Source: Eledone cirrhosa (lineage: Eukaryota). Taken from it: a stretch of DNA of 64,000 nt. Positions 1 through 64,000 of the stretch are shown piece after piece (within the stretch, counting starts at the first letter, position 1; each line of letters opens with the position of its first letter). The translations under genes and the position numbers were made by a program. The notes beneath the pieces are model-generated. The model was not told the origin of the DNA. It did not search any database and saw nothing but the letters and a program-made list of their open reading frames with translations. The DNA is taken from the NCBI GenBank assembly GCA_964016885.1, contig CAXHJY010000001.1, positions 248,001-312,000 of the forward strand. The letters are read 5' to 3'.

Positions 1-3000
1 TCTCACTACCATAACATAACCTCCACATTCATCACCCATGTCACACTACCGTGTAACATACCCTCCACATTCATCACCTATGTCACACTACCATGTAATA
101 TATCCTCCACATTCATCACCCATGTCACACTACCATGTAACATATCCTCCACATTCATCACCCATGTCTCACTACCATAACATAACCTCCACATTCATCA
201 CCCATGTCACACTACCGTGTAAGATCTCCTCCACATTCATCACCTATGTCACACTACCATGTAATATATCCTCCACATTCATCACCCATCTCTCACTACC
301 ATGTAACATATCCTCCACATTCATCACCCATGTCACACTACCATGTCACATAACCTCCACATTCATCACCCATGTCTCACTACCATAACATATCCTTCAC
401 ATTCATCACCCATGTCTCACTACCATAACATAACCGCCACATTCATCACCCATGTCACACTACCGTGTAAGATCTCCTCCACATTCATCACCTATGTCAC
501 ACTACCATGTAATATATCCTCCACATTCGTCACCCATATCTCACTACCATAACATATCTCCACATTCATCATCCATGTCACACTAGCATGTAACATATCC
601 TCCACATTCATCACCCATGTCACACTACCATGTCACATAACCTCCACATTCATCACCCATGTCTCACTACCATAACATATCCTTCACATTCATCACCCAT
701 GTCTCACTACCATAACATAACCTCCACATTCATCACCCATGTCACACTACCGTGTAACATATCCTCCACATTCATCACCCATGTCACACTACTATGTAAC
801 ATATCCTCCACATTCATCACCCATGTCTCACTACCATAACATAACCTCCACATTCATCACCCATGTCACACTACCGTGTAACATATCCTCCACATTCATC
901 ACCTATGTCACACTACCATGTAATATATCCTCCACATTCATCACCCATGTCTCACTACCATGTAACATATCCTCCACATTCATCACCCATGTCACACTAC
1001 CATGTAACATATCTACACATTCATCACCCATGTCACACTACCATATCACATAACCTCCACATTCATCACCCATGTATCACTACCATGTAACATAACCTCT
1101 TCATTCATCACCCATGTCTCACTACCATAACATAACCTCCACATTCATGACCCATGTCTCACTACCATGTAACATATCCTCCACATTCATCACCCATGTC
1201 TCACTACCATGTAACATAACCTCCACATTCATCACCCATGTCTCACTACCATAACATAACCTCCACATTCATCACCCATGTCTCACTACCAGAACATATC
1301 CTCCACATTCATCACCCATGTCTCACTACTATAACATATCTCCACATTCATTATCCATGTCACACTATCATGTAACATATCCTCCACATTCATCACCCAT
1401 GTCTCACTACCATAACATATCCTTCACATTCATCACTCATGTCTCACTACCATAACATAACCTCCACATTCATCACCCATGTCACACTACCATGTAACAT
1501 ATCCTCCACATTCATCACCCATGTCTCACTACCATAACATAACCTCCACATTCATCACCCATGTCACACTACCATAACATATCCTCCACATTCATCACCC
1601 ATGTCACACTACCATGTAACATATCCTCCACATTCATCACCCATGTCTCACTACCATAACATAACCTCCACATTCATCACCCATGTCACACTACCGTGTA
1701 ACATATCCTCCACATTCATCACCTATGTCACACTACCATGTGATATATCCTACACTTTCATCACCCATGTCTCACTACCATGTAACATATCCTCCACATT
1801 CGTCACCCATTTCTCACTACCATAACATATCTCCACATTCATCATCCATGTCACACTACCATGTAACATATACTCCACATTCATCACCCATGTCACACTA
1901 CCATAACATATCTCCACATTCATCACCCATGTAACATATCCTCCACATTCATCACCCATGTAACATATCCTCCACGTTCATCACCCATGTCTCACTACCA
2001 TAACATAACCTCCACATTCATCACCCTTGTCACACTACCATAACATATCCTTCACATTAATACCCATGTCACACTACCATGTAACATATCCTCCACATTC
2101 ATCACCCATGTCTCACTACCATAACATAACCTCCACATTCATCACCCATGTCACACTACCGTGTAACATATCCTCCACATTCATCACCTATGTCACACTA
2201 CCATGTAATATATCCTCCACATTCATCACCCATGTCACACTACCATGTAACATATCCTCCACATTCATCACCCATGTCTCACTACCATAACATAACCTCC
2301 ACATTCATCACCCATGTCACACTACCGTGTAAGATCTCCTCCACATTCATCACCTATGTCACACTACCATGTAATATATCCTCCACATTCATCACCCATG
2401 TCTCACTACCATGTAACATATCCTCCACATTCATCACCCATGTCACACTACCATGTCACATAACCTCCACATTCATCACCCATGTCTCACTACCATAACA
2501 TATCCTCCACATTCATCACCCATGTCTCACTACCATAACATAACCTCCACATTCATCACCCATGTCACACTACCATAACATATCTCCACATTCATCACCC
2601 ATGTCACACTACCATGTAACATATCCTCCACATATATCACCCATGTCACACTACCATGTAACATATCCTCCACATTCATCACCCATGCCTCACTACCATA
2701 ACATAACCTCCACATTCATCACCCATGTCACACTACCGTGTAACATATCCTCCAAATTCATCACCTATGTCACACTACCATGTAATATATCCTACACTTT
2801 CATCACCCATGTCTCACTACCATGTAACATATCCTCCACATTCATCACCCATGTCTCACTACCATAACATATCTCCACATTCATCATCCATGTCACACTA
2901 CCATGTAACATATCCTCCACATTCATCACCCATGTCACACTACCATGTCACATAACCTCCACATTCATCACCCATGTCTCACTACCATAACATATCCTTC

Positions 3001-6000
3001 ACATTCATCACCCATGTCTCACTACCATAACATAACCTCCACATTCATCACCCATGTCACACTACCATGTAACATATCCTCCACATTCATCACCCATGTC
3101 TCACTACCATAACATAACCTCCACATTCATCACCCATGTCACACTACCATGTAACATATCCTCCACATTCATCACCCATGTCACACTACTATGTAACATA
3201 TCCTCCACATTCATCACCCATGTCTCACTACCATAACATAACCTCCACATTCATCACCCATGTCACACTACCGTGTAACATATCCTCCACATTCATCACC
3301 TATGTCACACTACCATGTAATATATCCTCCACATTCATCACCCATGTCTAACTACCATGTAACATATCCTCCACATTCATCACCCATGTCACACTACCAT
3401 GTAACATATCTACACATTCATCACCCATGTCACACTACCATATCACATAACCTCCACATTCATCACCCATGTATCACTACCATGTAACATAACCTCTTCA
3501 TTCATCACCCATGTCTCACTACCATAACATAACCTCCACATTCATGACCCATGTCTCACTACCATGTAACATATCCTCCACATTCATCACCCATGTCTCA
3601 CTACCATGTAACATAACCTCCACATTCATCACCCATGTCTCACTACCATAACATAACCTCCACATTCATCACCCATGTCTCACTACCAGAACATATCCTC
3701 CACATTCATCACCCATGTCTCACTACCATAACATATCTCCACATTCATTATCCATGTCACACTATCATGTAACATATCCTCCACATTCATCACCCATGTC
3801 TCACTACCATAACATATCCTTCACATTCATCACCCATGTCTCACTACCATAACATAACCTCCACATTCATCACCCATGTCACACTACCATGTAACATATC
3901 CTCCACATTCATCACCCATGTCTCACTACCATAACATAACCTCCACATTCATCACCCATGTCACACTACCATAACATATCCTCCACATTCATCACCCATG
4001 TCACACTACCATGTAACATATCCTCCACATTCATCACCCATGTCTCACTACCATAACATAACCTCCACATTCATCACCCATGTCACACTACCGTGTAACA
4101 TATCCTCCACATTCATCACCTATGTCACACTACCATGTAATATATCCTACACTTTCATCACCCATGTCTCACTACCATGTAACATATCCTCCACATTCGT
4201 CACCCATTTCTCACTACCATAACATATCTCCACATTCATCATCCATGTCACACTACCATGTAACATATACTCCACATTCATCACCCATGTCACACTACCT
4301 TGTCACATAACTTCAACATTCATCACCCATGTCTCACTACCATAACATATCCTTCACATTCATCACCCATGTCTCACTACCATAACATAACCTCCACATT
4401 CATCACCCATGTCACACTACCATAACATATCTCCACATTCATCACCCATGTTACACTACCATGTAACATATCCTCCACATTCATCACCCATGTCTCACTA
4501 CCATAAATAACCTCCACATTCAACACCCATGTCACACTACCATAACATATCCTCCACATTCATCACCCATGTCGCACTACCATGTAACATATCCTCCACA
4601 TATATCACCCATGTCACACTACCATGTAACATATCCTCCACATTCATCACCCATGTCTCACTACCATAACATAACCTCCACATTCATCACCCATGTCACA
4701 CTACCGTGTAACATATCCTCCAAATTCATCACCTATGTCACACTACCATGTAATATATCCTACACTTTCATCACCCATGTCTCACTACCATGTAACATAT
4801 CCTCCACATTCATCACCCATGTCTCACTACCATAACATATCTCCACATTCATCATCCATGTCACACTACCATGTAACATATCCTCCACATTCATCACCCA
4901 TGTCACACTACCATGTCACATAACCTCCACATTCATCACCCATGTCTCACTACCATAACATATCCTTCACATTCATCACCCATGTCTCACTACCATAACA
5001 TAACCTCCACATTCATCACCCATGTCACACTACCATGTAACATATCCTCCACATTCATCACCCATGTCTCACTACCATAACATAACCTCCACATTCATCA
5101 CCCATGTCACACTACCATGTAACATATCCTCCACATTCATCACCCATGTCACACTACTATGTAACATATCCTCCACATTCATCACCCATGTCTCACTACC
5201 ATAACATAACCTCCACATTCATCACCCATGTCACACTACCGTGTAACATATCCTCCACATTCATCACCTATGTCACACTACCATGTAATATATCCTCCAC
5301 ATTCATCACCCATGTCTCACTACCATGTAACATATCCTCCACATTCATCACCCATGTCACACTACCATGTAACATATCTACACATTCATCACCCATGTCA
5401 CACTACCATATCACATAACCTCCACATTCATCACCCATGTATCACTACCATGTAACATAACCTCTTCATTCATCACCCATGTCTCACTACCATAACATAA
5501 CCTCCACATTCATGACCCATGTCTCACTACCATGTAACATATCCTCCACATTCATCACCCATGTCTCACTACCATAACATAACCTCCACATTCATCACCC
5601 ATGTCACACTACCATAACATATCCTCCACATTCATCACCCATGTCACACTACCATGTAACATATCCTCCACATTCATCACCCATGTCTCACTACCATAAC
5701 ATAACCTCCACATTCATCACCCATGTCACACTACCGTGTAACATATCCTCCACATTCATCACCTATGTCACACTACCATGTAATATATCCTACACTTTCA
5801 TCACCCATGTCTCACTACCATGTAACATATCCTCCACATTCGTCACCCATTTCTCACTACCATAACATATCTCCACATTCATCATCCATGTCACACTACC
5901 ATGTAACATATCCTCCACATTCATCACCCATGTCTCACTACCATAACATAACCTCCACATTCATCACCCATGTCACACTGCCGTGTCACATATCCTCCAC

Positions 6001-9000
6001 ATTCATCACCTATGTCACACTACCATGTAATATATCCTCCACATTCATCACCCATGTCTCACTACCATGTAACATATCCTCCACAATAATGACCCATGTC
6101 TCACTACCATAACATAGCCTCCACATTCATCACCATGTCTCACTACCATAACATAACCTCCACATTCATCACCCATGTCTCACTACCATGTAACATATCC
6201 TCCACATTCGTCACCCATTTCTCACTACCATAACATATCTCCACATTCATCATCCATGTCACACTACCATGTAACATATACTCCACATTCATCACCCATG
6301 TCACACTACCATAACATATCTCCACATTCATCACCCATGTAACATATCCTCCACATTCATCACCCATGTCTCACTACCATAACATAACCTCCACATTCAT
6401 CACCCATGTCTCACTACCATGTAACATATCCTCCACATTCATCACCCATGTCTCACTACCATGTAACATAACCTCCACATTCATCACCCATGTCTCACTA
6501 CCATAACATAACCTCCACATTCATCACCCATGTCTCACTACCAGAACATATCCTCCACATTCATCACCCATGTCTCACTACCATAACATATCTCCACATT
6601 CATTATCCATGTCACACTATCATGTAACATATCCTCCACATTCATCACCCATGTCTCACTACCATAACATATCCTTCACATTCATCACCCATGTCTCACT
6701 ACCATAACATAACCTCCACATTCATCACCCATGTCACACTACCATGTAACATATCCTCCACATTCATCACCCATGTCTCACTACCATAACATAACCTCCA
6801 CATTCATCACCCATGTCACACTACCATAACATATCCTCCACATTCATCACCCATGTCACACTACCATGTAACATATCCTCCACATTCATCACCCATGTCT
6901 CACTACCATAACATAACCTCCACATTCATCACCCATGTCACACTACCGTGTAACATATCCTCCACATTCATCACCTATGTCACACTACCATGTAATATAT
7001 CCTACACTTTCATCACCCATGTCTCACTACCATGTAACATATCCTCCACATTCGTCACCCATTTCTCACTACCATAACATATCTCCACATTCATCATCCA
7101 TGTCACACTACCATGTAACATATACTTTACATTCATCACCCATGTCACACTACCTTGTCACATAACTTCAACATTCATCACCCATGTCTCACTACCATAA
7201 CATATCCTTCACATTCATCACCCATGTCTCACTACCATAACATAACCTCCACATTCATCACCCATGTCACACTACCATAACATATCTCCACATTCATCAC
7301 CCATGTTACACTACCATGTAACATATCCTCCACATTCATCACCCATGTCTCACTACCATAAATAACCTCCACATTCAACACCCATGTCACACTACCATAA
7401 CATATCCTCCACATTCATCACCCATGTCGCACTACTATGTAACATATCCTCCACATTCATCACCCATGTCTCACTACCATAACATAACCTCCACATTCAT
7501 CACCCATGTCACACTGCCGTGTCACATATCCTCCACATTCATCACCTATGTCACACTACCATGTAATATATCCTCCACATTCATCACCCATGTCTCACTA
7601 CCATGTAACATATCCTCCACATTCATCACCCATGTCACACTACCATGTAACATATCTACACATTCATCACCCATGTCACACTACCATATCACATAACCTC
7701 CACATTCATCACCCATGTATCACTACCATGTAACATAACCTCTTCATTCATCACCCATGTCTCACTACCATAACATAACCTCCACATTCATGACCCATGT
7801 CTCACTACCATGTAACATATCCTCCACATTCATCACCCATGTCTCACTACCATGTAACATAACCTCCACATTCATCACCCATGTCTCACTACCATAACAT
7901 AACCTCCACATTCATCACCCATGTCTCACTACCAGAACATATCCTCCACATTCATCACCCATGTCTCACTACTATAACATATCTCCACATTCATTATCCA
8001 TGTCACACTATCATGTAACATATCCTCCACATTCATCACCCATGTCTCACTACCATAACATATCCTTCACATTCATCACTCATGTCTCACTACCATAACA
8101 TAACCTCCACATTCATCACCCATGTCACACTACCATGTAACATATCCTCCACATTCATCACCCATGTCTCACTACCATAACATAACCTCCACATTCATCA
8201 CCCATGTCACACTACCATAACATATCCTCCACATTCATCACCCATGTCACACTACCATGTAACATATCCTCCACATTCATCACCCATGTCTCACTACCAT
8301 AACATAACCTCCACATTCATCACCCATGTCACACTACCGTGTAACATATCCTCCACATTCATCACCTATGTCACACTACCATGTAATATATCCTACACTT
8401 TCATCACCCATGTCTCACTACCATGTAACATATCCTCCACATTCGTCACCCATTTCTCACTACCATAACATATCTCCACATTCATCATCCATGTCACACT
8501 ACCATGTAACATATACTCCACATTCATCACCCATGTCACACTACCATAACATATCTCCACATTCATCACCCATGTAACATATCCTCCACATTCATCACCC
8601 ATGTAACATATCCTCCACGTTCATCACCCATGTCTCACTACCATAACATAACCTCCACATTCATCACCCTTGTCACACTACCATAACATATCCTTCACAT
8701 TAATACCCATGTCACACTACCATGTAACATATCCTCCACATTCATCACCCATGTCTCACTACCATAACATAACCTCCACATTCATCACCCATGTCACACT
8801 ACCGTGTAACATATCCTCCACATTCATCACCTATGTCACACTACCATGTAATATATCCTCCACATTCATCACCCATGTCACACTACCATGTAACATATCC
8901 TCCACATTCATCACCCATGTCTCACTACCATAACATAACCTCCACATTCATCACCCATGTCACACTACCGTGTAAGATCTCCTCCACATTCATCACCTAT

Positions 9001-12000
9001 GTCACACTACCATGTAATATATCCTCCACATTCATCACCCATGTCTCACTACCATGTAACATATCCTCCACATTCATCACCCATGTCACACTACCATGTC
9101 ACATAACCTCCACATTCATCACCCATGTCTCACTACCATAACATATCCTCCACATTCATCACCCATGTCTCACTACCATAACATAACCTCCACATTCATC
9201 ACCCATGTCACACTACCATAACATATCTCCACATTCATCACCCATGTCACACTACCATGTAACATATCCTCCACATATATCACCCATGTCACACTACCAT
9301 GTAACATATCCTCCACATTCATCACCCATGCCTCACTACCATAACATAACCTCCACATTCATCACCCATGTCACACTACCGTGTAACATATCCTCCAAAT
9401 TCATCACCTATGTCACACTACCATGTAATATATCCTACACTTTCATCACCCATGTCTCACTACCATGTAACATATCCTCCACATTCATCACCCATGTCTC
9501 ACTACCATAACATATCTCCACATTCATCATCCATGTCACACTACCATGTAACATATCCTCCACATTCATCACCCATGTCACACTACCATGTCACATAACC
9601 TCCACATTCATCACCCATGTCTCACTACCATAACATATCCTTCACATTCATCACCCATGTCTCACTACCATAACATAACCTCCACATTCATCACCCATGT
9701 CACACTACCATGTAACATATCCTCCACATTCATCACCCATGTCTCACTACCATAACATAACCTCCACATTCATCACCCATGTCACACTACCATGTAACAT
9801 ATCCTCCACATTCATCACCCATGTCACACTACTATGTAACATATCCTCCACATTCATCACCCATGTCTCACTACCATAACATAACCTCCACATTCATCAC
9901 CCATGTCACACTACCGTGTAACATATCCTCCACATTCATCACCTATGTCACACTACCATGTAATATATCCTCCACATTCATCACCCATGTCTAACTACCA
10001 TGTAACATATCCTCCACATTCATCACCCATGTCACACTACCATGTAACATATCTACACATTCATCACCCATGTCACACTACCATATCACATAACCTCCAC
10101 ATTCATCACCCATGTCTCACTACCATAACATATCCTTCACATTCATCACCCATGTCTCACTACCATAACATAACCTCCACATTCATCACCCATGTCACAC
10201 TACCATGTAACATATCCTCCACATTCATCACCCATGTCTCACTACCATAACATAACCTCCACATTCATGACCCATGTCTCACTACCATGTAACATATCCT
10301 CCACATTCATCACCCATGTCTCACTACCATGTAACATAACCTCCACATTCATCACCCATGTCTCACTACCATAACATAACCTCCACATTCATCAACCATG
10401 TCTCACTACCAGAACATATCCTCCACATTCATCACCCATGTCTCACTACCATAACATATCTCCACATTCATTATCCATGTCACACTATCATGTAACATAT
10501 CCTCCACATTCATCACCCATGTCTCACTACCATAACATATCCTTCACATTCATCACCCATGTCTCACTACCATAACATAACCTCCACATTCATCACCCAT
10601 GTCACACTACCATGTAACATATCCTCCACATTCATCACCCATGTCTCACTACCATAACATAACCTCCACATTCATCACCCATGTCACACTACCATAACAT
10701 ATCCTCCACATTCATCACCCATGTCACACTACCATGTAACATATCCTCCACATTCATCACCCATGTCTCACTACCATAACATAACCTCCACATTCATCAC
10801 CCATGTCACACTACCGTGTAACATATCCTCCAAATTCATCACCTATGTCACACTACCATGTAATATATCCTACACTTTCATCACCCATGTCTCACTACCA
10901 TGTAACATATCCTCCACATTCGTCACCCATTTCTCACTACCATAACATATCTCCACATTCATCATCCATGTCACACTACCATGTAACATATACTCCACAT
11001 TCATCACCCATGTCACACTACCTTGTCACATAACTTCAACATTCATCACCCATGTCTCACTACCATAACATATCCTTCACATTCATCACCCATGTCTCAC
11101 TACCATAACATAACCTCCACATTCATCACCCATGTCACACTACCATAACATATCTCCACATTCATCACCCATGTTACACTACCATGTAACATATCCTCCA
11201 CATTCATCACCCATGTCTCACTACCATAAATAACCTCCACATTCAACACCCATGTCACACTACCATAACATATCCTCCACATTCATCACCCATGTCGCAC
11301 TACTATGTAACATATCCTCCACATTCATCACCCATGTCTCACTACCATAACATAACCTCCACATTCATCACCCATGTCACACTGCCGTGTCACATATCCT
11401 CCACATTCATCACCTATGTCACACTACCATGTAATATATCCTCCACATTCATCACCCATGTCTCACTACCATGTAACATATCCTCCACAATAATGACCCA
11501 TGTCTCACTACCATAACATAGCCTCCACATTCATCACCATGTCTCACTACCATAACATAACCTCCACATTCATCACCCATGTCTCACTACCATGTAACAT
11601 ATCCTCCACATTCGTCACCCATTTCTCACTACCATAACATATCTCCACATTCATCATCCATGTCACACTACCATGTAACATATACTCCACATTCATCACC
11701 CATGTCACACTACCATAACATATCTCCACATTCATCACCCATGTAACATATCCTCCACATTCATCACCCATGTCTCACTACCATAACATAACCTCCACAT
11801 TCATCACCCATGTCTCACTACCATGTAACATATCCTCCACATTCATCACCCATGTCTCACTACCATGTAACATAACCTCCACATTCATCACCCATGTCTC
11901 ACTACCATAACATAACCTCCACATTCATCACCCATGTCTCACTACCAGAACATATCCTCCACATTCATCACCCATGTCTCACTACCATAACATATCTCCA

Positions 12001-15000
12001 CATTCATTATCCATGTCACACTATCATGTAACATATCCTCCACATTCATCACCCATGTCTCACTACCATAACATATCCTTCACATTCATCACCCATGTCT
12101 CACTACCATAACATAACCTCCACATTCATCACCCATGTCACACTACCATGTAACATATCCTCCACATTCATCACCCATGTCTCACTACCATAACATAACC
12201 TCCACATTCATCACCCATGTCACACTACCATAACATATCCTCCACACTCATCACCCATGTCACACTACCATGTAACATATCCTCCACATTCATCACCCAT
12301 GTCTCACTACCATAACATAACCTCCACATTCATCACCCATGTCACACTACCGTGTAACATATCCTCCACATTCATCACCTATGTCACACTACCATGTAAT
12401 ATATCCTACACTTTCATCACCCATGTCTCACTACCATGTAACATATCCTCCACATTCGTCACCCATTTCTCACTACCATAACATATCTCCACATTCTTCA
12501 TCCATGTCACACTACCATGTAACATATACTCCACATTCATCACCCATGTCACACTACCTTGTCACATAACTTCAACATTCATCACCCATGTCTCACTACC
12601 ATAACATATCCTTCACATTCATCACCCATGTCTCACTACCATAACATAACCTCCACATTCATCACCCATGTCACACTACCATAACATATCTCCACATTCA
12701 TCACCCATGTTACACTACCATGTAACATATCCTCCACATTCATCACCCATGTCTCACTACCATAAATAACCTCCACATTCAACACCCATGTCACACTACC
12801 ATAACATATCCTCCACATTCATCACCCATGTCGCACTACTATGTAACATATCCTCCACATTCATCACCCATGTCTCACTACCATAACATAACCTCCACAT
12901 TCATCACCCATGTCACACTGCCGTGTCACATATCCTCCACATTCATCACCTATGTCACACTACCATGTAATATATCCTCCACATTCATCACCCATGTCTC
13001 ACTACCATGTAACATATCCTCCACAATAATGACCCATGTCTCACTACCATAACATAGCCTCCACATTCATCACCATGTCTCACTACCATAACATAACCTC
13101 CACATTCATCACCCATGTCTCACTACCATGTAACATATCCTCCACATTCGTCACCCATTTCTCACTACCATAACATATCTCCACATTCATCATCCATGTC
13201 ACACTACCATGTAACATATACTCCACATTCATCACCCATGTCACACTACCATAACATATCTCCACATTCATCACCCATGTAACATATCCTCCACATTCAT
13301 CACCCATGTCTCACTACCATAACATAACCTCCACATTCATCACCCATGTCACACTACCGTGTAACATATCCTCCACATTCATCACCTATGTCACACTACC
13401 ATGTAATATATCCTCCACATTCATCACCCATGTCACACTACCATGTAACATATCCTCCACATTCATCACCCATGTCTCACTACCATAACATAAACTCCAC
13501 ATTCATCACCCATGTCACACTACCGTGTAAGATCTCCTCCACATTCATCACCTATGTCACACTACCATGTAATATATCCTCCACATTCATCACCCATGTC
13601 TCACTACCATAACATAACCTCCACATTCATCACCCATGTCACACTACCATGTCACATAACCTCCACATTCATCACCCATGTCTCACTACCATAACATACC
13701 CTTCACATTCATCACCCATGTCTCACTACCATAACATAACCTCCACATTCATCACCCATGTCACACTACCATAACATATCTCCACATTCATCACCCATGT
13801 CACACTACCATGTAACATATCCTCCACATATATCACCCATGTCACACTACCATGTAACATATCCTCCACATTCATCACCCATGTCTCACTACCATAACAT
13901 AACCTCCACATTCATCACCCATGTCACACTACCATAACATATCCTCCACATTCATCACCCATGTCACACTACCGTGTAACATATCCTCCAAATTCATCAC
14001 CTATGTCACACTACCATGTAATATATCCTACACTTTCATCACCCATGTCTCACTACCATGTAACATATCCTCCACATTCGTCACCCATGTCTCACTACCA
14101 TAACATATCTCCACATTCATCATCCATGTCACACTACCATGTAACATATCCTCCACATTCATCACCCATGTCACACTACCATGTCACATAACCTCCACAT
14201 TCATCACCCATGTCTCACTACCATAACATAACCTCCACATTCATCACCCATGTCACACTACCATGTAACATATCCTCCACATTCATCACCCATGTCTCAC
14301 TACCATAACATAACCTCCACATTCATCACCCATGTCACACTACCGTGTAACATATCCTCCACATTCATCACCCATGTCACACTACTATGTAACATATCCT
14401 CCACATTCATCACCCATGTCTCACTACCATAACATAACCTCCACATTCATCACCCATGTCACACTGCCGTGTAACATATCCTCCACATTCATCACCTATG
14501 TCACACTACCATGTAATATATCCTCCACATTCATCACCCATGTCTCACTACCATGTAACATATCCTCCACATTCATCACCCATGTCACACTACCATGTAA
14601 CATATCTACACATTCATCACCCATGTCACACTACCATATCACATAACCTCCACATTCATCACCCATGTATCACTACCATGTAACATAACCTCTTCATTCA
14701 TCACCCATGTCTCACTACCATAACATAACCTCCACATTCATGACCCATGTCTCACTACCATGTAACATATCCTCCACATTCATCACCCATGTCTCACTAC
14801 CATGTAACATAACCTCCACATTCATCACCCATGTCTCACTACCATAACATAACCTCCACATTCATCACCCATGTCTCACTACCAGAACATATCCTCCACA
14901 TTCATCACCCATGTCTCACTACCATAACATATCTCCACATTCATTATCCATGTCACACTATCATGTAACATATCCTCCACATTCATCACCCATGTCTCAC

Positions 15001-18000
15001 TACCATAACATATCCTTCACATTCATCACCCATGTCTCACTACCATAACATAACCTCCACATTCATCACCCATGTCACACTACCATGTAACATATCCTCC
15101 ACATTCATCACCCATGTCTCACTACCATAACATAACCTCCACATTCATCACCCCTGTCACACTACCATAACATATCCTCCACATTCATCACCCATGTCAC
15201 ACTACCATGTAACATATCCTCCACATTCATCACCCATGTCTCACTACCATAACATAACCTCCACATTCATCACCCATGTCACACTACCGTGTAACATATC
15301 CTCCACATTCATCACCTATGTCACACTACCATGTAATATATCCTACACTTTCATCACCCATGTCTCACTACCATGTAACATATCCTCCACATTCGTCACC
15401 CATTTCTCACTACCATAACATATCTCCACATTCATCATCCATGTCACACTACCATGTAACATATACTCCACATTCATCACCCATGTCACACTACCATGTC
15501 ACATAACTTCAACATTCATCACCCATGTCTCACTACCATAACATATCCTTCACATTCATCACCCATGTCTCACTACCATAACATAACCTCCACATTCATC
15601 ACCCATGTCACACTACCATAACATATCTCCACATTCATCACCCATGTCACACTACCATGTAACATATCCTCCACATTCATCACCCATGTCTCACTACCAT
15701 AACATTACCTCCACATTCAACACCCATGTCACACTACCATAACATATCCTCCACATTCATCACCCATGTCACACTACCATGTAACATATCCTCCACATTC
15801 ATCACCCATGTCTCACTACCATAACATAACCTCCACATTCATCACCCATGTCACACTACCGTGTAACATATCCTCCACATTCATCACCTATGTCACACTA
15901 CCATGTAATATATCCTCCACATTCATCACCCATGTCTCACTACCATGTAACATATCCTCCACAATAATGACGCATGTCTCACTACCATAACATAGCCTCC
16001 ACATTCATCACCATGTCTCACTACCATAACATAACCTCCACATTCATCACCCATGTCTCACTACCATAACATATCCTTCAAATTCATCACTCATGTCTCA
16101 CTACCATAACATAACCTCCACATTCATCACCCATGTCACACTACCATAACATATCTCCACATTCATCACCCATGTAACATATCCTCCACATTCATTACCC
16201 ATGTCTCACTACCATAACATAACCTCCACATTCATCACCCTTGTCACACTACCATAACATATCCTCCACATTCATCACCCATGTCACACTACCATGTAAC
16301 ATCCTCCACATTCATCACCTATGTCACACTACCATGTAATATATCCTCCACATTCATCACCCATGTCACACTACCATGTAACATATCTACACATTCATCA
16401 CCCATGTCACACTACCATATCACATAACCTCCACATTCATCACCCATGTCTCACTACCATGTAACATAACCTCTACATTCATCACCCATGTTTCACTACC
16501 ATAACATATCCTCCACATTCATCACCCATGTCACACTACCATGTAACATAACCTCCACATTCATCACCCATGTCTCACTACCACAACATATCCTCCACAT
16601 TCATCACCCATGTCACACTAGCATGTAACATATCCTCCACATTCATCACCCATGTCTCACTACCATAAAATAACCTCCACATATATCACCCATGTCACAC
16701 TACCATGTAACATATCCTCCACATTCATCACACATGTCACACTACCATGTCACATAACCTCCACATTCATCACCCCTGTCTCACTCCCATGTAACATATC
16801 CTCCACATTAATCACCCATGTCACACTACCATGTAACATATCCTCCACATTCATCACCCATGTCTCACTACCATAACATAACCTCCACATTCATCACCCA
16901 TGACTCACTACCATAACATATCCTCCACATTAATCACCCATGTCACACTACCATGTAACATATCCTCCACATTCATCACCCATGTCTCACTACCATAACA
17001 TAACCTCCACATTCATCACCCATGACTCACTACCATAACATATCCTCCACATTCACCACCCATGACTCACTACCATGTAACATAACCTCAACATTCATCA
17101 CCCATGTCTCACTACCATAACATATCCTCCACACTCATCACCCATGTCACAGTACCATGTAACATAACCTCTACATTCATCTCCCATGTCTCACTACCAT
17201 GTAACATAACCTCAACATTCATCACCCATGTCTCACTACCATAACATATCCTCCACATTTATCACCCATGTCACACTACCATGTAACATAACCTCTACAT
17301 TCTTCTCCCATGTCTCACTACCATGTAACATATCCTCCACATTCATCACCCATGTCTCACTACCATAACATAACCTCCACATTCATCACCCATGACTCAC
17401 TACCATAACATAACCTCCACATTCATCACCCATGTCTCACCACCATACGGTATCCTCCACATTCATCACCCATGTTACACTACCATGTAACATATCCTCC
17501 ACATTAATCACCCATGTCACACTACCATGTAACATATCCTCCACATTCATCACCCATGTCTCACTACCATAACATAACCTCCACATTCATCACCCATGAC
17601 TCACTACCATAACATATCCTCCACATTCATCACTCATGTCTCACTACCATGTAACATATCCTCCACATTCATCACCCATGTCTCACTACCATAACATATC
17701 CTTCACATTCATCACCCATGTCTCACTACCATAACATAACCTCCATATTCATCACCCATGTCACACTACCATAACATACCTCCACATTCATCACCCATGT
17801 CACACTACCATGTAACATATCCTCCACATTCATCACCCATGTCACACTACCATGTAACATATCCTCCACATTTATCACCCATGTCTCACTACCATAACAT
17901 AACCTCCACATTCATCACCCATGTCACACTACCATAACATATCCTCCACATTCATCACCCATGTCACACTACCATGTAACATATCCTCCACATTCATGAC

Positions 18001-21000
18001 CCATGTCTCACTACCATGTAACATATCCTCCACATTCATCACCCATGTCTCACTACCATAACATAACCTCCACATTCATCACCCATGTCTCACTACCAGA
18101 ACATATCCTCCACATTCATCACCCATGTCTCACTACCATAACATATCTCCACATTCATTATCCATGTCACACTATCATGTAACATATCCTCCACATTCAT
18201 CACCCATGTCTCACTACCATAACATATCCTTCACATTCATCACCCATGTCTCACTACCATAACATAACCTCCACATTCATCACCCATGTCACACTACCAT
18301 GTAACATATCCTCCACATTCATCACCCATGTCTCACTACCATAACATAACCTCCACATTCATCACCCATGTCACACTACCATAACATATCCTCCACATTC
18401 ATCACCCATGTCACACTACCATGTAACATATCCTCCACATTCATCACCCATGTCTCACTACCATAACATAACCTCCACATTCATCACCCATGTCACACTA
18501 CCGTGTAACATATCCTCCACATTCATCACCTATGTCACACTACCATGTAATATATCCTACACTTTCATCACCCATGTCTCACTACCATGTAACATATCCT
18601 CCACATTCGTCACCCATTTCTCACTACCATAACATATCTCCACATTCATCATCCATGTCACACTACCATGTAACATATACTCCACATTCATCACCCATGT
18701 CACACTACCATGTCACATAACTTCAACATTCATCACCCATGTCTCACTACCATAACATATCCTTCACATTCATCACCCATGTCTCACTACCATAACATAA
18801 CCTCCACATTCATCACCCATGTCACACTACCATAACATATCTCCACATTCATCACCCATGTCACACTACCATGTAACATATCCTCCACATTCATCACCCA
18901 TGTCTCACTACCATAACATTACCTCCACATTCAACACCCATGTCACACTACCATAACATATCCTCCACATTCATCACCCATGTCACACTACCATGTAACA
19001 TATCCTCCACATTCATCACCCATGTCTCACTACCATAACATAACCTCCACATTCATCACCCATGTCACACTACCGTGTAACATATCCTCCACATTCATCA
19101 CCTATGTCACACTACCATGTAATATATCCTCCACATTCATCACCCATGTCTCACTACCATGTAACATATCCTCCACAATAATGACGCATGTCTCACTACC
19201 ATAACATAGCCTCCACATTCATCACCATGTCTCACTACCATAACATAACCTCCACATTCATCACCCATGTCTCACTACCATAACATATCCTTCAAATTCA
19301 TCACCCATGTCTCACTACCATAACATAACCTCCACATTCATCACCCATGTCACACTACCATAACATATCTCCACATTCATCACCCATGTCACACTACCAT
19401 AACATATCTCCACATCCATCACCCATGTCACACTACCATGTAACATATCCTCCACATTCATCACCCATGTCACACTACCATGTAACATATCCTCCACATT
19501 TATCACCCATGTCTCACTACCATAACATAACCTCCACATTCATCACCCATGTCACACTACCATAACATATCCTCCACATTCATCACCCATGTCACACTAC
19601 CATGTAACATATCCTCCACATTCATCACCCATGTCTCACTACCATAACATAACCTCCACATTCATCACCCATGTCACACTACCGTGTAACATATCCTCCA
19701 CATTCATCACCTATGTCACACTACCATGTAATATATCCTCCACATTCATCACCCATGTCTCACTACCATGTAACATATCCTCCACATTAATGACCCATGT
19801 CTCACTACCATAACATAGCCTCCACATTCATCACCATGTCTCACTACCATAACATAACCTCCACATTCATCACCCATGTCTCACTACCATAACATAACCT
19901 CCACATTCATCACCCATGTCTCACTACCATAACATATCCTTCACATTCATCACCCATGTCTCACTACCATAACATAACCTCCACATTCATCACCCATGTC
20001 ACACTACCATAACATATCTCCACATTCATCACCCATGTAACATATCCTCCACATTCATCACCCATGTCTCACTACCATAACATAACCTCCACATTCATCA
20101 CCCTTGTCACACTACCATAACATATCCTCCACATTCATCACCCATGTCACACTACCATGTAACATCCTCCACATTCATCACCTATGTCACACTACCATGT
20201 AATATATCCTCCACATTCATCACCCATGTCACACTACCATGTAACATATCTACACATTCATCACCCATGTCACACTACCATATCACATAACCTCCACATT
20301 CATCACCCATGTCTCACTACCATGTAACATAACCTCTACATTCATCACCCATGTTTCACTACCATAACATATCCTCCACATTCATCACCCATGTCACACT
20401 ACCATGTAACATAACCTCCACATTCATCACCCATGTCTCACTACCACAACATATCCTCCACATTCATCACCCATGTCACACTACCATGTAACATATCCTC
20501 CACATTCATCACCCATGTCTCACTACCATAAAATAACCTCCACATATATCACCCATGTCACACTACCATGTAACATATCCTCCACATTCATCACACATGT
20601 CACACTACCATGTCACATAACCTCCACATTCATCACCCCTGTCTCACTACCATGTAACATATCCTCCACATTAATCACCCATGTCACACTACCATGTAAC
20701 ATATCCTCCACATTCATCACCCATGTCTCACTACCATAACATAACCTCCACATTCATCACCCATGACTCACTACCATGTAACATATCCTCCACATTCATC
20801 ACCCATGTCTTACTACCATAACATAACCTCCACATTCATCACCCATGACTCACTACCATAACATATCCTCCACATTCACCACCCATGACTCACTACCATG
20901 TAACATAACTTCAACATTCATCACCCATGTCTCACTACCATAACATATCCTCCACACTCATCACCCATGTCACACTACCATGTAACATAACCTCTACATT

Positions 21001-24000
21001 CATCTCCCATGTCTCACTACCATGTAACATAACCTCAACATTCATCACCCATGTCTCACTACCATAACATATCCTCCACATTTATCACCCATGTCACACT
21101 ACCATGTAACATAACCTCTACATTCTTCTCCCATGTCTCACTACCATGTAACATATCCTCCACATTCATCACCCATGTCTCACTACCATAACATAACCTC
21201 CACATTCATCACCCATGACTCACTACCATAACATAACCTCCACATTCATCACCCATGTCACACTACCATAACATATCTCCAGATTCATCACCCATGTCAC
21301 ACTACCATAACATATCTCCACATTCATCACCCATGTCACACTACCATGTAACATATCCTCCACATTCATCACCCATGTCACACTACCATGTAACATATCC
21401 TCCACATTTATCACCCATGTCTCACTACCATAACATAACCTCCACATTCATCACCCATGTCACACTACCATAACATATCCTCCACATTCATCACCCATGT
21501 CACACTACCATGTAACATATCCTCCACATTCATCACCCATGTCTCACTACCATAACATAACCTCCACATTCATCACCCATGTCACACTACCGTGTAACAT
21601 ATCCTCCACATTCATCACCTATGTCACACTACCATGTAATATATCCTCCACATTCATCACCCATGTCTCACTACCATGTAACATATCCTCCACATTAATG
21701 ACCCATGTCTCACTACCATAACATAGCCTCCACATTCATCACCATGTCTCACTACCATAACATAACCTCCACATTCATCACCCATGTCTCACTACCATAA
21801 CATAACCTCCACATTCATCACCCATGTCTCACTACCATAACATATCCTTCACATTCATCACCCATGTCTCACTACCATAACATAACCTCCACATTCATCA
21901 CCCATGTCACACTACCATAACATATCTCCACATTCATCACCCATGTAACATATCCTCCACATTCATCACCCATGTCTCACTACCATAACATAACCTCCAC
22001 ATTCATCACCCTTGTCACACTACCATAACATATCCTCCACATTCATCACCCATGTCACACTACCATGTAACATCCTCCACATTCATCACCTATGTCACAC
22101 TACCATGTAATATATCCTCCACATTCATCACCCATGTCACACTACCATGTAACATATCTACACATTCATCACCCATGTCACACTACCATATCACATAACC
22201 TCCACATTCATCACCCATGTCTCACTACCATGTAACATAACCTCTACATTCATCACCCATGTTTCACTACCATAACATATCCTCCACATTCATCACCCAT
22301 GTCACACTACCATGTAACATAACCTCCACATTCATCACCCATGTCTCACTACCACAACATATCCTCCACATTCATCACCCATGTCACACTACCATGTAAC
22401 ATATCCTCCACATTCATCACCCATGTCTCACTACCATAAAATAACCTCCACATATATCACCCATGTCACACTACCATGTAACATATCCTCCACATTCATC
22501 ACACATGTCACACTACCATGTCACATAACCTCCACATTCATCACCCCTGTCTCACTACCATGTAACATATCCTCCACATTAATCACCCATGTCACACTAC
22601 CATGTAACATATCCTCCACATTCATCACCCATGTCTCACTACCATAACATAACCTCCACATTCATCACCCATGACTCACTACCATGTAACATATCCTCCA
22701 CATTCATCACCCATGTCTTACTACCATAACATAACCTCCACATTCATCACCCATGACTCACTACCATAACATATCCTCCACATTCACCACCCATGACTCA
22801 CTACCATGTAACATAACTTCAACATTCATCACCCATGTCTCACTACCATAACATATCCTCCACACTCATCACCCATGTCACACTACCATGTAACATAACC
22901 TCTACATTCATCTCCCATGTCTCACTACCATGTAACATAACCTCAACATTCATCACCCATGTCTCACTACCATAACATATCCTCCACATTTATCACCCAT
23001 GTCACACTACCATGTAACATAACCTCTACATTCTTCTCCCATGTCTCACTACCATGTAACATATCCTCCACATTCATCACCCATGTCTCACTACCATAAC
23101 ATAACCTCCACATTCATCACCCATGACTCACTACCATAACATAACCTCCACATTCATCACCCATGTCTCACCACCATACGGTATCCTCCACATTCATCAC
23201 CCATGTTACACTACCATGTAACATATCCTCCACATTAATCACCCATGTCACACTACCATGTAACATATCCTCCACATTCATCACCCATGTCTCACTACCA
23301 TAACATAACCTCCACATTCATCACCCATGACTCACTACCATAACATATCCTCCACATTCATCACTCATGTCTCACTACCATGTAACATATCCTCCACATT
23401 CATCACCCATGTCTCACTACCATAACATATCCTTCACATTCATCACCCATGTCTCACTACCATAACATAACCTCCACATTCATCACCCATGTCACACTAC
23501 CATAACATATCTCCACATTCATCACCCATGTCACACTACCATGTAACATATCCTCCACATTCATCACCCATGTCACACTACCATGTAACATATCCTCCAC
23601 ATTTATCACCCATGTCTCACTACCATAACATAACCTCCACATTCAACACCCATGTCACACTACCATAACATATCCTCCACATTCATCACCCATGTCACAC
23701 TACCATGTAACATATCCTCCACATTCATCACCCATGTCTCACTACCATAACATAACCTCCACATTCATCACCCATGTCACACTACCGTGTAACATATCCT
23801 CCACATTCATCACCTATGTCACACTACCATGTAATATATCCTCCACATTCATCACCCATGTCTCACTACCATGTAACATATCCTCCACATTAATGACCCA
23901 TGTCTCACTACCATAACATAGCCTCCACATTCATCACCATGTCTCACTACCATAACATAACCTCCACATTCATCACCCATGTCTCACTACCATAACATAA

Positions 24001-27000
24001 CCTCCACATTCATCACCCATGTCTCACTACCATAACATATCCTTCACATTCATCACCCATGTCTCACTACCATAACATAACCTCCACATTCATCACCCAT
24101 GTCACACTACCATAACATATCTCCACATTCATCACCCATGTAACATATCCTCCACATTCATCACCCATGTCTCACTACCATAACATAACCTCCACATTCA
24201 TCACCCATGTCACACTACCATGTAACATATCCTCCACATTCATCACCCATGTCTCACTACCATAACATAACCTCCACATTCATCACCCATGTCACACTAC
24301 CGTGTAACATATCCTTCACATTCATCACCTATGTCACACTACCATGTAATATATCCTCCACATTCATCACCCATGTCACACTACCATGTAACATATCTAC
24401 ACATTCATCACCCATGTCACACTACCATATCACATAACCTCCACATTCATCACCCATGTCTCACTACCATGTAACATAACCTCTACATTCATCACCCATG
24501 TTTCACTACCATAACATATCCTCCACATTCATCACCCATGTCTCACTACCATAAAATAACCTCCACATATATCACCCATGTCACATAACCTCCACATTCA
24601 TCACCACTGTCACACTACCATGTAACATATCCTCCACATTCATCACCCATGTCTCACTACCATGTAACATATCCTCCACATTAATCACCCATGTCACACT
24701 ACCATGTAACATATCCTCCACATTCATCACCCATGTCTCACTACCATAACATAACCTCCACATTCATCACCCATGACTCACTACCATAACATATCCTCCA
24801 CATTAATCACCCATGTCACACTACCATGTAACGTATCCTCCACATTCATCACCCATGTCTCACTACCATAACATAACCTCCACATTCATCACCCATGACT
24901 CACTACCATAACATATCCTCCACATTCATCGCCCATGTCTCACTACCATGTGACATAACCTCTACATTCATCTCCCATGTCTCACTACCATGTAACATAA
25001 CCTCAACATTCATCACCCATGTCACACTACCATAACATATCCTCCACATTTATTACCCATGTCACACTACCATGTAACATAACCTCTACATTCTTCTCCC
25101 ATGTCTCACTACCATGTAACATATCCTCCACATTCATCACCGATGTCTCACTACCATAACATAACCTCCACATTCATCACCCATGACTCACTACCATAAC
25201 ATAACCTCCACATTCATCACCCATGTCACACTACCATAACATATCTCCACATTCATCACCCATGTCACACTACCATGTAACATATCCTCCACATTCATCA
25301 CCATGTCTCACTACCATAACATAACCTCCACATTCATCACCCTTGTCACACTACCATAACATAACCTCCACATTCATCACCCATGTCACACTACCATGTA
25401 ACATATCCTCCACATTCATCACCCATGTCTCACTACCATAACATAACCTCCACATTCATCACCCATGTCACACTACCGTGTAACATATCCTCCACATTCA
25501 TCACCTATGTCACACTACCATGTAATATTTCCTCCACATTCATCACCCATGTCACACTACCATGTAACATATCTACACATTCATCACCCATGTCACACTA
25601 CCATATCACATAACCTCCACATTCATCACCCATGTCTCACTACCATGTAACATAACCTCTACATTCATCACCCATGTTTCACTACCATAACATATCCTCC
25701 ACATTCATCACCCATGTCACACTACCATGTAACATAACCTCCACATTCATCACCCATGTCTCACTACCACAACATATCCTCCACATTCATCACCCATGTC
25801 ACACTACCATGTAACATATCCTCCACATTCATCACCCATGTCTCACTTCCATAAAATAACCTCCACATATATCACCCCTGTCACACTACCATATAACATA
25901 TCCTCCACATTCATCACCCATGTCTCACTACCATGTAACATATCCTCCACATTAATCAACCATGTCACACTACCATGTAACATATCCTTCACATTCATCA
26001 CCCATGTCTCACTACCATAACATAACCTCCACATTCATCACCCATGACTCACTACCATAACATATCCTCCACATTAATCACCCATGTCACACTACCATGT
26101 AACATATCCTCCACATTCATCACCATGTCTCACTACCATAACATAACCTCCACATTCATCACCCATGACTCACTACCATAACATATCCTCCACATTCACC
26201 ACCCATGACTCACTACCATGTAACATAACCTCAACATTCATCACCCATGTCTCACTACCATAACATATCCTCCACACTCATCACCCATGTCACACTACCA
26301 TGTAACATAACCTCTACATTCATCTCCCATGTCTCACTACCATGTAACATAACCTCAACATTCATCACCCATGTCTCACTACCATAACATATCCTCCACA
26401 TTTATCACCCATGTCACACTACCATGTAACATAACCTCTACATTCTTCTCCCATGTCTCACTACCATGTAACATATCCTCCACATTCATCACCCATGTCT
26501 CACTACCATAACATAACCTCCACATTCATCACCCATGACTCACTACCATAACATAACCTCCACATTCATCACCCATGTCTCACCACCATACGGTATCCTC
26601 CACATTCATCACCCATGTTACACTACCATGTAACATATCCTCCACATTAATCACCCATGTCACACTACCATGTAACATATCCTCCACATTCATCACCCAT
26701 GTCTCACTACCATAACATAACCTCCACATTCATAACCCATGACTCACTACCATAACATATCCTCCACATTCATCACTCATGTCTCACTACCATGTAACAT
26801 ATCCTCCACATTCATCACCCATGTCTCACTACCATAACATATCCTTCACATTCATCACCCATGTCTCACTACCATAACATAAACTCCACATTCATCACCC
26901 ATGTCACACTACCATAACATATCTCCACATTCATCACCCATGTCACACTACCATGTAACATATCCTCCACATTCATCACCCATGTCACACTACCATGTAA

Positions 27001-30000
27001 CATATCCTCCACATTTATCACCCATGTCTCACTACCATAACATAACCTCCACATTCAACACCCATGTCACACTACCATAACATATCCTCCACATTCATCA
27101 CCCATGTCACACTACCATGTAACATATCCTCCACATTCATCACCCATGTCTCACTACCATAACATAACCTCCACATTCATCACCCATGTCACACTACCGT
27201 GTAACATATCCTCCACATTCATCACCTATGTCACACTACCATGTAATATATCCTCCACATTCATCACCCATGTCTCACTACCATGTAACATATCCTCCAC
27301 ATTAATGACCCATGTCTCACTACCATAACATAGCCTCCACATTCATCACCATGTCTCACTACCATAACATAACCTCCACATTCATCACCCATGTCTCACT
27401 ACCATAACATATCCTTCACATTCATCACCCATGTCTCACTACCATAACATAAGCTCCACATTCATCACCCATGTCACACTACCATAACATATCTCCACAT
27501 TCATCACCCATGTAACATATCCTCCACATTCATCACCCATGTCTCACTACCATAACATAACCTCCACATTCATCACCCTTGTCACACTACCATAACATAT
27601 CCTCCACATTCATCACCCATGTCACACTACCATGTAACATATCCTCCACATTCATCACCCATCTCTCACTACCATAACATAACCTCCACATTCATCACCC
27701 ATGTCACACTACCGTGTAACATATCCTCCACATTCATCACCTATTTCACACTACCATGTAATATATCCTCCACATTCATCACCCATGTCACACTACCATG
27801 TAACATATCTACACATTCATCACCCATGTCACACTACCATATCACATAACCTCCACATTCATCACCCATGTCTCACTACCATGTAACATAACCTCTACAT
27901 TCATCACCCATGTTTCACTACCATAACATATCCTCCACATTCATCACCCATGTCACACTACCATGTAACATAACCTCCACATTCATCACCCATGTCTCAC
28001 TACCACAACATATCCTCCATATTCATCACCCATGTCACACTACCATGTAACATATCCTCCACATTCATCACCCATGTCTCACTACCATAAAATAACCTCC
28101 ACATATATCACCCATGTCACACTACCATGTAACATATCCTCCACATTCATCACACATGTCACACTACCATGTCACATAACCTCCACATTCATCACCACTG
28201 TCACACTACCATGTAACATATCCTCCACATTCATCACCCATGTCTCACTACCATGTAACATATCCTCCACATTCATCACCCATGTCTCACTACCATAACA
28301 TAACCTCCACATTCATCACCCATGACTCACTACCATAACATATCCTCCACATTAATCACCCATGTCACACTACCATGTAACGTATCCTCCACATTCATCA
28401 CCCATGTCTCACTACCATAACATAACCTCCACATTCATCACCCATGACTCACTACCATAACATATCCTCCACATTCATCGCCCATGTCTCACTACCATGT
28501 GACATAACCTCTACATTCATCTCCCATGTCTCACTACCATGTAACATAACCTCAACATTCATCACCCATGTCACACTACCATAACATATCCTCCACATTT
28601 ATTACCCATGTCACACTACCATGTAACATAACCTCTACATTCTTCTCCCATGTCTCACTACCATGTAACATATCCTCCACATTCATCACCGATGTCTCAC
28701 TACCATAACATAACCTCCACATTCATCACCCATGACTCACTACCATAACATAACCTCCACATTCATCACCCATGTCACACTACCATAACATATCTCCACA
28801 TTCATCACCCATGTCACACTACCATGTAACATATCCTCCACATTCATCACCATGTCTCACTACCATAACATAACCTCCACATTCATCACCCTTGTCACAC
28901 TACCATAACATAACCTCCACATTCATCACCCATGTCACACTACCATGTAACATATCCTCCACATTCATCACCCATGTCTCACTACCATAACATAACCTCC
29001 ACATTCATCACCCATGTCACACTACCGTGTAACATATCCTCCACATTCATCACCTATGTCACACTACCATGTAATATTTCCTCCACATTCATCACCCATG
29101 TCACACTACCATGTAACATATCTACACATTCATCACCCATGTCACACTACCATATCACATAACCTCCACATTCATCACCCATGTCTCACTACCATGTAAC
29201 ATAACCTCTACATTCATCACCCATGTTTCACTACCATAACATATCCTCCACATTCATCACCCATGTCACACTACCATGTAACATAACCTCCACATTCATC
29301 ACCCATGTCTCACTACCACAACATATCCTCCACATTCATCACCCATGTCACACTACCATGTAACATATCCTCCACATTCATCACCCATGTCTCACTTCCA
29401 TAAAATAACCTCCACATATATCACCCCTGTCACACTACCATATAACATATCCTCCACATTCATCACCCATGTCTCACTACCATGTAACATATCCTCCACA
29501 TTAATCAACCATGTCACACTACCATGTAACATATCCTTCACATTCATCACCCATGTCTCACTACCATAACATAACCTCCACATTCATCACCCATGACTCA
29601 CTACCATAACATATCCTCCACATTAATCACCCATGTCACACTACCATGTAACATATCCTCCACATTCATCACCATGTCTCACTACCATAACATAACCTCC
29701 ACATTCATCACCCATGACTCACTACCATAACATATCCTCCACATTCACCACCCATGACTCACTACCATGTAACATAACCTCAACATTCATCACCCATGTC
29801 TCACTACCATAACATATCCTCCACACTCATCACCCATGTCACACTACCATGTAACATAACCTCTACATTCATCTCCCATGTCTCACTACCATGTAACATA
29901 ACCTCAACATTCATCACCCATGTCTCACTACCATAACATATCCTCCACATTTATCACCCATGTCACACTACCATGTAACATAACCTCTACATTCTTCTCC

Positions 30001-33000
30001 CATGTCTCACTACCATGTAACATATCCTCCACATTCATCACCCATGTCTCACTACCATAACATAACCTCCACATTAATAACCCATGACTCACTACCATAA
30101 CATAACCTCCACATTCATCACCCATGTCTCACCACCATACGGTATCCTCCACATTCATCACCCATGTTACACTACCATGTAACATATCCTCCACATTAAT
30201 CACCCATGTCACACTACCATGTAACATATCCTCCACATTCATCACCCATGTCTCACTACCATAACATAACCTCCACATTCATAACCCATGACTCACTACC
30301 ATAACATATCCTCCACATTCATCACTCATGTCTCACTACCATGTAACATATCCTCCACATTCATCACCCATGTCTCACTACCATAACATATCCTTCACAT
30401 TCATCACCCATGTCTCACTACCATAACATAAACTCCACATTCATCACCCATGTCACACTACCATAACATATCTCCACATTCATCACCCATGTCACACTAC
30501 CATGTAACATATCCTCCACATTCATCACCCATGTCACACTACCATGTAACATATCCTCCACATTTATCACCCATGTCTCACTACCATAACATAACCTCCA
30601 CATTCAACACCCATGTCACACTACCATAACATATCCTCCACATTCATCACCCATGTCACACTACCATGTAACATATCCTCCACATTCATCACCCATGTCT
30701 CACTACCATAACATAACCTCCACATTCATCACCCATGTCACACTACCGTGTAACATATCCTCCACATTCATCACCTATGTCACACTACCATGTAATATAT
30801 CCTCCACATTCATCACCCATGTCTCACTACCATGTAACATATCCTCCACATTAATGACCCATGTCTCACTACCATAACATAGCCTCCACATTCATCACCA
30901 TGTCTCACTACCATAACATAACCTCCACATTCATCACCCATGTCTCACTACCATAACATATCCTTCACATTCATCACCCATGTCTCACTACCATAACATA
31001 AGCTCCACATTCATCACCCATGTCACACTACCATAACATATCTCCACATTCATCACCCATGTAACATATCCTCCACATTCATCACCCATGTCTCACTACC
31101 ATAACATAACCTCCACATTCATCACCCTTGTCACACTACCATAACATATCCTCCACATTCATCACCCATGTCACACTACCATGTAACATATCCTCCACAT
31201 TCATCACCCATCTCTCACTACCATAACATAACCTCCACGTTCATCACCCATGTCACACTACCGTGTAACATATCCTCCACATTCATCACCTATTTCACAC
31301 TACCATGTAATATATCCTCCACATTCATCACCCATGTCACACTACCATGTAACATATCTACACATTCATCACCCATGTCACACTACCATATCACATAACC
31401 TCCACATTCATCACCCATGTCTCACTACCATGTAACATAACCTCTACATTCATCACCCATGTTTCACTACCATAACATATCCTCCACATTCATCACCCAT
31501 GTCACACTACCATGTAACATAACCTCCACATTCATCACCCATGTCTCACTACCACAACATATCCTCCATATTCATCACCCATGTCACACTACCATGTAAC
31601 ATATCCTCCACATTCATCACCCATGTCTCACTACCATAAAATAACCTCCACATATATCACCCATGTCACACTACCATGTAACATATCCTCCACATTCATC
31701 ACACATGTCACACTACCATGTCACATAACCTCCACATTCATCACCACTGTCACACTACCATGTAACATATCCTCCACATTCATCACCCATGTCTCACTAC
31801 CATGTAACATATCCTCCACATTAATCACCCATGTCACACTACCATGTAACATATCCTCCACATTCATCACCCATGTCTCACTACCATAACATAACCTCCA
31901 CATTCATCACCCATGACTCACTACCATAACATATCCTCCACATTAATCACCCATGTCACACTACCATGTAACATATCGTCCACATTCATCACCCATGTCT
32001 CACTACCATAACATAACCTCCACATTCATCACCCATGACTCACTACCATAACATATCCTCCACATTCATCGCCCATGTCTCACTACCATGTAACATAACC
32101 TCTACATTCATCTCCCATGTCTCACTACCATGTAACATAACCTCAACATTCATCACCCATGTCTCACTACCATAACATATCCTCCACATTTATCACCCAT
32201 GTCACACTACCATGTAACATAACCTCTACATTCTTCTCCCATGTCTCACTACCATGTAACATATCCTCCACATTCATCACCGATGTCTCACTACCATAAC
32301 ATAACCTCCACATTCATCACCCATGACTCACTACCATAACATAACCTCCACATTCATCACCCATGTCTCACCACCATACGGTATCCTCCACATTCATCAC
32401 CCATGTTACACTACCATGTAACATATCCTCCACATTAATCACCCATGTCACACTACCATGTAACATATCTTCCACATTCATCACCCATGTCTCACTACCA
32501 TAACATAACCTCCACATTCATCACCCATGACTCACTACCATAACATATCCTCCACATTCATCACTCATGTCTCACTACCATGTAACATATCCTCCACATT
32601 CATCACCCATGTCTCACTACCATAACATAACCTCTACATTCGTCTCCATGTCACAGTACCATGTAACATAACCTCCACATTCATCACACATGTCTCAATA
32701 CCATGTAACATATCCTCTACATTCATCCTCTACATTGATCACCCATGTAACATATCCTTCACATTCATCACCCATGTCTCACTATCATAACATATCCTCC
32801 ACATTCATCACCCCTGTCACACTACCATAACATAACCTCTACATCCATCACCCATGTCTCACTACATAACATATCCTCCACATTAATCAACTATGTCTCA
32901 CTACCATAACATAACCTCTACATTCATCACCCATGTCTCACTACCATGTAACATAACCTCTACATTCATCACCCATGTCACACAAAGATTTCACATAACC

Positions 33001-36000
33001 TCCACATTCATCACCCATGTCGCACTAAGATAACATATCCTGCACATTCATCACCCATGTCTCACTACCATGTAACATAATCTCCACATTCATCACCATG
33101 ACTCACTACCATAACATATCCTCCACATTCATCAACCATCTCACTACCATAACATAAGCTCCACATTCATCACCCATGTCTCAATACCGTGTAACATAAC
33201 CTCAACATTCATCACCCATGTCTCACTAACATAACATATCCTACACATTCATCACCCATGTCACATTACCATGTAACATAATCTCCACATTCATCACCAT
33301 GACTCACTACCATAACAAATCCTCCACATTCATCACCCATGTCACACTACCATGTAACAACCTCCACACTCACCACCTATGTCACACTACCATGTAACAA
33401 CCTCCACATTCATCACCCCTGTCACACTACCATGTAACATATACTCCACATTCATCACACATGTCAAACTACCTTGTCACATAACCTCCACACTCATCAC
33501 CCATGTCACACTAACATAACATAACCTCCACATGCATCACCCATGTCTCACTCCCATGTAACATATCCTCCACATTCATCACCCATGTCTCACTACCATG
33601 TAACATATCCTCCACATTCATCACCCATGTCACACAACCATGTAACATATCCTCCACATTAATGACCCATGTCTCACTACTATAACATAAGCCCCACATT
33701 CATCACCCATGTCTCACTACCATAACATATCCTCCACATTCATCATCCATGTCACACTACCATGTATCAACCTCCATATTCATCTCCTATGTCTCACTAC
33801 CATCTAACATAACCTCCACATTCATCACCCTTGACTCACTACCATAACATATCCTCCACATTCATCACCCATGTTACACTACCATGTAACATATCCTCCA
33901 CATTCATCACCCATGTCTCACTATCATAACATATCCTCCACATTCATCACCCATGTCACACTACCATGTAATATAACCTCTACATTCATCTCCCATGTCT
34001 CTCTACCATGTAACATGACCTCCACATTCATCACCCATGTCTCACTACCATAACATAACCTCCACATTCATCACCCATGTCTCACTACCATAACATAACC
34101 TCCACATTCATCACCCATGTCTCACTAACATAACATATCCTCCACATTCATCACCCATGTCTCACTACCATAACATAACCTCCACATTCATCACCCATGT
34201 CGCACTAACATAACATATCCTCCAGATTCATCACCCATGACTCACTACCATAACATAACCTCCGCATTCATCACCCATGTCTCACTACCATAACATATCC
34301 TCCACATTCATCACCCATGTCTCACTACCATGTAACATAACCTCCACATTCATTACCTATGTCTCACTACCATAACATAACCTCCACATTCATCACCCAT
34401 GTAACATAACCTCCACATTCATCACCCATGTCTCACTACCATAACATATGCTCCGCATTCATCACCCATGTCTCACTACCATGTAACATAACCTCCACAT
34501 TCATCACCCATATCTCACTACCATAACATAACCTCCACATTCATCACCCATGTCTCATTACCATAACAGATCCTCCACATTCATCACCCATGTCACACTA
34601 CTATGGCACATAACCTCCACATTCATCACCCATGTCTCACTACCATAGGATATCCTCCACATTCATCACCCATGTCTCACTACCATAACATATCCTCCAC
34701 ATTAATCACCATATCTCACTACCATGTCTCACTACCTTAATATATCCTCCACATTCATCACCCATGTCTCACTACCATGTAACATAACCTCCACATTCAT
34801 CACCCATGTCTCACTACCATAACATAACCTCCACATTCATCACCCATGTCACACTACCAGAACATATCCTCCACATTCATAAACCCATGTCTCAGTACCA
34901 TAACATATCCTCCACATTCATCACCCATGTCTCACTACCATGTAACATAACCTCCACATTCATCACCCATGTCTCACTACCATGTAACATAACCTCTACA
35001 ATAATCACCCATGTCTCACTACCATGTAACATAACCTCCACATTCATCACCCATATCACACTACCATAACATATCCTCCACTTTCATGACCCATGTCTCA
35101 CTACCATAACATAACCTCCACATTCATCACCCATGTCTCACTACCATAACATATCCTCCACATTCATCACCCATGTCTCACTACCATAACATAACCTCCA
35201 CAATAATCACCCATGTCTCACTACCATAACATAACCTCCACATTCATCACCCATGTCTCACGATAACATATCCTCCCAATTCATCACCCATGTCTCACTA
35301 CCATGACATAACCTCTACATTCATCAGCCATGTCTCACTACCATGTAACATAACCTCCACATTCATCACCCATGTCTCACTACCATGTAACATATCCTCC
35401 ACATTCATCACCCATGTCTCACTACCATAACATATCCTCTACATTCATTACCCATGTCTCACTACCATAACATATCCTCCACATGCATCACCCATGTCAC
35501 ACTACCATGTAACATAACCTCCACATTCATCACCCATGTCTCACTACCATGTAACATATCCTCCACATTCATCACCCATGTCACACAACCATGCAACATA
35601 TCCTCCACATTAATGACCCATGTCTGACTACTATAACATAAGCCCCACATTCATCACCCATGTCTCACTACCATAACATATCCTCCACATTCATCACCCA
35701 TGTCACACTACCATGTATCAGCCTCCATATTCATCTCCTATGTCTCACTACCATCTAACATAACCTCCACATTCATCACCCTTGACTCACTACCATAACA
35801 TATCCTCCACATTCATCACTCATGTTACACTACCATGTAACATATCCTCCACATTCATCACCCATGTCTCACTACCATGTAACATAACCTCCACATTCAT
35901 CACCCATCTTACACTACCATGTAACATATCCTCCACATTCATCACCCATGTCTCACTACCATGTAACATAACCTCCACATTCATCACCCATGTCTCACTA

Positions 36001-39000
36001 CCATAACATAACCTCCACATTCATCACCCATGTCTCACTACCAGAACATATCCTCCACATTCATAAACCCATGTCTCACTATCATGACATATCCTCCACA
36101 TTCATCACCCATGTCACACTACCATGTAATATAACCTCTACATTCATCTCCCATGTCTCACTACCATGTAACATGACCTCCACATTCATCACCCATGTCT
36201 CACTACCATAACATAACCTCCACATTCATCACCCATGTCTCACTAACATAACATAACCTCCACATTCATCACCCATCTCTCACTACCATAACATAACCTC
36301 CACATTCATCACCCATGTCTCACTAACATAACATATCCTCCACATTCATCACCCATGTCTCACTACCATAACATAACCTCCACATTCATCACCCATGTCG
36401 CACTAACATAACATATCCTCCAGATTCATCACCCATGACTCACTACCATAACATAACCTCCGCATTCATCACCCATGTCTCACTACCATAACATATCCTC
36501 CACATTCATCACCCATGTCTCACTACCATGTAACATAACCTCCACATTCATTACCTATGTCTCACTACCATAACATAACCTCCACATTCATCACCCATGT
36601 CACACTACCATGTAACATAACCTCCACATTCATCACCCATGTCTCACTACCATAACATAACCTCCACATTCATCACCCATGTCACACTACCAGAACATAT
36701 CCTCCACATTCATAAAGCCATGTCTCACTACCATAACATATCCTCCACATTCATCACCCATGTCTCACTACCATGTAACATAACCTCCACATTCATCACC
36801 CATGTCTCACTGCCATGTAACATAACCTCTACATTCATCACCCCTGTCACACTACCATGTAACATATCCTCCACATTCATCACCCATGTCACACTACCAT
36901 GTCACATAACCTCCACATTCATCACCCATGTCACACTACCATGTAACATAACCTCTACATTCCTCTCCCATGTCTCACTACCATGTAACATAACCTCCAC
37001 ATTCATCACCCATATCACACTACCATAACATATCCTCCACATTCATGACCCATGTCTCACTACCATAACATAACCTCCACATTCATCACCCATGTCTCAC
37101 TACCATAACATATCCTCCACATTCATCACCCATGTCTCACTACCATAACATAACCTCTACAATAATCACCCATGTCTCACTACCATAACATAACCTCCAC
37201 ATTCATCACCCATGTCTCACTACCATAACATAACCTCCACATTCATCACCCATGTCTCACGATAACATATACTCCCAATTCATCACCCATGTCTCACTAC
37301 CATGACATAACCTCTACATTCATCACCCATGTCTCACTACCATGTAACATAACCTCCACATTCATCACCCATGTCTCACTACCATGTAACATATCCTCCA
37401 CATTCATCACCCATGTCTCACTACCATAACATATCCTCTACATTCATTACCCATGTCTCACTACCATAACATATCCTCCACATGCATCACCCATGTCACA
37501 CTACCATGTAACATAACCTCCACATTCATCACCCATGTCTCACTACCATAACATATCCTCCACATTCATCACCCATGTCTCACTACCATAACATAACCTC
37601 TACAATAATCACCCATGTCTCACTACCATAACATAACCTCCACATTCATCACCCATGTCACACTACCATAACATATCCTCCACATTCATCACCCATGTCT
37701 CACTACCATGTAACATATCCTCCACATTCATCACCCATGTCACACAACCATGCAACATATCCTCCACATTAATGACCCATGTCTGACTACTATAACATAA
37801 GCCCCACATTCATCACCCATGTCTCACTACCATAACATATCCTCCACATTCATCACCCATGTCACACTACCATGTATCAACCTCCATATTCATCTCCTAT
37901 GTCTCACTACCATCTAACATAACCTCCACATTCATCACCCTTGACTCACTACCATAACATATCCTCCACATTCATCAGTCATATTACACTACCATGTAAC
38001 ATATCCTCCACATTCATCACCCATGTCTCACTACCATGTAACATAACCTCCACATTCATCACCCATCTTACACTACCATGTAACATATCCTCCACATTCA
38101 TCACCCATGTCTCACTACCATGTAACATAACCTCCACATTCATCACCCATGTCTCACTACCTTAACATAACCTCCACATTCATCAGCCACGTCTCACTAC
38201 CATAACATATCCTCCACATTCATCACCCATGTCTCACTACCATAACATAACCTCCACATTCATCACCTATGTCTCACTACCAGAACATATCCTCCACATT
38301 CATAAACCCATGTCTCACTATCATAACATATCCTCCACATTCATCACCCATGTCACACTACCATGTAATATAACCTCTACATTCATCTCCCATGTCTCAC
38401 TACCATGTAACATGACCTCCACGTTCATCACCCATGTCTCACTACCATAACATAACCTCCACATTCATCACCCATGTCTCACTAACATAACATAACCTCC
38501 ACATTCATCACCCACGTCTCACTACCATAACATATCCTCCACATTCATCACCCATGTCTCACTACCATAACATAACCTCCACATTCATCACCTATGTCTC
38601 ACTACCAGAACATATCCTCCACATTCATAAACCCATGTCTCACTATCATAACATATCCTCCACATTCATCACCCATGTCACACTACCATGTAATATAACC
38701 TCTACATTCATCTCCCATGTCTCACTACCATGTAACATGACCTACACATTCATCACCCATGTCTCACTACCATAACATAACCTCCACATTCATCACCCAT
38801 GTCTCACTAACATAACATAACCTCGACATTCATCACCCATCTCTCACTACCATAACATAACCTCCACATTCATCACCCATGTCTCACTAACATAACATAT
38901 CCTCCACATTCATCACCCATGTCTCACTACCATAACATAACCTCCACATTCATCACCCATGTCGCACTAACATAACATATCCTCCAGATTCATCACCCAT

Positions 39001-41485
39001 GACTCACTACCATAACATAACCTCCGCATTCATCACCCATGTCTCACTACCATAACATATCCTCCACATTCATCACCCATGTCTCACTACCATGTAACAT
39101 AACCTCCACATTCATTACCTATGTCTCACTACCATAACATAACCTCCACATTCATCACCCATGTCACACTACCATGTAACATAACCTCCATATTCATCAC
39201 CCATGTCTCACTACCATAACATATGCTCCGCATTCATCACCCATGTCTCATTACCATAACAGATCCTCCACATTCATCACTCATGTCACACTACTATGGC
39301 ACATAACCTCCACATTCATCACCCATGTCTCACTACCATAGGATATCCTCCATATTCATCACCCATGTCTCACTACCATAACATATCCTCCACATTAATC
39401 ACCATATCTCACTACCATGTCTCACTACCTTAATATATCCTCCACATTCATCACCCATGTCTCACTACCATGTAACATAACCTCCACATTCATCACCCAT
39501 GTCTCACTACCATAACATAACCTCCACATTCATCACCCATGTCACACTACCAGAACATATCCTCCACATTCATAAACCCATGTCTCACTACCATAACATA
39601 TCCTCCACATTCATCACCCATGTCTCACTACCATGTAACATAACCTCCACATTCATCACCCATGTCTCACTGCCATGTAACATAACCTCTACATTCATCA
39701 CCCCTGTCACACTACCATGTAACATATCCTCCACATTCATCACCCATGTCACACTACCATGTCACATAACCTCCACATTCATCACCCATGTCACACTACC
39801 ATGTAACATAACCTCTACATTCCTCTCCCATGTCTCACTACCATGTAACATAACCTCCACATTCATCACCCATATCACACTACCATAACATATCCTCCAC
39901 ATTCATGACCCATGTCTCACTACCATAACATAACCTCCACATTCATCACCCATGTCTCACTACCATAACATATCCTCCACATTCATCACCCATGTCTCAC
40001 TACCATAACATAACCTCCACAATAATCACCCATGTCTCACTACCATAACATAACCTCCACATTCATCACCCATGTCTCACTACGATAACATATCCACCCA
40101 ATTCATCACCCATGTCTCACTACCATGACATAACCTCTACATTCATCACCCATGTCTCACTACCATGTAACATAACCTCCACATTCATCACCCATGTCTC
40201 ACTACCATGTAACATATCCTCCACATTCATCACCCATGTCTCACTACCATAACATATCCTCTACATTCATTACCCATGTCTCACTACCATAACATATCCT
40301 CCACATGCACCACCCATGTCACACTACCATGTAACATAACCTCCACATTCATCACCCATGTCTCACTACCATAACATATCCTCCACATTCATCACCCATG
40401 TCTCACTACCATAACATATCCTCTGCATTCATTACCCATGTCACACTACCATGTAACATAACCTCCACATTCATCAACCATGTCTCACTACCATAACATA
40501 ACCTCCACATTCATCACCCATGTCTCACTACCATGTAACATAACCTCTACATTCATCACCCCTGTCACACTACCATGTAACATATCCTCCACGTTCATCA
40601 CACATGTCACACTACCATGTCACATAACCTCCACATTCATCACACCTGTCACACTACCATGTAACATATCCTCCACATTCATCACCCATGTCTCACTACC
40701 ATGTAACATATCCTCCACATTCATCACCCATGTCACACAACCATGCAACATAACCTCCACATTAATGCCCCATGTCTCACTACTATAACATAAGCCCCAC
40801 ATTCATCACTCATGTCTCACTACCATAACATATCCTCCACATTCATCACCCATGTCACACTACCATGTATCAACCTCCATATTCATCACCCATGTCTCAC
40901 TACCATGTAACATAACCTCTACATTCATCACCCATGTCTCACTACCATAACATATCCTCCACATTCATCACCCATGTCACACTACCATGTAACATAACCT
41001 CCACATTCATCACCCATGTCTCACTACCATAACATATCCTCCACATTCATCACCTATGTCTCACTACCATAACATATCCTCCACATTCATCACCCATGTC
41101 ACACTACCATGTAACATAACCTCCACATTCATCACCCATGTCTCACTACCATAACATATCCTCCACATTCATCACTCATGTCACACTACCATAACATAAC
41201 CTCCACATTCATCACCCATGTCTCACTACCATAACATATCCTCCACATTCATCACCCATGTCTCACTACAATAACATATCCTCCACATTCATCACCCATG
41301 TGTTACTACCATAACATATCCTCCACATTCATCACCCATGTATCACTACCATAACATATCCTCCACATTCATCATCCATGTCACACTACCATGTAACATA
41401 TCCTCCACATTTTATCACCCATGTCACACTACCATGTAACTTATCCTCTACATTTTATCACTCATGTCACACTACCATGTAACAT
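1..41485. repeat. Satellite array A: about 1000 tandem monomers, mainly 42 bp (tc[a/t]cactaccatgtaacatatcctccacattcatcacccatg) and 40 bp (tctcactaccataacataacctccacattcatcacccatg), with 39/41/29-bp variants
   Basis: Periodicity read directly: 1-40 is a 40-mer and 41-82 a 42-mer. The pattern continues without interruption to ...actaccatgtaacat at 41485. Copy number estimated as length/41. The array runs off the left edge. Confidence 0.98.
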
Positions 41486-41620
41486 TGCACTTCATACACA
41501 CACATCATACAGCTTACCTTTCTTTTCTAGGGAAAAACCTTTTGCTGTCGACAGAGGTAGCAACTCCCTGAATCTTTTCTATCCTGTTTTTAATCTAGCT
41601 ATTATACTCACACCTAGGTA
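41486..41620 (-). mobile_element. Degenerate RTE-clade non-LTR retrotransposon (LINE) ORF fragment, C-terminal RT/thumb region
   Basis: Manual minus-strand translation from 41620: YLGVSIIARLKTG*KRFRELLPLSTAKGFSLEKKGKLYDVCV*SA, continuing in frame into MLHGSVT (41485 downwards). This fits the RTE-type pattern YLG...ARIxxGWxKFRELLPLL...KGxLYxxCVRSAMLxGSETW. Stops replace W (41579-41581) and R (41492-41494). Confidence 0.85.
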
Positions 41621-42231
41621 GCCTAAGTTAATATATATTATTATTATTTTGACAGGACTCTTCCGTTGTGTCAGACATCACAAACTCCCTATTGTTGGTC
41701 ACACAATAAAATGCTGGAATACATGAAAGCCAGATGTAGTCCATGGCCCATCTAAGAATTCAGTAGCTCCAATTTAATTCCTGACTTTGTTTGTGAGCAC
41801 CCATCCAACCCACGCTGTCAGGAAAAACATGTTAAATGAGGATGATCAATATAATGATTAGCCTTATTTTCCTGTTCTGTCACTTCATTACAGCTGTGTG
41901 TATTTTGAGCATTCCAACCTGTTTTTGTAGTGTTGTTTCTATAATGCTGTTTTGTAATTTCCAGGAATATCTTGAATGCAGTTTCATGTGGTATTAAGAG
42001 TTAAAGGGTCCCTATTTAAATCAATTCCTTTCAAAATAATTTGTTATAAGAACTTTTTTATTAAGTTATTTACAAATACTATTTTAATAATGAAATATAT
42101 GATTTTTAGTATTCCTTCAAGTTCTTCATTAATTAATTGGTATACAAGTATGTCATTATAAATATATGTATGTTGTTAAAAATATGACCACAAATGATTT
42201 TAATGTAATTTTCTTCTCAATTAAATTGCAG

Positions 42232-42388
42232 AGAATTCTATAAGATGGTGAGTGACTATAGTCTCATTAAAAATAGATTGAGTTCACAACCAAGAAGTAC
42301 TTTTTTTGTTCCAACTGATGAAGCTCTGAAGAATGTAAACCAAGAAAAACTTCAACAGTTAAAGAATGATGTAAAAAAACTAGACAAG
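42232..42388 (+). CDS. Internal coding exon (157 bp, phase 2 to phase 0) of a fasciclin/FAS1-domain protein
   Basis: Acceptor ttttcttctcaattaaattgcAG ends at 42231 and donor AAG|GTAATG starts at 42389. Open frame EFYKMVSDYSLIKNRLSSQPRSTFFVPTDEALKNVNQEKLQQLKNDVKKLDK contains a FAS1 H1 motif (consensus TxFAPTxxAF, here TFFVPTDEAL) and the following helices. It stops just before the expected ILxYH motif. Flanks are AT-rich and intron-like. Confidence 0.85.
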
Positions 42389-42568
42389 GTAATGTGCAGT
42401 GAAATAAAATCCTACATTGACAATACTGGAGAAACATATGGATCCCAAAATAACCTTTGCATTTTACTGAATTCTCTTTCCAATATTTATCAAAATTTAG
42501 CAATAAATATATTTTTTTATTCTTATTGCAAATCGTATTGAGAAATATAAACAGTACTGGGATAATGT

Positions 42569-43113
42569 TGTAGCACAATGGGTGTTGTGGTCACCAGTGT
42601 GGTAAAATGATGGTATTCTTGTTGGATTGTCTTGTCGACATAGATGTGAGGGAAGGTCCCTCGTCTATTTACCATCTTTGTATTTACAATATTCTTTTCG
42701 TCAGGTCGCCAATTCCAGCAGCATGGATCATCGATGTTATTGAGACACGAGTAACATAACAATGATTTCAACAGCAGAAATTAGAGATGAAATGTATGTT
42801 TATTTTTGTTGTAGCACAAATAATGTTTGTTAACTTATATGGTTGAAGTTACAGATAAAAAAAGGTTACAAAAGGGAATGTGCCATTGTGCCGGAAAGCC
42901 GGCGAGGCTAGAGGTGCAAAATCTCACCGTTACATTGTGCGTGTTGCTGGTTCGAAGTTCCTGGTACAAGAGAAAGATTCTTCAAATCTTTTCGGGTAAT
43001 TTCTCCCTCAGGGCGCGTAGGGATACATCCTCTTCTACTGGTGCTGATTGGCTGAACTGAGCCAAATCACCCACAGAGAATGTATGTGAGCCCGCGGAAT
43101 GTAGGTCACTACA
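42569..43113 (-). mobile_element. Probable solo LTR (Gypsy-like, 545 bp)
   Basis: Termini TGTAG (42569-42573) and CTACA (43109-43113) form a TG...CA inverted repeat. Identical 4-bp flanks ATGT lie at 42565-42568 and 43114-43117. The minus strand carries CCAAT (43051-43047), ATATAAG (42840-42834) and AATAAA (42804-42799) in LTR order. GC content is higher than in the flanking intron. Confidence 0.6.
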
Positions 43114-43117
43114 ATGT

Positions 43118-43206
43118 TGTCCTAATTTATAACACTGTTTAGACAAAACTGTCCTAATTTATAACTGTTTAGACAAAACTGTTCCTATTTACAGTACTGT
43201 TTAGAC
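43118..43206. repeat. Three tandem copies of a 27-32-bp unit (tgtcctaatttataac(ac)tgtttagacaaaac)
   Basis: Units at 43118-43149, 43150-43179 and a degenerate copy at 43180-43206. Confidence 0.9.
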
Positions 43207-43315
43207 TGTCCCATATTTTCAACAGAACTGTCCCATATTTTCAACAAAGTGTCCCATATTTTCAACAAAATGTCCCCCATATTTTCAACAAAATGTGTCC
43301 CATATTTTCAACAAA
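43207..43315. repeat. Five tandem copies of a 20-25-bp unit (tgtcccatattttcaacaaa)
   Basis: Units start at 43207, 43229, 43250, 43271 and 43296. Confidence 0.93.
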
Positions 43316-43904
43316 TATATTAGAGCTATACAAAATATTAGACGTGAAAGTGAGTCACCTTGGAAAATTTCGCAGTCGATGCTAATATTGTTTGAACTTA
43401 GTACTCCATTGGAATGGTATAATTGGAGATTTGTGTTCCACAATGATATATTAGGTTTCGAAAAGTTTGAAATTACGGGGGAAATTTTGAAGATGTCCAG
43501 TGATTTCAGACTCCATGAGTGCGGTATGCTGTCAAAAGCTTTTTTATAATTGATCCATGTGGAACTTAGATACCTGCACTTGTTATGACAGTTCTCAATG
43601 ATTGTAGGATTAATTAAGAGTTGACCTTTACATCCATTGGCACCCTTTTTGTTCAGTAGGGAAAATATTGCTCTCTTCCATAAATACATGTTTTCTCGGT
43701 GAAAATAGATGTTAAAACTTCATAAGTGGTGAATAAACAGGTTTGGGGTCAATAGTTTTTTGGTAGTAATACCACATGTTATCAGTCATGTAGTTTTTCA
43801 AGATCTTTCATAATTCCATTGAACAGCTTCACTAATATTTTGGTGCACACGAGAGCAATGAAAGTCAGAAATTTGTCACCCTATCTTTACCAGGAAATTT
43901 CCAC
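43316..43904 (-). pseudogene. Decayed reverse transcriptase fragment of a non-LTR retrotransposon, R2/R4 superfamily (R4/Dong-like), RT domains 0 to about 4
   Basis: Reading across frameshifts on the minus strand: KWKFPGKDRVTNF*L ... KILVKLFNGIMKDLEK ... ITCGIT ... PKNY*PQTCLFTTYEVLTSIFTEK ... FMEESNIFPTEQKGC ... GCKGQLLINPTIIENCHNKCRYLSSTWINYKKAFDSIPHSW ... IFQGDSLSRLIFCIALI. These correspond to the LINE RT motifs PGxD, NYRPI, DxxKAFDS and QGDSLSP. The catalytic YxDD is absent. Confidence 0.92.
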
Positions 43905-46900
43905 TTTGTCAGTGTCATCCTTTACTCTACTATTGAGATGTCTTTCTCAGTGTCATCCTTTACTCTACTATTGAGATGTTTTTTAATCAGTGCCATCCTT
44001 TACTTTACTATTGAGATGTCTTTGTCAGTGCCATCCTTTACTATACCATTGAGATGTCTTTGTCAGTGCCATCCTTTACTCTACTATTGAGATGTCTTTG
44101 TCAGTGTCATCCTTTACTCTACTATTGAGATGTCTTTGTCAGTGTCATCCTTTACTCTACTATTGAGATGTCTTTGTCAGTGTCATCCTTTACTCTATTG
44201 AGATGTCTTTGTCAGTGTCATCCTTTACTCTACTATTGAGATGTCTTTGTCAGTGTCATCCTTTACTCTACTATTGAGATGTTTTTGTCAGTGCCATCCT
44301 TTACTTTACTATTGAGATGTCTTTGTCAGTGTCATCCTTTACTCTACCATTGAGATGTCTTTGTCAGTGCCATCCTTTACTCTACTATTGAGATGTCTTT
44401 GTCAGTGTCATCCTTTACTTTACTATTGAGATGTCTTTGTCAGTGTCATCCTTTACTCTACTATTGAGATGTCTTTGTCAGTGTCATCCTTTATTCTACT
44501 ATTGAGATGTCTTTGTCAGTGTCATCCTTTACTCTACTATTGAGATGTCTTTGTCAATGCCATCCTTTACTCTACTATTGAGATATCTCTGTCAGTGCCA
44601 TCCTTTACTTTACCATTGAGATGTCTTTGTCAGTGCCATCCTTTACTCTACTATTGAGATGTCTTTGTCAGTGCCATCCTTTACTCTACTATTGAGATGT
44701 CTTTGTCAGTGTCATCCTTTACTCTACCATTGAGATGTCTTTGTCAGTGCCATCCTTTACTTTACTATTGAGATATCTTTGTCAGTGTCATCCTTTACTC
44801 TACTATTGAGATGTCTTTGTCAGTGTCATCCTTTACTCTACTATTGAGACGTCTTTGTCAGTGTCATCCTTTACTCTATTGAGATGTCTTTGTCAGTGTC
44901 ATCCTTTACTCTACCATTGAGATGTCTTTGTCAGTGCCATCCTTTACTCTACTATTGAGATGTCTTTGTCAGTGCCATCCTTTACTCTACTATTGAGATG
45001 TTTTTGTCAGTGTCATCCTTTACACTACTATTGAGATGTCTTTGTCAGTGTCATCCTTTACTCTATTGAGATGTCTTTGTCAGTGTCATCCTTTACTCTA
45101 CTATTGAGATGTCTTTGTCAGTGTCATCCTTTACTCTACTATTGAGATGTTTTTGTCAGTGCCATCCTTTACTTTACTATTGAGATGTCTTTGTCAGTGT
45201 CATCCTTTACTCTACCATTGAGATGTCTTTGTCAGTGCCATCCTTTACTCTACTATTGAGATGTCTTTGTCAGTGTCATCCTTTACTTTACTATTGAGAT
45301 GTCTTTGTCAGTGTCATCCTTTACTCTACTATTGAGATGTCTTTGTCAGTGTCATCCTTTATTCTACTATTGAGATGTCTTTGTCAGTGTCATCCTTTAC
45401 TCTACTATTGAGATGTCTTTGTCAATGCCATCCTTTACTCTACTATTGAGATATCTCTGTCAGTGCCATCCTTTACTTTACCATTGAGATGTCTTTGTCA
45501 GTGCCATCCTTTACTCTACTATTGAGATGTCTTTGTCAGTGCCATCCTTTACTCTACTATTGAGATGTCTTTGTCAGTGTCATCCTTTACTCTACTATTG
45601 AGATGTCTTTGTCAGTGTCATCCTTTACTCTACTATTGAGATGTCTTTGTCAGTGTCATCCTTTACTCTACCATTGAGATGTTTTTGTCAGTGCCATCCT
45701 TTACTTTACTATTGAGATGTCTTTGTCAGTGTCATCCTTTACTCTACCATTGAGATGTCTTTGTCAGTGCCATCCTTTACTTTACTATTGAGATATCTTT
45801 GTCAGTGTCATCCTTTACTCTACTATTGAGATGTCTTTGTCAGTGTCATCCTTTACTCTACTATTGAGACGTCTTTGTCAGTGTCATCCTTTACTCTATT
45901 GAGATGTCTTTGTCAGTGTCATCCTTTACTCTACTATTGAGATGTCTTTGTCAGTGTCATCCTTTACTCTACTATTGAGATGTTTTTGTCAGTGCCATCC
46001 TTTACTTTACTATTGAGATGTCTTTGTCAGTGTCATCCTTTACTCTACCATTGAGATGTCTTTGTCAGTGCCATCCTTTACTCTACTATTGAGATGTCTT
46101 TGTCAGTGTCATCCTTTACCTTACTATTGAGATGTCTTTGTCAGTGCCATCCTTTACTCTACTATTGAGATGTCTTTGTCAGTGCCATCCTTTACTCTAC
46201 TATTGAGATGTCTTTGTCAGTGTCATCCTTTACTCTACTATTGAGATGTCTTTGTCAGTGTCATCCTTTACTCTACTATTGAGATGTTTTTTAATCAGTG
46301 CCATCCTTTACTTTACTATTGAGATGTCTTTGTCAGTGCAATCCTTTACTCTACTATTGAGATGTCTTTGTCAGTGTCATCCTTTACTCTACCATTGAGA
46401 TGTCTTTGTCAGTGCCATCCTTTACTTTACTATTGAGATATCTTTGTCAGTGTCATCCTTTACTCTACTATTGAGATGTCTTTGTCAGTGTCATCCTTTA
46501 CTCTACTATTGAGACGTCTGTGTCAGTGTCATCCTTTACTCTATTGAGATGTCTTTGTCAGTGTCATCCTTTACTCTACTATTGAGATGTCTTTGTCAGT
46601 GTCATCCTTTACTCTACCATTGAGATGTCTTTGTCAGTGCCATCCTTTACTCTACTATTGAGATGTCTTTGTCAGTGTCATCCTTTACTTTACTATTGAG
46701 ATGTCTTTGTCAGTGTCATCCTTTATTCTACTATTGAGATGTCTTTGTCAGTGTCATCCTTTACTTTATTATTAAGATGTCTTTGTCAGTGCCATCCTTT
46801 ACTCTACTATTGAGATGTCTTTGTCACTGCCATCCTTTACTTTACCATTGAGAGGTCTTTGTCAGTGCCATCCTTTACTCTACTATTGAGATGTCTTTGT

Positions 46901-49900
46901 CAGTGCCATCCTTTACTCTACTATTGAGATGTCTTTGTCAGTGCCATCCTTTACTCTACTGTTGAGATGTCTTTGTCAGTGTCATCCTTTACTCTACTAT
47001 TGAGATGTCTTTGTCAGTGTCATCCTTTACTCTACTATTGTGATGTCTTTGTCAGTGTCATCCTTTACTCTACTATTAAGATGTCTTTGTCAGTGTCATC
47101 CTTTACTCTACTATTGAGATGTCTTTGTCAGTGTCATGCTTTACTTTAGTATTGAGATGTCTTTGTCAGTGCCATGCTTTACTCTATTGAGATGTCTTTG
47201 TCAGTGTCATCCTTTACTCTACTATTGAGATATCTTTGTCAGTGTCATCCTTTACTCTATTGAGATGTCTTTGTCTGTGCCATCCTTTACTTTACTATTG
47301 AGATGTCTTTTTCAGTGTCATCCTTTACTCTACTATAGAGATCTCTTTGTCAGTGTCATCCTTTACTCTACTATTGAGATGTCTTTGTCAGTGTCATCCT
47401 TTACTCTATTGAGATGTCTTTGTCTGTGCCATCCTTTACTTTACTATTGAGATGTCTTTGTCAGTGTCATCCTTTACTTTACTATTGAGATGTCTTTGTC
47501 AGTGTCAACCTTTACTCTACTATTGAGATCTCTTTGTCAGTGTCATCCTTTACTCTACTATTGAGATGTCTTTGTCAGTGTCATCCTTTACTTTACTACT
47601 GAGATGTCTTTGTCAGTGTCATCCTTTACTCTACTATTGAGATGTCTTTGTCAGTGTCATCCTTTACTCTACTATTGAGATGTCTTTGTCAGTGTCATCC
47701 TTTACTCTACTATTGAGATGTCTTTGTCAGTGTCATCCTTTACTCTACTATTGAGATGTCTTTGTCAGTGCCATCCTTTACTCTACTATTGAGATATATT
47801 TGTCAGTGCCATCCTTTACTCTACTATTGAGATATATTTGTCAGTGCCATCCTTTACTTTACTATTGAGATGTCTTTGTCAGTGTCATCCTTTACTCTAC
47901 TATTGAGATGTCTTTGTCAGTGTCATCCTTTACTCTATTGAGATGTCTTTGTCTGTGCCATCCTTTACTCTACTATTGAGATGTCTTTGTCAGTGCCATC
48001 CTTTACTCTACTATTGAGATGTCTTTGTCAGTGTCATCCTTTACTCTATTGAGATGTCTTTGTCAGTGCCATCCTTTACTCTACTATTGAGATGTCTTTG
48101 TTAGTGCCATGCTTTACTTTACTATTGAGATGTCTTTGTCAGTGTCATCCTTTACTCTACTATTGAGATGTCTTTGTCAGTGCCATCCTTTACTCTACTA
48201 TTGAGATGTCTTTGTCAGTGTCATCCTTTACTCTATTGAGATGTCTTTGTCAGTGTCATCCTTTACTCTATTGAGATGTCTTTGTCAGTGCCATCCTTTA
48301 CTCTACTATTGAGATGTCTTTGTCAGTGCCATCCTTTACTTTCCTATTGAGATGTCTTTGTCAGTGCCATCCTTTACTCTACTATTGAGATGTCTTTGTC
48401 AGTGTCATCCTTTACTTTACTATTGAGATGCCTTTGTCATTGCCATCCTTTACTTTACTACTGAGATGTCTTTGTCAGTGTCATCCTTTACTCTACCATT
48501 GAGATGTCTTTGTTAGTCTCATCCTTTACTCTACTATTGAGATGTCTTTGTCAGTTCCATCCTTTACTCTACTATTGAGATGTCTTTGTCTGTGCCATCC
48601 TTTACTCTACTATTGAGATGTCTTTGTCAGTGCCATCCTTTACTCTACTATTGAGATGTCTTTGTCAGTGCCATCCTTTACTCTACTATTGAGATGTCTT
48701 TGTCAGTGCCATCCTTTACTCTATTGAGATGTCTTTGTCAGTGTCATCCTTCACTTTACTACTGAGATGTCTTTGTCAGTGCCATCCTTTACTCTATTAT
48801 TGAGATGTCTTTGTCAGTGCCATCCTTTACTCTATTGAGATGTCTTTGTCAGTGTCATCCTTTACTTTACTACTGAGATGTCTTTGTCAGTGCCATCCTT
48901 TACTCTATTGAGATGTCTTTGTCAGTGCCATCCTTTACTCTACTATTGAGATGTCTTTGTCAGTGCCATCCTTTACTCTATTGAGATGTCTTTGTCAGTG
49001 TCATCCTTTACATTACTACTGAGATGTCTTTGTCAGTGCCATCCTTTACTCTACTATTGAGATGTCTTTGTCAGTGTCATCCTTTACTCTACTATTGAGA
49101 TGTCTTTGTCAGTGCCATCCTTTACTCTACTATTGAGATGTCTTTGTCAGTGTCATCCTTTACTCTACTATTGAGATGTCTTTGTCAGTGTCATCATTTA
49201 CTCTACTATTGAGATGTCTTTGTCAGTGTCATCCTTTACTCTACTATTGAGATGTCTTTGTCAGTGCCATCCTTTACTCTACTATTGAGATGTCTTTGTC
49301 AGTGCCATCCTTTACTCTACTATTGAGATGTCTTTGTCAGTGTCATCCTTTACTCTACCATTGAGATGTCTTAGTCAGTGTCATCCTTTACTCTACTATT
49401 GAGATGTCTTTGTCAGGGCCATCCTTTACTCTACTATTGAGATGTCTTTGTCAGTGCCATCCTTTACTCTACTATTGAGATGTCTTTGTCAGTGTCATCC
49501 TTTACTCTATTGAGATGTCTTTGTCTGTGCCATCCTTTACTCTACTATTGAGATGTCTTTGTCAGTGTCATCCTTTACTCTATTGAGATGTCTTTGTCAG
49601 TGCCATCCTTTACTCTACGATTGAGATGTCTTTGTCAGTGCCATCCTTTACTCTACTATTGAGATGTCTTTGTCAGTGTCATCCTTTACTTTACTATTGA
49701 GATGTCTTTGTCAGTGCCATCCTTTACTCTATTGAGATGTCTTTGTCAGTGTCATCCTTTACTCTACTATTGAGATGTCTTTGTCAGTGCTATCCTTTAC
49801 TCTACTATTGAGATGTCTTTGTCAGTGTCATCCTTTACTCTACTATTGAGATGTTTTTGTCAGTGCCATCCTTTACTTTACTATTGAGATGTCTTTGTCA

Positions 49901-52900
49901 GTGTCATCCTTTACTCTACCATTGAGATGTCTTTGTCAGTGTCATCCTTTATTCTACTATTGAGATGTCTTTGTCAGTGTCATCCTTTACTCTACTATTG
50001 AGATGTCTTTGTCAATGCCATCCTTTACTCTACTATTGAGATATCTCTGTCAGTGCCATCCTTTACTTTACCATTGAGATGTCTTTGTCAGTGCCATCCT
50101 TTACTCTACTATTGAGATGTCTTTGTCAGTTCCATCCTTTACTCTACTATTGAGATGTCTTTGTCAGTGTCATCCTTTACTCTACTATTGAGATGTCTTT
50201 GTCAGTGTCATCCTTTACTCTACTATTGAGATGTTTTTTAATCAGTGCCATCCTTTACTTTACTATTGAGATGTCTTTGTCAGTGCCATCCTTTACTTTA
50301 CTATTGAGATGTCTTTGTCAGTGTCATCCTTTACTCTACCATTGAGATGTCTTTGTCAGTGCCATCCTTTACTTTACTATTGAGATATCTTTGTCAGTGT
50401 CATCCTTTACTCTACTATTGAGATGTCTTTGTCAGTGTCATCCTTTACTCTACTATTGAGACGTCTTTGTCAGTGTCATCCTTTACTCTATTGAGATGTC
50501 TTTGTCAGTGTCATCCTTTACTCTACTATTGAGATGTCTTTGTCAGTGTCATCCTTTACTCTACTATTGAGATGTTTTTGTCAGTGCCATCCTTTACTTT
50601 ACTATTGAGATGTCTTTGTCAGTGTCATCCTTTACTCTACCATTGAGATGTCTTTGTCAGTGCCATCCTTTACTCTACTATTGAGATGTCTTTGTCAGTG
50701 TCATCCTTTACCTTACTATTGAGATGTCTTTGTCAGTGCCATCCTTTACTCTACTATTGAGATGTCTTTGTCAGTGCCATCCTTTACTCTACTATTGAGA
50801 TGTCTTTGTCAGTGTCATCCTTTACTCTACTATTGAGATGTCTTTGTCAGTGTCATCCTTTACTCTACTATTGAGATGTTTTTTAATCAGTGCCATCATT
50901 TACTTTACTATTGAGATGTCTTTGTCAGTGCAATCCTTTACTCTACTATTGAGATGTCTTTGTCAGTGTCATCCTTTACTCTACCATTGAGATGTCTTTG
51001 TCAGTGCCATCCTTTACTTTACTATTGAGATATCTTTGTCAGTGTCATCCTTTACTCTACTATTGAGATGTCTTTGTCAGTGTCATCCTTTACTCTACTA
51101 TTGAGACGTCTGTGTCAGTGTCATCCTTTACTCTATTGAGATGTCTTTGTCAGTGTCATCCTTTACTCTACTATTGAGATGTCTTTGTCAGTGCCATCCT
51201 TTACTCTACTATTGAGATGTCTTTGTCAGTGTCATCCTTTACTTTACTATTGAGATGTCTTTGTCAGTGTCATCCTTTATTCTACTATTGAGATGTCTTT
51301 GTCAGTGTCATCCTTTACTTTATTATTAAGATGTCTTTGTCAGTGCCATCCTTTACTCTACTATTGAGATGTCTTTGTCACTGCCATCCTTTACTTTACC
51401 ATTGAGAGGTCTTTGTCAGTGCCATCCTTTACTCTACTATTGAGATGTCTTTGTCAGTGCCATCCTTTACTCTACTATTGAGATGTCTTTGTCAGTGCCA
51501 TCCTTTACTCTACTGTTGAGATGTCTTTGTCAGTGTCATCCTTTACTCTACTATTGAGATGTCTTTGTCAGTGTCATCCTTTACTCTACTATTGTGATGT
51601 CTTTGTCAGTGTCATCCTTTACTCTACTATTAAGATGTCTTTGTCAGTGTCATCCTTTACTCTACTATTGAGATGTCTTTGTCAGTGTCATGCTTTACTT
51701 TAGTATTGAGATGTCTTTGTCAGTGCCATGCTTTACTCTATTGAGATGTCTTTGTCAGTGTCATCCTTTACTCTACTATTGAGATATCTTTGTCAGTGTC
51801 ATCCTTTACTCTATTGAGATGTCTTTGTCTGTGCCATCCTTTACTTTACTATTGAGATGTCTTTTTCAGTGTCATCCTTTACTCTACTATAGAGATCTCT
51901 TTGTCAGTGTCATCCTTTACTCTACTATTGAGATGTCTTTGTCAGTGTCATCCTTTACTCTATTGAGATGTCTTTGTCTGTGCCATCCTTTACTTTACTA
52001 TTGAGATGTCTTTGTCAGTGTCATCCTTTACTTTACTATTGAGATGTCTTTGTCAGTGTCAACCTTTACTCTACTATTGAGATCTCTTTGTCAGTGTCAT
52101 CCTTTACTCTACTATTGAGATGTCTTTGTCAGTGTCATCCTTTACTTTACTACTGAGATGTCTTTGTCAGTGTCATCCTTTACTCTACTATTGAGATATC
52201 TTTGTCAGTGTCATCCTTTACTCTACTATTGAGATGTCTTTGTCAGTGTCATCCTTTACTCTACTATTGAGATGTCTTTGTCAGTGACATCCTTTACTCT
52301 ACTATTGAGATGTCTTTGTCAGTGCCATCCTTTACTCTACTATTGAGATATATTTGTCAGTGCCATCCTTTACTCTACTATTGAGATATATTTGTCAGTG
52401 CCATCCTTTACTTTACTATTGAGATGTCTTTGTCAGTGTCATCCTTTACTCTACTATTGAGATGTCTTTGTCAGTGTCATCCTTTACTCTATTGAGATGT
52501 CTTTGTCTGTGCCATCCTTTACTCTACTATTGAGATGTCTTTGTCAGTGCCATCCTTTACTCTACTATTGAGATGTCTTTGTCAGTGTCATCCTTTACTC
52601 TATTGAGATGTCTTTGTCAGTGCCATCCTTTACTCTACTATTGAGATGTCTTTGTTAGTGCCATGCTTTACTTTACTATTGAGATGTCTTTGTCAGTGTC
52701 ATCCTTTACTCTACTATTGAGATGTCTTTGTCAGTGCCATCCTTTACTCTACTATTGAGATGTCTTTGTCAGTGTCATCCTTTACTCTATTGAGATGTCT
52801 TTGTCAGTGTCATCCTTTACTCTATTGAGATGTCTTTGTCAGTGCCATCCTTTACTCTACTATTGAGATGTCTTTGTCAGTGCCATCCTTTACTTTCCTA

Positions 52901-55900
52901 TTGAGATGTCTTTGTCAGTGCCATCCTTTACTCTACTATTGAGATGTCTTTGTCAGTGTCATCCTTTACTTTACTATTGAGATGCCTTTGTCATTGCCAT
53001 CCTTTACTTTACTACTGAGATGTCTTTGTCAGTGCCATCCTTTACTCTACTATTGAGATATGTTTGTCAGTGTCATCCTTTACTCTACTAATGAGATGTC
53101 TTTGTCATTGCCATCCTTTACTTTACTACTGAGATGTCTTTGTCAGTGTCATACTTTACTCTACTATTGAGATGTCTTTGTTAGTCTCATCCTTTACTCT
53201 ACTATTGAGATGTCTTTGTCAGTTCCATCCTTTACTCTACTATTGAGATGTCTTTGTCTGTGCCATCCTTTACTCTACTATTGAGATGTCTTTGTCAGTG
53301 CCATCCTTTACTCTACTATTGAGATGTCTTTGTCAGTGCCATCCTTTACTCTACTATTGAGATGTCTTTGTCAGTGCCATCCTTTACTCTATTGAGATGT
53401 CTTTGTCAGTGTCATCCTTCACTTTACTACTGAGATGTCTTTGTCAGTGCCATCCTTTACTCTATTATTGAGATGTCTTTGTCAGTGCCATCCTTTACTC
53501 TATTGAGATGTCTTTGTCAGTGTCATCCTTTACTTTACTACTGAGATGTCTTTGTCAGTGCCATCCTTTACTCTATTGAGATGTCTTTGTCAGTGCCATC
53601 CTTTACTCTACTATTGAGATGTCTTTGTCAGTGCCATCCTTTACTCTATTGAGATGTCTTTGTCAGTGTCATCCTTTACATTACTACTGAGATGTCTTTG
53701 TCAGTGCCATCCTTTACTCTACTATTGAGATGTCTTTGTCAGTGTCATCCTTTACTCTACTATTGAGATGTCTTTGTCAGTGCCATCCTTTACTCTACTA
53801 TTGAGATGTCTTTGTCAGTGTCATCCTTTACTCTACTATTGAGATGTCTTTGTCAGTGTCATCATTTACTCTACTATTGAGATGTCTTTGTCAGTGTCAT
53901 CCTTTACTCTACTATTGAGATGTCTTTGTCAGTGCCATCCTTTACTCTACTATTGAGATGTCTTTGTCAGTGCCATCCTTTACTCTACTATTGAGATGTC
54001 TTTGTCAGTGTCATCCTTTACTCTACCATTGAGATGTCTTTGTCAGTGTCATCCTTTACTCTACTATTGAGATGTCTTTGTCAGTGCCATCCTTTACTCT
54101 ACTATTGAGATGTCTTTGTCAGTGCCATCCTTTACTCTACTATTGAGATGTCTTTGTCAGTGTCATCCTTTACTCTATTGAGATGTCTTTGTCTGTGCCA
54201 TCCTTTACTCTACTATTGAGATGTCTTTGTCAGTGTCATCCTTTACTCTATTGAGATGTCTTTGTCAGTGCCATCCTTTACTCTACGATTGAGATGTCTT
54301 TGTCAGTGCCATCCTTTACTCTACTATTGAGATGTCTTTGTCAGTGTCATCCTTTACTTTACTATTGAGATGTCTTTGTCAGTGCCATCCTTTACTCTAT
54401 TGAGATGTCTTTGTCAGTGTCATCCTTTACTCTACTATTGAGATGTCTTTGTCAGTGCTATCCTTTACTCTACTATTGAGATGTCTTTGTCAGTGTCATC
54501 CTTTACTCCATTGAGATGTCTTTGTCTGTGCCATCCTTTACTTTACTATTGAGATGTCTTTGTCAGTGTCATCCTTTACTCTACTATTGATATGTCTTTG
54601 TCAGTGTCATCCTTTACTCTACTATTGAGATATCTTTGTCAGTGTCATCCTTTACTTTACTATTGAGATGTCTTTGTCAGTGCCATCCTTTACTCTACTA
54701 TTGATATGTCTTTCTCAGTGTCATCCTTTACTCTATTGAGATGTCTTTGTCAGTACCATCCTTTACTTTACTCTACTATTGAGATGTCTTTGTCAAAGCC
54801 TTCCTTTACTTTACTACTGAGATGTCTTTGTCAGTACCATCCTTTACTCTACTATTGAGATGTCTTTGTCAGTGCCATCCTTTACTTTACTACTGAGATG
54901 TCTTTGTCAGTGTCATCCTTTACTCTACTATTGAGATGTCTTTGTCAGTGCCATCCTTTACTTTACTACTGAGATGTCTTTGTCAGTGTCATCCTTTACT
55001 CTACTATTGAGATGTCTTTGTCAGTGTCATCCTTTACTCTACTATTGAGATGTCTTTGTCAGTGTCATCCTTTACTCTACTATTGAGATGTCTTTGTCAG
55101 TGCCATCCTTTACTCTACTATTGAGATGTATTTGTCAGTGCCATCCTTTACTTTACTATTGAGATGTCTTTGTCAGTGCCATCCTTTACTCTACTATTGA
55201 GATGTCTTTGTCAGTGCCATCCTTTACTCTACTATTGAGATGTCTTTGTCAGTGCCATCCTTTACTCTACTATTGAGATGTCTTTGTCAGTGCCATCCTT
55301 TACTCTACTATTGAGATGTCTTTGTCAGTGCCATCCTTTACTCTATTGAGATGTCTTTGTCAGTGTCATCCTTTACTCTACTATTGAGATGTCTTTGTCA
55401 GTGTCATCCTTTACTCTATTGAGATGTCTTTGTCAGTGTCATCCTTTACTCTATTGAGATGTCTTTGTCAGTGTCATCCTTTACTCTATTGAGATGTCTT
55501 TGTCAGTGTCATCCTTTACTTTACTACTGAGATGTCTTTGTCAGTGCCATCCTTTACTCTACTATTGAGATGTCTTTGTCAGTGCCATCTTTACTCTATT
55601 GAGATGTCTTTGTCAGTGTCATCCTTCACTTTACTACTGAGATGTCTTTGTCAGTGCCATCCTTTACTCTACTATTGAGATGTCTTTGTCAGTGCCATCC
55701 TTTACTCTATTGAGATGTCTTTGTCAGTGTCATCCTTCACTTTACTACTGAGATGTCTTTGTCAGTGACATCCTTTACTCTACTATTGAGATGTCTTTGT
55801 CAGTGCCATCCTTTACTCTATTGAGATGTCTTTGTCAGTGTTATCCTTTACTTTACTACTGAGATGTCTTTGTCAGTGCCATCCTTCATTCTACTATTGA

Positions 55901-58900
55901 GATGTCTTTGTCTGTGTCATCCTTTACTCTATTGAGATGTCTTTGTCAGTGCCATCCTTTACTCTACTATTGAGATGTCTTTGTCAGTGCCATCCTTTAC
56001 TCTATTGAGATGTCTTTGTCAGTGTCATCCTTTACTTTACTACTGAGATGTCTTTGTCAGTGCCATCCTTTACTCTACTATTGAGATGTCTTTGTCAGTG
56101 TCATCCTTTACTCTACCATTGAGATGTCTTTGTCAGTGTCATCCTTTACTCTACTATTGAGATGTCTTTGTCAGTGCCATCCTTTACTCTACTATTGAGA
56201 TGTCTTTGTCAGTGTCATCCTTTACTCTACTATTGAGATGTCTTTGTCAGTGACATCATTTACTCTACTATTGAGATGTCTTTGTCAGTGTCATCCTTTA
56301 CTCTACTATTGAGATGTCTTTGTCAGTGTCATCCTTTACTCTATTGAGATGTCTTTGTCTGTGCCATCCTTTACTCTACTATTGAGATGTCTTTGTCAGT
56401 GTCATCCTTTACTCTATTGAGATGTCTTTGTCAGTGCCATCCTTTACTCTACGATTGAGATGTCTTTGTCAGTGCCATCCGTTACTCTACTATTGAGATG
56501 TCTTTGTCAGTGTCATCCTTTACTTTACTATTGAGATGTCTTTGTCAGTGCCATCCTTTACTCTATTGAGATGTCTTTGTCAGTGTCATCCTTTACTCTA
56601 CTATTGAGATGTCTTTGTCAGTGCTATCCTTTACTCTACTATTGAGATGTCTTTGTCAGTGTCATCCTTTACTCTATTGAGATGTCTTTGTCTGTGCCAT
56701 CCTTTACTTTACTATTGAGATGTCTTTGTCAGTGTCATCCTTTACTCTACTATTGAGATGTCTTTGTCAGTGTCATCCTTTACTCTACTATTGAGATGTC
56801 TTTGTCAGTGTCATCCTTTACTTTACTATTGAGATGTCTTTGTCAGTGCCATCCTTTACTCTACTGTTGAGATGTCTTTGTCAGTGTCATCCTTTACTCT
56901 ATTGAGATGTCTTTGTCAGTACCATCCTTTACTTTACTATTGAGATGTCTTTGTCAAAGCCATACTTTACTCTACTATTGAGATGTCTTTGTCAGTGTCA
57001 TCCTTTAATTTACTATTGAGATGTCTTTGTCAGTGCCATCCTTTACTTTACTACTGAGATGTCTTTGTCAGTACCATCCTTTACTCTACTATTGGGATAT
57101 CTTTGTCAGTGTCATCCTTTACTCTACCATTGAGATGTCTTTGTCAGTGCCATCCTTTACTCTACTATTGAGATGTCTTTGTCAGTGTCATCCTTTACCT
57201 TACTATTGAGATGTCTTTGTCAGTGCCATCCTTTATTCTACTATTGAGATGTCTTTGTCAGTGCCATCCTTTACTCTACTATTGAGATGTCTTTGTCAGT
57301 GTCATCCTTTACTCTACTATTGAGATGTCTTTGTCAGTGTCATCCTTTACTCTACTATTGAGATGTTTTTTAATCAGTGCCATCATTTACTTTACTATTG
57401 AGATGTCTTTGTCAGTGCAATCCTTTACTCTACTATTGAGATGTCTTTGTCAGTGTCATCCTTTACTCTACCATTGAGATGTCTTTGTCAGTGCCATCCT
57501 TTACTTTACTATTGAGATATCTTTGTCAGTGTCATCCTTTACTCTACTATTGAGATGTCTTTGTCAGTGTCATCCTTTACTCTACTATTGAGACGTCTGT
57601 GTCAGTGTCATCCTTTACTCTATTGAGATGTCTTTGTCAGTGTCATCCTTTACTCTACTATTGAGATGTCTTTGTCAGTGCCATCCTTTACTCTACTATT
57701 GAGATGTCTTTGTCAGTGTCATCCTTTACTTTACTATTGAGATGTCTTTGTCAGTGTCATCCTTTATTCTACTATTGAGATGTCTTTGTCAGTGTCATCC
57801 TTTACTTTATTATTAAGATGTCTTTGTCAGTGCTATCCTTTACTCTACTATTGAGATGTCTTTGTCACTGCCATCCTTTACTTTACCATTGAGAGGTCTT
57901 TGTCAGTGCCATCCTTTACTCTACTATTGAGATGTCTTTGTCAGTGCCATCCTTTACTCTACTATTGAGATGTCTTTGTCAGTGCCATCCTTTACTCTAC
58001 TGTTGAGATGTCTTTGTCAGTGTCATCCTTTACTCTACTATTGAGATGTCTTTGTCAGTGTCATCCTTTACTCTACTATTGTGATGTCTTTGTCAGTGTC
58101 ATCCTTTACTCTACTATTAAGATGTCTTTGTCAGTGTCATCCTTTACTCTACTATTGAGATGTCTTTGTCAGTGTCATGCTTTACTTTAGTATTGAGATG
58201 TCTTTGTCAGTGCCATGCTTTACTCTATTGAGATGTCTTTGTCAGTGTCATCCTTTACTCTACTATTGAGATATCTTTGTCAGTGTCATCCTTTACTCTA
58301 TTGAGATGTCTTTGTCTGTGCCATCCTTTACTTTACTATTGAGATGTCTTTTTCAGTGTCATCCTTTACTCTACTATAGAGATCTCTTTGTCAGTGTCAT
58401 CCTTTACTCTACTATTGAGATGTCTTTGTCAGTGTCATCCTTTACTCTATTGAGATGTCTTTGTCTGTGCCATCCTTTACTTTACTATTGAGATGTCTTT
58501 GTCAGTGTCATCCTTTACTTTACTATTGAGATGTCTTTGTCAGTGTCAACCTTTACTCTACTATTGAGATCTCTTTGTCAGTGTCATCCTTTACTCTACT
58601 ATTGAGATGTCTTTGTCAGTGTCATCCTTTACTTTACTACTGAGATGTCTTTGTCAGTGTCATCCTTTACTCTACTATTGAGATGTCTTTGTCAGTGTCA
58701 TCCTTTACTCTACTATTGAGATGTCTTTGTCAGTGTCATCCTTTACTCTACTATTGAGATGTCTTTGTCAGTGACATCCTTTACTCTACTATTGAGATGT
58801 CTTTGTCAGTGTCATCCTTTACTCTACTATTGAGATATATTTGTCAGTGCCATCCTTTACTCTACTATTGAGATATATTTGTCAGTGCCATCCTTTACTT

Positions 58901-61900
58901 TACTATTGAGATGTCTTTGTCAGTGTCATCCTTTACTCTACTATTGAGATGTCTTTGTCAGTGTCATCCTTTACTCTATTGAGATGTCTTTGTCTGTGCC
59001 ATCCTTTACTCTACTATTGAGATGTCTTTGTCAGTGCCATCCTTTACTCTACTATTGAGATGTCTTTGTCAGTGTCATCCTTTACTCTATTGAGATGTCT
59101 TTGTCAGTGCCATCCTTTACTCTACTATTGAGATGTCTTTGTTAGTGCCATGCTTTACTTTACTATTGAGATGTCTTTGTCAGTGTCATCCTTTACTCTA
59201 CTATTGAGATGTCTTTGTCAGTGCCATCCTTTACTCTACTATTGAGATGTCTTTGTCAGTGTCATCCTTTACTCTATTGAGATGTCTTTGTCAGTGTCAT
59301 CCTTTACTCTATTGAGATGTCTTTGTCAGTGCCATCCTTTACTCTACTATTGAGATGTCTTTGTCAGTGCCATCCTTTACTTTCCTATTGAGATGTCTTT
59401 GTCAGTGCCATCCTTTACTCTACTATTGAGATGTCTTTGTCAGTGTCATCCTTTACTTTACTATTGAGATGCCTTTGTCATTGCCATCCTTTACTTTACT
59501 ACTGAGATGTCTTTGTCAGTGCCATCCTTTACTCTACTATTGAGATATGTTTGTCAGTGTCATCCTTTACTCTACTAATGAGATGTCTTTGTCATTGCCA
59601 TCCTTTACTTTACTACTGAGATGTCTTTGTCAGTGTCATACTTTACTCTACTATTGAGATGTCTTTGTTAGTCTCATCCTTTACTCTACTATTGAGATGT
59701 CTTTGTCAGTTCCATCCTTTACTCTACTATTGAGATGTCTTTGTCTGTGCCATCCTTTACTCTACTATTGAGATGTCTTTGTCAGTGCCATCCTTTACTC
59801 TACTATTGAGATGTCTTTGTCAGTGCCATCCTTTACTCTACTATTGAGATGTCTTTGTCAGTCCCATCCTTTACTCTATTGAGATGTCTTTGTCAGTGTC
59901 ATCCTTCACTTTACTACTGAGATGTCTTTGTCAGTGCCATCCTTTACTCTATTATTGAGATGTCTTTGTCAGTGCCATCCTTTACTCTATTGAGATGTCT
60001 TTGTCAGTGTCATCCTTTACTTTACTACTGAGATGTCTTTGTCAGTGCCATCCTTTACTCTATTGAGATGTCTTTGTCAGTGCCATCCTTTACTCTACTA
60101 TTGAGATGTCTTTGTCAGTGCCATCCTTTACTCTATTGAGATGTCTTTGTCAGTGTCATCCTTTACATTACTACTGAGATGTCTTTGTCAGTGCCATCCT
60201 TTACTCTACTATTGAGATGTCTTTGTCAGTGTCATCCTTTACTCTACTATTGAGATGTCTTTGTCAGTGCCATCCTTTACTCTACTATTGAGATGTCTTT
60301 GTCAGTGTCATCCTTTACTCTACTATTGAGATGTCTTTGTCAGTGTCATCATTTACTCTACTATTGAGATGTCTTTGTCAGTGTCATCCTTTACTCTACT
60401 ATTGAGATGTCTTTGTCAGTGCCATCCTTTACTCTACTATTGAGATGTCTTTGTCAGTGCCATCCTTTACTCTACTATTGAGATGTCTTTGTCAGTGTCA
60501 TCCTTTACTCTACCATTGAGATGTCTTTGTCAGTGTCATCCTTTACTCTACTATTGAGATGTCTTTGTCAGTGCCATCCTTTACTCTACTATTGAGATGT
60601 CTTTGTCAGTGCCATCCTTTACTCTACTATTGAGATGTCTTTGTCAGTGTCATCCTTTACTCTATTGAGATGTCTTTGTCTGTGCCATCCTTTACTCTAC
60701 TATTGAGATGTCTTTGTCAGTGTCATCCTTTACTCTATTGAGATGTCTTTGTCAGTGCCATCCTTTACTCTACGATTGAGATGTCTTTGTCAGTGCCATC
60801 CTTTACTCTACTATTGAGATGTCTTTGTCAGTGTCATCCTTTACTTTACTATTGAGATGTCTTTGTCAGTGCCATCCTTTACTCTATTGAGATGTCTTTG
60901 TCAGTGTCATCCTTTACTCTACTATTGAGATGTCTTTGTCAGTGCTATCCTTTACTCTACTATTGAGATGTCTTTGTCAGTGTCATCCTTTACTCCATTG
61001 AGATGTCTTTGTCTGTGCCATCCTTTACTTTACTATTGAGATGTCTTTGTCAGTGTCATCCTTTACTCTACTATTGATATGTCTTTGTCAGTGTCATCCT
61101 TTACTCTACTATTGAGATATCTTTGTCAGTGTCATCCTTTACTTTACTATTGAGATGTCTTTGTCAGTGCCATCCTTTACTCTACTATTGATATGTCTTT
61201 GTCAGTGTCATCCTTTACTCTATTGAGATGTCTTTGTCAGTACCATCCTTTACTTTACTCTACTATTGAGATGTCTTTGTCAAAGCCTTCCTTTACTTTA
61301 CTACTGAGATGTCTTTGTCAGTACCATCCTTTACTCTACTATTGAGATGTCTTTGTCAGTGCCATCCTTTACTTTACTACTGAGATGTCTTTGTCAGTGT
61401 CATCCTTTACTCTACTATTGAGATGTCTTTGTCAGTGCCATCCTTTACTTTACTACTGAGATGTCTTTGTCAGTGTCATCCTTTACTCTACTATTGAGAT
61501 GTCTTTGTCAGTGTCATCCTTTACTCTACTATTGAGATGTCTTTGTCAGTGTCATCCTTTACTCTACTATTGAGATGTCTCTGTCAGTGCCATCCTTTAC
61601 TCTACTATTGAGATGTATTTGTCAGTGCCATCCTTTACTTTACTATTGAGATGTCTTTGTCAGTGCCATCCTTTACTCTACTATTGAGATGTCTTTGTCA
61701 GTGCCATCCTTTACTCTACTATTGAGATGTCTTTGTCAGTGCCATCCTTTACTCTACTATTGAGATGTCTTTGTCAGTGCCATCCTTTACTCTACTATTG
61801 AGATGTCTTTGTCAGTGCCATCCTTTACTCTATTGAGATGTCTTTGTCAGTGTCATCCTTTACTCTACTATTGAGATGTCTTTGTCAGTGTCATCCTTTA

Positions 61901-64000
61901 CTCTATTGAGATGTCTTTGTCAGTGTCATCCTTTACTCTATTGAGATGTCTTTGTCAGTGTCATCCTTTACTCTATTGAGATGTCTTTGTCAGTGTCATC
62001 CTTTACTTTACTACTGAGATGTCTTTGTCAGTGCCATCCTTTACTCTACTATTGAGATGTCTTTGTCAGTGCCATCTTTACTCTATTGAGATGTCTTTGT
62101 CAGTGTCATCCTTCACTTTACTACTGAGATGTCTTTGTCAGTGCCATCCTTTACTCTACTATTGAGATGTCTTTGTCAGTGCCATCCTTTACTCTATTGA
62201 GATGTCTTTGTCAGTGTCATCCTTCACTTTACTACTGAGATGTCTTTGTCAGTGACATCCTTTACTCTACTATTGAGATGTCTTTGTCAGTGCCATCCTT
62301 TACTCTATTGAGATGTCTTTGTCAGTGTTATCCTTTACTTTACTACTGAGATGTCTTTGTCAGTGCCATCCTTCATTCTACTATTGAGATGTCTTTGTCT
62401 GTGTCATCCTTTACTCTATTGAGATGTCTTTGTCAGTGCCATCCTTTACTCTACTATTGAGATGTCTTTGTCAGTGCCATCCTTTACTCTATTGAGATGT
62501 CTTTGTCAGTGTCATCCTTTACTTTACTACTGAGATGTCTTTGTCAGTGCCATCCTTTACTCTACTATTGAGATGTCTTTGTCAGTGTCATCCTTTACTC
62601 TACCATTGAGATGTCTTTGTCAGTGTCATCCTTTACTCTACTATTGAGATGTCTTTGTCAGTGCCATCCTTTACTCTACTATTGAGATGTCTTTGTCAGT
62701 GTCATCCTTTACTCTACTATTGAGATGTCTTTGTCAGTGACATCATTTACTCTACTATTGAGATGTCTTTGTCAGTGTCATCCTTTACTCTACTATTGAG
62801 ATGTCTTTGTCAGTGTCATCCTTTACTCTATTGAGATGTCTTTGTCTGTGCCATCCTTTACTCTACTATTGAGATGTCTTTGTCAGTGTCATCCTTTACT
62901 CTATTGAGATGTCTTTGTCAGTGCCATCCTTTACTCTACGATTGAGATGTCTTTGTCAGTGCCATCCGTTACTCTACTATTGAGATGTCTTTGTCAGTGT
63001 CATCCTTTACTCTATTGAGATGTCTTTGTCTGTGCCATCCTTTACTTTACTATTGAGATGTCTTTGTCAGTGTCATCCTTTACTCTACTATTGAGATGTC
63101 TTTGTCAGTGTCATCCTTTACTCTACTATTGAGATGTCTTTGTCAGTGTCATCCTTTACTTTACTATTGAGATGTCTTTGTCAGTGCCATCCTTTACTCT
63201 ACTGTTGAGATGTCTTTGTCAGTGTCATCCTTTACTCTATTGAGATGTCTTTGTCAGTACCATCCTTTACTTTACTATTGAGATGTCTTTGTCAAAGCCA
63301 TACTTTACTCTACTATTGAGATGTCTTTGTCAGTGTCATCCTTTAATTTACTATTGAGATGTCTTTGTCAGTGCCATCCTTTACTTTACTACTGAGATGT
63401 CTTTGTCAGTACCATCCTTTACTCTACTATTGGGATATCTTTGTCAGTGTCATCCTTTACTCTACTATTGAGATGTCCTTGTCAGTGCCATCCTTTACTT
63501 TACTACTGAGATGTCTTTGTCAGTGTCATCCTTTACTCTACTATTGAGATGTCTTTGTCAGTGTCATCCTTTACTCTACTATTGAGATGTCTTTGTCAGT
63601 GTCATCCTTTACTCTACTATTGAGATGTCTTTGTCAGTGCCATCCTTTACTCTACTATTGAGATATATTTGTCAGTGCCATCCTTTACTTTACTATTGAG
63701 ATGTCTTTGTCAGTGCCATCCTTTACTCTACTATTGAGATGTCTTTGTCAGTGCCATCCTTTACTCTACTATTGAGATGTCTTTGTCAGTGCCATCCTTT
63801 ACTCTATTGAGATGTCTTTGTCAGTGTCATCCTTCACTTTACTACTGAGATGTCTTTGTCAGTGCCATCCTTTACTCTACTATTGAGATGTCTTTGTCAG
63901 TGCCATCCTTTACTCTATTGAGATGTCTTTGTCAGTGTCATCCTTTACTTTACTACTGAGATGTCTTTGTCAGTGCCATCCTTCATTCTACTATTGAGAT
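43905..64000. repeat. Satellite array B: about 530 tandem monomers of 38 bp (tttgtcagtg[t/c]catcctttactctactattgagatgtc) with a frequent 35-bp variant
   Basis: Period of 38 seen directly (tcagtgtcat at 44101 and 44139). The 35-bp form lacks one cta (ctctattgag). Begins at 43905 and runs off the right edge. Confidence 0.98.

What the first reader, a model, noticed from the sequence alone, without database searches (positions are those of the whole stretch)
1..64000. Two independent LINE-seeded satellites on either side of one exon: a possible general satellite-birth process
Two unrelated LINE clades, 2.3 kb apart, each seem to have seeded a roughly 40-bp array of at least 20-41 kb from protein-coding sequence. 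Array A extends from the downstream end of its visible fragment and array B from the upstream end. TE-derived satellites are known, but two in-place cases with intact in-frame junctions around one exon suggest (inference) a locus- or genome-wide tendency to duplicate and amplify 20-45-bp units of intronic TE relics. The similar unit sizes hint at a common mechanism.
Basis: inference. Interest (0 to 1): 0.78.

Follow-up and report, generated by a model that had tools for sequence, protein, structure and literature searches.

The report
Giant intronic repeats grown from LINEs
Two very long arrays of about 40-base repeats flank a single exon, each grown out of a short piece of a different dead retrotransposon that still sits at its edge: a clear and unusually large example of a known way tandem repeats are born, not yet evidence of a special genome-wide process.

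Summary
Observation confirmed. Array A (1-41485, about 1,018 units of 42/40 bp) and array B (43904-64000, about 535 units of 38/35 bp) flank a fasciclin exon. A's commonest unit is 14 codons continuing the adjacent RTE-like LINE reverse transcriptase in register (0 of 5,000 shuffles). B's unit is 13 codons minus one base from an unrelated R2-group LINE (0-1 of 3,000); its junction lacks three codons. All 443 38-bp B units carry one stop, so B grew from an already dead copy. Both arrays enlarged by 99.9%-identical kilobase duplications. Two small arrays in the spacer show no LINE origin, favouring TE-blind duplication. An unrelated database record shows the same kind of LINE-seeded array. TE-derived minisatellites are known (23% of human ones, PMC3389668); what stands out is size and the attached parent. 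Generality, locus specificity, the far ends and the organism could not be tested.

The parts
1..41485 (-). Array A: tandem array of 42-bp (ancestral, 14 codons MLHGSETWVMNVED) and 40-bp units; continues beyond the window
   Evidence: TRF; 443 intervals of 42 bp and 407 of 40 bp among 1,058; profile test
41465..41608 (-). Relic of an RTE-like (APE-type, PHD-in-RT) LINE, C-terminal part of the RT; its last codons are the first unit of array A; 2 stops before the array
   Evidence: 224 hits at E<=1e-3; tblastn; homologs carry RVT_1 and PHD
42232..42388 (+). Internal coding exon of a fasciclin (FAS1) domain gene, open frame, AG/GT ends (alternative acceptor 2 nt downstream)
   Evidence: Pfam PF02469 E=4.7e-7; periostin E=3.6e-4; sequence
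43118..43206 (.). Small array, 30-32 bp x about 2.8, origin unknown
   Evidence: TRF score 123; no fit to the LINE profile
43207..43315 (.). Small array, 21-23 bp x 5, abutting the downstream break of LINE relic B; origin unknown
   Evidence: TRF score 159; no fit to the LINE profile
43312..43903 (-). Decayed relic of an R2-group (restriction-like endonuclease) LINE, N-terminal half of the RT, broken over all three frames
   Evidence: 225 hits; tblastn; HMM hits in 3 of 3 frames; homologs have CCHC 39 of 39 and PD..D 38 of 39
43904..64000 (-). Array B: tandem array of 38-bp (13 codons minus one base, DISIVE*RMTLTK / DISIVE*RMALTK) and 35-bp units; continues beyond the window
   Evidence: TRF; 443 of 533 units 38 bp, 81 of 533 35 bp; profile test

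Best explanation
Two antisense LINE fragments sat dead in the introns on either side of a fasciclin exon. In each, a replication or repair slip duplicated about 40 bp of old RT coding sequence in place (A: 42 bp bounded by two ATG-like codons, so at least a 3-bp microhomology is plausible; B: 38 bp). The doublets then grew by the ordinary minisatellite route, slippage and unequal exchange or gene conversion, first unit by unit (creating 40-, 35-, 29- and 13-bp variants at internal short repeats) and later in 0.9-6.6-kb blocks, to over 41 and 20 kb. The process is blind to TE origin: LINE relics are seeds because they are a large neutral part of introns. The arrays are most likely neutral intron filler. 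SHOWN: LINE origin and register, unrelated parents, dead founder for B, block duplications, slippage-type variants. INFERRED: in-place birth, microhomology at the first step, neutrality, intronic position.
For: Register and profile fit of both monomers exactly where the adjacent relic predicts (best of 28 offsets for B). A stop in 443 of 443 38-bp B units at a column where homologs have L/T/I/V: founder already pseudogenised, so not made during retrotransposition. Blocks of 5,775, 3,577, 2,592, 1,843 and 1,862 bp with 6, 3, 1, 0 and 2 mismatches. Private unit types are concentrated near junction A (0.30, 0.21, 0.25 in the first three sets of 100 units, 0.00-0.10 beyond), as expected if the junction side is old and growth happened away from it. 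Internal 6-bp direct repeat in the A unit 13/29 bp apart matches the 13- and 29-bp variants. Non-LINE small arrays of score 123 and 159 in the spacer; 0 of 200 local shuffles reach 123. Independent record P0262: a 53-residue cycle encoded by one 53-nt unit (1 incompatible codon of 53; shuffles at least 21) joined in register to the rest of an RTE-like RT. Known mechanism: PMC6947457, PMC3389668, PMC13167724.
Against: Only one junction of each array is visible. Junction B lacks three codons and the first two A units are private 43-bp variants with a non-LINE allele, so neither edge unit is a pristine founder. No age gradient is seen in array B (singleton share 0.01-0.03 throughout). The microhomology is inferred from homolog proteins, not seen in DNA. 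Arrays of 500-1,000+ units are far larger than typical TE-derived minisatellites (mean about 2.3 units for Alu, PMC3389668), and neutral drift alone does not explain why both grew so large next to each other.
Confidence: 0.66

Rival explanations
1. Lineage- or locus-specific amplifier: this genome (or this region) routinely expands 20-50-bp intronic duplications to tens of kb, LINE relics being favoured seeds; the first reader's general satellite-birth process.
For: Two giant arrays 2.4 kb apart, both LINE-coding derived; further small arrays in the 2.4-kb spacer beyond chance; both arrays show very recent block duplication.
Against: n=2 in a window chosen for being striking; 2 of the 4 clear arrays in the window show no LINE origin; the same event appears in an unrelated record, so it is not peculiar to this genome; no genome-wide data were available.
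Confidence: 0.2
2. Born elsewhere, delivered here: each monomer arose from the same LINE family at another locus, spread as a satellite family, and entered these relics by homologous recombination or circular-DNA reintegration using the 38-42 bp of shared sequence.
For: Would also give in-register junctions; junction B has a 9-bp gap; the modal A unit is closer to functional LINEs than the junction copy.
Against: Needs two independent targeted events 2.4 kb apart; junction units share major alleles with their arrays; 5,747 of 5,932 human TE-derived clusters are single-locus (PMC3389668).
Confidence: 0.1
3. Assembly artefact: array lengths inflated by misassembly of a shorter repeat.
For: Exact repeats of up to 1.8 kb; 72% of A and 88% of B lie in exact repeats of 300 bp or more.
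Against: 237 and 76 distinct unit types, nested duplications at many offsets and scattered substitutions between blocks in 4 of 5 pairs look like real history; origin and junctions are unaffected even if lengths are off.
Confidence: 0.04

Closest known systems
TE-derived minisatellites in the human genome (Ahmed and Liang 2012, PMC3389668; parts 1-3 of 4 read)
   Same: Units of 20-100 bp duplicated from inside a TE copy, mostly single-locus, expanded in situ by local duplication; 7,276 of 31,472 (23%) TE-derived, 601 from L1.
   Different: Mostly 2-3 units there; here over 500 and over 1,000 units with kilobase block duplications, and from RTE-like and R2-group RT coding sequence.
Satellites with LINE ORF2 homology: PROsat (Phodopus, L1 ORF2), Pvc20 (seal, L1 ORF2), chicken HinfI (CR1 ORF2 part), cetacean common satellite (L1 3' end) (listed in PMC9659126, passages read)
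   Same: Tandem arrays whose monomer contains LINE sequence, some of it coding.
   Different: Recognised by homology as satellite families; here the monomer is only 13-14 codons and the parental relic is still attached in register inside a gene. No RTE occurrence in that review's text.
Haber-Louis short-flanking-repeat model and microhomology-mediated tandem duplication (PMC6947457, PMC13167724; passages read)
   Same: First step is a duplication of a short stretch between microhomologies; units under 50 bp are common.
   Different: The microhomology here is inferred and short (about 3 bp for A, unknown for B), not the 5-10 bp of the model.
Satellites expanded from tandem repeats inside retrotransposons or Helitrons (PMC7004042, listing only; PMC12628747, passages)
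   Same: Long arrays traced to a TE.
   Different: Those start from arrays carried by the element; here homologs have a single copy of the unit and B's founder was already dead.

Membership tests
TE-derived tandem repeat formed in situ | Head-to-tail array | tested here: met
   TRF; unit decomposition
TE-derived tandem repeat formed in situ | Monomer homologous to a TE beyond chance | tested here: met
   A 39.7 bits, 0 of 5,000 shuffles (first 8 columns partly circular because the search query included the junction copy); B 12.9 and 7.4 bits, 0 and 1 of 3,000 (not circular)
TE-derived tandem repeat formed in situ | Parent TE adjoins in register at the near end | tested here: met
   A seamless; B in frame with three codons missing
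TE-derived tandem repeat formed in situ | Parent TE resumes in register at the far end, with flanking microhomology | not testable with these tools
   Both far ends lie outside the window
TE-derived tandem repeat formed in situ | Monomer confined to this locus | not testable with these tools
   No eukaryotic DNA collection; prokaryotic scans empty and uninformative
R2-group (RLE) non-LTR retrotransposon, parent of B | RT plus C-terminal CCHC and PD..D restriction-like endonuclease | tested here: met
   In homologs of 1,000 aa or more: 39 of 39 and 38 of 39; PDB hits are R2 proteins only, 5 of 5. The relic itself holds only RT
R4/Dong/Hero subclade, parent of B | Placement in an RT tree with named references | not tested
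RTE-like (APE) non-LTR retrotransposon, parent of A | RT with N-terminal AP endonuclease, no RLE | tested here: inconclusive
   Homologs have RVT_1 plus PHD; a related Atlas cluster has Exo_endo_phos in 81% but scores 0.86, a lead only. The RTE label rests on recalled motifs
Two unrelated LINE groups | Deeply diverged RTs | tested here: met
   20% identity over 283 aa between one homolog of each
Classical satellite DNA | Very long arrays, heterochromatic or multi-locus, high genomic abundance | not testable with these tools
   Only lower bounds of 41 and 20 kb; no cytogenetic or genome-wide data

The most novel reading that the evidence does not exclude
In this lineage short tandem duplications in introns are routinely amplified 500- to 1,000-fold into single-locus arrays of tens of kb, with dead LINE coding sequence a major seed; this would be a main builder of giant introns and a genome-wide set of datable satellite births with the founder still attached.
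Probability: 0.25. Interest if true: 0.72.

Novelty: new member of a known kind. Interest (0 to 1): 0.43.

Why it matters
Satellite origins are usually erased. Here the founder sequence, its reading frame and its mutational state can be read at the array edge, twice, so the order of events (insertion, decay, duplication, unit-wise growth, block-wise growth) is directly testable with an assembly and a related species. If the pattern holds genome-wide it would explain large introns in this lineage and mean that repeat annotation misses LINE-derived DNA hidden as simple repeats. On present evidence it is a fine example of a known process.

Tried and rejected
Word-based protein search with relic A found nothing (34 candidates, none at E<=1e-3); the exhaustive search did. 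Search for relatives of the exon found none (27 candidates); Atlas gave only generic fasciclin clusters under 0.9; cluster look-up of 10 homologs gave no organism names, so the organism is unidentified. An octopus-like mollusc is only a guess: RTE and Dong-R4 are prominent LINE groups in Octopus (PMC13282606, PMC9115989), but nothing ties the window to it; the one named close homolog of relic B is from Penaeus japonicus at 59%. The first profile for A used a faulty pattern (6 of 150 rows) and was discarded and redone. The edit-distance part had a scoring flaw (capped at 2) and is not used. The idea that the small arrays at 43118-43315 are a third and fourth LINE-seeded case was rejected (35 and 134 of 150 shuffles score as well). 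No Pfam match in 12 of 12 frames of the remaining spacer; no Rfam match in 41300-44100; no convincing terminal inverted repeats. Monomer scans of prokaryotic genomes were empty and say nothing about dispersal. Among fetched proteins with internal repeats, P0143 is a non-LINE repeat protein, P0130 and P0263 are low-complexity read-throughs, P0090 has one 70-residue N-terminal duplication; only P0262 was counted as a parallel case (1 of 150). PMC3849965 held nothing relevant.

Full report
Anatomy. The window is 96% tandem repeat. TRF finds array A at 1-41478 (period 42, 1,018 copies) and array B at 43904-64000 (period 38, 535 copies), both cut by the window ends. The 2.4-kb spacer holds, from left to right, a LINE relic on the minus strand (41608-41465), a plus-strand exon (42232-42388), two small arrays (43118-43206, 43207-43315) and a second minus-strand LINE relic (43903-43312). 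The exon has AG/GT ends and an open frame and matches Pfam Fasciclin at E=4.7e-7, above the cut-off, with periostin as best PDB hit (E=3.6e-4). It has no start or stop, so both arrays are probably intronic (inference). The organism was not identified.

Array A. The relic's 59-residue translation, stops read as X, found 224 proteins at E<=1e-3; longer hits carry RVT_1 and a PHD finger, and 8 of 8 homologs given to tblastn align at 41608 or just above to about 41465 at 45-58% identity. The label RTE-like is recalled from motifs; an Atlas cluster with RT, PHD and AP endonuclease is only a lead (score 0.86). Splitting the array gave 1,058 intervals, 443 of 42 bp and 407 of 40 bp; the commonest unit (113 copies) reads MLHGSETWVMNVED. 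Against a profile of the 14 columns that follow the relic in homologs (88 distinct rows from 148 hits; P0143 and P0262 left out) it scores 39.7 bits, homologs 35.7 on average, and 0 of 5,000 shuffled units reach it in any frame. The first eight columns are partly circular, since the query included the junction copy; the last six, not in the query, score 6.8 against a homolog mean of 8.5, without a null. The junction is seamless, but the first two units are private 43-bp variants, and the junction copy has a valine allele shared with 131 of 443 42-mers where homologs have glutamate. The 42-bp form is ancestral.

Array B. The open part of the relic found 225 proteins. Among the 120 listed, the 39 of 1,000 residues or more have a C-terminal CCHC (39 of 39) and PD..D motif (38 of 39), and the best long hit matches only R2 proteins in the PDB: an R2-group element with a restriction-like endonuclease; R4/Dong is a recalled label. 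One homolog of each parent share 20% over 283 residues. The two commonest 38-bp units read DISIVE*RMTLTK and DISIVE*RMALTK and score 7.4 and 12.9 bits against a profile from 47 distinct rows of 120 hits (1 and 0 of 3,000 shuffles; homolog mean 24.2), with the best fit at the expected place among 28 offsets. This test is not circular. The junction is in frame but three codons short (15 residues in 42 of 48 homologs, 12 here). All 443 38-bp units carry a stop at one conserved hydrophobic column, and the relic is broken over three frames, while units differ from their consensus by about 4%. B therefore grew from a copy that was already dead.

Growth. The monomers are unrelated. Length variants fit slippage at internal short repeats (13- and 29-bp variants at a 6-bp repeat in A; loss of 3 bp in B). 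Exact repeats of 300 bp or more cover 72% of A and 88% of B, at offsets of 0.9-14 kb; five block pairs of 1.8-5.8 kb differ at 0-6 positions. Near junction A private unit types are common (0.21-0.30 in the first 300 units, 0.00-0.10 beyond); B shows no such gradient. This reads as unit-wise growth followed by recent block duplication, and argues against a plain misassembly, though no reads were available.

Generality. For: the spacer's two small arrays (scores 123, 159) exceed chance; 6 of 200 local shuffles give any array of period 15 or more and none reaches 123. A parallel case turned up in 1 of 150 relatives of relic A: P0262, an unnamed record of a different family, has a 53-residue cycle that one 53-nt unit explains (1 incompatible codon of 53, shuffles at least 21), joined in register to the remaining RT. 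Against a TE-specific or lineage-specific process: the small arrays show no LINE origin (35 and 134 of 150 shuffles); P0262 suggests the event is not peculiar to this genome; two cases in a selected window cannot set a rate. Locus specificity was untestable: the only DNA collection scanned was prokaryotic and empty.

What is known. In the human genome 7,276 of 31,472 minisatellites are TE-derived, 601 from L1, 5,747 of 5,932 clusters single-locus, expanded in situ, usually with 2-3 units, and without genomic hotspots (PMC3389668, parts 1-3 of 4 read). Satellites with LINE ORF2 homology are listed for L1 and CR1 (PMC9659126, part 1 of 8 and passages). The short-flanking-repeat model is reviewed in PMC6947457 (passages); microhomology duplications under 50 bp are 38-51% of events in microbes (PMC13167724, passages). 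PMC12628747 (passages) and PMC7004042 (listing only) cover satellites from TE segments and TE-borne arrays. PMC13282606 (part 1 of 3) and PMC9115989 (passages) name RTE and Dong-R4 as octopus LINE groups, a lead only. Nine searches listed no report of arrays of tens of kb from RTE-like or R2-group RT coding sequence with the parent attached; the library lacks most subscription papers and I opened no supplements, so this is weak evidence of absence.

Verdict. The best reading is two independent in-place births of TE-derived minisatellites by a TE-blind duplication process, followed by exceptional growth (confidence 0.66). It is a new member of a known kind; the size, the pairing and the readable founders give it moderate interest (0.43). 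The general-process reading remains open (0.25) and is cheap to test with the full assembly.

Noticed in passing
P0262: Unnamed record with an apparent 53-bp tandem array grown from the same RT C-terminal region of another RTE-like LINE, joined in register to the rest of the RT: an independent parallel case.
   Followed up: partly
window 43118-43315: Two small arrays (30-32 bp x 2.8; 21-23 bp x 5) that resemble each other and abut the point where LINE relic B breaks off; not LINE-derived by profile test. Could be subterminal repeats of a decayed DNA transposon (recalled resemblance, untested).
   Followed up: partly
window 41485-41392: The first two units of array A share a private one-base insertion (43 bp), a local duplication at the edge that did not spread.
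   Followed up: yes
window 43790-43755: Relic B has lost roughly 24-30 bp in a stretch whose length is fixed in 77 of 77 homologs matched; possibly between short repeats, but the alignment is ambiguous.
   Followed up: partly
window 1-41485: The share of 42-bp units rises steadily from 0.39 at the junction to 0.66 at the window start; extreme strand asymmetry (GC skew about -0.8).
   Followed up: no
window 42148-42185: Weak 20-bp doublet (TRF score 55) just upstream of the exon; within the range of shuffles (maximum 66).
   Followed up: yes
P0090: R2-group LINE protein with a perfect 70-residue N-terminal duplication; natural or assembly-made.
   Followed up: no
window 41608-41465 and 43903-43312: Both LINE relics are antisense to the exon, as is usual for tolerated intronic insertions (recalled).
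   Followed up: no

Follow-up and report, generated by a model that had tools for sequence, protein, structure and literature searches.

The window analyzed here is a 64,000-bp stretch of the 3.0-Gb Eledone cirrhosa assembly (G000:C16:248,001-312,000) and lies on C16, a contig of 810,597 bases. Two satellites on the minus strand, A (positions 1 to 41,485) and B (43,904 onward), are found in it 2.4 kb apart. Satellite A is the in-window part of an array at C16:162,421-289,485, i.e., 127 kb, a length whose exact value depends on the assembly; the original prediction, which had put it at more than 41 kb, was right about a long array and short of its true extent. The 38-bp units of satellite B fill positions 43,904 to 64,000 and belong to an array of 32 kb (C16:291,904-323,839). 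About half of the contig (C16:1-412,000) was read and holds four large arrays, the other two built of a 21-mer (139 kb, C16:21,587-160,733) and a 17-mer (41 kb, C16:333,377-374,361); together the four take up some 340 of these 412 kb. A weak search for the parents of the 21-mer and 17-mer arrays found none among the loci in hand. The contig also carries a 4.3-kb element with a 98-bp internal repeat (C16:395,092-399,355), 99.4% identical to a copy on contig C15 (C15:31,532,842-31,537,095), which is probably a young mobile element.

Within the window, satellite A abuts what is left of the 5' side of a decayed RTE-like LINE (41,486 to 41,622, minus strand), corresponding to the end of the reverse transcriptase (RT) region (YLG...KGKLYDVCV*SA), with two in-frame stops; its start at ~41,622 follows an internal deletion close to the 5' end. 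The minus-strand flank, ...YLGVSIIARLKTG*KRFRELLPLSTAKGFSLEKKGKLYDVCV*SA (also read ...ARLKTG*KRFRELLPLSTAKGFSLEKKGKLYDVCV*SA), meets the sequence ATG TTA CAT GGT AGT at 41,485 without a gap. The first monomer (41,443 to 41,485, minus strand) starts with the ATGT border and is colinear with the LINE's single MLHGSETWAVNVED segment; both it and the second monomer are 43 bp long, the first with one extra A and a TGA stop. The predicted minus-strand translation of the monomer, MLHGS(E/V)TWVMNVED, was found in the common monomers. As for the gapless, in-frame passage from LINE to satellite, the gapless part stood, but the frame stays open for seven codons only (MLHGSVT*), being closed by the stop in the first monomer, and the flank itself has two stops. 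That the flank is LINE sequence was borne out by a DNA search with positions 41,400 to 41,640, which retrieved family copies at E values of 1e-38 to 1e-26 in alignments that crossed the junction into the monomer; genome matches to the flank were 76 to 85% identical, again with the junction crossed. The continuity of flank and monomer is far beyond chance. One outside contig, which may derive from the source sample, is identical to positions 41,471 to 42,400 but reaches only 15 bases into the array, and RAD reads matched other family copies only, so that independent support is provided neither for nor against the junction.

At the far end of the array, the ORF was found to resume, as had been anticipated, as VMNVEVM*RLEINKPNML*WMCNVNI at C16:162,420, from where it continues through RRLHWYGHV for ~360 bp in all, up to a (GAT)n tail located at C16:162,057. 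A tblastn search with P0001, the open 699-residue frame of a natural copy of the family (L119:1,272-3,368), placed residues 527-574 on the 5' side of the array and residues 570-640 on its far side, the monomer itself being residues 568-581. The word ATGT stands at both array borders; the unit had been described as bounded by ATG, and a shared border is indeed present, but in the C16 copy it is ATGT and not only ATG. Satellite A lies inside one decayed RTE-like LINE copy, both junctions of which are intact. This host copy differs by 14 to 16% from the family's commonest letters and carries stops; inspection by eye revealed no target-site duplication around it. About 1 kb past the far end of the array, at L039:3,289-3,422 (C16:161,289-161,422), the terminal part of the last monomer and the 3' flank are repeated exactly (116/116 flank bases), a very recent templated duplication of the far junction.

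RTE-clade LINEs have one ORF of ~1,050 to 1,100 aa with AP endonuclease and RT, and a tandem-repeat 3' end is a general RTE trait. The family that gave rise to satellite A is presumably RTE, a name that goes back to the original prediction and to the domain layout, the relatives of P0001 being without clade labels. P0001 contains an RVT_1 domain (E 1.5e-32), and its best relatives, 46 to 57% identical, include many single ORFs of ~1,030 to 1,105 aa with endonuclease and RT domains (PF03372 and PF00078), often also with a PHD domain (PF00628). A PHD-like zinc finger, just under Pfam's cut-off, directly follows the RT domain in P0001 and is common to many relatives. A loose GSETW-type pattern was present in 103 of 120 relatives. 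In 25 of 27 genomic copies (by a loose criterion), as in the C16 copy, two or more GAT units are found close to the 3' end. Domain layout and 3' tail fit an RTE family. In the accessible parts of the respective sources, RTE-2_OV is given as a 1,109-aa protein with EN, RT, and zinc finger (PMC9115989) and the 3' end of plant RTEs as a short tandem repeat instead of poly(A) (PMC3747384). At least 15,543 copies in the genome carry two exact motifs of this LINE region.

If satellite A arose from the LINE, ordinary family members should hold the 42-mer once, and this was the case: 27 of 29 copies had exactly one site (at least 27/42 letters), two had none, and none had two. The natural monomer matched the single-copy segment of the family at a median of 33 of 42 letters, compared to a maximum of 26 for shuffled monomers, and in the 29 fetched copies the segment runs into RLERNEA(S/C)MLRWMC-type sequence with no second unit. 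The proposed order, with the 42-mer ancestral and the 40-mer derived, was likewise upheld, as the two bases that distinguish them are kept in 27 of 29 aligned copies; one family copy (L005) has independently undergone the same 2-bp loss and one other has a larger deletion.

Satellite A comprises ~3,100 units. Among 3,108 spacings, 1,540 were of 42 bp, 1,226 of 40, 196 of 39, 63 of 29, and 51 of 41, and the mean identity of the monomers to the commonest one was 94.8%. Identical 120-mers recur at distances of 17,465, 3,549, 3,346, and 1,908 bp. The array thus combines a monomer source that is single copy in its family, a long head-to-tail arrangement, and homogenization with block structure, as TE-derived satellites do. 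The ancestral GGCAGTG form is absent from the array, end monomers included; every monomer is of the GTGAT type at a site where family members carry GCAGT, GTAGT, or the like, and GTGATG was found in none of the 17 single copies listed, suggesting that the seed had decayed before it was duplicated. Taken together, the flank divergence (0.14 to 0.16), the 94.8% monomer identity, and the recurrence of blocks at 1.9 to 17.5 kb suggest that the insertion is old, that the duplication followed later, and that the array has grown block by block in recent times.

In its anatomy satellite B matches A: the array is enclosed by a dead LINE, here from a second family, and the two junctions have been preserved. 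The EDISIADLRMALTK stretch of that LINE makes up the 38-bp unit, and the array is flanked on the 5' side by ...WIRHTEESYKNL*RQTCK, and on the 3' side by KWKFPGKDRVTNF... through YKKAFDSIPHSW, and AAAG is found at both ends. The 3' continuation past the satellite, a decayed RT (KWKFPGKDRVTNF...YKKAFDSIPHSW...GDSLS), occupies positions 43,320 to 43,903 on the minus strand, the Pfam RVT_1 domain being recognizable on family copies in L239; the 5' side is found outside the window, at C16:323,840-324,040. Alignments were colinear across the B unit on both sides in 19 of 25 second-family copies. Two tiny tandem repeats (~31 bp × 2.8 and 23 bp × 5; positions 43,118 to 43,315, between the two satellites) lie at the end of the second LINE remnant. 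Since the 38-bp unit of B breaks the frame, the 14-codon length of the A unit is incidental; an in-frame length has no meaning here because the host copy is dead and sibling units measure 38, 47, 43, 51, and 58 bp. A coding role for satellite A was rejected, its longest stop-free run being 101 codons and shifting between unit frames. No function is implied, and neutral turnover is the default reading.

A short sister array of satellite A, with ~23 units (42- and 35-mers), is present in a LINE copy on C15 (L087:586-1,655; C15:31,539,790-31,540,860). Exact matches to the junction numbered 720 genome-wide: 707 in satellite A, 12 on C15, and one on C3. The C15 and C16 arrays share monomers, and their 3' flanks are identical at 110 of 116 positions (0.95, versus a highest value of 0.88 for pairs among 24 family copies) while their 5' flanks agree at only 83 of 105. 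With the 3' flank shared and the 5' flank at family background, one of the two loci is chimeric: one LINE copy appears to have acquired the array together with a short stretch on the 3' side, as in homology-directed repair. A segmental duplication linking C15 and C16 was unsupported, the matches listed near the array consisting of the shared 3' flank and common repeats.

We consider it likely, with a probability of roughly three in four, that satellite A began at C16 as a microhomology-guided duplication and then grew by repeated block duplications. The sequence of events starts from a LINE copy that decayed at C16, with a seed that would already have changed from GCAG to GTGA. The two ATGT words, spaced by 42 bp, may then have allowed slippage or strand invasion, with two units as the product; a short direct repeat at both unit borders is as in microhomology-mediated duplication, ATGT, at 4 bp, being a short and common word. 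The units next diversified into the 40-, 39-, and 29-mers and the GAG/GTG and GAT/GTT variants now seen in the array. As the identical blocks 1.9 to 17.5 kb apart suggest, unequal exchange or break-induced copying of multikilobase blocks would have carried the array to ~3,100 units. Finally, the C15 LINE copy may have been repaired off the 3' end of the array, taking ~23 units and 116 to 155 bp of flank with it. An unamplified allele or orthologue of the C16 insertion was not seen in the one genome at hand. The in-place duplication of a LINE piece put forward in the original prediction holds as to the LINE origin and the two junctions; birth at C16 itself is likely and not proven, because the C15 sister array suggests ectopic transfer of arrays between LINE copies.

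Such transfer could also have run in the opposite direction. The array would then have been born in another LINE copy, the C15 one or one since lost, carried to C16 by homology-directed gene conversion, and expanded there, with 41,485 as the crossover point. The distribution of identity between the two loci, with no common non-LINE flank among the matches listed, speaks for this scenario, and a 22.4-kb 42/29-mer array of the same LINE segment on C3, beyond which the LINE resumes, has the same 42-bp register and also the GTT variant, the latter present in one of 17 single copies. The flanks were compared with a 24-copy panel (the subfamily-A copies among 35 spanning both flanks, from 73 loci, and partly picked by likeness to the C16 flanks). 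Divergence in this panel was 0.16 for the C16 5' flank, in keeping with the average value of 0.14 for the shared 3' flank, and 0.29 for the C15 5' flank, which exceeded all 24 copies and so stands as the outlier, against an origin on C15. This divergence-based direction was not reproduced with a panel chosen without either flank, in which the mean 5' identities, 0.734 for C16 and 0.720 for C15 (10 copies), left the two 5' flanks unseparated. The monomer variants also speak against birth elsewhere, five polymorphisms in a 23-unit array being easier to account for as a sample of a large array, and their cluster being at the 3' end of C16 only: the counts of the five C15 variants in the last versus the first 20 kb of the C16 array were 49/14, 28/10, 15/0, 11/4, and 8/1. 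One C15 variant was commoner at the 5' end of C16 (2 versus 8) and two were absent from C16; 35-mers lacking in C16 occur in C15, where the ATGTT-type 40-bp unit is present just once. On this evidence we regard an origin outside C16 as unlikely and C16 as the probable birthplace of satellite A.

The segment that gave rise to satellite A has been amplified elsewhere too. In addition to the C3 array, a 3.3-kb array of 47/45-mers is found on C28, and 27- and 79-mers from the same segment occur on C24. Two 69/73-mer arrays in opposite orientation lie 3 Mb apart on C28, one of 93 kb (C28:118,099,460-118,192,640; L161, L170-L171), the middle of which is known from pattern matches only, and one of 13 kb (C28:115,105,100-115,118,200; L181, L185). 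Neither has LINE flanks, and both have apparently spread away from their birthplace. Colinear LINE sequence was found on both sides in 11 of the 21 other arrays of the satellite A segment examined, a count that leaves out L207, whose 5' match is the tail of another copy.

A search of the genome for tandem pairs of matched 13-mer motifs (panel conservation, 0.48 to 0.52) allowed the satellite A segment to be compared with other parts of the LINE. The satellite A motif gave 3,174 matches and at least 23 tandem loci on contigs C1 and C2, of which 18 had a 47-bp unit. This unit was recorded at L196-L213 and L176 (C1, C2, C28), and 16 of the 18 C1 and C2 loci fall within ~27 Mb of a contig end. The −96 motif gave 47 matches and 14 loci, four of them on C1 and C2; its reversed control gave 200 matches, which indicates that one array can dominate a match total. 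The +54 motif had 347 matches, mostly GA-rich noise, with one of five C1 and C2 loci LINE-like by eye, and the +293 motif had 79 matches and 11 loci, two of them on C1 and C2. The +189 motif, from the WYGHV segment, yielded 13,123 tandem matches, more than any other motif, and at least seven loci on C1 and C2, making it probable that much larger LINE-born satellites exist elsewhere in the genome. An array of the WYGHV segment is seen at L241 (C2:400,913,600 onward). A 51-bp unit from the 3' region of the LINE was observed at four loci (L246, L247, L248; C22, C23, C5), as a second unit recurring in several copies. All segments tested, that of satellite A and the four controls, have seeded arrays, and LINE sequence was present on both sides in six of the eight control-segment arrays seen end to end. 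By locus counts on C1 and C2, the satellite A segment exceeds the −96 segment (23 versus 4, P = 0.0003); by distinct junction types, scored by eye, the figures are 7 versus 4 (P = 0.55). The satellite A segment has the most loci on C1 and C2, but since 18 of them have one 47-bp unit in common, a hotspot there is no more than possible.

The recurrence of one 47-bp unit in 18 of at least 23 C1 and C2 arrays would be compatible with a first duplication during retrotransposition itself, the RT jumping back between ATG words so that the unit was already doubled in the newly inserted copy, whose source may have been a subfamily with the duplication; for many human TE-derived repeats, initiation of this kind is proposed in the accessible text of PMC3389668. 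For satellite A we hold this to be very improbable, given that monomers of the ancestral type are missing from the whole array, its ends included, and that a genome search for the 3'-junction pattern found a single match, on C15. Flanking sequence at the 47-mer loci also argues against it, being mostly at family background (~60 to 90% where both are LINE) save for one trio at 92 to 98%. Independent birth of the 47-mers was examined by a Mantel test of unit distance against 3' flank distance, which gave r = 0.28 (P = 0.12) for 14 of the 19 loci, two near-duplicates and three without a usable flank having been dropped. Many of the 47-mer loci are bordered by TGTG pairs, which the 5' flanks of L201 and L210, as they now stand, lack. 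Chance likeness, insertion of the LINE beside an older satellite, or misassembly can practically be dismissed: neither junction is spanned by an independent read set and the array length rests on the assembly, but the two junctions, although separated by 127 kb, map to neighboring codons of a single ORF, the observed match was never reached by shuffled monomers, and the short C15 and 22-kb C3 arrays share the layout.

With an in-place origin at C16 as the preferred reading for satellite A, a wider picture suggests itself, tentatively and with some doubt on our part, in which dead LINE copies would act as a genome-wide satellite seedbed and landing network. The MLHGSETW..EDM segment, bracketed by nested short repeats, would be a sequence-determined hotspot that repeatedly yields 47- and 42-bp units, and arrays would hop by ectopic gene conversion.

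The origin of satellites from TEs is already known, and no new mechanism is claimed here. LINE ORF2-derived satellites described in the accessible part of a review (PMC9659126) include chicken HinfI (CR1), Phodopus PROsat (L1 ORF2), seal Pvc20 (L1 ORF2), and the cetacean common satellite (3' part of L1). Satellite A resembles these in having a monomer homologous to part of a non-LTR retrotransposon, coding sequence included. It differs from them, as there described, in that its monomer is wholly LINE, its parent is attached on both sides of 127 kb, and the element resembles RTE, a term absent from the main text of that review. Human TE-derived minisatellites, in the available text on them (PMC3389668), similarly arise by in situ duplication in single TE copies, a minority with short direct-repeat borders, and from uneven TE regions (AluS, LTR12); those of Alu average ~2.3 to 2.4 units and borders of 5 to 20 bp were counted, whereas the arrays here reach 10 to 127 kb with a border of 4 bp. 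Like the satellites of Ogre LTR retrotransposons in Lathyrus sativus, the LINE-born repeats form short arrays in dispersed elements with large expansion now and then; unlike those, which are described as short repeats within LTR elements, ordinary copies here have one unit and arrays appear in single dead copies (PMC7004042, available text). Microhomology-mediated tandem duplication, a general process, in the accessible portion of PMC13167724 also involves a segment between short direct repeats, with events recurring at the same arms; the duplications there are single, against thousands of units here, and ATGT is a short arm. Our search, which covered subscription papers incompletely, found no report of a satellite born from an RTE ORF with both junctions.

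The start of a satellite is usually deduced from partial homology after the parent has been lost, while here the parent flanks both ends of 127 kb. Preserved along with the two ends of the array are a short sister array and numerous siblings, dozens of them, from 2 to >1,000 units, in or derived from copies of one family. If the seedbed interpretation were true, this would amount to a full series, from 2 to >3,000 units, with parents attached. According to a 2022 review (PMC9659126, accessible part), conclusive evidence for a preferential use of particular TE parts is lacking. This genome makes that preference countable, along with why some seeds stay at 5 units and others reach 100 kb, and whether arrays spread by conversion between TE copies.

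Follow-up and report, generated by a model that had tools for sequence, protein, structure and literature searches.

The question raised by this locus is where a 38-bp satellite came from. The window, by which we mean the whole stretch of 64,000 nucleotides that was analysed, consists of two satellite arrays and a 2.4-kb spacer, and a broken LINE reverse transcriptase (RT) gene abuts one of the arrays. The features on which the argument turns are these:

1-41478, strand not given: array A, units of 40-42 bp, about 1,018 copies
42232-42388, plus strand: likely exon of a fasciclin-domain gene, 157 nt (Pfam E 1.9e-7; AG/GT flanks)
43203-43315, unstranded: minisatellite of five 21-23-bp units, adjoining the LINE fragment at the end away from array B
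43316-43903, minus strand: decayed RT fragment of a LINE of the restriction-like-endonuclease type, corresponding to about residues 471-683 of the relative P0002 and truncated at both ends
43883-43903, minus strand: WKFPGKD, the non-LTR RT motif 0, immediately following the junction (in relatives the W is preceded by three further codons)
43905-43942, minus strand: first 38-bp monomer of array B, 13 codons when the G at 43904 is included, with a stop at codon 7
43904-64000, unstranded: satellite array B, 38-bp unit, 534.9 copies by TRF, continuing beyond the window end

We propose that the 38-bp unit quite probably derives from 13 codons of the dead R4/Dong-like RT gene beside it, a segment duplicated in place and then expanded to at least 535 copies. 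An earlier note on this DNA had put forward such an origin, an amplified 38-bp piece of the neighbouring RT ORF, and both the in-frame junction and a match to an RT helix at a gap of three codons speak for it at the level of sequence.

The likely fasciclin exon lies between arrays of more than 41 kb and more than 20 kb, so that the LINE fragment and arrays A and B may be intronic; the introns together with the LINE indicate a eukaryote, probably an animal. GC skew is extreme in array A, at about -0.8. Two adjacent minisatellites with a similar start (three units of 30-32 bp and five of 21-23 bp) fill 43111-43315 and begin exactly at the end of the LINE fragment. A search of 41300-44300 against Rfam was negative.

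The LINE fragment is a dead copy. Against P0002, an ORF of 1,223 residues, it falls into four pieces and shows stop codons, short deletions and three or more frame changes; eight codons are absent between two PK pairs. The frame at 43288-43719 is 57% identical to P0002 and matches RVT_1 with an E value of 7.5e-5, under the gathering score (the curated cut-off). Relatives were sought by word-based protein searches and a HMMER search and reach about 57-60% identity at best over a long RT stretch; neither kind of search found a protein recognisably of this genome's LINE family across the helix discussed below. As in non-LTR RTs, motif 0 (PGxD) precedes the core motifs of the RT domain; PMC4117753 gives the PGPD motif as motif 0. 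A profile of the relatives aligns with the solved R2 and L1 ORF2p structures, starting at the helix in front of PGPD.

This LINE family is present in multiple copies in the organism. We surveyed its copies in two contig runs and two RAD-seq runs, and of the contigs aligned to 43270-43985, 99 of 177 and 100 of 186 were less than 90% alike. None of the loose ends listed for this survey fell at the junction with array B. Between motif 0 and the following block (43650-43903) a sibling contig, too, falls short of the length expected from P0002, by about 37 nt, so some deletions of the fragment may be shared with other copies.

R4/Dong-like is a fair label for the fragment, a tentative one that draws on the motifs of its relatives. 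The clade is characterised by a single ORF with an RT and a C-terminal restriction-like endonuclease, by a diverged Myb/SANT-like domain in place of an N-terminal zinc finger, and by rDNA or (TAA)n microsatellites as insertion targets. Motif patterns were applied to the 36 full-length relatives (at least 1,050 residues): a CCHC knuckle is found in 33 of them, PD..D in 25 and KxxKY in 30, and none has the N-terminal zinc-finger pattern. A loose W-T-x-E pattern, to be read as a pattern match only, lies near most of their N-termini. The fragment's nearest full-length relatives resemble the R4/Dong clade as described in PMC7998251 in combining an RT, a CCHC knuckle and restriction-like endonuclease motifs with the lack of an N-terminal zinc finger, whereas the window itself holds only about 590 bp of RT, without ends, target site or endonuclease. 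An Atlas search returned only unnamed clusters.

At the junction, the reverse complement of 43905-43942 together with the G at 43904 reads DISIVE*RMTLTK and then continues in frame into WKFPGKDRVTNF*. This reproduces the reading DISIVE*RM(T/A)LTK-WKFPGKD of the earlier note, which had placed the first monomer in frame with motif 0. The satellite phase breaks sharply at 43904, and the sequence to the left has no monomer match. A contig built from reads, which matches 43516-43933 exactly and recurs in two runs of the same sample, enters array B by 30 nt, an overlap one short of the bridging rule applied; the sample may be the source of the assembly itself.

Does the monomer peptide represent the RT segment that would be expected before WKFPGKD? 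We built a profile from the 113 of 278 proteins that had the motif and 24 residues upstream of it (78 after redundancy removal). With a gap of three codons, which puts its last codon four residues before the W, the monomer peptide scored +9.5 bits in the Thr form and +12.7 bits in the Ala form; each of the seven remaining gaps gave the Thr form between -9 and -25 bits. With 50,000 shuffles and the best of eight gaps taken each time, p was 5.6e-4 for Thr and 4e-5 for Ala, and about 2e-3 for Thr if three frames are allowed. The relatives' own scores have a median of 17.9 and a minimum of 7.2, which puts the monomer at their low end, as expected of a decayed sequence. The peptide has 7 or 8 of its 13 residues in common with P0068 and P0038, and close relatives carry the helix and then WKSPG, as VITIEELRNALTKSHK-WKSPG in P0068 and EISVEEICVALGKTHK-WKSPG in P0002. 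In solved R2 proteins, too, this helix stands before PGPD. At the protein level the monomer would accordingly correspond to the helix before PGxD, as the earlier note had supposed, and array B shows the homology to a transposable element (TE) segment expected of a TE-derived satellite.

Further details of the earlier note are also supported. About three codons were said to be missing there, and only the three-codon gap scores in the profile; in DNA comparisons with three distant families a gap of 9 nt is the best of 16 registers. The stop was taken to replace a hydrophobic codon, and V, I, L, F or M stands at that position in 73 of the 78 relatives. Ala was held to be the likely ancestral residue at the Thr/Ala position, in agreement with the relatives (A in 36 of 78, T in 6; A in 29 of the 41 chosen because they have L and K in common with the monomer), but the junction monomer has Thr.

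A scan of the whole ORF that did not presuppose adjacency, with 76 strand and phase readings, about 1,210 positions and a P0002-anchored profile (198 non-redundant of 318 proteins), placed the monomer's top match at residues 455-467, in the junction phase and three residues before W471, where the remnant starts. The score of this match alone is unexceptional, being equalled by 110 of 400 shuffles for the Thr form and 11 of 400 for the Ala form, and shuffled monomers fell within 10 codons of W471 in 31 of 3,000 trials, which indicates that the helix region attracts matches. The case therefore lies in place, strand, frame and phase all agreeing, and not in the score. At the DNA level, one locus per family was compared for the three distant families; identities were 17, 17 and 16 of 39, or 50 of 117 (p 0.002), a weak signal that comes from distant families.

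These results bear on whether an unrelated satellite happens to adjoin a broken LINE, with the peptide match due to chance. The match is after all just 13 codons long, contains a stop and requires a gap, and its unconstrained score is, as noted, within easy reach of shuffles. Chance would, however, have to account for the concordance of strand, frame, phase and position, for the low p value of the Thr form even with the gap free over eight values, for the failure of all 3,562 control 39-mers from the spacer to reach the monomer's profile score (0/3,562), and for a nucleotide signal in the same register. The same profile scan yields nothing for the other repeats, a LINE origin being unsupported both for array A (equalled or beaten by 138 of 200 shuffles) and for the 23-bp minisatellite (by 24 of 200). 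We regard a chance abutment as very improbable.

The three distant families come from a search for the junction pattern in genome contigs, which returned nine loci, L009 lacking the helix. These nine loci are likely eukaryotic contaminants of MAGs. They (L002-L010) lie in bacterial MAGs of the GTDB collection that carry eukaryote-type LINE RT genes, seven of them in one Dehalococcoidia MAG, and host contamination is the likely reason for such genes there. A metagenome-contig match to the pattern (L001) was dismissed as chance, the contig being bacterial-looking, and 0 of 33 viral-contig matches were confirmed. The LINE family's own sequence across the junction was not found in metagenome, viral or genome contigs.

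Array B itself is a long, homogeneous head-to-tail array, as expected of a TE-derived satellite (at least 20 kb and about 535 copies). Its 534 units comprise 444 of 38 bp, 81 of 35 bp, which are without one 3-nt unit, and nine others. The 38-mers diverge from the majority by 3.9%, in contrast to the many family contigs counted above that are less than 90% alike. A comparison of unit types peaks at a lag of 173 monomers (45% of labels identical; no other lag exceeds 19%), which indicates a higher-order repeat of about 173 monomers or 6.5 kb, with a nucleotide peak at 6,487 bp. The part of the array within the window holds no foreign insert (largest anchor spacing 43 bp), and no monomer-like 38-mers occur elsewhere in 1-43903, the best match there being 20/38. 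We saw no sign of function in array B.

Codon 7 is a stop in all 444 full-length monomers, TAA in 434 and TGA in 10. The earlier note had argued that the LINE origin is hidden in the ORF track by a period that is not a multiple of three; the period does contribute, but it does not act alone, since the fixed stop codon hides the origin too. The same universal stop suggests that the founder monomer likely came from an already dead LINE copy, although homogenisation after amplification could also be the source of a fixed stop. Thr (ACA) is found in 215 of the 444 and Ala (GCA) in 205, both at about 50% along the whole array.

The monomer at the junction is a perfect copy of the satellite's majority type, with the Thr codon, and is no more LINE-like than the rest. 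This codon, likely derived, counts against a birth at this site. The monomer may instead have been born at another copy of the family, from which a ready-made array recombined into this one via the shared 38 nt; the family is multicopy, and homologous exchange would likewise leave a junction in register. Such a route needs an extra event, the universal stop fits a dead founder such as the copy at 43316-43903, and no second array is known as far as the window goes, so that we consider it unlikely. We give least credence to a third route, in which a non-autonomous LINE derivative spread an internal 38-bp tandem of which one copy expanded here. It has a precedent in the Ogre-derived satellites of plants (PMC7004042), but no relative has a repeat at the helix, the unit is coding sequence and not UTR, and none of the contigs among the pieces listed shows such a derivative.

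The preferred origin, duplication in place, would have run as follows. A LINE copy would have inserted in the antisense direction, probably into an intron, and then decayed. Once the stop was in place, slippage or microhomology repair may have duplicated 38 nt, and unequal crossing-over or conversion would then have expanded and homogenised the array, building the higher-order repeat. The 9 nt missing at the junction would have been lost plausibly between two lysine codons, like the other short deletions in the LINE copy.

A more specific form of this origin, in which the satellite is caught at its birthplace and an imperfect direct repeat of about 9-12 nt, spaced 38 bp apart in the dead intronic copy, seeded the first duplication, is one that we offer tentatively and think somewhat doubtful. 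When the monomer's last codon is read on into the next monomer it gives T-S-Q, where relatives have S-H-K, T-S-K or T-Q-K; the three residues before W in 41 relatives are S-H-K in 13, S-Q-K in six, T-Q-K in two, T-S-S in two and T-S-K in one. If the family had T-S-Q-like codons there, the LINE would have contained a short sequence twice in direct orientation, 38 bp apart. The signal is weak: an equally good score is reached by 9% of the 9-mers in the spacer and, for T-S alone, by 4% of 6-mers. Seeding by a short direct repeat is the model of Haber and Louis, cited in PMC3389668.

The first step from a single-copy stretch to a satellite is poorly documented. Array B is a good case study of initiation, homogenisation and higher-order-repeat formation because a large array here remains joined to its source sequence, with reading frame and breakpoint preserved, and because sibling LINE copies provide an outgroup for polarising monomer variants. 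Should the reading with birthplace and seed be true, the parent family would be an outgroup with which to date each step from the founder unit to the higher-order repeat. The array reveals neither a new function nor a new class of element.

Several known systems are comparable. Satellites derived from LINE ORF2 include PROsat of Phodopus roborovskii (L1 ORF2), HinfI/SCR1 of chicken (CR1) and Pvc 20 of seal (L1 ORF2), as compiled in PMC9659126; like array B they are tandem repeats with sequence from a LINE coding region. Array B differs from them in that its whole 38-bp monomer appears to be coding-derived, its donor is of the restriction-like-endonuclease type and the source copy is joined to it in frame; PROsat is described as similar to L1 over a small region only (PMC9659126). 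A literature search, mostly outside subscription journals, did not turn up any satellite described as derived from an R4/Dong RT.

Among human mini- and satellites, 23% are given as TE-derived, and known initiation models as explaining 6% of the TE-derived ones (PMC3389668). The human TE-derived minisatellites resemble array B as local tandem duplications of part of an inserted element; those for which PMC3389668 gives no known mechanism have mostly two units, whereas array B comprises 535 or more, with a higher-order repeat of 6.5 kb. The Ogre-derived satellites of Lathyrus sativus likewise form long arrays flanked by the parent element in a fixed orientation (PMC7004042). They are reported to have expanded from pre-existing tandem repeats in the 3' UTR of an LTR element (PMC7004042); array B, unlike them, appears to have been cut de novo from single-copy RT codons. 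TE-derived satellites, those from LINE ORF2 included, are thus already known, and array B is a new, well-preserved example, distinguished by its in-frame junction and its size.
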